Source: Lama guanicoe
Taxonomy: Eukaryota
NCBI GenBank assembly: GCA_013239625.1
Contig: MU053594.1
Span: 2,298,127-2,362,126, forward strand
Length of the DNA stretch: 64,000 nucleotides
Reading direction: 5' to 3'
Shown: in pieces, positions 1 to 64,000 of the stretch
How positions within the stretch are numbered: the stretch's first letter is position 1
Layout of the letters: each line of letters opens with the position of its first letter
Made by a program: the position numbers and the translations under genes
Notes under the pieces: generated by a model
What the model saw: only the letters and a program-made list of their open reading frames with translations
Database searches by the model: none
What the model was told of the DNA's origin: nothing

Positions 1-19
1 GAGATGCAAGAGGGACTCG

Positions 20-810
20 GCTTCCTTGGCTTTTACTCACGTGAAATGGGGACCACACCGGGATTTTGAGCAGCCCCAGTTTTCATTTTAAAAGGATGAC
101 TCTGAGACTGTGTGAGACTAGACTGAAGAGAGGCAAGCTCGGACTCAGGATGATCAGTAAGTCTGGTAGCAGTCCAGGCAAGCGATGCCTTGCACCAGGC
201 TGGCCGCAGCATAGGTGATGAGAAGTGGGCAGGTGATGGATATACTTGAAGGCAGAGTTTGTGAAGGAAGAGTTTCTGAAGAATTTCTCGATGAATTGGT
301 TGTGGGGTGAACATAACAGAGAGAGAGGTTTTAAGGAAGGCTCTGGCCTGAAAAATCAGAAGCATACAGTTGCCATCAACTGAGATGGGGAAGGTGCCGA
401 TGGAGCAGGTTTGGAAAGAACTGGTTTGGGGCATGTTATTAGACTTACCAGTGAAGGTGGCTAGTAAGTTGGATGTATGAGTTGAGTTAGAGAGTTGCGT
501 TGGGGCTGGAGATAAAAATTTGAGAGTTGTTGACATATAGATGGGATTTAAAGCTAGAAGACTGGATGAGAACCCCAAGGGGAATGACTAGAGGACAGAC
601 TGAATCCTGTCCCTTTAACATAAAGAAGAAGAGGAGGGTCAGCAGAGGAGGCTGACAGGGAACAGTCAGAGAGGTTGGAGGAAAACCAGAGGAAGCCAGT
701 GTCCTGGGAACCAAGTAAAGAAGATGGAACAGGAGGAGGAAGGGACCACGTGTGTCAAATGCTGCTGTCAGGTGAGGACAGAGAACTGACCCTTCTCTGA
801 GTTTCACAGG
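20..810 (-). mobile_element. L2 LINE fragment
   Basis: Minus-strand translation HLYVNNSQIFISSP resembles a decayed L2 RT motif (HLYADDSQIYISSP), and the composition is typical of L2. Confidence 0.8.
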
Positions 811-1300
811 AGCTAGAGTGTAACGGTTCTGTGATCTGGGTGACCAATGTCGCCATCACCATCAACAGCCACAAAATAAATCTCTGACTCAGTAACTAAT
901 GGAGATTTGATTTCAGAGAGATGTACACGGAACATTTACTTAGGAGTCAGGACATCCAGAATCTAGCCTCAGATCTACCACCAGAAATAGCCATACAGTT
1001 TGGGTCAAGTTGCTTAATCTCTCCTTAAGTACAAAATGTAACTAAAAACATTTATGCTTCCTATCTTGCAGGATTGCTGGGTGGGTCAAATGAGACTACA
1101 TATATGTGTGTATATATATCTACTATATAAAATATGCCTTGAAATTGATGAAGCTTTATATACATAATGAAAAAAGGTATGTTCTTGTTTATAACTCAAG
1201 AATGAATTGACCTTTAATGGGAGATGGTCTTTTTAAGAAGACCATCTTCTTCTTCTCTTGTGGTTTGAGAAGCAGCCTGAGCGTCAAGCCAGTGCACCAC

Positions 1301-4300
1301 CTAGAGAGGCCAGAAATATCTGACTGGGTCGCACCCTGAGGCATTTACTCCGTGAGGGGTCGATTTTAATCGAGACCGCGTGCTGCGCAAGTTGAAGCCA
1401 GTTACCTCTTCTGATGACTCTGGCTCCAGGTGAGACTGGTGCTTCCCTTCAATGAGCTTAGAGAGAAGATCCCTTCCTGTTTCAGAGGTGGGCTGCTCAT
1501 CCAGCAGAATAGCCCTTAGGCTTTGGTCAAGCTGACTGTCCCGGGAAGCTGCTGACATTTGCAGTGTGATGGAGAATGCTTCCCTGAAATAAGCCTTCAA
1601 CCCCTGGTCAAGGAAAAGGTCAGGGGGCAGATCACTTCGGCTTCCAGGCAATTGCTATTTAAGTTTTACAATAATAGTGGAAAGCAAAGCGGGGTTTGCG
1701 ATTTGTCATCTTTACTTGCTCTCATCGCAGGTTACCACTGTCATTTGTGATTCTGGTGAAGTTTACGTGTTGACAGTGAAATTCCCATAGAGAGCTGTGA
1801 CGCTGTTCTCACAGGAAGATCACGTCTCTCCAGCATTCTTAGTGTGGTGCATGCACTTGGTCATACGCTGCCACAGGAAATTTGATTGGGAAACTCTTCT
1901 TGGCCAGGCAGGAGGAACCAAAGGCCACCAGTGGGATTGAAGTAGATTTGAAATGTTACCAAGCTTATGGCATTTACTCTCCTGGGGACTGGGCTGTGAG
2001 TCACAGAGATGGAGAATCAAAAAGCCCCATGCGTGTTATAAATACCTTGTAAAAGGACCTCAGGAAGGCAGGGTTGGAGTCCTGGTGGAGGTCCTGGGCA
2101 GCGATGTGGGCCAGGCAGTGGATCAACAGCAGAACGAAGCCTCCCACCGATGCCAAACACTCTCTCCCAACAAACAGTGTGTTTTCAGCACTCTGAGCGG
2201 AGAAAATACCCAAACCCAGAGATGTCACCCTCAGGGAACATTTTTACTGCCTCTTCCTTTTTCTAGTTTTGTATGATGTAAAACAACTTTTGGAATCATA
2301 ACATCAGAGACTCCCTGGGCCTAATGGAAATTTACTGAAGGCAAGATTCAGATGTCAAGGGAAAAGGGACCGTTTTAGCTCAGCTCTCTGAATAAATCAT
2401 TTTCTCCACTGTCTCGCAATTTTTTTTGCTACCCTTAGCTTACAGAAAATAAACAATTGGAAATTCAGAGAAAAATCATTCATGTATCTATTTAAAAAAA
2501 TGGTAGGGGGGAGGAAATAATTAGGTTTATTTATTAATGGAGGTACTGGGGATTGAACCCAGGACCTCATGTATGCTAAGCACGTGCCCTACCACTGAGC
2601 TATACCCTCCCTGTCATGTTTCTGTTTTTTTTTTTAAATCAATGTCATCCAATTATTATTTCCTTACACAGCAGTTCTCAAACTTTAGTGTGAGTAAGAA
2701 TCACATGAGGGCAATTCTACTTTGGGGGCCCACCCCAGAATTTCTGGTTTCCTGGGCTTTAAGTGGGGCTTGGCATTTCCATTTTGACCAGATTCCCAGA
2801 TGGCTGGTTCACGGGGTCCAAGGACCGAAGTTTGAGAAGCACTGCCTTAGGGGCTTTCAGACTTTCCTTGCCTTTCATGACTTTATTGTAATCAAGTTCT
2901 CAAATCTCCTGTCTTGTCTAGTTGATTTGAAATAACTCCTTGTTCATCCTCTGAAGAGACAATAGGTTGGCACAGAAAAGCCTTGGATGGTTTGGAATCA
3001 GTCTGAGATCAGTTTCTGGAACCAGCTGTGGGTGGCAGCACAGACTGGTGGTTAAAAAATGAGTTTGGTGTCAAATGTACCTGGGCTTGAGTTTCAACTC
3101 TTGCTACACTGTGATCTTGGGCAAGTCACTGGGCCCCTCTGGGCCTCAATTTCCTAATTCATAAAATGGAAATGACAAGAGCACACATCCCTTGGGGTTG
3201 GGCTCCTGAAAGTTACAAGTGAGATAATACATGAGACACACGGCCAAGTGCCTGGCACTCAGCACTCAGTGAATCCGGTCTGTTTTCCCATCAGTAAAAT
3301 GGGATTAAATTCTTGCCTCTTTCATAGATTGCCTTGAGGATCAAGTGAAGTAATGCCTGAAGAATACAACATATGAGTCGTTTTTGGTCTTACTAAATCG
3401 CCTAACAACCTACTAGTCAAGTATAAATCATTTCCTCATCCTCTAACATTGGTTAGCAGTTCTGCCTCTCACATAGTGTTTACCAATGCAGTGTCTGAGT
3501 ATTTAAGGTCCATATCCACCTAGGCACTGACAGTCTACATATCTGAGGAACTTCCAGGGCAGGAACAAGTTAGATCCCTCTCTGTAGAAAGGTGCTGACT
3601 GTGCAGGAGTTCCTGAAGCTGGAACCGTGACTCTTACGGGAAACACCAGCCTGGAACCAACTGGCTTTGGTAGTGACAGAAATTCATTAATGGGCGCAGA
3701 GCCATTATGAGTCTCTGGGCACCAGCCCAGGACGGAGTCATTTCACTAATTAGAGAAAGCTCTTACATGGTGACATTTATTATGCCTTAGCTAAATGACT
3801 TATTACCTAGAGGAAATAAAATATGTGAGGACTTGAGAGAGAAAAACGTGTATGACATTTGTTCTTTTGGCTTCTCTCTTTATGAGACCCTAGAATTCTA
3901 TAAACCCACATCTGGGGCTGGGAATTTGAAGGACCTGATAGAAGAAGGAACCCTGGAAGGCATTGTCTGAAGCTTCCAAGGCAGGAAGACGGGAAGCAAT
4001 CTGCAGGGTGATCTCTGGAGCCTGCAAAGAAACAAAAATGAAAACAAAACCAAAACCCATCCTTTTGCTAAAAAAATTCTCATGCAGCTCAGTTACATAG
4101 CACCAACCAAAGTAATGGGAAGTAAATGCTTTGGAACATCAATTTAAATTGAGCAGGTTAAGTCGATTGTACTACATACGAACAATGGAAAGAGTATTTA
4201 ACTCGGTGTTTGAAATTCAGGAGAACTATAAGCATTGACTTACTGCTTTTCTAAACAGAGGTAGAGTTGCAGTCAGGCGCGAGGGCTCTCCGGCCATGAT

Positions 4301-7300
4301 GCCTGGGTTCTAACCTGGCTCCACCCTTTTATTGTACATTCTTGGGTAAGTTTACTCAACCACCTTATGTATTTCCCCTCCATTTTAAAATGAGGAAAAA
4401 ACATGATAGTATCTTTGCCGTAGGGTTTTTGTGAAGATTAGATGAGTTCATTAATGCAAATTAAAAGAGCATTTTCTGTCCTGCACAAAGTGCTGGATTC
4501 ATTCCACTTGCTGTCCTATCATCTGAGAGATCAGACCTTAGGTTGTGAAGTGACTCCCATCAGGCCCCCTAAAGGAGAGACTTAGAAAGTCCCCTGTTCC
4601 GGGTACTTCATCCTAAGGACTATCCACCACCTCAAAGCCTCCTTCCTGGCCACCCTGACCTCCTTGGCTCCATGGGTGACCGCTGCACAGAGAGGCCAGT
4701 CGCCAGACTCACATGAAGCTGGGGGATGAGGAGGTGCAGGATGGAGAGGCCGTGCTGGTAGACCACAAACTCCCTGGCAGAAAGGTCTGTGGATTGCACA
4801 GTTACCAGCTCTTCCTTCTGCATTATCTGAGGTTTTGGGAGATCCTGCAAAGAGCTTTTTGGGGCTACAGACATCAAGAGAAAACAGTGATAATTTCACT
4901 GGCTTTTCTGTATAGTGATGCTATACTAATAAAAACAACAACAAAATTCAGCTTAGGAAAAGGTGTATTTGTATCAATCTGTCCATCCTTCCCTCCCTCT
5001 ATCCCTCCCTCCTCCATCCATCCCCTCATCCATCCATCCATCCATCCTCCTGTGCTATATATATGTTGTGCCTCAGGCTCTCCTGCCAATCTTCATGGAA
5101 AAGCATTTCAGCCCCAGTCATTAGAAATGGCTCAGGCCAGCCACATTCTCTTTCCAGCTTCGAGAGGTGTTTTTGGCAAAGTGATCTGGAGTTCCTTTCT
5201 GGGGCAAGATCCTCTTTCTCTCTGTTTCCTCTGTCTCCCTGTGTCTCAACCTTTTCCATTAATTCCTTGCAATATGTGGCTGGGGTAAAACTCCAAGATT
5301 TAGATTCAGTGTTCAGTGGGGAGACACAGGGCTTTTAGGAATTCCCTTTAGGGAATTGGCCAAGTTATTATTACAGTGAGACTTTGATTTCTGTTTGTTA
5401 TTCCTTATATGGAAAAATCCCTTGGAATCTTTTTTTTTAAATTGAAGTATAGTTAGTTACAGTGTGTCAATTTCTGTTGTACAGTATACCGTCCCAGTCA
5501 TGCATATATATAAATATATATATATACACATACACACATATATTCATTTTCATTAAAGGTTATTACAAGATATTGACTATAGTTCCCTGTGCTGTATAGA
5601 AGAAATTTGTTTTTTTAAATCTATTTTTATATATAGTGGTTAACATTTGTCAATCTCAAACTCCCCAGTTTACCCCTTCCCACCCCCTTTCCCCTGGTAA
5701 CCATAAGATTGTTTACTATGTCTGTGGGTCTGTTTCTGCTTTGTAGATGAGTTCATTAGTGTCCTCTGGGAACCTTAGGATGGGGGTGGGGAGAAAGGGA
5801 TGATTGGCAAGGAGGAATTCTGATGCTTCTAGTCCTGGGTGTTACGCCACTGAACCCATGTCAGTGCGCCATGATAATTCTAAACAGGGGCCACCGGGGA
5901 AGGAGGTTACCTGGTTTGTGATGCACTTGTCCTTGATGTTCAGCTCCATCCTTGTGGACTTGGGACCTGGTGTCTACTTTCTTCAGGGTGGAGAAGAGTG
6001 GTGAGGTCCACATGATGTCAACTTTATCTGCATCTGAACAGAGGAGAAGAAAGTAATTGTTGGAGTAAGGGTGCAAGAACTGTGGCCAAAGACCAAAAGA
6101 GCCAGACGTGGCATCAGGTGTGACAGGCAGCCTCTATGACAGTGCCCAGGGTCCCCCGTTGTGTATCTGTGCCCTGTGTGATCTCTTCCCCTTGAGTATG
6201 GGTTGCATCTAGTAATTCGCTTCTAATGCACAGAATATGGCAGAAGTGGTGAGAGCAGGATACAAGAAGACTATGGTTTCCACCATTCTTTGCCCTCTCT
6301 CACTTGCTCTGAAGGAAGCTAGTCACCATCTTGTGAGCGGCACTGTGAAGTCCATGTGGCAAGGAATCGCTGTCTCTGGACAGCAGCCAGTGAGGACTTG
6401 AGGTCTGCCAACAGCCATGAGAGTGAACTTGGATTCTGCAGTCAAACCTTGAGATGACCACAGCCCTGGCCCGACGCCTTGATGTGGCCCGTATGAGACC
6501 CTGAGCTAGAGGCCCCCAGCTAAGCTGCACCCAGATTCTTGACCCACAGAAACCATGAGATAATAAATGTTTGTTGTATTAAGCAGTGAAATTTTGGGGT
6601 AGTTTGTTACACAGCAATGTACTCGTAATACCTTGGGTTTCTTTATATTCTTCCTTAAGAACCTATTGTGGCCACACTCTGATGGTGCTTGGAGCTCTAA
6701 TTATATTAGAACTTATCAAAGCATGATCAGGATTGGCAGCAGAAGGGAAAGCTGGACCCGTGACCAGCCTTACCTGTTCCTGGCCCCCCATCCTCCAGTC
6801 CTAGCCCGCCGCGTTGAGTTCCCGCCAGCACTGTAGTGAGGCTCTTCAGAAAGGGGATCAACTGCGGGCAGGCAGCAGCCTGGGCCCTGGGAGAAGTGGT
6901 GGTTGTTCCATAGAATCTGTCTCCAGGGTAATTCTCCAAACACACAGGGGTTCCTGAAGCAACAATCTAGGATGCAATAGTCAGGACCTAGTTGTGTGCT
7001 TGGTTCCCACGTGTGCCCACTTATCTCTGAAGCATCCAACAAAAACTGGACATGCAGGTCTCCTCGGCCAAGTCTGGAGGTCAGTACCTGGGTGTGCAAG
7101 AGCTGGAGGCGGCTCAGCGCCCGTTGGTACTGCAGCTGCCCGAGGGCCCTGTCCAGGAAGCTCTGTCTCTCCCTCACCGTCTCCTGGAACTCAGCCGAGA
7201 GATGCTGAAGCACCTAGGACACGGGAAATGAAATGCCCCAAGAGAGTTGGAGAGTCTTTCTCTTTCTTCCGGTTCCCCTCCCTGCCCACCTGCTGCTCCC

Positions 7301-10300
7301 TGAGCCCACCCACCTCTGAATGTTGCATTGTCCTGAAGAGCTACATCTGATGACATGGGCAGACGTGCTATCTCGCATGGGTCCCCTTGTCAGCCCCTGA
7401 GCCTCACCTGCCTGGGGCGGTTCCAGATCTGTGGACTCTGATTTTTCCTCTGCTGGAGCCGCATCTCCTGCTCCTGGCCCCGCAGCCGGCCAGCTGCCTG
7501 CCTGAGCTTTTCGGCTGCCTGTCCCAAACTCTGCAAGACTTTCTGCATGCCCAGCGTCACCTGCGTCTCCCGTTCCCACTCCTCTCTGTCTGCTGCAAGG
7601 GGCAGAGAAAAGGGCCACGTGGCAGCGCCACCCCTAGGGGCAGGGAGGAGAAGGAAAGACGCAGTGGCTTATTGGAGGGGGCTGGGGGGACTGCCAGGTT
7701 GGAGCCAGGGCCCGGCTGGGGGCCTGGGAGGTGAGCACATGGAGAGGGCAGGAGGCAGCCCCGCTGGGCACCTGGGGGCGGCGGCACCACTCCCAGAGGT
7801 TTCTGCCCTGGGATCTGGGCCCCGGAGATGCGTTCCCACCTTGAGAGAGCAGGCCCCGCTCCGGGCCGCTGTGCCTGCTCAGGGCTCTGGCTCGCCTCTG
7901 GGTCTCCCGCAGGCAGGAGGCCTCCAGTGCCGCGCAGGCCCCCTCAGCCGCCTTCAGCTGCGGGGATGGGAAGCCCAGAGCGGTGGGCCGGGGAGGGGAG
8001 GCGGGAGCTCTGGGCTGGACCAGCGCCGCCTCCCCCTCCATCCTGCAGAGCCGCGGAGGGATAACTGAAGCCGGGCCTGGAGCTGGGGCATCCTGGCCCT
8101 CTGCCCTGAGAAGGACTCCATGCCTGTGGCTGGGAACAGACAATGGCCCCCCACTTCCAAGAGAACCCTGTGAGGACTGGGCAGGCGGGCGGGTGGGGCC
8201 GGGAGGTGGGGCCTCACCTGCTGCCCTGGGTCTTTCCCTGGAGCGGAGAGCAGCGCCCGACTCAGGGCCGCCAGGTGCTCCGCCAGCCGCGCCTCCTCAT
8301 GTTCCTGGCGGCGCCAGTGCTGCTCCCGGGCTCTCAGCTCCTTCTCCAGGGTGTCCAGCTACAACATCCAGATTGTTTAGGCCTCGGACACTTTTTCTCT
8401 TCACAGCCTGGGTCTGGCTGAAGGTCCCTAAAGCCTCTTAAGACATAGGTCTCCCCACCCCTGGGCGTCCATGACTAAGCCTAGTGAAGCAGGTGACTTG
8501 GCGGTAAATGGAAAAAGAATCACCACACACCACACACCTCCCTGCCTGTTTTGAACACCTGGACTCTCCAGGGTCACCTGCCCCTGCCCACCTTTCTCCT
8601 GGGAAGCCAGAGGGGATGGGCGTGTGGCAGCGGGAAGGTGTTCCCAGACCCTCAGATACCCTTCTGTGAAACCGTGAGTCGGGGCTAGAATTTAAATTTC
8701 GTAGCTTCTAATGAGAATCTTTTATAACATATCCATCCTGGTTTCTGAAACTGTAACTAGGCTGAGAATGTATGGGAGGGCCCTAAATCATTTTCATTTT
8801 CCTGGAGAAACTGCCAAAGGCTGAATTACTGCAATATCCTCCTGACAGGGCTTCCGGCTCTAGTGTGGCCCTGCCCCCATCCATCCTCTGCACAGCTGCC
8901 AGAGGGAACTTTCTAGAATGCTGATTACAGATACACACACACAAGCTTGACAATGTCTGGAAGGAGGTGTGCCAGCCCGTTAATAGTGGCTGCATCTGTG
9001 GGAGACACTGGAGGAGAGAAGAGTGTTCAGATAGGGGAGCAAAACGGGGGTTGGGGTATGTTGACAGCAGATGGAGTGAAAGTGAAGGGGAGGAGGGGGC
9101 TCTGGCATCTTTAATTGGATACTTTAAAAAAAGAAGTAGGATTTTGAGTAACTTATTTTCTTTTTGTATTGTTCCAAATTTTCCAAATGTGAAAGCCTTG
9201 CAAATATCCCTGTCTGATCATATCATGTGTCTCCTTAGAATCCTTCGATGGCTCCCCACGGCTTTCATGGTAAGTCACATTTCGTGGCTTCAGTCAAGCA
9301 CACAAGACTGTTCCTGATTCGTTTCTGCCCTTCCTCATTGGCCCCATCTGCTATCTTTGCCCCTGTGCCTTCCTCATTCTCCTGGAACATTCATGATCTC
9401 ACACGTGCTACCTTTGCACGTGCTGGCCCTGCTTCAGGTTTCAGTCCAAGCTCATCCTCTTTGGGGAAGCCTCCCTTGAACTCTCGCCCTGTGATTTAGA
9501 TGCCCTTCCTCCGTGCTCCCTTCGCACCCCTGTAAGCCACGATCATGGCTGAAACCTGTGGCTGGCCAGTTCCCTGAGGAGAGGAGCCCTGTCTAGCTAT
9601 CTATGCATCTCAACACCTAACACAGTGCCTGGAACATAGAAATATCTTGGTAAGCAGTTGCTGAGTGAATGAAGAAATGAGCAAACCCCTCCTACGTACC
9701 AGACCAGGGTCCCTCACTTCCCGAGGTAAGGCCTCCAGCACCTGGACAACGGGCACCACCACCCCGGCAGAGGGATCCGTTTGAGCACCAATGACAGGCC
9801 CAGCTTCCCCCGTCAATGGGTCTATGGCTTGAGCCCCAACTGCAATTGGGACCAGACCTGCGGGATGCCAAGCCCACCATCGGCGTTAGTAACCAGAAAT
9901 GGGGAAAGAAGGAAGGAGTGGTCCTGGGAAGAAGGAAGCACTGCTGGGAGGGAGCTGACGGAGCCCTTCGAACCCTGCTCACCCTTCTTTATTTTGGGTC
10001 TCAGCAGCCCCAGTGATGGTAGCAGGATGACCCCATTCCTTGGCTCACCAGTGAATGGACTGGGGGCACCCCTCCTGAGCTTTACAGGGGCTTCAGTCAC
10101 ATTCCTGACTCTCCCCCACCCCTCAGGCTTTCAGAGGCCCCAAGGCCCCTCCTACCTTTGCCATCAGCATCTTCCATTGAACCTGCCAGGGGAGCGGCGG
10201 CACCAGAATTCCCGTCACTCTCCATGCCCAGGACGGGAACCAGGAGCCCTGAGCCCTCGGGGTCTGGGATCTCCATCCCATACAGGACCGGGACCCTCAG

Positions 10301-13300
10301 GGCTGTCCCAGGATAGCACATCATCCCTAGCACCAGGGGAGAGGGGCACAGAGAGGAGGAGATGAGGGCCAAGGGCCACACCAGGCCCACAGGGCTACAC
10401 CCCTGACCAGAGAGGCGTCCCTGCCAGGACGGCATTGTTTCCTTTGGGGCCCAGCTTAGCACTTTGAATTCAGAGGGGAAGAAGTGAAGGGCAATAAGAC
10501 TTCTGGGATATGGAGAACAATTTCCAGACTACACTGAAAAGGTGAAAGAGAAGGGGACAAATATTCTCGAGCGCCTGCTGTGTGCCAGAGTCTGAGCTCA
10601 GAACTCCACACAGATTGTGCTTTATCTGGTCCTACAAGTAAATCAATCTTTGAAGTATGTACTATTTTCATCCTCATTTTAAAGATGCTGTAACAGAGGC
10701 AGAGTGAGGTTTAGAACCTTGCCCGAGGTCAAAGGGTTAACAAATGGTGGGGCAGGTCTTCAAACTCAAGTCAGTTCTGATCCCAAGCCCTGATTCCTTT
10801 CTGACACACCACGGGCAGAAGCTTCTAGAAAGAGTGAGTGAGGCTCTAGGCAGGTGCCCCTCCTACTTCCTTTCCCTGCCCTTCCTTGTGTTAGTGCAGT
10901 GGGTGCAGTGGAGGAGTGGGGTGGGCTCCTTTCCTGAGGTGGTTAATGGGACGCTGAAGGCTGTTGCAGGAATGAAAGTGACAAGGGGACGGGGGACTCG
11001 GGGGACTCAGGTTTTAGGCCTGGGTGTGCAGCTAACTAGCTACGAGATCCTGGCGGACGAGTCTCTTAACTCCCTCAGCTTTGGATTCTGCAGTTTCACA
11101 TGGGTGTTATGTTACAGTGCTTGGGGATCCTATGAAATTACAGGAGAATCCGCACTTCACACACATTGAGTGTGAGACCCGGTGGAATTGGCAAGAGATT
11201 AAAAGACAGAGATGAAAAACCAAGCAATCATGAGCTCAGCGTGGAAAGTCATCAGATTCTTCTCTCTTCCCTTGATCATGTGTGTGCCTGGTGGGGCTGC
11301 AGCCCTGTCCCTGAGCCTACGGGCTGAGGAGGACCAAAGCACCAGGCCATTCTGGGGCTGGGACTTCAGGGCCGGGAGCCTCCAGTCCAGGTCAACACGT
11401 ACCGATCCTGCCGCCGCTGACCATGATGCTCTCCGCTGCCTCCCGCTGCCCCTGCAGCCTCCGGGCCTGCTGCAGGATGTGGTGCAGGCTCAAGGCCAGC
11501 GCCTGTCTCATGTCCTTGATGGCAGCCTCCAGAAGCCCCTGTATCCTCGACTCTGGCCTCTCCTGGGTCCTCTGGAGCACTGTAATCACTCGCCTCTGGG
11601 CCACCAGCACGTTGGCATCCAGCAGGGCCTGTGACCCTCCCGTTTGGGGTATGGTCCGGCCCTCCTGTCGTGAAGCCCCCTGAAGCCGGACTGTCTTCCT
11701 GCTCAGTGGCTCCACAAAGCTGTCACCAGGCAGCATGAGGTTCCCCGAGGCGTCTCGCAGCCCTCCCAGTGCAAGCACCTGACCTGGAAGCAGGAGCCCA
11801 AGAGAGTGAGGCGGGGAGGGATGTAGGCAGATGAGGGATGAGGGAGCCACAGGGGTGGGGANNNNNNNNNNNNNNNNNNNNNNNNNNNNNNNNNNNNNNN
11901 NNNNNNNNNNNNNNNNNNNNNNNNNNNNNNNNNNNNNNNNNNNNNNNNNNNNNNNNNNNNNNNNNNNNNNNNNNNNNNNNNNNNNNNNNNNNNNNNNNNN
12001 NNNNNNNNNNNNNNNNNNNNNNNNNNNNNNNNNNNNNNNNNNNNNNNNNNNNNNNNNNNNNNNNNNNNNNNNNNNNNNNNNNNNNNNNNNNNNNNNNNNN
12101 NNNNNNNNNNNNNNNNNNNNNNNNNNNNNNNNNNNNNNNNNNNNNNNNNNNNNNNNNNNNNNNNNNNNNNNNNNNNNNNNNNNNNNNNNNNNNNNNNNNN
12201 NNNNNNNNNNNNNNNNNNNNNNNNNNNNNNNNNNNNNNNNNNNNNNNNNNNNNNNNNNNNNNNNNNNNNNNNNNNNNNNNNNNNNNNNNNNNNNNNNNNN
12301 NNNNNNNNNNNNNNNNNNNNNNNNNNNNNNNNNNNNNNNNNNNNNNNNNNNNNNNNNNNNNNNNNNNNNNNNNNNNNNNNNNNNNNNNNNNNNNNNNNNN
12401 NNNNNNNNNNNNNNNNNNNNNNNNNNNNNNNNNNNNNNNNNNNNNNNNNNNNNNNNNNNNNNNNNNNNNNNNNNNNNNNNNNNNNNNNNNNNNNNNNNNN
12501 NNNNNNNNNNNNNNNNNNNNNNNNNNNNNNNNNNNNNNNNNAGGGTAGGGGGCGAGGGGGAGATGGGGAGGGGGTAGAACACTGTGGTGGCAGGAGGAGG
12601 AATGCCCTTCTAGGTTGAAAAATTTTGCTGTACTTTTACTGCAGGAGCAGCTCAATTCTCTCTCCCCTCCCGGGGTGGGGGTGGGGGGGCACTGTGCTGA
12701 AGTTGGGGATAGGGGAGCCGGGAAGGAGAGGGAAGGTGGGGGTAAGAGGCAGAGTGAGGATGAAGAGTTGACATACTGGCTTGGGGTGGAGCCTGCAGCC
12801 TGGGCCAGAATGTGGAGGGTCTGGGGGGCTGTGAGGAAGGGACTCAGGGGATCAGGCCAGGTAGGGAGGAGAGGGCGGAAGGACAGCACGGAGGGCTGCC
12901 AGGAGACCTGTGCTTTCATCCAGCCCGACTCCCAGGATTGGAGAGATGCCTCCTGTGACCGGATCCTCCATGGGGCCCCCCAACTCTAGAGGGGCCAAGG
13001 TCTTGGTGAGGGGATTGCAGTATGTGCCCCCAAGAGTGAGCCACTGCCTCGTTTGTGGGTGCAGAGTCACAGCCAGCACGGGCACCTCGATGCCAGTGAG
13101 GGGGTCTGTCATGAGAGCCCCCAGCTGTGATGCCCTCCTTGGCTGCAGGACAGGCAGGCGGGTGGCTGCAGGGGAGCCTGTGGCAGGACAGGTGGGGTAG
13201 GGCACGTAGGGGAGGACGGCAGCGTCTGATGTTCGGACGGCACCTGGACAGGGAGGGAGACAGGGAGGTGCTGACACCCACCGCTGCCCCCAGCCCTGCT

Positions 13301-16300
13301 TTCTTTCACCGAGCAGTTCTCTTCCGCATGGAGCCTCTGCAGCCGGAATATTGAAGTGAGGAAGGAGGAGAAGGCCTTTAACGCTCTGCTGGTCACCAAG
13401 CCTCACTGTCCAAGGGGAGAGCCCCGCTTCCCATGCTGTGCCCCTGGGAGTTCATTCCAGAAGGCCCCAGTAAGCCCCAGTGAGCCCTGTGCTGGGCTGG
13501 GGCCATGTAACCCAGAGTCTCACCAGAACTGGAGTCAGTGGTGGGCACCAGGGCGGCTTCCTGCAGATCGTAGCCCAGATTTCCAGCCTCGGGCAACACC
13601 CGCCCAGTGTCAGGGTGGATGAAGTAGCCAGTGGGTATGGGCCCCGGGTGGCCGCTGGCAGGGAGCATCACACAGTTGGGGCCAGGGACCATCAACTTGG
13701 TGATGGGATTCACACTGATGTCATCAGCGCCCCCTTGAGGGCTTGTTGAGGCTGCAGGAAAGCAGACACCTGCTCAGCCCTGGGTCGGAGGCCATCTGGC
13801 AGGTTAGTGGCTCCTGCCTGGTGACTAGAAGGAGTTGGCGAGAACCCCACCCCAACCACACCCCGGCACGGGGTGTAGCAGGTGCTTCCTGAGGCAAGGG
13901 AATCTTGTTCTTTGCTGAGTCCAGGTCAGGACTCCACATTCGGGATGTGACCCTGACAGCATCATATCGCAGGCCGGCAGCCACTGGCAGGGCCTTGGGA
14001 AATGGTGGTGACCAGATGGAGCTCGGGGATCCTAGAACTCAGCATGCCCATGGGGTCCCACAGGGGGTCCTTCTCCCGCTCCCCCTTCCCAGGCAAGTTC
14101 AGCCTTTTGCATTCATCAGCCAGGCTTTTGCTCTCAGGAAGAGCTACCGTATATGTAAAGCTACCCTTTGTGGTGGTTTTGTTTGTTTCCTCCTCTGCTC
14201 TTTCCATGTCCGAGACTCCGTCTTCTGTAACTTAGACGTTTGCCCAGGATGCTGCACAGGAAGCCCCTCCCAAACTCGGGGGTTTCCACTTGGTTTGGCC
14301 CTGCAGGGTGTCTCAGGGGTGGGACTGTCGCCCTGAATACAAGGCCAGGTTTCCTGGCCGAGGCTGAGCAGGGCTCACCTGGCGGCAGCAGCTCCGCCCC
14401 AGTGCCGGTGCCCAGGACGCCCCAGGCCTTCAGGCGGTGGCCCTCCTGCAGCACCACCTGGGACAGGTGGCCCAGTGCAGCGTCCAGCTGGGGGCCTTCC
14501 CTGCAGGGGCACAGGGGAGAACCCATCAGAGGGATGGGTAACTAGGGATGGGAGAAGGACTCGTCAGTGTGGCCAGTCCTGGGACCCACGAAGCCACATT
14601 CGCTCCCCACCCAGTCCAGATCTCGCCCAGCCTGCCTCAGATTCACCAGGCACACACCCTTCCGGGTTCTGCCCAGCCAGGGAGGACTTCACCGGCCTGG
14701 AGCCTGAATGTGCCTTCAGCAGCCGCTGAGCTGCCATCAGTGCTGAGCAGAAAGAGCCCCACTGCTCCTGCCGTGCGCGGAGGTCTTGGCGAAGGAGCGT
14801 CAGTTGGTGACTAAGGCTTGCTGCGTACTCGCCTGCCAGGTGCCCCCTCCGCCTGGCCTCCTCCTCTGCTGTCCTGGCAGCTGCCTCTGCAGCCTGGGGT
14901 CAGAGACAACCTTCCCTGCTTACCTGCAGGGCCCACAGCCACTGGGGACAGCAGCGTCGGGGACTGGGCACCCCGCAGAGCACTCTGGGCCGGTAGGGTG
15001 GCAGTGGCCATCAGGGTGGGGCTAGAACCCCGGGGCCTGGGAGATGGACCAGGTGCTGAGGGGGCCTCAGTGAGGGAGGAGAGTTGCAGCTGGGCACAGG
15101 GACCAGATGGGAAGCATGAACAGGGCCAACCTGTTGCTGCTCCCTCTGGAGGCTCCCCGGAAGCTGGCCAGCGGAGGCTGGGATGCGACACTCAGCACCC
15201 CACAGCTGCAGGAGCGACCGGGCTTCTCTCCGGAGTCTGAGGCACAGGAGTTTGAGCTGTGAGAGAGGATGGAGTTGGCACCAGGAGGGGCCCAGCCTCT
15301 TTCACGCCTGTGGTCGCAGCGCCCCCTGCTGCCAGTTTGCAGAGGGACTCCCGAGGACCAAATGCCCTTACACTGGAAGGAAGGAACAGGTGAAGACCAG
15401 TCCAAGCTGGTCTGGTTAGTGGGGAGGGTATAGCTCAAGTGGTAGAACGCATGCTTAGCGTACACAAGGTCCTGGGTTCAATTCCCCAGTTCCTCCTCTA
15501 AATAAATAAGCCTAATTACCTTCCCAGCAAGACACAGCTCGCCTGCCACCCAGCTTAGAAAACTTGGATTTCTAGTTGCTGTCATTGCTCTCTTAGTTCC
15601 AATACCTGTCACCTACTGGCCTGCATTTTCTCACCCAGATGGGCCATCCAGAGGTGGCTTTGGTACATTCCCTACCAGTGATCTGAGGCTCCAGGGCTCA
15701 TAAAATCAGTCCTATATTTAATCTGAGATCTTCTATCTCCCCTCCCCGAATGATTTTTCCCCCCAGTTCATTATGGATACACTGAGGGTTTCTTTAGGCT
15801 CTGTGTCCCGTCACCAGCTCTCTCAGAGACAGATTCGCTTCTGGCCCCACTTGCTTCTCTACCTCCTCTGCTCACCTCCTCCTTGGTCTGACTGAGTTTG
15901 GTGGTCACTGACAGAGACTGTCTGAGCAGGATCCCATAGAAGGTTTCCGTGTCAAACCCCTCCAGGTCCACCTGCTCCTCCGTCTCCCAGCCCTCACCTG
16001 TGGGGGGCGAGGGAAAGCAAGATTATCCCCCCAGAAATGCACACATGAGCTTCCCCTACAGGTTCTCCGTGTTTCTTCGTCCTCAGATCCTCACCCTCTT
16101 GCTACTGAAAGCTCGGTCTTTTGACAAGTTGCATTAGTTTTGCTGAAGAACTTGTTAGAAATGCAGAGTTCCAGGCCCCGCCCCAGACCTGTTACTGCTG
16201 CAGAGGATTCCCAGGTAACTCCTAATCACCCCTGAAGTTTGAGAAGAACAAACGAGTTCCCGTGCTGCTCTCTGAGGCCCGTACTTTGAGGAGCAGGAGT

Positions 16301-19300
16301 AGAAGGTGAAACATCTCAACATGACGCACAAGGCCTCCTCCAGCAGTGCCAGGCATTCCTAACTTGGCCACTGTATCCGTGGTTACATGGCCCTTTTCTT
16401 TTGGAAAGTTTGCATTTTGGTGTCTTTGTCCTCTCCTACACTGTGTACTCCTAAAACCTGGCCGTGTCCGGCCTGCAGTATCTTCTCAATAAACATTTAC
16501 TGAGCAAATGGATGAGTGTAGACAGATGGAACAAGATCTAGGAAGATGAACAGAGGAAGCGGCAGCGGGCTGGCTGCATGTGGGGGCACCTCTGGGAGTC
16601 CAGCCCCAGCCTGGCACTCACCGGGACCTCCTGCGGCCCTGGGAGCATCAGAGTCCTGGTGTGGTCGGCCTCTCCTCACTGCTGTTACCTTAGCTTGCGG
16701 GGAAGTGTAGGCCTCCAGGTTGTAGCCCTGCTGATGCTTCCTGAAGGTAGGCTGGGGAGCTGCCTTCCGGGCCCAGCTCAGGCTGTGACACTGAACCTGC
16801 GGGCAACATCACGGGCGGCGAGAAGGAAAGGGGAAACTGGGGAGAAGCACCCTTTCTGAAGACGCTGAGAGGGGGAGATCCCCGCTCGGGGGTGGTTAGG
16901 GAGAACCTCCTCTTCTCTTGCTTGGACCATTCTAGTAGCCTCTCTCTCTCTTTCTTTCTAATCCATCTCTGTCTTCCACCTTGCTGCTAGAGTAAATATA
17001 AAAGTCTTACCAGGTTTTCTGCCTTGCTCAAAATTCTTAGTTGATCCTCACTGCCTAGAGGATAAAATCCAAGCTTCTTAGCAGGGCCCATGCATCCATC
17101 CATCATTTGGTCTCTGTCCCATTTCCAGCCTCTTCCCTGTCCTGGCACCCAAAGCTGCAGTCACAAGGACCACACTGGGTTGCCTGAGCAGATGGACCTC
17201 ACTTCGTGCCTCGGAGTCTTGGCTTGTAACACTCTCATTCTTACCCTCACCCCGCCTCCCACGTGCATTACCCTCCCACCCCAACTCACCAACCCCTTGT
17301 CAATACAAGGACTGAATTCTTGTATGTCTCACACTTCAGACCTGTTTCAGGGATTCCCTTCTCAAGAAAGTCTGTCCTGACCTCCCAGGGAGACAGTCAC
17401 CTCCCTCCTTTGTGCAGCCAGCGCCCCCTGGGCACACTCACCAGAGCTCCTCCCACTCGCTGACATTTATTTGAGTCCTTGTCTGCACTCTTCCTACTAA
17501 GCTTTGACCGCTGGTGGCCTGAGGTTGCACCTCACACACTCTGGCATCTTAGCCACCGTGATAATCCCTACTATGGGTGGGGACTGAAGACCCGCGCACA
17601 TGGCATTGGAGAGCTGGTCTGGCACAGTGGTTAGGACGTCACTTGTCCAGCTTCACTCACCAAGAGAAGCAGGCAGAGCCCCAGGAGCAGGACAATCTCC
17701 CCCAGGACTCCTGGCCAGTCAGACCTCTTCGGGGGCCTGGGGATCCTGGCGATGCCAGTTTGGACGAGATACCCGGGAGTCGTGGAGACAAAGGGCCCTT
17801 CCACAAAGCACTGGCCCCCTGGCGGGAGGGTGCGGATGTACTGGGTGGAAAGAAATCTGTTCAGCCTTTGTCCCACTGTCTGCCAGAACCCAGCCAGGGG
17901 ACAGAGAGGGAACCCAGGCCTGTGGACACTAACCAAATAGTCCAGACCTTTGTGCCTACCTGAGGGGAGCAGAATCTGGGTTTTCCCTGGGAAACTAGTT
18001 TGTATCACAGAGGTGTCCTGGTAGCACGTTCTGGGGCCCAGTCAGCACAGCCTCTTAAAGGTTGGACTGACAGGCTGAGCTACTAAATCCTGTGTGTGAT
18101 CGCGACAGTGCACCTGGATCAGTGGTGACCTCACACACAGGTCATGTGGATAAAAGCCTGCGTAGATCAACTTGGGATCTGTGCCTTCAGGATGAAAGAG
18201 GGGTAGGCAGGATGAAATGAAGTAAGGGGCCGTGAGAGATGGCCACACAGTCTGATGTCCTTAGAGAAACCTTGTATTTTCATCCTTACAATTGTCCCCT
18301 CCTTACACACTGCAGGTTGCTGCCCTGGAGTGAACCCGTGGCATACCCAGAATTATGTCAGGATTGTGGGAGCCTGAGACTTTGTTGGGGGCATCTGGGG
18401 CACCTCTTCCCTGAAGATCTGTCTGAGGTGGTCATGAGGCAGTAGTTTTTAAAGAGAGGGGTGATGGTGGGATACCGATAAGGCAGACCACCACAGACAA
18501 ACCATCTTCCGATGCCGGTTGCTGTTCAGACGAAAGACATAGACCCCAGGCTGGAACTGCTGCAGGAAGAGGTGGGAGCTTTGATCATGGAGCTGGGACT
18601 CCTCAGCCAGGGCCCGGAGGCGCCCCCAGTCAAATTCCCCCTTGGTGTTATAGAAGTGGCCCCTGGGATGGAGGAAGGAAGGATGGAGTGTTGTCTCTCA
18701 GCTGCGGGCACAAGGAGCATCTCCTCCAGGGCCTCGATGGGGGCGGGGCCGTGTCCTCTGGACACTCACAGGTCATACTCAGGGTAGTGCTCCCGGGTCA
18801 CCAGAAAGGCCAGTGTGTCATTGGTTTGGAGGCAGACCGTGGGGTTTCGGATGCCCGGCTCCGGGGACGACAGATTCCCGAGGTGGGTGGAGTTGAGGCT
18901 CAGCAATGAAGGAGAACTCAGATGTGTGTCCCTCGACTTTCCTGAGCAAGATTCAGGAAATGAGGAAGGGCAGCCACTTTTCAGGTGGATTCGTGCAGGG
19001 ACCTGGGGAAGGTGGAGGAGAGAGAGGGGAGGAAACGGGTGTTCACAGTGATGCTCACCTGCATCCTGGCCTGGGAGCCTGGGGTCCCTGAGAGGCAGGC
19101 CGAGGGAGTGCAGTAATTCATGGCCTGGTCTGGTCAGGCCCAAGAAGCCAGTCCCTAGAACAAAACAGGGATGACCCTGAAACTACAGGGTTGGGGACAG
19201 AGTTGCTTCTAGTGTGTGGAGGCAGGAAGTTGCCCATCCCTGATTTGCATGAGGCAAGATTCAGCTTTCTAAAAAATTAGGGGGAGGTGGGTGGATCAGA

Positions 19301-22202
19301 ATTGACATGCACTTCTTAGAGAGCCCTCTGGGGGCGGTGTTGCCCATCACCCCCCAGCTTCCGCTTGCAGGGACCATGCTTAACCCGTGGCAAGATCAAG
19401 GCTTGCCCATGTGAGGTTTTGAGCTGCAGGTGTCCCTGGGGCCTCCTTCTGTCCAGCTCTCTTACCATCCACCCTGACCACATACAGAGGGACAGAATTC
19501 TGCCTTCGGTCCAAATTGCAGGGATGGCCCACAGCACGTGGTGAGGAAGGCCTATCCAGAAGGTAAAATTCCTGGAAACAGGGAGGTGCCGTGTCAGCTC
19601 TTCCTTTAAGACGCAGTGAGTAACACTCATGGGGCAGGGAGGTGGGGAGGGTGCCGGCCCTTCCTGGGGCTTCGTCTGGGTGTCCTGATGAGGCTGGAGG
19701 GGAGGCAGCAGTGGGAATAGGTCTAAGGGCAACATGGAATCACAACCTCCAATACTGCCCTTGCTCAGGGCAGAAGATTTCAGTCACACTTTCCCCCCTT
19801 TTTAATGAACACAATGACTTTTCAAGTAGTTTTATAGGGCGAGATTACATCAGCAATGGGCTGTAATTTTTCTCTGGCATTAGAGGTTGGGCCAGTGATG
19901 TGGGTTAGCGTGCAGGGCTCCAGACCCTGCAAAAATCATGTCACTCTCCCCACCCCTCACCGCCACCACTTAGCCACTTAGGAAGGAGGCAGAGGCTGCA
20001 GGTGCTGGGCCTGTGGCTCCCTGCAGCGGCCTGACTCAGCAGGAGTTGGACCTCGGGGCGTCATACCTGGCCACCGCTGTCTTCAGTGATGGAAATCTGT
20101 GGGATGCCGTCGGGGCAGCTGAGCTGCAGGACGTGTGTCTGTCTCTTTGGGCACAGGGGACCACACATCTCACTCGAGTGTTGCCCCCAGCACAGACAGA
20201 GCCCCAGGCCTGGGTCATAGCCACGGGCATCTTCTGGCGTAGCACACACCTGCACAAAGACTCAGACTTCTTGGGGATGTCTTCCTGCGGAGGTTCGCCC
20301 CCAGTTCTCCCCAGCTTCAGAGTGAATAGCCCAGGTCTCCATGTTTCCAGAGGTTGGGGCTACTGGAACGAGCCTCTAGCAGCTAGGAGGTTGGGCAGGT
20401 GGGCAGGTGGGCAGAGGACCAGGCTACAGGAGGTGCGCTATGTGGGTGTCTCCTACCTCGTGGACACAGTGGTCCTTCCATTGTTCCTTGGTCAAACAGA
20501 GCCCCTCTTGGTTCCAGGTGGCCCCATCTTTGCAGGTCTTGTATTCTCGCTGGACACAGCCCCCTGGCTCTCCAACATCTTGGTAGCCTGGGAGGCAGGG
20601 GCACTGCCCGTCACTGGGCTGGGGGTTGGGGAGGAAGGGAATGCAGTTTCAGGTTGGCTGTTAGTATTTGGTTGCTGTGATCGTGACATATGATTCTTTG
20701 GTGGTGACCCTGCCTGAGATGGGCCAGTGGATATGGGAGGGGAGGGGAAATAAGGGATCACTGGGGGCAGAGAGGAGTCAGACCAAAGGGGAGGGTTACT
20801 GGCACATGCTGGTTAGGGGCCAGTGGGGGCCATCATTTCAGTGCAAAGGATGTGGGAAGTTCAGGAAAGGAAGACTTCACATGCGTATTTGTTGGCTTAT
20901 GGGGCAAGTTCAAGTTGTTAGGGCTTGGGCCCTGGGCTGTATTGGGAGTGGTCATGGTGGAGGACAACAAAGGTTGCCCTTTCCTCCAAGAAAGGTTGTC
21001 AGATTTAGTAACTAAAAATACAAAGTACCCCCTTAAATTTGAATTTCAGATAAGCAGTGAATACTTTTCCAGTGTATGTCTCAGTCCATATTTAAGACCT
21101 ACTTATAATAAAATCATATCCATAATCTATGTGAAATTCAAGTTTAACTGGGCACCCTATATTTTACCTGGCAACCCTATCCCCAAGTCACTTGGCAACA
21201 TGAGCTAATCCTGGTCAGGTTACACTTGAGCTGAACTTGACTCAAGAACAAAACAGTCCTGGCGATGTAGCCCGTCCTTGGGTCCCACCGCCAGCGGACA
21301 TACCTGGAACACTCTGCCAGGCCTCGGGCATACGCATGTGTCCTTGCCCTCCTCCGGCTGGGTGGCTTCCGAGCCACAGGGGAAGCAGGCATTCTGACCA
21401 GGCCAGGGGTTGAAGAATTCCCGAGGGCAGAGGTGGCAGAAGGGAGCATCGTGGGGACTCACTCGGGAGAGGAAAGTTCCAGGTGGACAGGGGGCAGGCG
21501 GTGAGGCAGGACAGGGCCCACCTGTGGGGTGACAGGCAGACAGTAATTAGAGCTGAGACTAAGTCTTGGGGCCTCCTGGGGATTCCCCTGGAGCCCTAGG
21601 TGGACCCCTGACTTCTCTCTTCCCCCACTAAGGGGCTTCTGAACCCCCTACCCTAGCCCAGCCCAGATGTTTCCTGAAGCCAGCATCTTCCCTCAGAACT
21701 GTTTTTCCCTCTCTCCTCAACTTTCCCCCTAACTCCTTTGATGCAAAGTGAGCCCCAGCCCCTACCCTGTGGGCAGCCTGGTTGGTCAGGCTCTTCTGCA
21801 CAAGGCACCTGGTCCCCACAGTCCTGAGGATTCCCCCTGCTCAGGCACATGGCGCTCTGGAGGGCAAAGCAGAAGAGGGGTACACAGGCCCATGTCCCTG
21901 GGGTGCTCCCAAGGGAGTGACTCCTCACCTTCTGGGCAAGGGTGACAGTGGCAGAGAGAGAGGCAGACATGGAGGTCGGGGGAGGACAGACACCGAGAGA
22001 GACCTCTGGGGACACAGATGGAGAGAGAGCAGAGTAAAAGGCAAAGACACAGTGATGGAGCAACAGCAGGACGGGAGAGGCGCAGTGATCTGGGCGATCT
22101 GGGCGATCTGGGCCCGGGATCTGTATGCAGAGAGAAGTACCCCCGCCAGGCCAGCTGCTGCCGCTCACAGGAGCTCCAGGGAGCACTCACTGAATATTTC
22201 AT
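1301..22202 (-). CDS. Uncharacterised 29-exon gene encoding a ~1700-aa predicted single-pass membrane protein (Gm32742-like by recollection)
   Basis: Manual splicing of 29 exons with GT-AG introns and consistent phases. 5076 nt (1692 codons) are open from ATG 22202 to a donor at 1406, or 1726 aa if the last exon reads to TAG at 1301-1303. Family identity is recalled, not searched. Confidence 0.88.
1406..1603 (-). CDS. Exon 29: GLKAYFREAFSITLQMS...LEPESSEE (splices at 1406 to an exon not found in the window, or reads on to TAG at 1301)
   Basis: Acceptor tgaccag|, phase 0. A good donor GAG|GTAACT follows 1406, but the frame also stays open to the stop at 1301-1303. Confidence 0.82.
2046..2192 (-). 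CDS. Exon 28: SAENTLFVGRECLASVGGFVLLLIHCLAHIAAQDLHQDSNPAFLRSFYK
   Basis: Acceptor cgctcag|, donor AAG|GTATTT, 147 nt, phase 0-0. Confidence 0.9.
2506..2611 (-). mobile_element. tRNA-derived SINE (camelid Vic-1 type)
   Basis: Reverse complement reads GGGAGGGTATAGCTCAGTGGTAG...GGTTCAATCCCCAGTACCTCC plus an A-rich tail, with Pol III A and B boxes. Confidence 0.85.
2668..2846. mobile_element. MER5-type hAT DNA transposon remnant
   Basis: Terminal-repeat-like ends cagcagttctcaaact ... agtttgagaagcactg. Confidence 0.7.
3040..3275 (+). mobile_element. MIR SINE
   Basis: Core tgtgatcttgggcaagtcac...cctcaatttcc...aaaatgg. Confidence 0.75.
3935..4021 (-). CDS. Exon 27: APEITLQIASRLPALEASDNAFQGSFFYQ
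   Basis: Strong acceptor tttgtttctttgcag|, weak donor CAG|GTCCTT, 87 nt, phase 0-0. Confidence 0.85.
4713..4864 (-). CDS. Exon 26: APKSSLQDLPKPQIMQKEELVTVQSTDLSAREFVVYQHGLSILHLLIPQLH
   Basis: Acceptor tctgtag|, donor CAT|GTGAGT, 152 nt, phase 1-0. Confidence 0.9.
4982..5050 (+). repeat. (CCCT)/(CCAT)n simple repeat
   Basis: Visible directly in the sequence. Confidence 0.85.
5430..5767 (-). mobile_element. L1 3'-end fragment (artiodactyl/camelid type)
   Basis: Poly-T followed by attgaagtatagttagttaca...atagttccctgtgct...cccctggtaaccataag. Confidence 0.8.
5911..6033 (-). CDS. Exon 25: DADKVDIMWTSPLFSTLKKVDTRSQVHKDGAEHQGQVHHKP
   Basis: Acceptor tgttcag|, donor CAG|GTAACC, 123 nt, phase 1-1. 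Confidence 0.87.
6119..6630 (+). mobile_element. MLT1 (MaLR) solo LTR
   Basis: 3' end ...agaaaccatgagataataaatgtttgttg...gtagtttgttacacagcaa is typical of MLT1. Confidence 0.8.
6774..6966 (-). CDS. Exon 24: IVASGTPVCLENYPGDRFYG...CPQLIPFLKSLTTVL...GGPGT
   Basis: Acceptor atcctag|, donor CAG|GTAAGG, 193 nt, phase 0-1. Confidence 0.9.
7088..7213 (-). CDS. Exon 23: VLQHLSAEFQETVRERQSFLDRALGQLQYQRALSRLQLLHTQ
   Basis: Acceptor gtcctag|, donor CAG|GTACTG, 126 nt, phase 0-0. Confidence 0.9.
7408..7592 (-). CDS. Exon 22: ADREEWERETQVTLGMQKVLQSLGQAAEKLRQAAGRLRGQEQEMRLQQRKNQSPQIWNRPRQ
   Basis: NAGNAG acceptor ttgcag|CAG, donor CAG|GTGAGG, 185 nt, phase 1-0. Confidence 0.9.
7840..7957 (-). CDS. Exon 21: LKAAEGACAALEASCLRETQRRARALSRHSGPERGLLSQ
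   Basis: Acceptor cccgcag|, donor AAG|GTGGGA, 118 nt, phase 0-1. Confidence 0.87.
8218..8358 (-). CDS. Exon 20: LDTLEKELRAREQHWRRQEHEEARLAEHLAALSRALLSAPGKDPGQQ
   Basis: Acceptor gttgtag|, donor CAG|GTGAGG, 141 nt, phase 0-0, coiled-coil-like. Confidence 0.88.
9200..9675 (+). mobile_element. L2 3' fragment
   Basis: Ends cacagtgcctggaacatag...tgagtgaatgaa. Confidence 0.7.
9700..9857 (-). CDS. Exon 19: LVPIAVGAQAIDPLTGEAGPVIGAQTDPSAGVVVPVVQVLEALPREVRDPGL
   Basis: Acceptor cccgcag|, donor CTG|GTACGT, 158 nt, phase 1-0. Confidence 0.92.
10156..10326 (-). CDS. Exon 18: MMCYPGTALRVPVLYGMEIPDPEGSGLLVPVLGMESDGNSG...EDADGK(G)
   Basis: Acceptor gtgctag|, donor AAG|GTAGGA, 171 nt, phase 1-1. Confidence 0.92.
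11403..11783 (-). CDS. Exon 17: QVLALGGLRDASGNLMLPGDSFVEPLSRK...SGGRI(G)
   Basis: Acceptor cttccag|, donor TCG|GTACGT, 381 nt, phase 1-1. Confidence 0.92.
11862..12541. other. Assembly gap (680 N) within intron 16
   Basis: Run of N with G-rich flanks on both sides. Confidence 1.
12908..13243 (-). CDS. Exon 16: AVRTSDAAVLPYVPYPTCPATG...MTDPLTGIEVPVLAVTLHPQTR...MEDPVTGGISPILGVGLDEST(G)
   Basis: Acceptor tgtccag|, weak donor CAG|GTCTCC, 336 nt, phase 1-1. Confidence 0.88.
13524..13751 (-). CDS. Exon 15: ...ISVNPITKLMVPGP...GYFIHPDTGRVLPEAGNLGYDL...TDSSS(G)
   Basis: Acceptor cctgcag|, donor CTG|GTGAGA, 228 nt, phase 1-1. Confidence 0.92.
14379..14500 (-). CDS. Exon 14: EGPQLDAALGHLSQVVLQEGHRLKAWGVLGTGTGAELLPP
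   Basis: Acceptor cctgcag|, donor CAG|GTGAGC, 122 nt, phase 2-1. Confidence 0.9.
14658..14893 (-). CDS. Exon 13: AAEAAARTAEEEARRRGHLAGEYAASLSHQLTLLRQDLRARQEQW...GQNPE(G) (coiled-coil-like)
   Basis: Acceptor accccag|, donor AGG|GTGTGT, 236 nt, phase 0-2. Confidence 0.85.
15131..15256 (-). CDS. Exon 12: LKLLCLRLRREARSLLQLWG...QREQQQ
   Basis: Acceptor ctcacag|, donor CAG|GTTGGC, 126 nt, phase 0-0. Confidence 0.85.
15317..15335 (-). promoter_or_regulatory. CTCF motif match (intron 11)
   Basis: Reverse complement CTGGCAGCAGGGGGCGCTG has one core mismatch. Confidence 0.5.
15421..15525 (+). mobile_element. tRNA-derived SINE (Vic-1 type)
   Basis: ggggagggtatagctcaagtggtagaacgcatgcttagc...ggttcaattcccc...taaataaataagcctaattacc. 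Confidence 0.85.
15876..15997 (-). CDS. Exon 11: EGWETEEQVDLEGFDTETFYGILLRQSLSVTTKLSQTKEE
   Basis: Acceptor cccacag|, donor GAG|GTGAGC, 122 nt, phase 1-0. Confidence 0.92.
16622..16796 (-). CDS. Exon 10: VQCHSLSWARKAAPQPTFRKHQQGYNLEAY...AAGGP(G)
   Basis: Acceptor cccgcag|, donor CCG|GTGAGT, 175 nt, phase 0-1, basic residues follow the TM. Confidence 0.9.
16930..17530 (+). mobile_element. Degraded L2 fragment
   Basis: CT-rich L2-like motifs such as gataaaatccaagcttctta. Confidence 0.55.
17661..17840 (-). CDS. Exon 9 (TM helix): YIRTLPPGGQCF...WPGVLGEIVLLLGLCLLLL
   Basis: Acceptor cacccag|, donor TTG|GTGAGT, 180 nt, phase 0-0, hydrophobic run at about aa 500-519. Confidence 0.92.
18503..18662 (-). 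CDS. Exon 8: GHFYNTKGEFDWGRLRALAEESQ...FLQQFQPGVYVFRLNSNRHRKM
   Basis: Acceptor atcccag|, donor ATG|GTTTGT, 160 nt, phase 2-0. Confidence 0.9.
18770..18941 (-). CDS. Exon 7: KSRDTHL...LNSTHLGNLS...IRNPTVCLQTNDTLAFLVTREHYPEYD(L)
   Basis: Acceptor tgctcag|, donor CCT|GTGAGT, 172 nt, phase 1-2, three N-x-S/T sequons. Confidence 0.88.
19059..19154 (-). CDS. Exon 6: TGFLGLTRPGHELLHSLGLPLRDPRLPGQDA(G)
   Basis: Acceptor gttctag|, donor CAG|GTGAGC, 96 nt, phase 1-1. Confidence 0.88.
19466..19571 (-). CDS. Exon 5: EFYLLDRPSSPRAVGHPCNLDRRQNSVPLYVVRVD(G)
   Basis: Acceptor tttccag|, donor ATG|GTAAGA, 106 nt. It supplies the required phase 0-to-1 bridge and is not in the ORF track. Confidence 0.85.
20067..20249 (-). 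CDS. Exon 4: VCATPEDARGYDPGLGLCLC...ITEDSGGQ
   Basis: Acceptor tgtgcag|, donor CAG|GTATGA, 183 nt, phase 0-0. Confidence 0.9.
20457..20618 (-). CDS. Exon 3: PSDGQCPCLPGYQD...CLTKEQWKDHCVHE
   Basis: Acceptor cccccag|, donor GAG|GTAGGA, 162 nt, phase 0-0, CxCxPGY motif. Confidence 0.92.
20991..21179. mobile_element. MER53-like non-autonomous DNA transposon
   Basis: Inverted ends aggttgtcagat ... acctggcaacccta around an AT-rich core. Confidence 0.75.
21304..21521 (-). CDS. Exon 2: GPCPASPPAPCPPGTFLS...FCHLCPREFFNPWPGQNACFPCGSEATQPEEGKDTCVCPRPGRVFQ (Cys-rich, ephrin-receptor-like)
   Basis: Acceptor cccacag|, donor CAG|GTATGT, 218 nt, phase 1-0, CPPGTF/CxxCP motifs. Confidence 0.92.
21929..22202 (-). 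CDS. Exon 1 (putative start): MKYSVSAPWS...PRSPRSPRS...SLCLCLLLCSLSICV...CHCHPCPE(G)
   Basis: ATG at 22202 with weak Kozak context. Donor AAG|GTGAGG is phase 1 and matches exon 2. The 5' boundary is the least certain part of the model. Confidence 0.6.
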
Positions 22203-22304
22203 GAAATGAAATCTGAGATATGGGTCCTCCAGGAAGCTTGGGCCCAGACAAAGTAAATATTACCACCTTTCCCCTCTCTCTTTTTCCTTCCTAGAGCAGC
22301 GAGT

Positions 22305-22305
22305 G

Positions 22306-22342
<37 letters not shown>
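22305..22342 (+). repeat. (GT)n microsatellite about 100 bp upstream of the putative ATG
   Basis: Visible directly in the sequence. Confidence 0.95.
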
Positions 22343-22346
<4 letters not shown>

Positions 22347-23462
22347 GAACTGGGCTTTGTGATGGGGAGGAACATTCCAGCTCCCTCCTTTTGCAAGGCA
22401 AAGCCCGTCAACCTCATTAAAGCGCTCCCTGTGTGCAAAATCCTGCAGGACAGCTGACAAGGAAATGAAACCTAAGACTCCTGCCTTTGGTTCCTGTTCA
22501 GCCAACTTTGCGATCCACACGATATTAGAATTATAGACGACTTTAGAGATCATTTACTTCTGGCCTCCCAATGTACAGATGAGAAGATTGAAGCCAGAAA
22601 GATGGAAAGTTTGAACAAATTCACACAACCAGTCAGATGCTCTTAAAGAATATGCGTACATGAAATACCTGCAAACTGTAAAACAGCAGGTGAGCCCTTG
22701 GAGTAACCAAGAGATGTGATGGATAAAGCACAGGGCACGTAGTGGAGAGGAAGGGCCTGTCCTGGCTTTGTTGTTAATTTCCTCTGGAAATCAGATCATC
22801 AGTTGACTTATCACTTGTAACAATGTGGTAATAAATAATACTGCTTGGCCTTCTTCATTGCAGCTGTGAAAATCAGTCAAGCGAACAGGTGAGGAAGTGC
22901 TTGGAAAGCCATGAAGTGCTATTGGAAGTCGATGCTAAAATGATGTGTGGCTTCCAGGGAAGGGGGACCACAACTCAGAGACTTTGAGGCCACCCAGCTT
23001 GTCTGTGTAACTTACTATTTATAAATAAGGACTCTGACTCCAAGTTTGAATAGCGTTGGATTGGGAGAGCCTTAGGAGAACTTGTTGTGTGACTTGGATT
23101 GGAAAATAGTAAATCATGTATCTGATATAATTCATCACCCTTTCTGTGGAATGACTCATGCCTTGGTTGCTTCTAAAAAGAGACTGATCATCCAGGACAA
23201 GGTGTCTCTGTGCTCACGGCCTCATTTATAGCCATTATTCATTCCAAAAATAGTTGTGCACTTACTGCATACCAGGCTCTCTTCTGGGGCTGCTGACATC
23301 TGATGGAATGTGCTGCAAAGGGTTATTGGATGCTGCTTGTGGAGCTGAGGCTGGAAGGAGAACTACTGGGGTGCGGAAACAAAGGCTCCTTTACAGACAC
23401 ATTTAGGGAGGAAGAAATTAAGATCCCCAGGAACACATGTTCTGAAACTGCGTAACTTACAT

Positions 23463-23757
23463 CAGTGCTGTCCCATTGAAATATAACAGGAGTCACATAT
23501 GTAATTTAAAGTTTTCTAGAGGCACATTATGAGAGTAAAGAGTAACAGGTAAAATTAGTTTTAATAATATATTTTATTTAACCCAATGTATCTAAAATAT
23601 TTTTCAACATGTTATCAAGATAAAAATGAATAATACATTTCTTTTTTGTGTGTGTGCTAAGTTTTTGTTTTACTTACAGCACACCTGTTTGGACTAGTCA
23701 CATTTTAATGCTCAGTGGCTCCATGTGGCTAGCGTTTACCATATTGAACAACGCAGG
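23463..23757. mobile_element. MER33/MER3-like hAT (Charlie) element
   Basis: cagtgctgtcc...catgtggctag...catattgaacaacgcag. Confidence 0.75.
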
Positions 23758-23885
23758 GTGACATGGTCCAGCGAAAACCCTTCTCTCCAGGGTCCCCTAG
23801 GCCTGTGAGTGCCCCCTCGCCTTGCACATCCCTCTGTCATCTGCTTTGTTCTCCACTGAGTGGCACAGTCCTCCTGCCCCTTGTC

Positions 23886-23904
23886 TTTCCAGAAGGTGGC
23901 ACTG
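23886..23904 (+). promoter_or_regulatory. CTCF motif match
   Basis: TTTCCAGAAGGTGGCACTG has one core mismatch. Confidence 0.45.
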
Positions 23905-24189
23905 TGAGCTCGCAGGAAATTGTGTGTACATGTGTGCTTGGTGTGTGTAAGTGTGTATGTGGGTGAATGGTAGTGACTTGGAAGAAATGCAGTTGCAAGA
24001 GAAGTCCGTGTGCGTGTGTGTCCGTGTGTGTAAATTAGCATCAATACCTTAATTATCTTGGTGGAAATTAAGATGAACATCTGTATAATGTTTCACAACA
24101 ATGCTAAAACTTTACTATCCCTAACAGTCACCTGAGGATCTTTTACGTTACTCATGATTTTAATTTTATTTAATCTTATTTTCCCGTTT

Positions 24190-25745
24190 TATTTAGATAT
24201 TTTATAAATAAACATTGTATACATTGAAGGTGTACAACATGATCTGACATACACATATATGTGTAGTGAAATGATTACTACATTTAATGAACATCTCGTT
24301 TTCTGACATAGTTACCGTGTGTGTGTGTGCGTGTGTTTGTGTGTGTGTGTGTGTGTGAGAAAGATATAAGGGCACGTGAAATCTACTCTCTTAGCTTGTC
24401 TTCAGTATTGGATACAGTGTTCTTCACTATAGTCATCGTGCTGGGCACCAGCTCTCTAGACTTATCCATCCTACATAACTGAAACTTTGTACTCTTTGGT
24501 CAACATCTCTTGATTTCCCCCACCTCCCTGCCCCTGGTAACCATCACGCTGCTCTGCTCCTGTGAGTTTGACTTTTTTGTTTTTTAGATTCCACATATAA
24601 GTGAGATTTAGCATCAAGAAGTTGATTATCTTGTTGGAAATTAGACGTTTGCAACATCTAATTTGTGCAATGTTTGTCTTTCTCTGTCTTGCTTATTTCA
24701 CTTAGCTTAATGTCCTCCAGATCCATCCATGCATGTCACAAATGGCAGGATGTCCTTTTTCTTATGACAATAATATTCCATCATTATTTCAATATTTCAA
24801 TACTCTAGATATATTATATCTTTTTTTGAAATATAGTTGATTTACAATACTGTGTTAGTTTCAGGTGTAGAGCAAAGTGATCCAGTTATATATACATATT
24901 TTTCCAGATTATCTTCCACATAGATTTTTAGAAGATATTGAATATAGTTCCCTGTGCTATACAGTAAATCCCTTTACTTGTCTAGTTTTATGTATAGTAG
25001 TTTATATCTGCTAATCTCATACTCCTAATTTATCCCTCCCAACCTCCCTTTCCCCTTTGGTAACCATAAGATTGTTTTCTATGTCTGTGAGTCTGTTCCT
25101 GTTTTGTATCTAGATTTACTTGTATTATTTTTTTAGATTCCACATATAAGTAATATCATATAATACTTGTCTTTTTCTGTCTGACTTATTATGGTAATCT
25201 CTAGGTCCATCCATGTTTCTGCAAATGGCAATATTTCATTCTTTTTTAGGACTGAGTAATATTCCATCATATATATGCATCACATCTTCTTTATCCAATC
25301 ATCTGTTGAGGGGGATCTGGGTTGTTTCCATATCTTGGCTATTGTGAGTAATGCTGCAGTGAATTGGGAGTGTAGCTGTCTCTTCAACAGACTGATTTCC
25401 TTTGGATATACACCCAGAAACAGGACTGCTGGATCTTCTATTTGAGGAAACTTCACACTGTTTTCCATAATGCCTGTACCAATTTACATTCCCACCAGCA
25501 GTGCACAAGGGTTCCCTTTTCTCCATATCTTTGCCGGCACTTGTTATCTTTTGTCTTTCTGATAACAGCCATTCCAACAGGTATGAGGTGACACCTCATT
25601 GTGGGTTTCATTTGCATTTTCCTGATGATTAGTGATGTTGAGCATCTTTTCATATGTCTGTTGGCCACTTGTATGTCTTCTTTGGAAAAATGTCTATTCA
25701 GTTCCTTCACCCATTTTTAAATTGAATTATGTGTTTTCTTGCTTT
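24190..25745 (-). mobile_element. Nested L1 fragments (older L1MA-like 3'UTR, younger 3' end, ORF2 C-terminal remnant)
   Basis: ORF 25453-25710 [11 protein letters not shown]...[17 protein letters not shown] matches the L1 ORF2p C-terminal Cys-rich region, with frameshifts. Confidence 0.9.
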
Positions 25746-28099
25746 TGAGTATCTAAGTTTCTAAAAGGGCGATTCTGATCCAGTGCTATTGGTGATCTAG
25801 GGTGGGGCCCGAGATTCTGCATTTCAAACAAGCTCTCAGATAAGGCGAGGTAAGTAGCAACGTTCTGTCAGGAAGTTTGACATGCACCATCCTTTTTAAT
25901 ACTCCAACAGCCCTGTGAGATAGACAATGCAGTTAATGCATCTTACCATGTAAGAAATGGAGGCTCAGAGAGATTAAGTCACTTGCCTGAGATCATCTCG
26001 TTAGTAAGATGTGGGGTCAGGGGTAGAACCCAAGCAGGTTCTTTTCATGTTAATTATACACATTTCTCACGTTGCAGAATGTGGGTTCACTTCATCAACC
26101 TTCCTTCCTCTGGGACAAGATAGGTGAGCTTCTTCCTGCTCTGAGATCTTCTGGACTGTCTTCATCCTGTGTCTGTAACCATCACGGCCAGTAGCTCTCC
26201 TCATTCCCCCATTGCTGTGAAATCAATCTTGACAGTTACTTTCTGTACTTGGCTGGTAAAAGGGTCCTGGGGACCTGATTAGCATTAGATTACTCTGTCA
26301 GATGGAGAGTACTGGAACCGGAAGGGACCCTGGATGTTATGTCCTTTAATGCCCTTATTTTGCTAATGAGGAAACTGAAAATGAGGCCCAGAAAAGTGAG
26401 GTGGCTTGTCTTGGGACCACTGAAGACAAGATGGAAAATTCCCACAAGGCCAGAGCACTGGCTTGGATTTCTAGGAATAATGAACTAGAAAAGAGAAAAC
26501 AAAAGTTCAGTTTCTTCCTCAGATAAACGTTGGAATAAACAATCTTTGGGATGCCTGGCCTCAGAGTCTTTGGCCATTGGGGATATTCTGGGCGCAGAAT
26601 GTGGCAAAGTGTTTAATGAACCCCTTCCCGAGGTCCAGCCCTGTGAGGGTACAGAGACACACAAGATGTGAAGGGACTCTGTCCCCAGAGGCCACGTATA
26701 TGACAAATGAGGGCACAAAAAAAAGATGGGGAATCAAAGGCACAAGAGTGTGAACGACTATACCTACTGATGGGGCGCAGAAAGAGAAGATTCCCGGGAC
26801 TTGGTTGGTGTGATGAGCAAAGGGCACAGGACAGAAATGACGAAGACCACGGATCAGGAGCTCGTCTCCCTTCCTGCAGTAACGCACAGGTGGCGTTAGC
26901 TGGTGAGTCAGAGAAGGGAGCTTAGACATGGGTTCTAATGCGTCATTTTAAAGATGAGGAAACCAAAGCTCAGAGAGGCTAAGAGATTTTCACCAGGTCA
27001 CCTAACTGGTCGATGTACAAACCCCCATCAGTGCTTCTCACAGGACCAAGACTGGAACCCTCGGTTTCCCTTTGTGCTCCCAGCTTCTCCTCTCTGCCAC
27101 CCCTTCTCCTCAGCAATATTTCTTTTTCTTTTCTTTTTTTCTGTCCTTTATCTGAACATCCTGCTTGCCAGGGAGGGTTGTGGCTTTCAAAAAAGAAACT
27201 TCCTTGGCTGCCGGCTGACTTTGGTGTCACCCCTCCTGCAGAGAACCCCTGCTCCTTGGTGTTGATGCTGTGCTAGCCTGCCCTCCCCTTCCCACGACTG
27301 CCTTCTCTCCAGTTTTGAAGAAAACCTGATTCCATCCCCTCTTCTAGTTCCCTTCCCTTCTTTCTTCACTCTTATCAATTTCCCCCTCTCTCTCATGCAC
27401 ATGCGCATGCACACACACACTCTCACACACATGCTCACACATGTCCCTGAGTTGGAGAGGTTTGAATTAATTATACTCAGTTTATGGCATGTTTTCATTA
27501 CTGGTTTGGGCAGGAACACGCTCCTATTTTATTTGTTAATTCCTCCCCATTTATTCTCATTTCCACATCCCCATGGACAATCATCCTAATAAATTTAAGA
27601 TGTATTTGTGAGTGTTCTTGCAACATGAGTATTGTTTCTGTGCATGCACGTTAAACATGTCTGTAAAGTTTGCTGTGCGATCTCATCCTGTTTTTTCACT
27701 TTCCCCCTCAGCACTGTTTTAGAGTTGCCTGGGATGCTTGTGGACATCTAGTTTGGGGCTTCTGACTGAGGAGGAGAGCTTTCTCCCTTCTTTTTGTCTC
27801 TCCTTCAGGGACAAGCTCTGATAGTCGGTCACATGTGTTGCCCCCAGGTCCTTGTACCGCCTCCCCCAGTCCTCTGATTCCATAGTCACCCTTTCCTGAC
27901 ACTGCCCTCTCCGCGGCCACGACAGTGCCCCCAGCTGGTCTCCATCTTTCATGTTTGATTTTACCCGACTCTTTACCAGTTCTGACAGGTTGGGGACTTC
28001 TCAACTGCAATGATTCTGAAGTCCCCTCAGGCTCTTATTTGTTTCCTCTGTTTTTACAGTTCAATTGAAGTTTTTCCTGGAACATGCGGATTTTTCTTT

Positions 28100-29620
28100 T
28101 TTTTAAAGAACTGTTCTAGATTTGCAGAAAAATTGTGAAGATAGTACAGAGCATTCTCAAATACCTCACGCTCAGTTTACCTGTTATAAACATCTTAACA
28201 CTAACGTGGTACATTTGTTATAATTAACAAATTTGTTATAATTTGCTATGATTAACAAATGAGCATATTATTATTAACTAAAGTCCATAGTTTGTTCAGA
28301 TTTCCTTAGTTTCTGCCTAATACCCTTTTCTGTCCCAGGATCCCATCCAGGACAGGACAGGACCCTTAGTCAGCATGTCTCCTTGAGCCACTTTTCTATT
28401 TTTTCTTTTTTTTAATTTTATTGAAGTATAGTTAGTTACAATGTGTCAATTTCTGGTGTAGAGCACAATGTCCCAGCCTTGCACATACACATAGACATTC
28501 TCTTTCACACTCCTTTTCATCAAAGGTCACCACAAGATACTGAACATAGTTCCCTGTGCTCCACAGAAGAAACTTGTCTTTTATCTATTTTTGTATGCTG
28601 TAGTTAACCTTGGCAAATTTCAAACATCCAAATTTATCCCTTCCCACCCCCTTTCCCTGGGGAACCATAAAGTTGTTTACTATGTCTGCGAGTCTGTTTC
28701 TGTTTTTTTTTTCTTCCCCCCCCTTTTTTTTCCCTTTTGTTTTTGTTTTTTTTAGGTTGCTCTTGGTTTGACAATTTCTCAGGAGTTCTCTGCTGTCGAT
28801 GACCTGACGGTTTTTTTTTTTTTAATTCTTTTTTTTTTAGTGCTAAGCATGTGCTCTACCACTTGAGCCATACCCTCCCCCCGACCTGACGGTTTTGAGG
28901 AGCATCGATCAGGTGTATTGTAGGATGTCCCTCTACTGGGATTTGTCTGATGTTTTCCTCACGACAGGACTGGAGTTACGGTTTTCTGGGAGGGAGACCA
29001 CAGAGATAAAGTGCTGTTTACATCAATTCCTATCAGGGGTGCCTGCTGTCACCATGATGCAACCCCACGGATGCCGACATTGGTCACCAGGTGGAGGTGG
29101 TGCTGGTCGGGGTTTCTCTGTTATAAAGTTACTCTCGTATTTTTCTCCTTCCCATGTTGCACTTATTGGAAGGCAGGCACATGTCCAGCCCACACTTAGG
29201 ACGGGGAGAGTTTTGCTCCCTCTCCCTGAGGGTTATTAGCTACATAAAGCATGTGGAGGTCTTCTGTCTGGGAGATCTGTCTTTTCTCTCCTATTTATTG
29301 ATTCAATTATTTATTTGTATCAGTATGGACTCGTGGATATTGATTTCATACTTTGGGCTGAAAGTTTTGTTTGGTTTTGTTTTTCTCAAGACGATCCAGT
29401 GGTGACCAGTGGGAGCTAGTTCAGTTGGCTCCTGGGTCCCTCGCTGAGGGTTTTAGATTTTTTTTTAAGCATTTCTTTACTTTGTGGCACTGCGGGTTGC
29501 CTTAGGCTGTCTGCTCACCTTGTGTATTTCTTTTCCTGGTCGTAGAATCAGCCATTTCTCCGAGGAGCCCTGGTTCCTTTTCCGGGAGAATGGCACTCGA
29601 CACCAGGATCTGGGGGCTAA
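28100..29620 (-). mobile_element. Old L1MC-like fragment interrupted by a younger L1 3' end (about 28400-28710) and a short SINE (28815-28882)
   Basis: L1 3'UTR motifs with nested poly-T-headed inserts. Confidence 0.7.
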
Positions 29621-31049
29621 GTGTGCTTTGGGCTCTTATTTCTCAATGTAATTTTTTTTTCTCTTTTTGTTAAGTCTCCTCTTCTCTGTCCATTGACCAT
29701 GGGGGTTTCCCAAGAGTTAATCACACATTCAAGTCAATAACAAAGAGTCCTGACTCTGCACAGGAACTTTGTGAGAGATTGAAAATGGGTGATGCACAGT
29801 CATGGAGTTTAGCCCGGGGTGGGATACAGATGGACAGAGACATAAACGTCAATCTCCGAAGATTCCCTGAGGAACTAGTGACTAATTCAGACCGCGCAAT
29901 GTGGGAAGTTCCTGAGCTGGGAGTTGAAGGAAGGTCTGTTCTATTGTCTACTCCCAGACTCTTATAATAAACCCCTTGATACTATAATATCTTGCTACAG
30001 TAAGAGGCCCTCTCTGGATGGAGCAGCCATTGCTGATGCTGAGCTGGCTTCCCCTTCCTCCATCAATGCTTCTTCCCTTCCTGTGCAGCAATGAGCAGAC
30101 CCCTCCTTCTATCCCCACTCTCCAGAGCCCAGAAAAATACCTGTGGCCCAGGGATCTTCAACACGGTTGGTACATTTTATTTCTTTAGTTAGGGAGTGGG
30201 TGCGTGGTGTTTGTTTTTGTATTCATCATTTCTTTTTATACAGCTTGGCTATTTCATAATAAAATTTGAAACATATCAGTGAAGAAAATAAGAAAGACCT
30301 GTGTTCGGCCCTAGCCTGCATGACCAGGCACCCTTGCTCCTGTGGCAAACACTGACCCTGCCAGATGCCTGCCGCTCCCAGCCTGGACCTGGGGAAAGTG
30401 CAGCTGGTTTGGACCAGGTGGGTCTGCTGGAGCCTGTCTGACTGGGAGTTGCTTGGTGTCAATGTGACTCAACATCTCAGTGGGTGGCAGATAGAAACCT
30501 ACCTTCACCCTCCACCTCCCGTTCACCTCGCCCTCCTCCTCCTCAAGGCTCACCTCTGACCCCTAGAGAGCCTTAGAGCTGTGACAGAGGGACATCCCTT
30601 CCCTCAGCGGCCGAGGCCACCCTGCAAGGGCCAGGATGGGGCTCGGGGGCTTGCGCATTAACCCCCCCATCTTGTGGCAGCACTTGCCACTGCAAAAATG
30701 GACTCAAACTTCCTTATCTCCCATCGAAAGCCACCTGTGAACCAAAACCTGAAAGGGGCAGCTCTACGTCTGGCAGCAGCCAAGAAAAACCAAAGTCCTG
30801 CCAACAGCCAAGGCGGGTGAGATGCAGGCCAAGCAGTGGGTCAGCTGGGGACGCTGCTCTAGGCCAGGGCTGGGAGGGTGGCTTCAGCCTTTAAGGGAAA
30901 GACTGGGAGTGATTCCAGCACCTAGTGTGTGCAGGCTGGTAGCTGTGATGTTTCATGTGCAAGGCTAGGCTGGTCAGCCTTTGGGTCCAAGACATTGCTC
31001 TCATGCTGGTTAGGGGGCTGGTGGCTCTTGAGAAGACCTTTGGAGCTGG

Positions 31050-31540
31050 TGTGGTGGATGAAAGATGTCTGCAAATTCCCTCCTCTTGAACCTGCTTGAC
31101 CAACAGAATGTGGCAGAAGTGAGATTCTGGGAGTTTTGAGCCTAGATCAAATGAAGTCTTGCAGCTTCTGCCCAGTTCTTTTGGAACATTCTCTCTGGGA
31201 GTCTTGATGTGCCATGTAAGGAATCTCATCATCCTGAGACTGCCATGCAGAAGAGACCACATGTAGGCCCTTCAGTCACCAGTCCCAGCTGAGTCAAGCC
31301 TTCCAGCCACACCTACGAGGGCATAAGACCTGAAAGTGAAACCATCTTACATCCCAGATCAGCCCATTAACCAGCTGAGTATCACAGACGTACCCCTGCT
31401 GATGCCTCATAGAACAGAATTGCCCTGCTGATCCCTGAACAAATCCCTGAACTATGACATCATGAGATAGAAGAAAATGATTGTTGTTTTATGCTTCTAG
31501 GTTTTGGGGTTGTTTGTTACACAGCAGTAGATAACTGAGA
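31050..31540 (+). mobile_element. MLT1 (MaLR) solo LTR
   Basis: tgaccaacagaatgtggcagaagtga...gttttggggttgtttgttacacagcagtagataactga. Confidence 0.8.
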
Positions 31541-33876
31541 CTGCCTGGGCACCCCCGTCTAGGCCACATGCCTGATTATTGACTTCCAAATCCTGCATCA
31601 ATACAGGAGACAGGATGACTCTCAAAATGACCTGGCAGAGGGCTGGAGCCAAGACTAAAGGCACTGAGCATCTCTTTGAAAATAGTGTTCTAGAGGCTCT
31701 CTGTTGGGGCAAGCTCTGAGTCCATGGGGCGCAGTGCTGAGTAAACAGAACTGACTTTCAGATGGCGGGGCAAAGAGTGCATGAATGGAGGGGCTGAGTG
31801 AGCCTGGGGGGGAAGCACGAGGGGGCCGAACACTGAAAGAGGAAGAGGAGAAGCTGGGAGACTAGCAAAGAGGGGGCTGGATTTTGGAGGAGGCGTGGGG
31901 TTGAGTGTTTCCCAAGGGAAGGAACAGGGGGCTCTGGGAGTAGGGGAAGCCTGGCGCTGGTGTCTGCCTGGCGCCTCCTCCCTGGTCCCGCCCTCCGCTG
32001 CCTCTGTGCCTGGCTGCCTTTAAAGAGCTCCGCCTGGCATCCGGTGATCTCACACAACAGTGCAGGTGCAGGCCTGGCCCGTAAACCACAACCACCAGGG
32101 CCTGTGCGGCCACAATGCGCAGGGCAGAGCCTCCAGAGGGGGATAAAGGGTGATTATTTGTTTAGCATCATTAGCAAGAGACCCAGAGCCCGTCCAAAGC
32201 AAAGCAGATACTTTTGTATTAAAGAGATTAAACCTTCCACTCAGCTGAGAAGCCTCTGCTGCGGGGGTGGCTTTGTTGTGCCTGGCATTGTGTGTGATTA
32301 TATGCAAATCACCGGGAGGCCTCACTGGGGTCCTGACCACAGAGGCTTAGCTGCCCACCGGGGTTGGATGTGCAGGAGGGAGGCAGCCGCAGGCACCCCA
32401 GGCAGAGGAAGGCTGTTTTTCCTTGAGTTCAGGAAATCGGGGTTTTGAAAAAATGTTTAATGTGTCAACTAGGTGCTTCTGTTGGATGGGTAGGAGTGTG
32501 GGGACGGAAGTGCCACCAGGAAAGTATAACTGGAAATTTACGGCAATGTCCAGTGAGGATGAGGGAGGGTCATCTTCTTTGAAGGGACCCCCTGACTGCA
32601 TCACTGGCGGAATTTTCTAACTTTCTATTTTGAAACTTAAGAGTAATACATGTGGTTGCCAAGGAGATGGGGACATGTTTTGCTTTCATGTTTCATTTTC
32701 CCTCAGCCATTTGCCAGGATCCCTTAGCGGCCAATCAGAAGGACTTGGGGGTCATTACCTTGGATCTGTTGATCCAGAAAACATTTGCTGTCTGCTCTGT
32801 GCAAGGTACAGTGCAGGTGCTGGGGGGCAGGGGGCAGTGGGTGCTCAGTGAGAACAGGTGAATAAGATAGCTCTGTTCTGAAGTTTCCAGATTAAGACGT
32901 GTACCCGGATAACTAAAACACCTGGTGGAATTTGGTAAGGGCTGGAAGAAATGCCCTGAGCGAGTACTTGGCTTCAGTTAGGAGGGGTCAGGGAAGGCTT
33001 TATAGAGCCAGGCCTTGAAGGTCTGGAGGCGAGGGCTGGGGCCTGCATGAGGCACGAGGTTCTCACTGGAAAGCACCAGGTGCAGGCTGGCCAGGGGCAC
33101 TGGGTCACATTGTGTCCCTAGGGACAGCTTCTGCATTCCAGGGCCCACGTTCTCTCTGCGTTCTAGCATTTGGCTTGCACAAATTGGAGTTAGCTGTCTA
33201 ACCCATGAATGAATGAATCCTGGGTGTCCAGGACCCTCTGTTAGCATCTGAAGAACTGCCAGGGGGTGGCCATGGAGACTTCTGCATCCCGCCTGCTGAT
33301 GGCTCCGGGGGTGCCCCGGCATGCTCCTGTGCCTTTTCCCTTGGCTGCTCCTAAGGCCTTAAAGACAGGGTCAGCTCGGACATCTTCAAGGCCCTACTTT
33401 CAAGTGGGCATAAAATGTCGTCCAGCAGGGCTCAGGGGTGATAGCCGTGAGCTCCCCTCCCTGGCCTGGCTGGGGTCCCACGGGTCTGAGCGTGAGGGTA
33501 CAGTGAGCTGTAGATTATGGCGATCACTCAAGACACGACCAGGGCCAAAAAGAAAACCCAGGAGAGCTGGGTAGCCGAGACAACCATCTGAAAAACTGGG
33601 CAGCGTGGTGGAAGCAGGGAAGAGACTGTGGGACGGAAACCAGAGAGTCTAGCCCGAGCCACTAGACAGTGGTGGGGTGCAGGGATGGTGGCAGACACGC
33701 CCCTTCGGAGCTCTAGCCTCAGGCATGAGCAGTGAGGACACTCAGGAGCTTATCAGCCCTGACACCCCACGGGAGCCAGTTCACAGGCAGGTGTTGGCTC
33801 AGTGTATTCCCAGAGGGCGAGGCACCAGTCGTCAAGCTGAACACAGCTCTGGGGCCAGACAGGAACATTGAGATTT

Positions 33877-33969
33877 GGGGGTGGGTATGACTCAGCAGTA
33901 GAGCGCATGCTTAGCATGCACGAGATCCTGGGTTCAGTCCCCAGTACCTCCATTAAAAAAAAAAAAAAC
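33877..33969 (+). mobile_element. tRNA-derived SINE (Vic-1 type)
   Basis: ...gtagagcgcatgcttagcatgcacgagatcctgggttcagtccccagtacctcc followed by poly-A. Confidence 0.85.
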
Positions 33970-36900
33970 AATGAAAGAAAAAACCAGAGAAACTCCATCC
34001 TTTCCCAGCACCCCTCCACTCCAGTCCCCAGAGGAGCTCCTGGCCTTGTCAAGGGGCCTCTCGGGTGGTAACAAGAGAGAGCCTTTCTGCTGATGCGAGG
34101 TCTGAGCACAGAGGAGGAGGACTACCTTCTGCCTTCTGTAGATCCAGACACTTTAGAGCTCTGGTGAGAACCAGGCGACCCTGGGGAAGCCTGCACCAGC
34201 CTCTCTGAGTTGCACCTTGCTGGAGAGTCTCCTTTTGCCAGAAGTTTCTGTGAGCATAGGATCTCTGGGTTCTGAGGCGGCATATTGGATGGAAGCCAAA
34301 AAAAAACCTGCCCCCCAAAACAAACCAAATTGCTCATGTGTCTTGCCCCATGGAGGAGCAGATGTTTCTGTGAGGGTGGGGGAAACAATGGGGGCTACAA
34401 TCCGACGGGAGCCAGGCCGAAAGAGTCCCAGATGATAGAGGAGTTAAAAGGAATTTTGTACGGATATTGTCTGGACTTGGATTGGATAAAAGATGCCGGC
34501 AGACGGGCTGTTCACCTGCTGGGCTTTTGTTCTGCTCTGCAGTGTCTGCTTTCCACACAGCCCTTGGGGTGGGGTGATGGTGGGGAGGGCCCGCTGTCTG
34601 CCATCTGCGGGAGAAGTAAAACAGACACCCACACGCGAGCCAACGGAAACTCTCAGCAAAACAAACAGCGTGCGGAGGGTGCCTGCCGGCCCGGAGTGTG
34701 TAACAGGGGGGGCGGGACAGGAGAGGTGGGACAGGAGAGGTGAGGGGGCACCTGCCGGGGCAGGTCAGGGACCTGGGTGTGCAGGGGTCAGGTGAGGTCT
34801 GGAGCCCTCAGCTGCCAGGTGAGAGCCTCTCATTCATGCAGCTGCCAGGTTTGAAAAGCTAGAGCTGCAAATCTAGCGTTAGTTGTAACCCATCCTCCTG
34901 ATCGCCAGCACCGCTGATCAGGCTGCTGGGTTTGTCGAGATGGACTGAATGTGAGATGGGGAGTTAGGTAGCTGGGGTTCAAGTCCTGACTTTGCCACTT
35001 CAGTGATTACCACTCTCCCCTGTTGCTTTCACATCTGTAAAATGGGGCGATAGTAATGTCTAACTTAGAGGGTTGTCAGGAAGATCGAAATAATATCTAC
35101 AAAAAGTACTTTGTGAACTGCTGAATTCTGCACAAATGCTGGCTGTTATTAACACTTGACGTCTGTGGCTGACTATTTGGATCACAGACGCTTGCTCCCG
35201 GCTTGGGACAGGCAGAACACATGTCCATCCGGAGGGGAAGCCCAGGGCCCAGGCAGGGACTTAAGGAGAAGAAACTCTGAGCTTCCAGCTGGGGTTGGGG
35301 GCCCTGGGTCAGTGAGGAAAGTGGGCACTGGGATGGCACGGGGTCGGGGAGGGGTTCAGAGTTACATATGAGGGCTTGGTGGCATTAAACACTGGGCCTG
35401 GCCCTACTTTGGGGGCTGAGAGCTGGACTACAGATCTCCAACAGCCCGGCTCTCCCAGGGATGGGCTCTGCTCCCCTCCCTCCGTGTCCACGCCCCAGCG
35501 CGGTGAGTGGCAGCTGGAGGCTGGTGTCCACAAACCTGTTGGGACAGGGCAGGTGACTTGTTTGCTGTTCCCAGGGCCAAGCCTTGTGGGCCGGACCCAG
35601 AAGTATTGTGTTACATGCAGCCAAAGAATTCCTCCCCTCGCCTACCTCCATTTATAAAGGAGAAATAAAACCCGGAGCTATACGCTCTCTGGCCCCAAGC
35701 CAGGTCCTCAAGTGTCATCTCTGGGGAGCTGCTCTCCCAGGGTGGGGCACAGCCTCCAGGGAAACAAGAGCCCTTTCCCCCCTCCCCCCAGGGGGGTGGG
35801 CCTTCTCCAGGCCCCACCTACCCCTGAGAGGCCCTGGATGTTTCAACCCTACTCCTGAATGTTTTCCTCATCCCAGGTCTCAGTCCTTGAGGGCAGAGTC
35901 GGGCTTGGAGCTTCCCTTGGCCCAGTGGAGACTGGGGCTGAGTTGCTGGGTTTCCATCTCAGCCCTGGGCACTACTGGTGCCTTCCAGCAAAGAGAGCCA
36001 CCAGAGACGCTTTTTCTGTTGTCTGTGGCCTGGTGCCCTCATCTCTGTTTGCTTTGAGAACCTCAGACAGGGTTTGGCTCCTCCAGGGCTTGCACTGTTA
36101 CACTTCAGAGCTCTGGTGAGAACCAGGCAGCCCTGGGGAAGCCTGCACCAGCCTCTCTGAGCTGCGTCTTGCTGGAGAGTCCCAGGACCAGAGGAGGTCT
36201 GAGCTTTGGAGGCCAAGTGAGAGCCCAGAGACGGAACGGCTGATGGAGCGAGTGGTTCAGGGAGAGTAACAGGGGAGGGGCTGGAAAAAGATCTCGTCCT
36301 GGGACTGGGCTGTGGAGGACCTTGGAGATTCCCTGCCGGCCTGCCCCTTCCTGGATACGTGATTCTTTTTCTATCTGGAGGAAGAGGGGTCTCTAGGAAA
36401 CTGGGATTTGAGTCTACCAATGCTACTAATTCACCAGGGACAAATCATTTCATGTCACAGGCCTCAGTTTCTTCATTTGTAAAATAAGGAAACCAGACTG
36501 GATGAACCTTAAGGTCCCTTCTGTCTTTCTGTAAATTTTATGACCATTTTATATCCCTGGCCCCTGGAAAACAATAAAGGCTAGTTTAGAAGTGATGGCA
36601 CAATCTCTTTCTTGCCTCCCCTTCCAGGAAGTCTGCCTGGCTTGGCCCTGCTGAGATGAAAGAACTTCTCAAAGTACTCCTAGGAGAAACAGCTATATTA
36701 CTTGAGAAGTGGTGGTAATAAGATTCAGTTTATGAGGAATGTGAGAATTTAATTTTTTTAACAGTATAAAGCAGTATATAATTAAATTGGGCTGACACAC
36801 TTCCCGTCCCCTAAACGTGTCCATGTCTCTTCCACGTGGCAGGACAAAACTTTTGACTTGCTAGTTTCTTTCTTGCCTGTTACTCTCTTCATGTCTTAGT

Positions 36901-38484
36901 TAAATATTGAATTGTCATTTAGCTCACCTTGTGTCTGTTTGGTGTCCATACCCCAGCTTTGAGCGATTTGGGCGCAGGGTCTCCATTCTTTCACGTCACC
37001 CGCAGTGAAATGTCTTGCTCATAAGCATTGACCGAGAGTGTTGGTGCCTGAGAGCCAGGCTTTACCTGTGTGTTCACCGTACTCACTAGCTCCAGGAGCA
37101 GTGCCTGGCACATGGTAGTACTCAGAGGGTGTTTGCTGAATGAATAGAATGTCAAAAGCATGAAGAATAGGTGCTTGCAAGTGCTTCCTGTTTTGCACTG
37201 AGCAAATCTCTTTCTTGCTGTCACCCTTGGACTAACTTGGTGTTGAAAATCTTCTTTCTCCCACAGTCTCCTTGGCTCTAGCTCTCAGTCTTCCTTGACG
37301 CTCAGATCTCTGGCTTCTGCTCCCATCCCTCTTGTGTCCTCCACGGGGAACCCCAGCCACTCTTTGTGATGTCATCTACTACTCCCATGCTGATGGCTCT
37401 GAAGTGTGTCCTCGGCTCTGAACTTTGCTGGTGTTAAGTTCTTAGATCTCCTGTTGACTGTTGGCCAATTGATAGAATCAGAATATCAGTGTTGGAAGGA
37501 AACTTAGAAGTCATCTAACTAGATCCCTCACCTTCACTCCCCCTGCTTTTCTCTGCTCTCATGGGTTCCCTCACCTGGCAGCCGCTTCCTTGTTCTCTAG
37601 CCCCAGTGGTTGTCCTGTATCTTTCTTCCCTCCTTTCATCTGTCCTCTTGTCTAAACTGTAAGCTTCTTGACCACAGCGGCCATATCTTATGTGAATCAA
37701 TTAACCTCTCTTTAGAAATGGTAAATATTTGGAAACATGAAAAGTTTGAATATTTGCACTTAGGGGAGCGGTGCTGTTCCCTAAGTAGGTGTTGGCGGGG
37801 CCCACCCCTTCCCTCCAGTTTTGACATCAGAAAGTCCTGGGATGGAATTCCAGCTCTACCATTTAGCTGCTAGGCGACTTTAGGAAAGTTACCTTTCTAA
37901 GTCTTGATTTTTCTCATCTACAAGGCTCTGATAATAGCAGTGGCTGTCGTAGGCTTGGCATACGGATTCATGCGATGCTGTAAATTCAGTACTTATGACA
38001 GGGCCTGACACATATCAGGGGCTCTAAAGATGGCTGCTGTTAACATTTTGAGGCTGATGTTAATATTGAACCTGGGGTTCTAGGCCAGCCACAAAGCAAT
38101 GTGCAGCCCTTGCTCCGCACTTCCCTGTCCCCGGTTCACCTCTCAATACAATACTGAAACCATAGTCTGCCTTTAATCTCTGGGTCAGGGTACAAGGGTC
38201 AGTTTGTTCTCCCTTCAGATAAGTCCAGTAATTTCTGCTTCTGGACGTGGAACGACTTTGTCACTGATGTGGACTCTATGGGGCAGAGAGGAGAAGGAGG
38301 AAACGAATCTGACTGTGTGAGACCCTGTGCTGAGCAGCTTTATGTCATGGTGGCTGCCCTCGGAGAGCCTGTGGTCTGGCAGGGAGGAAAGGCCAGGATG
38401 CGGGGAATAATCAGGAGCCAATATCAGCTCCACACGATGGAGGTCTCCATTGTGACAGCCAAACGCAGCTGGGAGGCTCTTTAG

Positions 38485-38700
38485 CAGGTGGTTAAGGGGT
38501 TCGTTCTGGAGTCACAGAGACCAGGATTGTCATCTTGGTTCTGCCACTCAGTGCCTGTGGGACTTTGAGGAAGTCACTCAACCTCTCTAGGTCTTTGTTG
38601 CCTCATCCGGACTCTTTGGTGAGGATTAAAGGAGCTCATGCACTGAAAAGCATTCAGCCTGGTGCACGCAGCCTAGCACGCGCCTCTACGTGTTAACTCC
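38485..38700 (+). mobile_element. MIR SINE
   Basis: gtggttaagg...ctggagtca...tctgccact...gtgaggattaaa. Confidence 0.7.
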
Positions 38701-41640
38701 TACTGTTATTATGTGCTTTCTGCAATCAGAAAAAAGAGCTCACTGAGACCCGTGCTAATCAGGAGGAACGGGGTTTAGATAAATTAAGAGGAGAGGAGAA
38801 GGCTTTGTAAATGGAAAACAAACAAAACAAAACAAACAACAACGGCATGGAGCCAGGAAAGACTAAGAAAAGTTTAAGGACAGTGGGATGTATCAGAACT
38901 GAAGTAAAGGACATGGGCTGGGAAGGTCGGAGAAATGCAGTGGGACCAGCTAGGGGAGAAGTCAAGTCGTGGAGCTGCTCCCTTGTCTTCCCTATCATGA
39001 CTCGCATGGTCCTTCCCGCCGCCAGTCCTTTTTTGCTACTGAATAAATGCTACTGAAATTCTTCGCCTAATTAGATGGGCCCGTGTCTCTCACAGCTAAT
39101 GAAATTTCACTGGGTGGCGACCTCCTTGAGTGTTGCCATTCAATTGCCCGGTTCAATGTTCCACAAATGTCCCTTTTTCTGAATAGTTTCAGATATGGTC
39201 AGCAAATTCATGGGAACCTTATCTGTTCCATTTAGGAGAAGATAAGGAAGCATCTTCCTTCTCACTCTTTATCTTCCAGACAGAAGTCTTGGCCTCCTTT
39301 TGGAGTCAGACAGCCTGGCTTCACCACTTACACAGCGTGACCCGGAGCAAGTTACTTAACCTCCCTGCTCTATTTCCTCATGTGTAAAATTTGAGTAATG
39401 TGCCAGTCATCCATTTATTGTCTCTCAGCAACAAGTTCACCTCCCGTACCGGCCCTGCAACTCTGGTTGGACTGTTTCTCCTTCCCGTTAGCGTGATGTG
39501 AAGCTTTGTCAGTAGGGGGCACAACCTCAGAGGTAAGTTCTGGGGAGTCATGCGTTAAAAGGTACTGGGTATCTTTCTAGGGGTGATAAAAATGTTCCAG
39601 AATTCCATAGGGTGATGGTTGCACAAAGTCTTGAGAAAGTCACATAATTGTACACTTTACAGTGGTTAAAATGGTGAACTTTTTGTTATGTGACATTTAT
39701 CTTGGTAAGAATAAGTAGGTTGTGGAGCTGGGACGAATTAGTGAATGGGAAAAGTTTAGAACAGCACTGGGAACAGAGTCTAGTACAGTGACTGTCATTT
39801 TGATTAATTATTTATCAGGCTGTCCCCGGACCTGCTCTTCCTTGCTTAAGGAAGGGGGTCCTGAGACCCTCACACGGTCTCCCCGGTTATCACGGCCTGG
39901 CTGCCGGACCTCTTCCTGTGTCTCCTGGGGTGTGTCTCTGGCTCTGGCTCCTTGGGGAGCAGAATGAGTGCCTGCACTCCCATTTCTCCAGAATTGCTCC
40001 AGACAGCCGATGCCGGGGCTGGGAGTCACTCTAGGAGGTGAGAATGGCTGGGTAGCAGAGGTAAGTCAAAAAGAAAGGGTCTTGTGTTGGAATGTGTGTC
40101 TCCGGCCTCTGGACCTCTAGGCCAAAGTTTAATTGGATAATAAACAGCACTGATAGTGACTGACTATGGTCCCAGGTCTCCCCACTGGTCTGCCGTCCCC
40201 ACGTGGTGATTATGGACCAAATCTGCAGTCTCAGTTTCTCCTGAAAAGAGAAGGGGGATGTCTGGCTGGAGGCTCCGCAAAACTCTGTGGTCAGTGGGGC
40301 TCACAGGATGGGGATGCACGGAAAAGCAGCGGAACCACGTAGTGGGGTCCGGAGAAATGCTGGGGGCTGGTCGGGGGGAAGGGAAACTGGAGAAAGGGGC
40401 AGCGGTGTAATGTGGACTCTGTCCCTTCACCGTCTTCCCCTTCCATCTACGTAACAGTCCTTGGCATGTCACTTAGCTTAGAAGACCAGTATTTCTAGTC
40501 TGTACTCTGTCATTCATACAAAACCCAGAGTTCTCAGGGCAGTCCTAACTCGGAAGTGTTCTGTCCCAATGGTTCCATTTAATCCATGCATTTGTCGGGA
40601 CAGCATAGCCATTGGTCAAATCCCCCTTCCTACAGCTTCATCTTCAGATGGGGGCTTGTCGGAGATCAGGAGAGGAGCACGCTACTGCCCTGGGCTGCCT
40701 CCGTGAAGAGCTGTGTGCGTCCTCAGCCTGATGCTGGCGTAGGGGTGGGGGGCACCAAACGCATGTGTCTTGTGGTGGGTCGCCTCAGTTACGCTGTTTG
40801 CATTTTCCATTAAGCTGACTCAGGGGGCAAATACCTGCACAGAAAGCTAAAAAAAAAAAAAATCAGCTGCCTGCTTTCAGACCCACACACCTGACCTCTA
40901 TGTCTGTGGGGTAGCCTCAACTTCTGGGTGGCATTGGTTTTGGGGTTCTGGGGCTGCCAAGATACCCCTGTGAGGACTCCCTTTGGACCTCCCCTCAGAC
41001 ACAGTTACCAAACATGTTTTTCATCTTTATTAATCTGTTCCATTTCTCACGTTTCCCAGGTCACAGCTGCACTGTTATCTGATGGGCTCACTGCCAGCCC
41101 CACAAAGCCTGACAGTTACAAAGGGAGGATTAGCAGCAAAAGAATATTTATTAGAAAAAAATCCTTTTTTATTCTTCTGCTCTTTTATGTGGAGTTCGCC
41201 GTGTATTGCCTGGTGAGATAAGAGCGGCTCTCTGAGAGCTGCGAGCTGGTGTCCGGGTTATTGGCAACGCTGGTGAAGGGTGGTGGTTCTCCTTGCCAGC
41301 GTGGACCACCTCTCTCAGTCACTCCGGGAGGGTCCTGCTCAATTTCATAGCCCAGAGACATCTGTGATGTGGCTGGCTTTCTCCAGAAAGAGGAGAATCC
41401 TTTTGTGAATGGATCTTACTTCTCCTCTAATCTCCAGGACTAGAGATGAATAGAGTAACTGATCATTTAATAATTATTTTTCAATTGAATAGCTCCACTT
41501 TGCTGGGGTTTGTTTAATGGCATTCTGAGGGAACACAGATGTTCCAATTTAAAAAATGGAGGCAGCTATGACTTTTCTTACCCATTTATGAAGAAACTCT
41601 GCCACTGAGGGAATTCCAGGTCTCCAAGGAAACCAACTCC

Positions 41641-41727
41641 TTTTTTTTTTTTTAATTTTTAAAATGGATGTACTGGGGATTAAAGCCGGGACCTTGTTCA
41701 TGTACCACTGAGCTAAAGCCACCCTCT
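41641..41727 (-). mobile_element. Degenerate tRNA-derived SINE with TSD (ggaaaccaact at 41628 and 41728)
   Basis: Poly-T, tactggggatt...accactgagcta, flanked by direct repeats. Confidence 0.75.
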
Positions 41728-42609
41728 GGAAACCAACTACTTTGCAGGAAATTGATTTTCATTCTGTTTTTGAGACTTTGGTGGTGCGATTGCAAGGTGG
41801 AGGTGTTTGCATTTGGCCACTGCAAGCCTGAGAAATGTCCTGGTTGTGCCCCTCCCACCCCCTCCCGAGTCCTTGTGACTCCCTGTCACATTCTCTGTCA
41901 GGGCACATGCATTTTGAGTAAACTCTGAGGAGATGTCAACTTTCCCACCCCAGCCTGGGAGCTGCCGTGCCAGACCTGTCTGGGCCTGCCTGCTTCTGAT
42001 GGAGCATGATGCTGGGGGCAGGTAAGAGGCCCCGGATGCTGTCCAGGAGGGTGACTTCTGATCTGGTCTTTCTGATGCCAGTGGTGACCATCATCTGGAA
42101 TCTGGGCCAGCCTGGGCTCTGGGGATGATGGGTCAGGATCTCTGGATCAGGAGTTAGGGTCTCTGGAGTCTGGAGGGAGAATCACTGTCAGGGGAGGAAC
42201 CAAGAAAAACCACAAAGGACCTTGGAGGTGGAGACCCTTTGTCCATTCACCACCACTAGCATCCAAATCCCCTTTGAGGTCCCCACTTCATTTGCCACAC
42301 ATGTTTCTTTTGGATTTTCTATTGTGTGGTCTCCGGGGGAAGAAGTTGTGGTTTTTGGAAGAGAAGGTGTCTTTCTAAAGAGCTTTGGAAACATCAAGAG
42401 AGAAGAGAAGGTGCTAGGGTCTGGAGGAGATGCGCCCCAGCCAGCCCTCCTTCACTAGTTAGCAATTTACTTTCCCTTCCCACTGGCCCTCTCTTCATGG
42501 CTTCTTGGCTCTTCTGCTCTCTCTTCAGATGGAACACCTCTTGCCTTCTTGGTGGGTAAGACACTGGGCAAACCTTGCTATAACTTAGCACCTTCTTTCC
42601 CATCCAGTG

Positions 42610-43570
42610 TATTCCTCTCGACTCCCTGGTTTTGGATAATTCCCTAAGTCACCCAGGCTCGAGACCCCAGACGAGTTTGAGGCCTTCCTTGCCCTGCCTT
42701 CTACATCCATCTGATTCCCAAATTGGTGCTGTCTACTTGGGAAATCTCTCTTCTCCTCAACCCTTTGTCTTCCTCCCTACTTATCGCCCTGGTTTTGGTC
42801 TTCATCGGTCATCTAGGTTACTGCAATAGCTGCCCAACTGGACTTCCAATTTTTTTCCACTTTCTTCATAAATTTGCCTTATCCTCTGGGGCCAGATCAA
42901 TCTCTCAAAGTCTCCAATCATACTCTTTCGGCATTAAAAACTGTCACCAACTCTCCAGTACCAACCCCCAGATCCTCAAACTACTTAGAAGGGCAGAGTT
43001 GGGGGTTCTCCAATCTTCCTTTTCGGCCTTATCATTGGAAGGCTGTCAGCTCCGTGAGGTCAGGGACGTTGAGTGTTTTGTTTACTGGTGTGTCCCTGTG
43101 ATCGGCGTGGGGCTTGCATTTAGCACATAGGGCCTGACGTGCCGCAGGGCCTGAGCAATGCTTGTGAACTACTTCCTGCACACAAATGCTGCTGCTGCCT
43201 ACCTGGAGTCTCCCTGCTTCCCAAAACCACCCTTCATTTCCCCCGCCTCTGCCGTTGCACACATTCTCCCTGGAATTCATGCCCCACCAGGTCTGTTCTA
43301 CTCCTACCCATTTTTCAAGGTCCAGCCCAAATCCTGCCTCCTCCATGAAGCCCTCTGTGATTCCCCAGAGAGATATGACTACCCTCCTCTGAACTGCCAT
43401 GGCAGTCTGTACCCTCCCATGGCACTTGGCATAGTTTCCCTTTATTCGAGGACTTCCTACATCTAGCTCTATTCAGGTTTGAGTCACTTGAGGGCAGGGA
43501 TCTTTTAAATTCATATTTTGAAGTCCCTGATAGAGTGTATTCCTCTGAAAGATACTAGGTAAATGTTATT
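42610..43570 (+). mobile_element. L2 fragments
   Basis: CT-rich L2 motifs and 3'-end-like tails (aataaatgaat). Confidence 0.6.
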
Positions 43571-45051
43571 AAGTCAATAAATGAATACCTAAGTGACTGG
43601 CAAGTCTTTTATCTGCAAGTCTGGTGGATTAGTAACCACACAGTTTTACAGCTTTAATGATGATGAATGGCTCTGAGGCCAATTAGCATTCATTTATGCG
43701 GCTGCTGCTGGGTTGATTAATTAACTCTAATAAATGTGAACAAATTAGCAGTTGTTGTCTTCTAGCAAATTACACTTTGTGATGTCAAGGTGAATCCCAT
43801 GCCAAGTTTTGAAGGTGCTGGACTGTATAAACTTGGGCTGTGGATGGGAGATGCTCTGAAGTTTAATCCACAAGGGCCTCCAACCTTCCCCCAGCTGCCT
43901 GCTCGCCTAGACCTTCCTGAAGCTGCATTTCATGGTGATGGTCAGGACAGGAGAGGTGCTCAAGTCTATGAGCCTTTGCTAATTCCCTTTGCTTATTTTG
44001 CTTCTCCATTAAACCTTTGACCTACTAGTGTGGGTGGTTGCAAGACTGTGAAGACCTGGGGAGGGTCCCTATGGTGAACTCAGTGCCTGGGGAGGGAGAG
44101 GTCTGGCTCTCTTTTCTTCTGGGGGGATCCTGAGAGGAGATCTGGCCTCAGAAGCTTCCTGGTTCCCGGGATCCCTCCTCCTTAGTGTCCTCAGCTTGTA
44201 GGATGAGCTGAGCTTTCACCCAAGCACGTTACCTCATCTCCCCCGTCCCCAGCTGATGGTGACGTCTGCTTTATGGGGCATTGCAGTGGAGTTGTTGAGG
44301 ATTAAATGAGATAATGAATGTCACGGTGCTTGTCCAGAACCTCTCCACCCTTACCGGTGACTTCTGAGACAAATTCTTTGTGCTGTCACATTGCGATTGA
44401 GACTGAGATTGAGACTGGGGTGCCAGGGAGGGCAGCTGGCTCAGAGGTGGGGGAGGGACTTGCCGGACTCCTTACTGAAGGTCTCTGGGTCCAGAAGGAA
44501 CTTCCCTGCATCCTTCTTCCTTGGAGTCAGAGCATCTCCTAAGAGGCTCCAAGCCAGATAATCTAACAGGTTATTACTCATTTCAAGGACATCAGCAAGT
44601 CCCTTGGAATTTGTAGGCTTGTGTTTAGCTGCCTGTGGCGTGAGAGGTGGGCAAAGTGTCTAAGAATTCCTTTGGGGAGGGGTCGGCCAGCTCTCTGGGT
44701 GGCAGGCAGGCAGCGTGGGCACTTAACTGAATCGCCTGGCATCCATGGTTCTTTGAGCTTGGTGCGGAGAGGACCCTGGAACACATCCTGTCAGTCTAGC
44801 TCAGTGCAGGGTTAAGGGCCTGTCCTGGGTGTCATTTCAAGTTCTGCTTGAAGTGATGTGCTGTCTGGGGAGTCCCGGTGCTGATATAAAGGCCTTTGCT
44901 TCTCAAGATCTCCTGGATAAAGCTGCCCCGATTTGTGAGCGGTGGATTGAGGGGGCGGAACTTAATTTCACAGAATTTTGAAGGGGGCGGGGGCGGGGGG
45001 GCGGAGGCGGACTCAGCCCACAAGCCTTCCTGGGCCTGCCACTATGGCGAG

Positions 45052-45070
45052 CGGCCAGCAGGGGGAGCTC
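45052..45070 (+). promoter_or_regulatory. CTCF motif match
   Basis: CGGCCAGCAGGGGGAGCTC is close to the CCASYAGRKGGCRS core. Binding is not shown. Confidence 0.6.
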
Positions 45071-46799
45071 TGTCACCGTGGTGCCTGCTCGCTGCGCGGG
45101 GCTGAGGGTCTGTCTAGGGGCCTGAGAAGGGGCTCCCGGAGTGGCGAATGGGGGCTCTCTTTGGGTGCTGAAGAGTAGCGATGTCAGGAGTCAAGGCTGC
45201 AGGAGCCTCAGCCAGAAAAGAAGCGGAAATCCACTGTGCCTGGTACCCAGGGTTTGGAAGGATGCACGCAAAGAAAATGAACAAACGTCTTGACTTGGGG
45301 AGTCTTAGTTGGGGGGAAGGGACAGAGGGGGTGGCCTCACTAAGACAGAAGCTGCTACGGCCCCCACCTATTAGGATTGCCCTCCCCGCCTCGTGCAGGG
45401 CTGCCCGCGGGGACTGGCTGTGGGGGTGGGGGTGGGGTACCAGTGTGGAACCTGGAGTTACTGAGTGTGTCTGCGGGGGGACCTTGTGCCCCTGTCCCCT
45501 GAGCAGCCCTCGGGGAGGGAACCTGCCCTGGCCCTGGCACGTCTGCTGTACCCAAAGGCAGAAAGGCTCTAAGAGAGAAAGTTTCCAAGTGGTCCTTCTT
45601 GATTCAGGCAGACTGTCTTCTCGTGCACTCAGACCGGGAAGTGATGAAGGTGGAGGGAGACACCCTTCCATTCCAGGCCTTGTGGTGGCCATGTGAGCAT
45701 TTAGGGGGATGGACACATGTGCGCATGTGTGTCCCAGGACTCTCGTGGTGGTGGGGTGAGTGAGCAGCCTGCACATCTGTCTCCTGCCGAAGGTCTTAGG
45801 CTCAAATGGGACTTGTGTTTTCCTTTTCTCAGGAGCACTGCCGGTCACTTCTCCATCTGTTTCACGCTGAGTGAGGCCCTGGGAAGCTGAGGACAGGACA
45901 TTAGGTTTGCATGCATCAGTCCGGTGTACGTGTGAGATGAGGCTGTGAGATGTGAGAGGCTCTGAGCCCAGAGCCATTTCTCCTGGGCAGGTGGGAAGAG
46001 TGGTCTTGTCCAGAAGCTCTCCACCCTTACTGGTGACTTCTGAGACAAATTCGTTGTGCCTTCATGTTGAGATTGAGATGGAGGTGCCAGGCAGGGCAGC
46101 TGGCTCAGAGGTGGCGGAGGGACTTGCTGGACTCCTTACTGAAGGTCTCTGGGTCCAGAAGGACCTTCCCTGCCTCCTTCTTCCTTGGGGTCAGAGAAAA
46201 GACCACCTGGCCTGAGCATCTTTGGAGAATCCTACCAGACCGAGGGATTAGTGGTTCTCTTCGGGTGAAAGGAGCGGGAACCACCTTCCTGTTTCTGATG
46301 GAATTTGCAAGGAACCATAGAGTTTCAGAGAGGAAGAGAGGCTGACTCCCCACTTTGACAGCTTCTGTGCCCTGCAAAGTCCCCGGTGCCTGGTCTCAAT
46401 GGGACCACAAAAATCACTGTAATGTACCAACGTCTCCACTGTTTATTGACCTCCGTGTGTGGCATTGCTGGCCAAGCCAGCTTCACTTTCTCTTTCCTGC
46501 GAACTGGGTGGTCTAGACCCCCTGCATGGTCTAGACCAAGTAGCATTTAATGTGTGGCCCAGGTGGGAGCCCCTGGGGACATTCTGCCCTTCTGCACACA
46601 CAAGTGCAAATCTGAACTTTGTTTGCAAGTCGGTTGGCTAGCTCTGCTCACTAGAAGCAGAGTATCCCTCTTGAATTGTCCAGATTAGAGTTTTCAGATC
46701 ATGATGGACTAAAACACAAGGTCGAGTGTCCCCGTCTGCATCTAGGCAGCATTAGGGAAGAGGTGCGGGCTGAGCGCTCAGGTCGGCAGGGCTAATTGT

Positions 46800-47335
46800 A
46801 TCACCTCTTTCTGCCCTGAGCCCTTCTATGGCTCCCCACTGCTCGTAGATAAAGATCAAAACCTTCCAGAAAGTCTACAAGGCCCCATGTGATATACCTT
46901 TTGGAGAAAGATGCTCTTCAGACCCATCTTGCCTCATTCTCTGGACCCCAACCACTCAAGAGCTCTTGGTTTCTTGATTCCGTCATGCTCTGTCCAACCT
47001 CAAGGCTTTTGCATGTGTTGCTCCTATTTCCCGACGTGCTCTCCGCTATCCCCATCTCGGTACTGCCCACTCATCCTGCAGAGCGACGCCTAGGTGCCAC
47101 TTCCAAGGACGCCCTCCCAGCCCTCCCAGACTAGGTCCTGTCCGACATTCCTAAAGCCCTTGGGAGCCTTTGCCACCATCAGAAAGACTTTCAATTGTGT
47201 GGTTGATTATTTTCTTTCCCTCTGCTAGAATTTAAGCTTCATGAGGGTAGGACCTATGAGTTGATCTTGTTTGCCACCTAGCACAATGCCTGGCACAAAC
47301 TGAATCCTCAAAAAAGATGTGCCGGATGAGTGACT
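46800..47335 (+). mobile_element. L2 3' fragment
   Basis: Ends cctagcacaatgcctggcaca...gatgagtgactgaa. Confidence 0.7.
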
Positions 47336-48798
47336 GAAAGGGTTCACCAGGTTGCCAGGGGAATCCCTCTCACCTTCCAGCAGACAGACTCCTGTCTTAG
47401 AGCGTGTGGATGCTTTTGTGTGTTCTTACCCATCGAAGGGGAGGACCATGGCTAAGCGGAATAGTTTACATGTAGCGCCTGTGATTTTTGAGGCTTAGCT
47501 CTTGTGAGTCTCTCTCCTGTTTTCTCTCTCCCAGAGAGATCTGTCTGCCAAGGAAGGGTCCATTTCTTACCATGCCCACTGCCTCCTTTCTCCCTGATCT
47601 TTGCTTTAGAATCTTTGTGTGAAAAACGTGGCTTTCTCCAGGCAAAGCGCACAATGCTACCTGGTCCAGGAAAGGCTGTCGGCTGTTATCTCCCGAGTTA
47701 TATCTCCAGAGCTGGGCTTCTGAGCGTGGTCCACCCTGCCACAGATGCAACTTCAGCATGAGACTGAGATGCAGGTCATCGGAACTGCTTGGGATGACTT
47801 CGGAAGAAGCTTGACTGTCTCCCAGACTTGGTGTCTGCAAGTCCTCCAGGACTCTGAGCCTTGCGACCTGGCTCAGGGGCAGCTGAGAAGCTAGCCTGTG
47901 AGCCTCCTTCCCCCAGAGGACTGGCCTGCAGCCCCCTGGCTGAGCTCGGAGTGTCTCTAGGCCCCTCCGGTTGTCCACAGGGAGCATGTGTCACCGCCAC
48001 CACTCCCTCACCTGCCTGTCCTTGGGCCCCCCGCACTGAGTCAGCAGCCCCCCCACTGCTGTCTTGGCCTTGTGCAGCCAAGCTAAGCCAAGTCTGGTCG
48101 CAATGAGTCAGTTCATTGGGAAGCTCACATCCTGTAATCTTTTCCAATATGACATTTAGCCAACTGGCTCCCAACAGTGAAGAACCCTGGGAACTGAGGC
48201 TGCTTAAGACTCATGACCCCGCCCAAGCCAACGGCAAGGGCCATGTCGGGGGAGTGGGGCGGCCACCCTGCTGCCAGGGCTCTCTTTGCTCCGTCTTGGT
48301 TCCTGTCTAGCAGCGCATGGCTCTGGCTGGCAGTCAGCAATCCAGTGCTGGTGCCTGTGGGTGGCTTGGCGCTCCTCCATCCAGCCAGGGTGTTTGGACC
48401 TTTTCCTACCTTCTGCTTATGAGTTTCAGAAGCGAGCCAGTGGGCCTCCTAAGAAATGGCCTCCATTGATGTCAATTCTCATCCAAGTCCTAAGGGAGCG
48501 ATGTTTCTTTCTTTTTTCCACGTTGACCCCGCTCTCTTGCCCTTGGCTCAAACCCAGAAACCTCAGGTAGGATCAGTTCTGTGGGGAGGGAAGGGCTGAG
48601 GGGGCACGTATAGGAGATGGGGGTGGCAAAATCGGGTTATGTCTGGTCACCGGTACTGGTTGAGACTTTGAATCTCCAGGTTTGTAAAGAAGCCAAGAAA
48701 GGAGGTGGTCACAGGCCTGTTTCTTGGCTCTCGGATTGACTGGCTGTGACTTTTATCAGGAACTTTCTGACACTTCTGTGAACATCAGAGTTGACCTC

Positions 48799-49547
48799 TG
48801 TTATGGGCCGCGTTGTGTCCCCCTTACCCACCCAAATTTATATGCTGAATTCCTAACCCCAGTGCCTCAGAAAATGACTATACTTGGAAAGAGACTCTTA
48901 AAAAATGGTAATTAAGATAAAATGAGGTCATACAGGTGGACCCTAATCCAGTATGACTGGTGGCTTTTTTTTTTTTTAAGTATAGTCAGTTTGCAGTGTT
49001 GTGTCAGTTTCTGGTGTACAGCATAATTTTTCAGTCATACATATACAGACATAGATTCATTTTCATATTCTTTTTCATTACGGGTTGCTGCAAGATATTG
49101 AAAACAATTCCGTGTGCTACACAGAAGAAACTTGTTTGTCTATTTAATATACAGTGCTATCTGCAAATCTGGAACTCCCTATTTACCCCTTCCCACTTCC
49201 TCTCCCCACTGGGAACCACAAGTTTGTTTCCTATGTCTGTGAGTCTGTTTCTGTTTTGTAAGTAAGTCCATTTGCGTCTTTTTTTTTTTTTAGATTCCAC
49301 ATATAAGCAATATCATATGGTATTTTCTTTTCTCTTTCAGCTTGCTTCACTCTGGTGTTCTTATAAGAAGAGGTGAGGAGAAGGCAGTCCATCTGCAAGC
49401 CGAGGACAGAGGCCCTCAGGAGAAACTGACTCTACAGACACCTTGATCTTCAACTTCCAGACTCCAGAAGAGTGAGAAAATAAATTTCTGTTGTTTAAAC
49501 CACTCCGTCTGGGGTACTTTGTTATGGGAGCCCTGTCAAGCGAATAT
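48799..49547 (+). mobile_element. MLT1 solo LTR interrupted by a minus-strand L1 3' fragment (about 48965-49352)
   Basis: MLT1 motifs (aaatgaggtcat...ccctaatcca; gagaaaataaatttctgttgtttaa), with ctggtg repeated on both sides of the insert. Confidence 0.8.
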
Positions 49548-50840
49548 GACTTCCTCCAGACTTAGCAGAGGTTTGCAGAAAGGCCAAGACAGCAGTGGAT
49601 CAGATGTCCCCATCCTGGCCAGCTGCTTCTCGGGCTCTCCAGGTGGCTGGTCTCACTGGCTTCTCCAGCTCTTTCTTCTCCAGGCAGCCACCAACCTCAT
49701 CTTGTTTTGGTGGTTGGCCAAATTGCCAGCATGACTGGTGGCTGATGAATAAAACCTTTCTCCTCTTAACTTATTTCCTTTTTATAACAACCTGTGTATG
49801 ACATGAGCTGCAGGTCTCTCCGTGTCACCCTGCATGGCTGGTCCTGCCCTCTGGAAGCGCACGTTCTATGGGAAGGGAAGAGTCAGAAAGAGTGTTTCAC
49901 TGCAGCGTGGCAGGTACATGTCAGTGGTCAGCAGAGGGACCACAAAGGAAGGCAGTCTGAGCCTGCCGGTCCTGGAAGGCTTCGTGGAGGTGACGGCAGA
50001 GGCAGACGTCTGTTGCTCCTAGGAAGGCAGGAACTTGGTCTTGTTCCCCTTCCTTTACCCACAGAATCTGGTACGGTGCTTTGTACCCAGGAAGTGCTCA
50101 TCTAGTTTGTGGGGTGGATGACTTTCTTGAAGTCCCTTCCAGCTTTGTGAGTCCGTGATGCTGTGACCTCAGAGGCCCACAGCAGTGAGATGATGGAAAA
50201 TGCCACTGGCAGACGGCATGAGGTTTCGTATGCAAAATCACTGCTGAGCAACGGAACTGGAAGCCAGGGAGGCAAGCATAATGAGCGCCCTGCCCCTCTC
50301 AGTGTTTCTGGGAGAATCCTCGGGCATGTCAGCAGGAATCCAGCCAGCGCACCTGCCCCACATGCACGATCAGAGGCGACGTCTCACTCTCCACAAGCAG
50401 AGGTTGGTCGAGTCCCTCACAGCTGTTTCCCACGGAGAGGAAAGCCCCTAAGATCCCAGGCTGTGTAAACTGACCGTGTGTTTATCAAATACGCCCCGTG
50501 GCCCAGGAACACGACAACGCCTCAGACGCACAAACTCACAGCTGGTGCAGCAGGGATTCAAGATGCTTGGGAGCAGGGAGGAGGGCGTGGGGCAGAGGAC
50601 GGTTGAATGCCAAACCGGCGTGGCTCTCCTCTGGAGAACACCCAAACGGATCTAAAACTGAAGCCCAGAAAATAACAAACATCCCAGCCTTTTAAAAACA
50701 AATGGTGCTCAGACGTCTTTTAAAGCTGAGTGGTCCACCCCCAGACAGTGCTCTGAGGGAGTGTGTGCAGACCCCCTGGCTCCCAAAGAATTAGGCGCAG
50801 CTTCTGGTCCCTGTCTGAGGGCCCCAAGAGCTTTGATTAA

Positions 50841-51927
50841 AAAGTCTTTCTTTTATTGAAGTATACTTGATTACGATGTTGTCTTAGTTTCTGATGTACA
50901 GCATAGTGATTCGGTAATACATATATATACATTCTTTTTCAAATTCTTTTTTATTATAGGGTTTTGCAAGCTATTTTTTTTAAACATTTTTTATTGATTT
51001 ATAATCATTTTACAGTGTTGTGTCAAATTCCAGCGTAGAGCACAATTTTTCAGTTATACATGAACATATATATGTTCATTGTCACACTTTTTTCTCTATG
51101 AGCTACCATAAGATCTCGTATATATTTCCCTGTGCTACACAGTATAATCTTGCTTATCTATTCTGCATTTTGAAATCCCAGTCTGTCCCTTCCCACCCCT
51201 CGCCCCCTTGGCAACCAAAACAACAACAACAAATTGGGAGTTCAGGATTTGCAGATACTATTATATAAAATGAACTTGAAAACCAAGGTCCTACTGTACT
51301 ATAGCCCAGGGAACTATATTCAATATCTTGTATTGGCCTATAATGAAAAAGAGTAGGAAAAGGAGTATATATGTGTATATGTATAATTGAATCACTATGC
51401 TGTACACCAGAAATTAACATAGCATTGTAAACTGACTATTCTTAAATGTAAAAAAAAAAAAAATTTAAAAAATGAAAAAAAAAGCCTTTCTGACAAAAAA
51501 AGATCGTGGTTTCCAGGGGTTTGGGGAGAGGGAGGGAGGAATGAATAGATGGAGCACAAGGGATTTTTAGGGCAATGAAATTATTCTGTAGGATACGATA
51601 GTGGTGGCTACATGTCATTATGATTTGTCAAAGCCCATAGAATGTGCAACATCAAGAGTGAGCCCCAATGTAAACTATGGACTTTGGTTGATAATAATGT
51701 GCCCATGTTGGTTCATCGATTGTACCAAATGTGCGGCACTGATAGGGGATGTTGAGGGTAGGGGAGTATATATGCGTGGGTGGGGAGGGCTGTGTGCAAA
51801 CTCTCTGTATTTTCTGCTCAGTTCTGCTGTGAACCTGAAACTGCTATAAAAGAATAAAGTCTATTAAAGAAAATAAAGAAATAAAAGAAAAAACCAAAAC
51901 AGAATGAAACAAAACAAAGCCTTTCTG
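50841..51927. mobile_element. Stack of L1 3'-end insertions in both orientations plus an L1MC-like piece
   Basis: Two minus-strand 3' ends (about 50851-51215), a plus-strand 3' end (about 51230-51480) and a plus-strand older L1 (about 51495-51915). Confidence 0.8.
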
Positions 51928-54900
51928 CCTGGCTCTTGCAAGAGCGGACCAAAAGAGCCCACTGGTCAGAGGACGGGAGACTGAGGAGGGCTGTCTCCCT
52001 CTCTGAACGGGGGTGTGGTGCCTTCAGACAAGCTGTTTTGTTTCACGCTGAGCTGAGCTCACCTGGGCGATGACCTTGTGACAAGAACACCGAGCTGAGT
52101 CCAGATCAGCAAAGAGAGGGCAGGAAGAGGAAGAGGAAGAGGACAGATGCAGCCATGCGGAGCAGTGACTGGCAGAACCTAGTCAGAAGTGCTGGTAACA
52201 TCATTTTTAATCTCTCACTCAAAGTATTGAGAAAACTTTGACCAGGGTATGTCCTGGTAGTTAATCTCTCAGTCTGTAATAAAAAAAAGCTGGTTTGGAC
52301 CCAGGGGCATAAGACAGAGGCATTAGAGTCACCAGATTGTCCAAAACAGAGGTCCGCCCCCAGGATGCGCTGGGGCCCTAGCCCCTCAGGGTTAAACTAA
52401 CATGGCAAACTGTGTGCACACCCACATCCTTGAGTTCACTGGGTACTGGGAGGTGCTGGGGGACCGGCTTCCTTGAAAATCTGCTTTAAGAAAGTTCACT
52501 TTGCACAATGATAACAGCAATTAAAACAATAAGGATGACTGTTATTTATTGAGCTGTCCATCTGCTCAGGCACTGTGCTGGGCCCTCGCGGCATCTCATT
52601 TACTCTTGTCAAGGTCATTACTGTTTCTACATCTCAGAAACTGAGGTTCAGGGAAGTCACATGACATTCTCAAGATCACAAAATACAAGGTGGAGCCAGA
52701 ATGCAAATCCAGGGACTCTAACCAGAAAGCCCGTGGGTCAGTGTGCCCTCCTAGTGGGCAGATACCTTCGGTAACTTCTAGGGGTCCCAGGTTTGTGCTG
52801 GGAGGAGGCGGGAATACTAAACTGAAACCGAGGTGTGCTCCGGATCTCCCTGCCGTCCCCAGTTGGTCCCTCCCATTGGTGTGACTGACAGCTTCTCAGA
52901 TCTGTTCTTTTCACCTGACCTCAGGAAGCCAGAATCCCCAGAGTTTGGGGTATGTCTGTATGGGGACACCAAGTGAAGGGTACACCTGACCTAGGAATAA
53001 ATGTAGTAATATAACCAAGAAGAGGTCCGGGAGAAAGGGAGACCCTGTTGTTTACATCCAGGAGCCAAGAAAGGACTAGATGAAGGCCCTATAAACTCAG
53101 TCCTTACAGCCCGGTCCCCCAGCCGGGCCAATACCATCAGTACCACCCCAGTTTTCCCTTCTCCACACCCTCTGAGCCCTTCTCCCTTAATAGCTAGATG
53201 TCCTAGGTTGCCTAAGTATAAAAAATCCTGAAACTTAACAACAAAGGAGCTGCCATATTCCACTGTGTTTCTCACTCTGGGCTTTTGGGTTTTGCTGTCC
53301 CCGCCTCCCCTTCCCAGGCCCCAGGATCGTCACATCCACCCCTTCCAGCTCTGCTACCGGATGACTTCCTTTTGGGAAGCCAGATTCTCTTTCTTTTTTT
53401 TTCTTTTTCTCAAATATTGTTTATTTGCTGTCTTACCCTTGTATTTTGATCACTCAATAGACAATTTTAACTTCTTTTTTTAATTATTTATTAACGTACA
53501 GTCAGTTTACAATGTTGTGTCAATTTCCTAATGTTTCAGTCAATCATATACATACGCGTATTCACTTTCATATCCTTTCTCATCGTAGGTTACTACAAGA
53601 TCTTTCTTGTTTAATGTGAACATGTCCTGGGAGGCTGCTGGGCTGCTGATTGGGAGGGGACACCCGCAGGTCATATGCGGCCATGAGTCATCCCCCCTCC
53701 TCATCCGGCTCTTCACATCCTGAGATACAGAAGAGAGCCCACTCTCCCTCTCTCCTCAGCTTGACCTCTGGGACCCAAGACCAGGAGGGCACGATTCTTT
53801 TGAAATGAAGGGGGAAATCCCTAACTCTTTTTCACCCTCTGTCCTTTCAAGCCCTCTGCGCAGTGCTCTCTTTTATACTCTCCCTCTGACTTCTCAGGAA
53901 ACATTAGCCCCAAAGGGACTGGTCTTACCAGCTGCCAGCTTATCAAACAAGGGGGTCTAAAGAGGAATGATGGAGAAGGAGAAGCCTTGGAGGAAGCAAG
54001 GTGATCACAATGAGGCTCCCCTCCTCTGGGGCTGGCAGAGCCTGCTGGCCATCAGCAAACCCGTCGCTGGGTTTCAGTGAGTAGGGCTGGTTCCACACTC
54101 TGCACTGGTGAGGCAGGCAGTTATCACCTCTGCTTCAAGTTGGGCTCCAGATAAATTAGTTTCTATGTTGGGCATCTTGCCACTGAAATCCCATTTGGGA
54201 GCCAGGTAGCAAGCAGGGTTTCTGTGCATAGCTGTTTATTCTTATTAGATGTTTCTCTCTCTCCAAGGACATGGACGTTTGTATTCTCCTTCTGGCTTTG
54301 CAGAGCAGTCTGTAGGCCTCTTCCCAGGCTCCCCCAAAGCCCCCACAGTTAGTTCTCTTTTAAGTACTCATCTCCCTCCTCCCCATAGAGCTGGGAAGGT
54401 GGTGGCATCTCCAGCAGCCTCGGGCTCCAGGCTCTCTCTGTGAGGTACCAGTTGGCAGCCTATGCAAATCAGTTTTGCCTGGAGATCTTCTGAGAAGAAA
54501 GGGAAGCTCAGAGACACTGGTCTTGCCCTGTGCTGTGGGAAGCTGCATTTTTCTTCACTGCTGCTTTCAAGCAGCCCCGGATCTCATTACAGGTATTTAC
54601 AGATACTGACATGGGGTGTGATTCTGAGGAGGTGCCTGAGAAATGGGAACTTGGCTTGCTCGTTGCCTTTGAAAGGGTCGGTGGGGGATGAACCACAAGC
54701 TGGTCCAGATCTTATCTCCTCAGGAAGGGGCAGGAAAATAACACAGCAAAACAGCTGGCGCACGAGAACACAACCTCGTGTCTTCACACCACACACCCAC
54801 GTGTGGTGAAGTCGCCGGTTCCCATGAAGATGAAAGTGAACGGTGAGGCCAGGCAGGGATTCCCTGAGCCCCGGATGGGGAGACTGAGCCGGGCGAGGAG

Positions 54901-55899
54901 GGGGCCGTCAGGCCAGCCCAGGGGGATGGATTTACTTAGCAATCAGGACCCATCGCCTCCATCCCACGGCTCGAGGGATCTGGGAGAAAATGTGCTCCAG
55001 AAGATGCACTCCAGAATCCAACACTTATGAAATGCACACTGGGTATCACCCCTGTGCTTTGGGGAGTCCGGTTCCATACAAGACAGTCCTGGCCCACAGG
55101 GAACTTAGTAAAAAGCTAGCAGGGAGACTGACCACAAATAAAGGAAAAGTTTAATAACGTACAACACATGCACACCGAGACATTGCACACAAGAGCGGCT
55201 GCAAGCGGTACATGACTAATTGGCAAATTAAAGACACGTTGACTCTCAGTTTGCTCCCACACTGACATTTCGCTGAACGAATGGAACAGAAGGAGGAGAC
55301 ATCGTGGCAGCGGGCTGAGCTGGGGGAGGAAAGGGGAGGGGCGCTCTGGGTGGGACAGGGGGTCCCGCCTAGTGCTGCCTCTTTGGGTCCCCTTTTCTGC
55401 TGTTGGAAGGCTTTGTCTTCTGAAGTGCACTCAGGGCCTGGTTTGCCACAATCTCAGAGGCCCTGGTTGTGTCCTCCGACATCAGTCATGTCTGCTCACA
55501 TCTGCCCTCTTTCTTTCCGTCCCTAACTGCAGGAGCCTTCCTCCACAGTCCACTGTCCTGTACCTTAATACCTGCTACAGCAGCTTCTCTGTTACTGTCT
55601 CATCCAGGCCACTCTTTCCTCAGACCCGTAGGATGAATTTCCATCAAATGATTGATAGAAATGCATTGAATTTGAAGCAAATTTGTTTGGGAACAAATCC
55701 CAGCTCTGCCACTCATTAGGTGTGCGGCTGTGATTGTGGGCCTCAATTTCCTCATCTGTAAAGTGGGTACAAAATTGATGTCTTTATTGAATTATTGTTT
55801 TGAGGGTCAAAAGGAATCGTGAACATGAAATGCCTGGTGTATGCCCGGAGTATCTTGCTGTGCAGAAATTCACCAAAGTCGCTATATTCACAAAAGTTA

Positions 55900-56060
55900 C
55901 GTTTCTCAAACCTGCATGTGTGTTCATCCCCGGAAGATCTTGTTAAAAATGCAGATTCTGATTCAGTAGAACTTGATGGAGCCTGAAATTTGACATTTCT
56001 GGCAAGTTCCCCACTGATGCAGAGGCTGTTGCTCCAAGGATCACACTTTGAAGACTCCAT
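55900..56060. mobile_element. MER5-type remnant
   Basis: tttctcaaacct...ttgttaaaaatgcagattctgattcagtag...cacactttga. Confidence 0.7.
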
Positions 56061-56519
56061 GCTCAGAACCCCGCGTTTCTGGTATTTCCTTGGGTGTCTG
56101 CCGCTTACACTGACTCTTGCCTTCTCTGTATTTGGAACTTCCTGCCTCATCCTTCTGGTTTCTATTTTGCCCCACCCCGTTACTGACTTTTTTGGCCTCT
56201 ACACTCTACACTTCTCTCTGTTTGACTCTGCTGTCTAGGGTGGCACTGCTCACACTGACTACCCTTTTTTAATGTTTCTGGCTCCATCTCCAAGGTTCTT
56301 TTACCATTTGCCAGAGGTCACCTTTGGCTAAAATTCATCTCATTTCTTTTTTCCCCTGGGCTGCTAGGAAGCTTATAGTTAAGTTGATGGTGAATTTTAG
56401 CACAGTTCTCTCCCCAAGTTTTCTGATAAAGTTAGCTTCTTCCCAAGTACCATGCTTCTCTTCTTTTATGACTTGGTTCTTAAATATTTCCTTTTTGCTT
56501 TATTGTATATGTTGTCATT

Positions 56520-56705
56520 TGCTAGCAGAGTGATCTTGGATAAGTCACTTAACCTCCTGGGGATTCAGTTTTCTCCCTTATGTAATGGGGGTGATAATGG
56601 TATCTACCTCAGAAATTTGTTGGGAGGATTACATGAGTTAATATCTGTGAAGTCCTTAAAAGAGTGCTTGGCACAGGATAAGGACCATGTGAATGTTATC
56701 AACTG
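56520..56705 (+). mobile_element. MIR SINE
   Basis: gtgatcttggataagtcacttaacctc...tgtaatggggg...gaggattacatgagttaata. Confidence 0.75.
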
Positions 56706-59700
56706 TTGTTATTTTATAAAATGACCCCAATCCTTTGAAAAGCAAGATGGGTATACTTGTCATCACCATCAACCTTGTTATCCTCATCATCAGCATCTTC
56801 AGAAAAATCACATTGACATTTAAGTGCTACACGAGGTACCATGAAATTACCATGTTATACTGGGGGAATTTGAGTTATAGGACAACTTTTCAGCTGGAAA
56901 GGAATAAATTTAGAACAAATTAAATAAAATGCAGTGGACAGTACATGTTTCTTATATTCTAAAATCAGGTCATTCCAAGATGGGTTGAAATGGAATGGAA
57001 TTTGTCCATCCCAGCTCTGTGCCTTTAAACCAGCACAGTCCACTGAAGTACCCTCCACACCACAAAGTGGACTTTGAGCATCGCAGCTATGACTGCAGCG
57101 AGTTTCCTGAACCTGCTCACTTCCCCTTTGCCCTTTCTCTAGGGTTCTAGTCCATTCCGGCTCCTAGCTCTTGGGCCTCGCCTCTCGTAGCTCGCCCGAC
57201 CCACTTCTCCAATCTCATGACTGGATTCAGCTGAAATGCTTTGGTCCTGTTGCTTTCTCTGGCCCAGGGCATTTCTGTCTGCTTCTGGAAATCGGCTTGT
57301 CAGATTCCACTTCGGCTCCCAGGGCTTTATTCGATGGCTTTCTGGCGTTCTCGCCATGGTTGCCCCAGACCCTCATTCATTCACTCAATGAATATTATTT
57401 GATGCCTCTTCTGCGCCAGTCACTGATATAAGTACCAGGTAATGTAGAAGTAAACAGACAAAGTTCTGGAGTTTTGGTTGGAGGGGAGACACAACATAAA
57501 TAAGTTCACGCATGCTATGCACTGTAGACCCTTGCTGCTCAAAGTGTCATCCGGGGCCGGCGGTACGCTAAGCTGGAAATGCTCACCAGAACATCCAGCA
57601 GACATACTGAAGAGGCAGTTGCTTTTGTGGTTCAGGTTAGTGGGGGACATTTACTGGACTCCGGTGATCATCTGTTTCAACCACCTCATTTCACAAATGA
57701 ACAAACTGAGTTTGTGTGAAGTGGACAGGCCTAGACCAAGGTCACGCAATTAATTGGTTGTAGAGCTTCATTTTGGCCTTTTCTACTCTTGATACACCAT
57801 CTTTTCCGACTTGGTGTCTAGGTCAGTGAATTATTAAGGCAAGTTGGTTTATTTAGGGGAATTCCCAAACCCTCGGGGGCTGTGGAAATTGTAGGAAATA
57901 GTTTCTGTCAAAGCTTCACCTTTGAATTAGAGGCTCATGGGTTGGCTCCCACGAGACAATTCTTGAATCTCTAATCACATCTGCCCTAAACAAGAAACAC
58001 TTAGCGATAAGGGACAGTGATGGTGCAAATTCTTTTCTAAGACACTGAAAGAGGGGTCTGTGCAAACTGAGATTAAGAAAGAGTTTCAAAGAGAGGCTCA
58101 CAGATTCATTTGCAAATAAGGAAATTGAGGCGTAGAGAATTTCAGTGACTAATTCAAGGTCCCACGGCAGGTTAGCAGCAAGCCTGAGCCCAGAGCTAAG
58201 TCTCCTGACTCACAGCACAAGATTTAAGACCCGGAGTTGAAAGAGTGTTCGTCTCTCATCATTTCCATTAGCCAAGCCACTTACCTACCGCCCCCACTGA
58301 CCCCTGTAGACCTCAGCTTCTTCATTTGTAAAATGGGGTTGATCAAATGAAATGATTCACATAAAACTGTTTTTATGAAACTGCTTTTTTCCAACCAGAA
58401 AATGCAGCATTTCTTATGCCAAAACCATCCAGAAGAGAGGAGGAAGTAATCATAATCCAAACCGAGTCCCCACTGGGAAGAGGATGGTGGCGTGGAATGC
58501 GGCATGCACCGCAATGACGTGTCTAGTCAACTCCTTTATCCTCTCCCTTCATCTCCCTGCGGCGTGATTTCCTTCTCTTTTCCACCACCTCCTTCATCCC
58601 TCTCAGAGAAAACATTGGCTGTCGAATGTGAAGTCCTTCAATCTCCCGTGACCACAGCTGACAAACGTCTGCATAAACCCTCAGCTCTACCTTCTCCCAT
58701 TTCTGAAATGGTCTTAGCCCGCCTCTTCCCTTGGCTAACTCCAATTCCCGCTTACTCTTTACAGTTCCACTCAGAGGTCACTGCACCCGCCCTTATCCAC
58801 CCTCCCTTGGCTGACTGGATACCCCTCTTCTGTTCTCCCAGAGCACCCCGTGTCTCCTCTATCAAGCACAAACCCCATTGTCTCACATATCTGTTTACTT
58901 GAAAACCTCCCTTACAAGAATGCAGGGACTCCTTCTGTCTCTATATGCACCTAGTGCTTGGCAATATACGTTTTCAACCAATGTTTTTCGGATAAATGAA
59001 TATGTGCGTGATGCTTACTTGGTTTGCCCTGCAGACGGCTCCACCAGCTTCTGTTTTATCATCTCTCGTGGGTGTGAATGTCCTGGTAAAGAAGAGTCTC
59101 CCGCTGTCCAGGCTCTCTGTGCACCTCCCAGCCCCGGGCAGGGGTGAATGGAAGCCGAGTTGCTCTCCTTGACTGCGCCCCACTGTGCATCCGTCCCTGT
59201 GTAACTGAAATCCTCCCATGCGTGGTGGGGGTGATGAGGTCAAGGATGGCTTCTGGAGGACGCAGGCCTGGCCTGGCCAATAATTAGAAGCTCCTGATTC
59301 TCCCAGCAGTGAGCCTACTCCTCCTCTTTCTTCTGCTGTGAGCCTTCCCTGAGATGCTGCAGCAGCCTCCGCCCTCAGAGAGTCTTTCCCCAGGGCCAGT
59401 GAGTCAGGCTCATGGGCCTCTGAGCAGGTCGTGGTGACTGGTATCAGCGGTTGGTGTCTATCAGGGTTTGGTATCAGTGATTGGTATCGCAGCGACCAAG
59501 AGACCAAAGGCTGTGGGGGATGCAGGAGAGAGATGAGAAGGGGTTGGGAGTGGCCTCTTGCCTCCTACACGCCATCAACCAAGTGTGGTCCAAGCTCCAG
59601 TGACTCGGCACAGTCATTTCCATTTGTCCCCGGGGACGCCCACCTGGTGTAGGACACGAGCTTGGAGGCTTCAGACAGTGGGGGGAGTGGCTGAGTGTTC

Positions 59701-60189
59701 CATGAGCCTGGCCTCAGTGTATGGGGGCCTTCGGTGTTCTCTCACTTTCCTTGACAGATCCCCTCTGCCCAGCTCTGTTCTCTCTCTGTAGAGGCCTCAG
59801 TGTCCCTTTCCACCCTAATTCTCCCCCACACTACCCTTTTCCTGCCTTCTGACCTGCAGCAGAAGTCGTGCGTCCTGCGGAGTAAGGCGGGGTGGTTAAG
59901 GACCGTCGTTTACAGGCACCCTGACCCAGGTGTGAATCCCAGCCCCACCACGGACTGCCGGGCAAGTGACTTGCCCTCTCTTAGGATTAGTTTTCTCGTC
60001 CAAAATGTAGCAAATATTATCCACGGGGGTTTCGTGAGGATCGAATTGGATAATGCTTACGGAGGGCTTAGCATATTTTGAGCTCTTAACAAACAGTGAC
60101 TATTATGTTGTTTTATAACTGTATCTATCTTGGATACACCTTGTCAGAAACAATCACTCCTTCCTTGGTGTTGGTATAGAACATTGTAA

Positions 60190-60470
60190 TAATAATACAC
60201 AATTATTTTAATAATAGTGTATATAATAATATGCTTCTTATAGGCTACAAGCTGTGTAGCATATATATAGTGTATTGTATAGTATATGTATGTTATATAT
60301 GTATACTATGCTATACCACGCCACATATTATACCCATGTATCAGTTATATATATGGTATAACTATATATAGTGTATGTACTATAAGTATATAGCATGTGC
60401 TTTGTAGTATGTACTATGTATATTATATTCTTAACAATATATTTAACACTATAATATAACAATAATAGTA
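60190..60470. repeat. Degenerate (TA)-rich low-complexity tract
   Basis: Visible directly in the sequence. Confidence 0.8.
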
Positions 60471-60479
60471 ACTACCAAT

Positions 60480-60690
60480 TTTTATTAAATGCTTACTATG
60501 TGCAGACATTGTTCTATGAGCTTTATATATATTAATTCACTGAATCTTCCCAAGATAGGCATAACCGTTACCCAGATTTTATAGATGGGAAACTGAGGCA
60601 TAGACAAGTCAATCAACTTGCCTGCGGATATGAAGTTAGTAAGAGAAACGCAGAATCTGCAATGAGGCAGGCTGGCTCCAGTATTACAGT
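60480..60690 (-). mobile_element. MIR SINE
   Basis: ttttatagatgggaaactgaggca...aacttgcc. Confidence 0.75.
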
Positions 60691-60728
60691 CTGCTGCCCG
60701 TGGGCTTTGCACCCAGCCCTGGGCTGTC

Positions 60729-60787
60729 TGTCTCATGGGTGTGTTGCCTGTATCTGATGTCTCATGGGTGTGTTGCCTGTATCTGAT
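60729..60787 (+). repeat. Perfect 29-bp tandem duplication (tgtctcatgggtgtgttgcctgtatctga x2)
   Basis: Identical adjacent units at 60729-60757 and 60758-60786. Confidence 0.95.
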
Positions 60788-61574
60788 TCGTCCTTGTAAC
60801 CTCCCCAGCGCCTTGCTCCAGGTTTGCGTTGGTCTTGGATGCCTGTACGAAGGAGATGCCATGGGCAAAAATAGCAGGTCTTTAGTAGCTAACTTCCCCG
60901 GGAGGGAGGATGCTGGCTTCCTGGTGACCAGGAGGCATATCCCAGGGCCCCGTTCCCAGAGCCCTCCTGCTTGTGTCTCACCCAACTAAGCAGGCTCTAT
61001 CTGAGCCTGGCAGCAGATGGCAGAATTTTCCTTCAGGGAAAAGCACTTAGAGTAAACCAGGCTTTCAATAACAGGCCAAAATGGCCACCAAGCTAATTGG
61101 AACAAGACAAAACAGAAGTTCGTTCTGCAGCTAGGGACTGTATTTGAGGAGTGAGCAGAGGTGAGAGATTGGGCACAAACATGGACTTAATTACGTGGTG
61201 GTCAGCCTACAAAGAGAGATGATTCTCAGGATTCCATCCAAGAGAAAAGTCCATGTGGGCCAGCAGGGCCCTGCCGAGCCGGCTGTCCCCGCCCCACTCC
61301 AGGCACAGCAGACCTGACCGTCATCTGAAGACCACTCTGCACCATCATCGAAAGTCAGGATGGTGTGGCCAGATGAGTACAGCAATGTTAGCAGGTCATT
61401 TAAGTCTTCTGATCTTAATTTTCCTCTTTCCTAAGATGAGGATGATAACAAAATGTGTCTCCTGAGTTTTTGGGAGAAAATGAAACGTCTTCATTGTGAA
61501 GAGTGGTAAAGATACTTTCTATCTGCAGAATGTTTTAATAATAATAATAATAAATATAAATAATAACAATAATA

Positions 61575-61795
61575 ACACCTAACCTATAGACAGCACTTGT
61601 GATGGGCCAGAAATTCTTCTAAGTATTAGTCTTAATATAGATTTAGTCTTGACAACAGTATTGTAAGTGGAATTATTATATCCATTTTACAGAAGAGAAA
61701 CAGAGGGATGGAGAGGTTAAATAAACTGTTCAAGATCGCACAGCTGATATTCAAATGCAGGCAATCTGGCTCCAAGTCTATGCCCTTTACTGCCT
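61575..61795 (-). mobile_element. MIR SINE
   Basis: tccattttacagaagagaaacagagg...gaggttaaataaactgttcaagatcgcacagct. Confidence 0.75.
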
Positions 61796-64000
61796 TGTAG
61801 TTAAGATGAATATAAGCATTTATAAGGTACATCTGTATCCATCATCTCAGGTAGTCCTCCCTGTTCCCCATACAGGGCAACTCCTTGGCACAGGGGAGCT
61901 TGGGCAATTCTTCACACTGAGCTGAATCTGCCTCTTGGAGAAATGTCTTGAGTCTGCTGCAGATCCCAAACCTTGGAAAAGCTTGCCTGATATCTGCAGA
62001 AAAATATCAAGGGTGTCATCTCTGTTCTTATAGGTAGGACAGATAATCTCTCCAAACGCTTTCTGGGTTCTCATTGTTCTGACCTCTCAGGGTCCATCAG
62101 AGTAGCTGCCCCTGGCTGGGTGGAGGTTCTTCAATAAATCGGACCATAGCTATTCATTCAACACCTACATCACGCCCAGCACAGAACAGGGACATGGGGA
62201 CTTGCTGTGTTAAAAAGAGCAGGACATGGTCTCCTTTCACAAAGAGTTAGTAGTCTAGTTGGAAAGATCAAACAGATGAAGCAATAGACTGATTAATAAC
62301 CGAGGTGAAAAGTATCATTTAGTAATAATGTGATAACATGAAATTGTTCAGTATTGATGACGAGACTTTGGGAGATGAAATGCGACGTTGTGACCCGTTC
62401 ATCTCCTGGTCTTTTTCTCAAAGGTCTAAGTTTTTGTAGGGACACTGTATGCAGCATGGGTGACATGGCCTCCTTCCCAGGGATGAAAAGAAAATCCATG
62501 TGGAAGAATATACTTCTCCCAGCAGCGCATGCCATGTTCACCAGGAAGCGACTCTGTCCTTTCCTGTGTATTTTTTCATCAGAATTGGTAGAGAAGTCAA
62601 TGTGAGGTCTGTTACCCCTGTATTAACTGTCATCAGCAGAGGGGACTTGAGGTCAAGGGGTTAAGTCAGAAGATGCCCTTCCCTTTCCTCCTTTCATGGT
62701 GTGCTCTTACCTCCCCAGGGCTTGAAGCAGCTTCCCAATCCTGGAAACTTAGCATGCTTCAGCTCGGGGACCATCTGAAATCTTTGGTGGGCTTCAACCC
62801 CTTCTCTCTTAGCTGGGTGACTTGGGGCAAGTTGCTTAATCTCTTTCCGCTTTAGTTTTTCTCATCTGTACAATGGGTATGTAAAAGTGAATGTGAGGAT
62901 GAAGTGAAATTAATACAGAGTACTTATTATGGTGAGTGGTACAGAGTACATTTTTTGAGAATGGCACTTTTCTGTTATTAGCTCCCCTACTGATGTGCTC
63001 ATGTCACTCACCACCAGCATCATCCCATCAGCAGCAGTATCACCATCATCACCTCCTCATCACTGTCATCATCTAACCAGAGCATCCCATCTCCCTTCTC
63101 TTAAGACCTTTTTAAATGCCTGGCTGGTTAATCTGATAAGTATCAACTTCTCCTTGTATGACAATGGCTTAATTTGTCACCCCACTCAGACAATATCATT
63201 AGTCAAGTTTCTAGAGATGATAGAGCAACTCGCTGAAAATTAACACTGATGATTTTAGTCCCTGTGGCGGGAAGGAAAGGAAGCTGGTTTTGGTTGCATG
63301 GACTTTTGGATGCTCCTCAAATCACCTCCCCTGCAGCTGTTAGGTCTGTCCCTGAGATAAAGTCTTTCACCAACTTCTCTCCGCTTCCCCATGAGTAACA
63401 ATAAAGATAATGTAGGTAAAGGAGACCATAACCCACTAAAGGTATTTCTCTTTTCTCTCTTAATTACAGTGTCATGGTGAAGAAAAGATGCTTCATTTCA
63501 ATTTTCGTCCTTAATAGTGGGAGTGCCTGGAGGAGAACAGCAGAAATGTTTGCGGTTGAGATTCTGAAACCAAAAAAGCATGGAGTTAATTACCTTCAGC
63601 TTCCTGGACAGATTTCTGTGTACACAATTGTGTTGCGTCTTTATCACCTGCGGCTATACTTTGAGAGTTCCTAAAGTAGAGAAATTACCTGTGCTGGGTC
63701 CGGAGTCAGGCCCTAGTTCAGAACTCACAGGAATACGGGCATAAATATTACTGGAGGACCCCACCAGAGAAGTCCTTCCCCGGAGAGATGTTTATTTGGT
63801 AATTCAGAAGGGTAAAGGGACTCATTCTGCAATTTTTCCTTGGGGGCTGTCAAAGTTCCACTCTGCAAAGTGTTGTTAAGTTCCGCTGAATTTCTTCACC
63901 AAGTTGACATGGATTGCAGTGTGGAAATGAGTGCAGAGACATTTCCGATGTGGTATTTCTTTTCTTGCCTTTGGATAAAAACACAGTCAGACCTTTGTGC

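Follow-up and report, generated by a model that had tools for sequence, protein, structure and literature searches.

Does a 64,000-nucleotide stretch of the Lama guanicoe genome, hereafter the window, carry an intact gene for a large receptor-like membrane protein, as a preliminary description proposed, and if so, what kind of protein does it encode? Here we conclude that the locus is, very nearly certainly, an intact, protein-coding, single-copy gene, the orthologue of Gm32742, with the first 29 of its 31 coding exons in the window. To the overall explanation that we favour, namely an intact camelid Gm32742 orthologue with the architecture predicted below and an inferred receptor or scaffold role, we assign a probability of roughly 0.6.

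Gene model, locus and orthologues

Homology-guided splice solving places the gene on the minus strand, from window position 21970 to 1406, as 29 exons and 28 introns in which all 28 junctions are GT-AG; the exons sum to 5007 nt, or 1669 codons, with no stop. In the coding frame the first ATG lies at 21970, preceded upstream by a stop at 22187–22189. The 29 exons, GT-AG junctions and single open frame initially described are thus borne out, while the length then given, at least 1692 codons, slightly exceeds what the window contains. Exon 29 stops at 1406, at a GT donor (GAG followed by GTAACT), and the open frame past it, up to a stop near 1301, is intron read-through. Exons 30 and 31 (36 codons, and 11 codons plus stop) lie some 1.5–1.7 kb left of the window (L009, 6493–6386 and 6294–6259), giving a full product of 1716 aa from 31 coding exons, all of them open. 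A run of 680 N sits in intron 16, where it hides no exon, because orthologue residues are continuous across that junction. Eight exons had been described as missing from the track of open reading frames (default rule: start at ATG, GTG or TTG, at least 60 aa); this is so for seven of them (3, 5, 8, 12, 13, 22 and 27), and exon 20 is listed. The features are given below in window coordinates, with folds and domains as predicted.

21766..21970, minus: exon 1, aa 1–69; start codon ATG at 21970; hydrophobic, signal-like stretch and first Cys residues; donor GT
21304..21521, minus: exon 2, aa 69–141; Cys-rich Eph-receptor/TNFR-like module
20457..20618, minus: exon 3, aa 142–195; Cys-rich
20067..20249, minus: exon 4, aa 196–256; Cys-rich
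19466..19571, minus: exon 5, aa 257–292; ectodomain beta region, cupredoxin-like match starting near exon end
19059..19154, minus: exon 6, aa 292–324; first cupredoxin-like strands, then low-confidence loop
18770..18941, minus: exon 7, aa 324–381; loop bearing three NxS/T sequons, followed by cupredoxin-like strands (NPTVC motif)
18503..18662, minus: exon 8, aa 381–434; cupredoxin-like domain
17661..17840, minus: exon 9, aa 435–494; ectodomain end and predicted transmembrane helix (~17711–17661)
16622..16796, minus: exon 10, aa 495–553; juxtamembrane cytoplasmic stretch, basic
15876..15997, minus: exon 11, aa 553–593; acidic/helical segment, conserved
15131..15256, minus: exon 12, aa 594–635
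14658..14893, minus: exon 13, aa 636–714; helical
14379..14500, minus: exon 14, aa 714–755; conserved cytoplasmic module begins (RLKAWG..GTGA)
13524..13751, minus: exon 15, aa 755–831; predicted beta-repeat block 1
12908..13243, minus: exon 16, aa 831–943; most conserved part, DPxTG-type repeats
11862..12541, no strand: 680-N assembly gap within intron 16
11403..11783, minus: exon 17, aa 943–1070; end of repeat block 1 and predicted helical hairpin
10156..10326, minus: exon 18, aa 1070–1127; predicted beta-repeat block 2
9700..9857, minus: exon 19, aa 1127–1179; predicted beta-repeat block 2 (DPLTG, DPSAG)
8218..8358, minus: exon 20, aa 1180–1226; predicted four-helix bundle
7840..7957, minus: exon 21, aa 1227–1266; predicted four-helix bundle
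7408..7592, minus: exon 22, aa 1266–1327; predicted four-helix bundle
7088..7213, minus: exon 23, aa 1328–1369; predicted four-helix bundle
6774..6966, minus: exon 24, aa 1370–1434; low-confidence linker
5911..6033, minus: exon 25, aa 1434–1475; low-confidence linker, a far longer stretch in reptile and frog proteins
4713..4864, minus: exon 26, aa 1475–1525; predicted C-terminal alpha/beta domain begins
3935..4021, minus: exon 27, aa 1526–1554; C-terminal domain strands
2046..2192, minus: exon 28, aa 1555–1603; HCLAH helix (codons 2120–2106) and conserved Asp, first His +13
1406..1603, minus: exon 29, aa 1604–1669; terminates at GT donor

A search of the genome gave 24 matches, all on a single contig (2296503–2319976). 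The gene order on that contig is HOATZ (minus, 2247739–2265664), BTG4 (plus, 2281327–2282472), the Gm32742 orthologue (minus) and POU2AF1 (plus, 2403050–2406833), so that the gene does lie in the BTG4–POU2AF1 interval originally suggested for it, which is presumably also the map position of mouse Gm32742. In a rodent read-through model, a Pfam search found a Gm32742-type protein fused to a HOATZ domain. Elsewhere in the window, no Pfam family was found in the 16 longest of 32 stop-to-stop open reading frames of at least 110 aa between 22.3 and 64 kb, and no tandem repeats were detected at score 80 between 1 and 24 kb.

A query with one exon retrieved 63 proteins at E ≤ 1e-3, all of them vertebrate and labelled 'uncharacterized' or 'Gm32742', and a bat protein of 1706 aa (P0006) can be aligned along the entire length of the spliced product (80.9% identity over 1671 columns). 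Matches of this strength in sequence (to E 5.5e-67 for the one-exon query), together with the bat alignment, show that the open frame is not due to chance. Identity is 66.0% to Gm32742 of Mus spicilegus, 61–66% to murids and 43.1% to turtle, while fish proteins are 32–35% identical to the bat orthologue over residues 57–1701; the orthologues share collinear full-length similarity and exon-by-exon structure. The suggested likeness to Gm32742 is likewise confirmed by the presence, among the matches, of 'Predicted gene, 32742' from M. spicilegus, Apodemus, Cricetulus, Jaculus and Nannospalax and of rat RGD1562811. The gene had also been called hidden, which it is not: NCBI and Ensembl-type pipelines already predict it, one partial model, of 1341 aa (P0002) and without the Cys-rich exons, being from Camelus ferus. 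It is predicted in many vertebrate genomes, where numerous mammalian, bird and reptile entries read 'uncharacterized protein LOC...', yet uncharacterised. A full-text literature search found no paper with the zebrafish name si:dkey-103g5.4, and only table listings of Gm32742 and RGD1562811 in the accessible parts of the sources (PMC10531624 and PMC5068731 respectively).

Membrane topology, cytoplasmic module and eukaryotic relatives

The layout first read from the sequence, a hydrophobic N-terminus, Cys-rich modules, N-glycosylation sequons, one transmembrane segment and about 1200 cytoplasmic residues, could be located feature by feature in the spliced product. Sequence analysis places a hydrophobic stretch at residues ~27–42, 27 Cys within residues 29–274, NxS/T sequons at residues 340, 346 and 364, and one strong transmembrane segment at residues ~476–496 (Kyte-Doolittle peak 2.55), which corresponds to a helix at 474–497 in the AF2 model of an orthologue; some 1220 residues follow it in the full product. 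The 1716-aa product is accordingly predicted, from its sequence and from orthologue AlphaFold models, to be a type I membrane protein, with a predicted signal-like N-terminus, Eph-receptor/TNFR-type Cys-rich module and cupredoxin-like beta-sandwich outside the cell. The orthologue ectodomain model (pLDDT 71.1, pTM 0.67) matched plastocyanin in Foldseek (E 2.4e-3, prob 1.00, TM 0.56), as well as ELAPOR1, 4-1BB and EphB2. For the Ephrin_rec_like / GCC2_GCC3 family (PF07699) the gathering cut-off is 23.1 bits. In blue copper proteins the copper-binding Cys lies in the C-terminal loop. The cupredoxin-like region here lacks a Cys thiolate ligand in that loop, its lone Cys being residue 360, in an NPTVC motif near the N-terminal end of the region; a type 1 copper site is therefore unlikely.

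On the cytoplasmic side, the models predict two 'DPxTG...P-V-L-G' blocks of short beta repeats with a helical hairpin between them, followed by a four-helix bundle, a linker predicted to be disordered and, last, a small zincin-like alpha/beta domain (orthologue AlphaFold model; pLDDT 63.8 overall, with individual stretches at 70–90). This part has no Pfam match, and no NCBIfam family was found in three proteins. A sequence search of the PDB gave no match at E ≤ 10 with a profile of the cytoplasmic module, and with a whole-family profile only EphB2 (E 0.015) and two matches above 0.6. The statement that the tail carries no recognisable catalytic motif agrees with the lack of any kinase or other enzyme Pfam match in the orthologues, kinase families being absent from three proteins (P0006, P0053, P0037) at E ≤ 1 and from fish and frog proteins at E ≤ 0.01. 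The plakin/plectin repeat (PF00681) was considered for its shared 'DPxTG' and rejected: it gave no match at E ≤ 1, and in the model short strands, not helices, come after the motif. An Atlas feature search with the whole protein led only to the cluster of fish orthologues. We propose the beta-repeat module and the zincin-like domain, modelled as above, as two candidate new domains, a proposal that implies nothing about the novelty of their folds.

A profile of the cytoplasmic module built from a trimmed alignment gave 466 representative matches at E ≤ 1e-3, of which 105 reached E ≤ 1e-30, a breadth that we read as a sign of constraint. Among them are proteins reaching ~7,500 residues from choanoflagellate, ichthyosporean, ancyromonad, Diphylleia, Barthelona and cryptophyte sources. 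By these profile matches the Gm32742-type protein belongs to an ancient family found across eukaryotes. The named non-vertebrate relatives (Barroeca, a choanoflagellate, Fabomonas, Diphylleia, Barthelona, Hanusia, Chromosphaera and Oikopleura) are mostly flagellated, which raises the alternative of a ciliary or flagellar membrane protein, a Cys-rich stalk tied by its tail to the axoneme or cortex and acting in multiciliated cells or sperm. The Cys-rich region does match a Chlamydomonas mastigoneme protein structurally, and the neighbouring HOATZ has a cilia- and flagella-associated Pfam family. However, flagellated members occur in most eukaryotic lineages, so that the list of taxa does not discriminate, and gene neighbourhood in animals is weak evidence; we regard this alternative as unlikely.

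The predicted zincin-like domain

Among 42 vertebrate-type sequences with the C-terminal domain, the site corresponding to HExxH reads HC(L/V)(A/S)H in 41 (HCLAH in 35, HCLSH in five, HCVSH in one), which are thus all HCxxH, and HHLAH in the other one; five distant relatives have HVLAH, HIMTH, HFAAH, QSMAH and SAVAW. The catalytic Glu of HExxH is absent from all 42 and from all five distant relatives. The His-x3-His pair and an Asp 13 residues past the first His are kept from teleost to mammal and in three of the five distant relatives compared (protist, shark, Oikopleura). With the domain searched within the larger model, Foldseek pointed to the minigluzincins (jannalysin, selecase, abylysin; prob 0.99–1.00, TM 0.57–0.58 normalised to target), with E values in a weak range of 0.03–0.25 (4jix_B, E 0.034, prob 1.00, TM 0.57; 4qhi_B, E 0.076, prob 1.00, TM 0.58). 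No peptidase Pfam family matched. An Atlas feature search with the C-terminal part returned a weak SprT-like lead (score 0.79, the family being on 11% of cluster members), and small phage-type hypothetical proteins at 0.90–0.92, which are leads only.

The conserved His...His...Asp could serve metal-dependent chemistry. If so, the protein might be an enzyme-linked receptor, in which an extracellular signal drives cytoplasmic catalysis by an active metal-dependent hydrolase with an HCxxH...D site; the resemblance to minimal gluzincin peptidases, the range over which the His and Asp residues are kept, the near-invariant Cys beside the first His and the SprT-like lead all fit such an enzyme. Against it stand the missing general-base Glu in every sequence, the loss of the first His as well in two distant relatives, the weak Foldseek E values and the lack of a peptidase family, and we consider catalysis improbable. 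The non-catalytic receptor or scaffold mechanism that we prefer has somewhat less than an even chance, judged from architecture. The ectodomain would bind a partner outside the cell, and the long tail inside it would recruit or anchor intracellular partners by way of the repeat module and an end domain that lacks the Glu and may bind metal.

Distribution in vertebrates and comparison with known systems

It was suggested at first that the gene might be retained in camelids and lost in some lineages. It is intact there, and it is not peculiar to them, being intact also in bats, rodents, carnivores and ruminants; it is present as well in reptiles, birds, frog, coelacanth and teleosts. The reported lack of a well-established human protein-coding counterpart stands, in that no human protein was among the matches in protein database searches, and the four named primate entries are only fragments (445–710 aa, exons skipped); in a macaque model, Arg replaces the first His of HCLAH. 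These primate signs could prompt the view that the camelid locus too is decaying or non-functional, open by chance or recently dead, but this is hardly credible given 31 open coding exons with canonical junctions throughout, tblastn segments each 66–100% (most at least 90%) identical to the Camelus ferus protein, full-length open orthologues in bats, rodents, fox, ibex and marmot, and 94–95% identity of the most conserved exons across 14 mammalian sequences.

The camelid gene alone is ordinary, an intact orthologue of a gene predicted in dozens of species. The family carries greater weight, as a large conserved membrane protein whose ~1220 cytoplasmic residues have no Pfam or solved-structure sequence match, and its beta-repeat module and Glu-less zincin-like domain are concrete structure targets. 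One might go further and see in the Gm32742-type protein what remains in vertebrates of a very old eukaryotic family of giant single-pass membrane proteins, decayed in primates and defined by its cytoplasmic module, which is found in no domain library and would connect an extracellular Cys-rich stalk with the cytoskeleton in cells that bear cilia or flagella. We hold this broader picture to be doubtful; if true, the decay in primates would be why the gene was never studied. Were the primate loss real, a conserved vertebrate receptor-like protein would have been overlooked by human-centred biology, and its function would best be sought in mouse (Gm32742) and zebrafish (si:dkey-103g5.4).

Returning to the receptor or scaffold that we favour, its parts resemble several known systems. 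The cupredoxins (plastocyanin, amicyanin, pseudoazurin) are 11–15% identical to the ectodomain segment. ELAPOR1/2, Eph receptors, the TNFR superfamily and CaSR differ in that none has a counterpart of the ~1220-aa cytoplasmic part, and the Gm32742 orthologues showed no kinase, death, MRH or 7TM domain. Apicomplexan GCC2/GCC3 proteins, read as CRMPs with an invasion role in the accessible part of the source (PMC9815656), show a weak, database-significant likeness to the ectodomain (Toxoplasma, E 2.2e-5; Cardiosporidium, E 8.8e-5), which in Cardiosporidium takes in the cupredoxin-like segment; both proteins have NHL repeats, and neither gave a detectable match to the Gm32742-type cytoplasmic module. 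In our reading of the model, the His-x3-His helix lies where the active-site helix of the minigluzincins would be, but those are free peptidases, whereas the Gm32742-type domain belongs to a membrane protein of 1716 aa and lacks the Glu. The closest counterparts are mouse Gm32742, rat RGD1562811 and teleost si:dkey-103g5.4, of which the camelid gene is, on sequence comparison, the orthologue, with no essential difference.

Exon structure and locus of the gene

In the stop-to-stop ORF listing, minus-strand frames with protein-like content are numerous at 1.3–22.2 kb. The 1706-aa bat orthologue (P0006) and a Camelus ferus entry (P0002) were mapped onto the window by tblastn, giving an ordered series of minus-strand segments, and a script tried all GT/GC donors and AG acceptors between neighbouring segments, scoring how well each pair kept the reading frame and agreed with the orthologue. 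At all 28 junctions GT-AG came out best, and every junction has a plausible polypyrimidine tract. This gives 29 exons, from 21970 to 1406, that total 5007 nt, or 1669 codons free of stops, as expected from the preliminary description of 29 GT-AG-spliced exons in one open frame; its count of at least 1692 codons in the window was too high, the open frame down to about 1301 being intron read-through. After an in-frame stop at 22187–22189, the first ATG of that frame is at 21970, where the orthologue also starts. Of eight exons reported absent from the ORF track, seven (3, 5, 8, 12, 13, 22 and 27) are also missing when the default ORF rule is applied, but exon 20 is listed; given this agreement, the exon numbering is the same. 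The window's sole assembly gap lies within intron 16 and hides no exon, since orthologue residues are continuous across that junction. At its 3' end exon 29 reads GAG followed directly by GTAACT, and two further exons lie on L009, the sequence piece flanking the window's left end. Together they give a C-terminus as in the Camelus ferus protein, and the full product is therefore 1716 aa, from 31 coding exons.

Features of the gene and its locus
Window 11862–12541: assembly gap, 680 N
L009 6493–6386: exon 30 (AG acceptor, 36 codons, GT donor)
L009 6294–6259: exon 31 (AG acceptor, 11 codons and stop)
Contig 2247739–2265664, minus strand: HOATZ
Contig 2281327–2282472, plus strand: BTG4
Contig about 2296386–2320096, minus strand: the gene (Gm32742 orthologue)
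Contig 2403050–2406833, plus strand: POU2AF1

With P0002 as query, the Lama guanicoe genome gives 24 matches, all at one locus and one of them 1.5 kb left of the window. With BTG4 to the left and POU2AF1 to the right on the same contig, the gene occupies the interval proposed for it. A rodent read-through model joins the orthologue to a HOATZ-like domain (E 1e-41). The right two-thirds of the window look intergenic, since the 16 longest stop-to-stop ORFs of 22300–64000 hold no Pfam family and POU2AF1 lies 41 kb past the right end.

Two Rfam tRNA matches, at 2538–2609 (minus strand, 50 bits, within intron 27) and 33881–33952 (plus strand, 35.9 bits), are probably, at a guess, the heads of tRNA-derived SINEs rather than tRNA genes. 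Of 993 tblastn segments, a single one falls outside the gene: 34516–34605 (minus strand), 12.5 kb upstream of exon 1, is 90% identical to residues 60–89 of a rhinoceros 'hypothetical protein' (P0001). Either an alternative 5' exon or wrong joining in the predicted model may explain it.

Orthologues and primate entries

With ORF 12852–13451 as query, 63 of 8000 scored candidates matched at E <= 1e-3 (best 5.5e-67). All are vertebrate proteins of up to 1830 aa, named 'uncharacterized protein LOC...', 'hypothetical protein' or 'Predicted gene, 32742', the last agreeing with the name first proposed for this gene.

Identity of orthologues to the spliced product
Bat P0006: 80.9%, 1671 columns
Second bat P0012: 78.1%, 1671 columns
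Ibex P0022: 78.2%, 1571 columns
Mus spicilegus Gm32742 P0024: 66.0%, 1587 columns
Rat RGD1562811 P0034: 60.9%, 1658 columns
Turtle P0057: 43.1%, 1594 columns

An N-terminal query gave 50 matches among 5278 candidates, adding teleost 'si:dkey-103g5.4', coelacanth and Xenopus; its more distant matches (1570–2982 aa) came from shark, birds, teleosts, frog, Oikopleura, metagenomes and two apicomplexans. Sauropsid (bird, turtle) entries P0054, P0058 and P0060 have the protein fused to ankyrin-repeat ('NF-kappa-B inhibitor zeta-like') sequence, which suggests that the gene has another neighbour in those genomes or that the models are read-throughs. The literature searched yielded table entries alone: a mouse kidney cell line in which Gm32742 is one of the up-regulated genes (PMC10531624), and a rat array list that includes RGD1562811 (PMC5068731). 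The zebrafish name does not occur in the literature searched.

The only primate-named entries found in protein database searches are from macaque (710 aa, partial), Saimiri (685 aa), Cercocebus (445 aa) and Colobus (462 aa). Aligned to the camelid protein they are patchworks with blocks of exons skipped, and the C-terminal motif of the macaque model has Arg in place of its first His. No entry named Homo sapiens occurs in the databases searched, where the species is not given for several UniParc-only entries. As protein entries, these fragments would be compatible with decay in primates; incomplete annotation would give the same picture.

Protein architecture and reach of the cytoplasmic module

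All the parts first described are seen in the sequence: a hydrophobic stretch (residues 27–42), a Cys-rich part (27 Cys within residues 29–274), three NxS/T sequons (residues 340–364) and a single strong hydrophobic helix (~476–496) with basic residues directly after it, placing the tail inside the cell. The predicted topology is type I with a cytoplasmic tail; a second hydrophobic stretch (1559–1587) is modelled as a buried helix in a globular domain. The AlphaFold model of orthologue residues 1–506 (33-row alignment, pLDDT 71.1, pTM 0.67) resembles two kinds of solved structure and includes a plastocyanin-like region, in which a blue-copper site appears unlikely from the sequence because the region's sole Cys lies near its start.

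The cytoplasmic part was modelled on P0004, a natural 1024-aa isoform that starts at the equivalent of residue 688 and reaches the C-terminus (38-row alignment, pLDDT 63.8).

Elements of the cytoplasmic model
1: two blocks of short strands, pLDDT 70–88, with repeated [DNH]PxT[GK]...P-[VI]-[LI]-G motifs
2: helical hairpin separating the two strand blocks
3: four-helix bundle
4: disordered linker, about 120 residues
5: compact alpha/beta domain, pLDDT 78–90

The linker between bundle and end domain is far longer in alligator (P0053) and Xenopus (P0072) than in mammals; in Xenopus about 680 residues separate the two matched segments, and the long stretch in both looks charged and helical by eye.

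The cytoplasmic module has no match in Pfam or among PDB sequences. A module profile (481 positions, seven sequences), searched against 1.84 billion representatives, matched 466 proteins at E <= 1e-3, 303 at E <= 1e-10 and 105 at E <= 1e-30, many of them 2,000–7,500 aa long. Pfam found no family in 13 of 15 such large relatives and Ephrin_rec_like alone in the other two. Seven of 20 relatives looked up fall in organism-named clusters, the other 13 being metagenome or run assemblies: Diphylleia rotans (two proteins), Chromosphaera perkinsii, Fabomonas tropica, Barthelona sp., Barroeca monosierra and Hanusia phi; an Oikopleura relative was identified in a separate look-up. Judged by sequence similarity, these non-vertebrate relatives indicate that the module predates animals.

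Proposed role and the putative zincin-like end domain

The gene is intact, and its orthology and locus are established; the domain series of its protein is predicted. The observation first made holds, and its interpretation is supported. We infer that the protein most likely acts as a receptor or scaffold, because it combines an adhesion/ligand-type ectodomain and a long repeat-and-bundle tail with no catalytic motif. The ectodomain would make extracellular contact, which the protein would couple to cytoplasmic partners. A role in cilia or flagella, which would narrow this reading, is rather unlikely, though the kinds of organisms with relatives, HOATZ as neighbour and a mastigoneme match, itself generic, speak for it.

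The absence of a catalytic motif, as originally described, agrees with Pfam, which gives Ephrin_rec_like alone, slightly below cut-off, and with the end domain. Foldseek matched the cytoplasmic model to three minimal gluzincin peptidases (prob 0.99–1.00, TM 0.57–0.58, ~113 columns), a match we assigned to the end domain, the output carrying no residue range.

Foldseek matches of the cytoplasmic model
Jannalysin: E 0.034
Selecase: E 0.076
Abylysin: E 0.11

Among 42 sequences with the domain the helix motif is HCLAH (35), HCLSH (5), HCVSH (1) or HHLAH (1), and distant relatives have HVLAH, HIMTH, HFAAH, QSMAH or SAVAW; in none of these is the first His followed by Glu. Most sequences compared retain an Asp, part of a DSxP-like motif, 13 residues past that His. 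That the protein is an unusual but active hydrolase is a lesser alternative and quite improbable; a dead gene is very unlikely.

The find itself is ordinary, as many genomes, a camel's among them, already have a prediction of the gene. What is added is a corrected 31-exon model with a domain map, tentative Glu-less zincin-like and cupredoxin-like assignments, and the eukaryote-wide reach of the cytoplasmic module, undescribed so far. Set against a canonical peptidase, the end domain differs in the residue after the first His, which is not Glu; we read it as a scaffold of zincin-like fold, no longer catalytic, that may still hold metal.

Follow-up and report, generated by a model that had tools for sequence, protein, structure and literature searches.

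A predicted all-beta hairpin-repeat domain in a camelid membrane protein with apparent counterparts among the giant surface proteins of unicellular flagellates

The minus strand of the window, the 64,000-nucleotide stretch of DNA analysed here, carries a gene whose product, according to structure models, appears to contain an undescribed all-beta domain. By sequence comparison, mammals appear to have a reduced version of a protein that exists in unicellular flagellates as a giant at the cell surface. The repeat region consists of 18 turns about 15 residues apart, which are grouped as a 47-residue, three-hairpin unit. The reading that we favor, with a probability of about 40%, is that the domain is a nonenzymatic docking or assembly knob on the tail of the protein, which would couple a surface stalk or receptor to a submembrane scaffold of flagellated cells.

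The gene and its product

The exon structure (29 exons, at least 1669 aa) was derived from homology together with splice signals rather than from reads; the reading frame is free of stop codons, and all modelled introns are bounded by GT-AG. Orthologues of the gene are Gm32742 in mouse, RGD1562811 in rat, and si:dkey-103g5.4 in zebrafish. The model is 88% identical to the protein of Camelus ferus (P0001), 81% identical to that of a bat (P0003), and, along its entire length, 66% identical to the mouse orthologue, with repeats identical in kind. A pseudogene was ruled out because the frame is intact and the orthologues are conserved. The final 25 to 40 aa or so known from orthologues were not found within the 64-kb window. 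Fourteen RNA or presumed-RNA runs, four of which are labelled "reproductive system metagenome" and come from one study, shared a fraction of 0.07 to 0.18 of the words of the whole window, which is word sharing alone and no evidence of expression. Gm32742 is one table entry in the excerpt of a publication (PMC10531624), and for RGD1562811 the search listed one publication (PMC5068731); nothing functional was found for either. The literature search found no mention of the zebrafish name and, by title or start of the abstract, no paper on the protein family. The features of the gene are as follows.

1406..21970, minus strand: gene model, camelid orthologue of Gm32742
21304..21521, minus strand: exon 2, the only cysteine repeat left in the ectodomain, of Ephrin_rec_like (GCC2/GCC3-type) kind, weak PF07699 match in orthologues
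17661..17714, minus strand: the one transmembrane helix predicted, at about aa 477-495, hydropathy peak 2.55
13524..13751, minus strand: exon 15, lead-in hairpins VNPITK, IHPDTG, YDLQEA, and TDSSS/G, strands in AlphaFold2 models
12908..13243, minus strand: exon 16, TCPATG followed by the hairpins TDPLTG, LHPQTR, CNPLTK, EDPVTG, and LDEST/G of block 1
11403..11783, minus strand: exon 17 (11783-11403, read from the 13751 side), end of block 1 and helical insert
11635..11783, minus strand: first part of exon 17, end of block 1, RDASG and VEPLSR
11410..11634, minus strand: second part of exon 17, helical hairpin insert, aa 993-1067, helices in the AlphaFold2 model of the lynx orthologue
10156..10326, minus strand: exon 18, block 2 hairpins CYPGT, PDPEGSG, SDGNSG, and EDADGK
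9700..9857, minus strand: exon 19, block 2 hairpins IDPLTG and TDPSAG
2046..4864, minus strand: exons 26-28, conserved globular domain at the C terminus, carrying an invariant HxxxH...D (HCLAH at 2120-2106)

Since a single transmembrane helix is predicted, the repeats were placed on its cytoplasmic side, where they would lie within a coiled-coil-like tail with helical segments on both sides; the giant homologues described below have one transmembrane helix at the corresponding position. The cysteine repeat of exon 2 aligns with the last repeat of these giants, and its PF07699 E value in orthologues (0.003) falls short of the cutoff.

For the C-terminal domain, sequence support was found neither in Pfam nor in the PDB. 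Its HxxxH...D is invariant in nine of nine rows, the second position being C, A, or T. Zincin metallopeptidases are defined by HExxH with a catalytic Glu; assignment of the domain to them was rejected, as it has no Glu in this position.

Turn motifs, periodicity, and introns

An earlier note, made from the sequence alone, had described about 15 turn motifs in exons 15 to 19. All 15 were indeed found in frame on the minus strand, and three that it had overlooked (YDLQEA at aa 815, TDSSSG at aa 826, and CYPGT at aa 1073) complete the set of 18. Seven of the 15 match the strict pattern [DNH]Px[TS][GKR], and the others are looser. Exons 15 to 19 (425 aa) contain seven instances of the strict pattern and the remaining 1241 aa none, whereas 5000 shuffles yielded 0.08 on average and never more than 3. 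A "PVLG/A-like" strand came after the motif in 7 of the 15 cases with a strict pattern and in 11 of 15 with a loose one.

The note had also proposed a check for internal repeats, and significant periodicity was found at lags 15, 47, and 32. Block 1 (aa 872-992) gave z values of 4.9 at lag 15 and 6.7 at lag 47, and block 2 (aa 1068-1170) gave 5.1 at lag 15 and 4.4 at lag 32, with a family-wise P of ≤0.002 versus 1000 column shuffles. By contrast with these, lag 38, the length of a plakin repeat, reached a z of only 1.9 (family-wise P of 0.92), in the lead-in part. The shuffles and the periodicity tests rule out an origin of the motifs by chance or low complexity. The two blocks are homologous: profile self-alignment placed block 1 on block 2 with a probability of 95.9 to 97.4 (P of 5.6e-9); the blocks are offset by 215, and echoes occur at 168 and at 262. 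They are separated by the helical hairpin insert, in which no period of 15 or 47 was detected.

As the earlier note had stated, all junctions between repeat exons are in phase 1 (5/5, introns 14 to 18). Phase 1 is found in 12 of the 28 introns overall, and a run of at least five arose in 13.6% of 100,000 permutations (P of 0.14). The repeat-region introns lie at aa 752, 828, 940, 1067, and 1124 (numbering of another model version); four of the five split a Gly codon, no pair is related by 47, 168, or 215, and none coincide in repeat register. Moreover, all 10 homologous open reading frames examined continue uninterrupted across introns 15 to 18. Modular expansion by phase-1 exons, which had been read from the run of phases, was therefore abandoned, and an origin by exon duplication or as a symmetric 1-1 exon-shuffled module was rejected as well, because the introns do not bound the units equivalently.

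Predicted structure and fold searches

AlphaFold2 predicted the first 228 repeat residues of the bat orthologue to be all beta (pLDDT of 88.6, pTM of 0.86), and pLDDT was around 90 across the hairpins in two models (lynx and bat); these are orthologues 83 to 84% identical to the camelid region, not the camelid protein itself. The 228-aa model contained no helix of four or more residues, and the 578-aa model had none inside either block apart from a 3-residue turn. The helices of the insert were at 322-346 and 350-393 in the lynx orthologue (P0008). The repeat domain is thus predicted to be a compact all-beta fold. This agrees with what had been suggested from the sequence, an unannotated beta-hairpin repeat between coiled-coil-like segments: the repeats are all beta in the models, Pfam gave no match, the domain is predicted to lie on the inner side of the membrane, and the hairpins were predicted with confidence, with neither disorder nor a nonhairpin structure.

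Known families were not recovered. Pfam returned no family for a camelid-like row at E values up to 10, the PDB profile search gave just four weak matches, all helical, NCBIfam gave five single-member matches (E values of 0.09 to 0.22) that were judged to be chance, and the ESM Atlas gave no usable match. When the 228-aa model was compared with 48,161 PDB representatives, 47 chains had a Z of ≥2 and none a Z of ≥5; the best was the KOW domain of DSIF (Z of 3.8, rmsd of 2.2, 40 residues aligned), and according to the tool, models without a clear match typically score a Z of 7 to 8. When 984 of the 1000 top Foldseek matches were realigned, the highest Z was 3.9, and Foldseek itself returned nothing at an E of ≤0.001 in the PDB and BFVD. 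Model residues of about 46-147 were barely probed by these searches, and the wide search with the 578-aa model was dominated by its helical hairpin. Blocks 1 and 2 submitted as two chains scored 0.00; that alignment was not used and is evidence neither way.

A trimeric fiber like the adenovirus shaft, with its beta-repeats of 15 residues, would account for the spacing, since a hairpin repeat of about 15 residues, as in the adenovirus-type triple beta-spiral, is present in both blocks (significant lag 15). Adenovirus fibers also headed the viral Foldseek rows (best E of 5.6e-3), but these rows (ranks 1 to 4) had TM-scores of ≤0.12 and rmsds of 36 to 50 Å, and a single chain is predicted to fold confidently alone (pTM of 0.86). 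We regard such a fiber as the least probable of the readings considered.

Scarcely more probable is an intermediate-filament-binding domain of the plakin type, the family to which the earlier note had likened the motifs. As in plectin, beta-hairpins with an Asp on the first strand lie in a cytoplasmic part adjoining coiled coils, and a plakin repeat likewise starts with a hairpin; according to the excerpted descriptions, however, it comprises 38 aa with a hairpin and two helices, in 4.5 copies (PMC4782060, PMC4726743), and plakin domains bind by way of a basic groove (PMC4782060). The present repeats have a period of 15/47, the models lack the two antiparallel helices that follow each plakin hairpin, and the domain is net acidic as counted on the sequence (median net charges of the three repeat parts of -1, -3, and -5; 4 conserved basic versus 15 conserved acidic columns). 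Furthermore, no plectin or plakin family was found in Pfam for any of nine repeat-region sequences at E values up to 10. The repeats do not appear to be plakin repeats, because they lack helices in the models and have a period of 47, not 38. A plakin domain was also absent from the listed fold-search matches, which shows neither a different nor a new fold.

Giant homologues and proposed function

The same domain order was found in cysteine-rich single-pass proteins of 5,000 to 7,500 residues from an oyster, a choanoflagellate, Chromosphaera, Diphylleia, Fabomonas, and Barthelona; of the 30 records looked up, among 150 matches listed out of 429, 7 gave an organism name. The protist and mollusc forms have about 90 to 150 extracellular cysteine repeats, and the nonvertebrate giants have a coiled-coil-like tail of 1,340 to 2,775 aa beyond block 2. 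PF07699 is precomputed for the Fabomonas homologue (P0224) and was found in 5 of 16 homologues at an E of up to 0.01. Block 1 was present in all 33 homologues examined and was preceded by the ectodomain core in 25; the remaining 8 look like fragments. The two blocks had already split by the time Diphylleia and animals diverged. The Fabomonas homologue has no separate second block; therefore, the two-block form is dispensable. With one narrow pattern, none of five matches in prokaryotic genomes and none of seven in viral contigs were confirmed as relatives.

The repeats are among the best-conserved parts of the protein (turtle, 61 to 64% versus 34 to 56% elsewhere; oyster, 45 to 46% versus 26 to 41%). 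Gly, Pro, Asp, and hydrophobic residues make up most of their conserved positions, which is what a fold core would show, and the domain lies between long helical segments and, in the models, extrudes a helical hairpin. Its role might thus be architectural alone: by self-association or as a hinge, it would fix register and oligomerization in the coiled-coil tail and bind no external ligand. Conservation above that of the flanking coils over such a distance suggests, without proving it, a constrained surface instead, and we consider the architectural role unlikely.

The docking knob, in turn, is supported because the repeats are periodic, confidently modelled, well conserved, and, in the case of block 1, universal in the homologues examined. 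A nonenzymatic knob on the cytoplasmic tail would tie the long surface stalk or receptor to a scaffold at the base of the cilium, at the flagellar membrane, or in the adjoining cortex; in mammals, where stalk and tail have been shortened and the knob has been kept, it might act in sperm or in motile-ciliated epithelia. The cilium is supported because every named nonvertebrate carrier has what we take to be a flagellated stage, a link drawn from five protist genera and animals. It is also supported by Chlamydomonas, in which the mastigoneme, a filament on the surface of the cilium, is made from an ephrin-receptor-like cysteine module, according to the excerpted report (PMC10602792). Against it, similar cysteine repeats have nonciliary roles, as in the cysteine repeat modular proteins (CRMPs) of exocytosis (PMC9815656). 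That the two-block form is dispensable in Fabomonas also counts against the docking reading.

A wider reading is tentative and somewhat doubtful: a new fold in an undescribed, near-pan-eukaryotic family of giant ciliary receptors, in which the domain would fasten the tail to the flagellar apparatus, the tail would be capped by an HxxxH metal site that lacks the Glu, and vertebrates would have deleted nearly the whole stalk of 3,500 to 4,300 residues. If it is true, Gm32742 is a gene of great age whose place in cilia or sperm has gone unrecognised; should the link to cilia hold, it would be a candidate gene for phenotypes of male fertility or of motile cilia. It is now rare to find an unclassified, confidently folded domain whose conservation reaches from flagellates to mammals. 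An orphan mammalian gene gains a handle here: a defined domain of 230 residues that can be expressed, a history of its family, and a place of action that can be tested. The family is also a clean case of miniaturisation, from 5,000 to 7,500 residues to about 1,700, in which vertebrate lineages lost stalk and tail separately and kept the domain.

Among known systems, the CRMPs resemble the family in their extracellular Ephrin-receptor-like cysteine repeats, which are present in the giants and as one weak copy in mammals. As CRMPs with such repeats are required for rhoptry secretion, according to the excerpted report (PMC9815656), the protein might instead be a receptor or tether of secretory granules or extrusomes, whose hairpin domain would bind coat, tether, or motor proteins; the very long coiled-coil-like tail of the nonvertebrate giants may be read as resembling a tether. 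However, CRMPs have nine transmembrane segments, whereas the model and most full homologues have one internal transmembrane peak, and we think this role rather improbable. The mastigoneme protein shares the PF07699-type extracellular cysteine module but forms an extracellular filament, and the excerpted descriptions of both systems (PMC9815656, PMC10602792) mention no cytoplasmic hairpin domain.

Among small SH3-like barrels (KOW, Tudor, and HEX1), KOW (40 residues) and HEX1 (Z of 2.8 to 2.9 over 47 residues) aligned weakly with the repeat domain. The KOW and HEX1 alignments cover one-fifth of the model, with scores usual for common arrangements, and the 47-residue unit is distinct. Choline-binding/CROP and MORN repeats are all-beta hairpin repeat proteins. 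With these and with the adenovirus fiber shaft, the domain has in common a succession of short hairpins.

Gene model and family

A stop-free model of 29 exons encoding 1669 aa was obtained from tblastn of orthologues against the window and splice signals. Its identity was 81% with bat P0003, 66% with mouse Gm32742 and 43% with turtle P0077, and exon 16 matched a Camelus ferus protein with 98% identity, which marks the window DNA as camelid. One version of the model, and the analyses built on it, number residues past 378 three lower. A hydrophobic N-terminus is followed by a cysteine-rich stretch, in which Ephrin_rec_like matched once and weakly, a single transmembrane (TM) helix at ~aa 477-495 and a tail of 1,170 residues; if the cysteine-rich side is taken as outside, the tail with the repeats would be cytoplasmic.

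Features in the window
21970 to 1406, minus: gene model
4864-2046, minus: C-terminal domain, exons 26-28
2120-2106, minus: HCLAH of the C-terminal domain
11862-12541: assembly gap of 680 bases inside intron 16, where orthologues indicate no missing exon
2538-2609, minus, and 33881-33952, plus: tRNA-like matches
~15400-15520: similar stretch

The two tRNA-like matches and the similar stretch are probably tRNA-derived SINEs. The last coding exon of the orthologues was not found at 1-1405 in the three minus-strand frames and probably lies beyond the window's edge. Inspection of ORFs of at least 110 aa revealed no convincing protein-coding gene at 22000-64000.

A first search gave 87 relatives among 1518 candidates and a wider one 164 among 8000, with mammals to cartilaginous fishes, including zebrafish si:dkey-103g5.4, among the best 120 of the 164. 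Primate models (P0025, macaque; P0029, marmoset; P0046, baboon) were short or lacked several exons, and no human protein was among the relatives listed; this may reflect anthropoid decay, poor annotation or filtering. Four fused models (P0065, P0131, P0106, P0088) join the gene to PF17664, which we take to be HOATZ-like, to LAYN or to an OCA-motif ankyrin gene, pointing to a LAYN/HOATZ/POU2AF neighbourhood, and tblastn detected no such neighbours in the window.

A profile of nine amniote sequences searched against 1.84 billion representatives (E ≤0.001) matched 429, of which the best 150 were listed. Of 30 matches looked up, seven could be assigned an organism: one fish and six protists. The protist carriers were Diphylleia (twice), Fabomonas, Chromosphaera, Barthelona and, through a cluster member, Barroeca. 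These and an oyster homologue of 6488 aa are collinear with the camelid protein in the order cysteine repeats, ectodomain core, one TM, coils, hairpin blocks, long coils, C-terminal domain, except that one Diphylleia copy lacked a C-terminal-domain match and the other begins at the TM. The giant homologues contain 92-152 CxxG[TYSFHQ][YF] motifs, versus 1-2 in vertebrates.

Spacer between block 2 and the C-terminal domain
Mammals (n=5): ~320 aa
Sauropsids, amphibians, lungfish: 900-1060 aa
Ray-finned fish: 370-480 aa
Diphylleia and six further giants: 1340-2775 aa

About 650 tail residues of reptiles, birds, amphibians and lungfish are absent from mammals, and the ray-finned fish tail was shortened separately. 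The segment would fall between exons 24 and 25 (6774-6033), and tblastn with the alligator version detected no trace of it in the window.

Two blocks of hairpin repeats

All 15 turn motifs listed for exons 15-19 in the earlier note are present, with three more in the model. The strict pattern occurred seven times in these exons and not once in the remaining 1241 aa (shuffle mean 0.08). The model was aligned with the 119 of 162 proteins that cover >400 aa of the region. Autocorrelation of this profile peaked in block 1 at lags 47 and 15, and in block 2 at 15 and 32. The lead-in gave the same series (16, 31, 47) short of significance (family-wise p 0.06-0.10), and the helical hairpin insert gave none of these lags. 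The spacing 15-15-17 yields a 47-residue unit of three hairpins. An offset of 215 relates the two blocks, echoed at 168 and 262, and hhalign matched them with P 5.6e-9; judged by sequence, block 2 is a duplicate of the first.

AlphaFold2 gave pLDDT 79.2 overall for lynx P0008 (578 aa, 99 sequences) and ~90 over both blocks; short strands lie on either side of the turns, and the insert is modelled as two helices. For the lead-in and block 1 of bat P0012 alone (228 aa, 71 sequences), pLDDT was 88.6 and pTM 0.86, with 17 strands and no helices. The proposed beta-hairpin repeat domain is thus supported: the earlier note would have given it up for want of periodicity and a disordered or non-hairpin prediction, whereas periodicity is present and both models have strands in the repeats. 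A compact all-beta fold is predicted. The closest structural matches were small SH3-like barrels (40-47 residues aligned, Z ≤3.9). In Pfam the camelid-like row had no match, and one of nine repeat-region rows had a weak, unrelated match.

In a tree built on 24 selected proteins, their 44 block segments split 22 versus 22 (support 98/93). Two rows labelled block 1 grouped with block 2: the sole Barroeca segment, by position its second block, and a long-branched Barthelona row. Fabomonas has block 1 only. Both Diphylleia proteins place one segment on either side, and therefore the duplication predates the Diphylleia/animal split. The repeat domain is older than an exon-level expansion would imply.

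Possible role

The analysis establishes the repeat itself, its conservation and its location in the tail. Conservation in the repeats falls on Gly, Pro, Asp and hydrophobic residues without an evident catalytic set, and the domain is therefore probably an interaction module. Since it was kept while stalk and tail shrank, we suggest that it holds the essential contact. The named carriers presumably all have flagellated stages. Ephrin-receptor-like cysteine modules are, according to PMC10602792, building blocks of the Chlamydomonas ciliary mastigoneme. On these two grounds we favour, at roughly 40%, that the domain would anchor a cell-surface protein to a scaffold of the cilium or cortex. A secretory-tether role like that of the apicomplexan cysteine repeat modular proteins (PMC9815656) is less likely. 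A purely architectural role comes close behind it. Zebrafish si:ch211-286b4.4, probably a related giant, offers a weak lead. It appears among testis up-regulated genes in bioRxiv 10.1101/650218.

In the C-terminal domain, HxxxH...D was invariant in all nine aligned sequences, from rat to Diphylleia. We take it to resemble a zincin metal site minus the catalytic Glu; Pfam and PDB sequence searches gave this likeness no support.

Origin and comparison with plakin repeats

The junctions of exons 15-19 (introns 14-18) are all phase 1, as the earlier note had stated; the modular expansion read from them was not supported. Phase 1 applies to 12 of the gene's 28 introns, eight of which split a Gly codon; the run is unremarkable (p 0.14), and none of introns 14-18 fall at matching positions in the repeat register. 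Ten homologous ORFs lie on ENA contigs 0.1-3 Mb long; they form three 90% clusters and one singleton and hence are not ten independent cases. All ten continued in one frame across the intron 15-18 positions and ended near intron 19; they would be single genomic exons. Given the unremarkable run, the lack of a shared register and these uninterrupted ORFs, exon shuffling was rejected as the origin of the repeats.

Beta-hairpin repeats are a known kind. The 47-residue unit, the two-block arrangement and the family appear undescribed, and the modelled fold is a candidate new one. In the main texts of the freely accessible papers searched, we found no functional study of the named orthologues: Gm32742 had one table entry, RGD1562811 one listing and si:dkey-103g5.4 no mention. 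The earlier observation is real and its interpretation right in part; the likeness to plectin and plakins was not borne out. Plakin repeats, according to PMC4782060 and PMC4726743, span 38 aa each, pair a hairpin with two helices and use a basic groove for binding vimentin, whereas the repeats of this gene and its homologues differ in period (15/47), in predicted secondary structure (no helices) and in charge, being net acidic (median -1, -3 and -5 for the three repeat-region parts; 120 rows).
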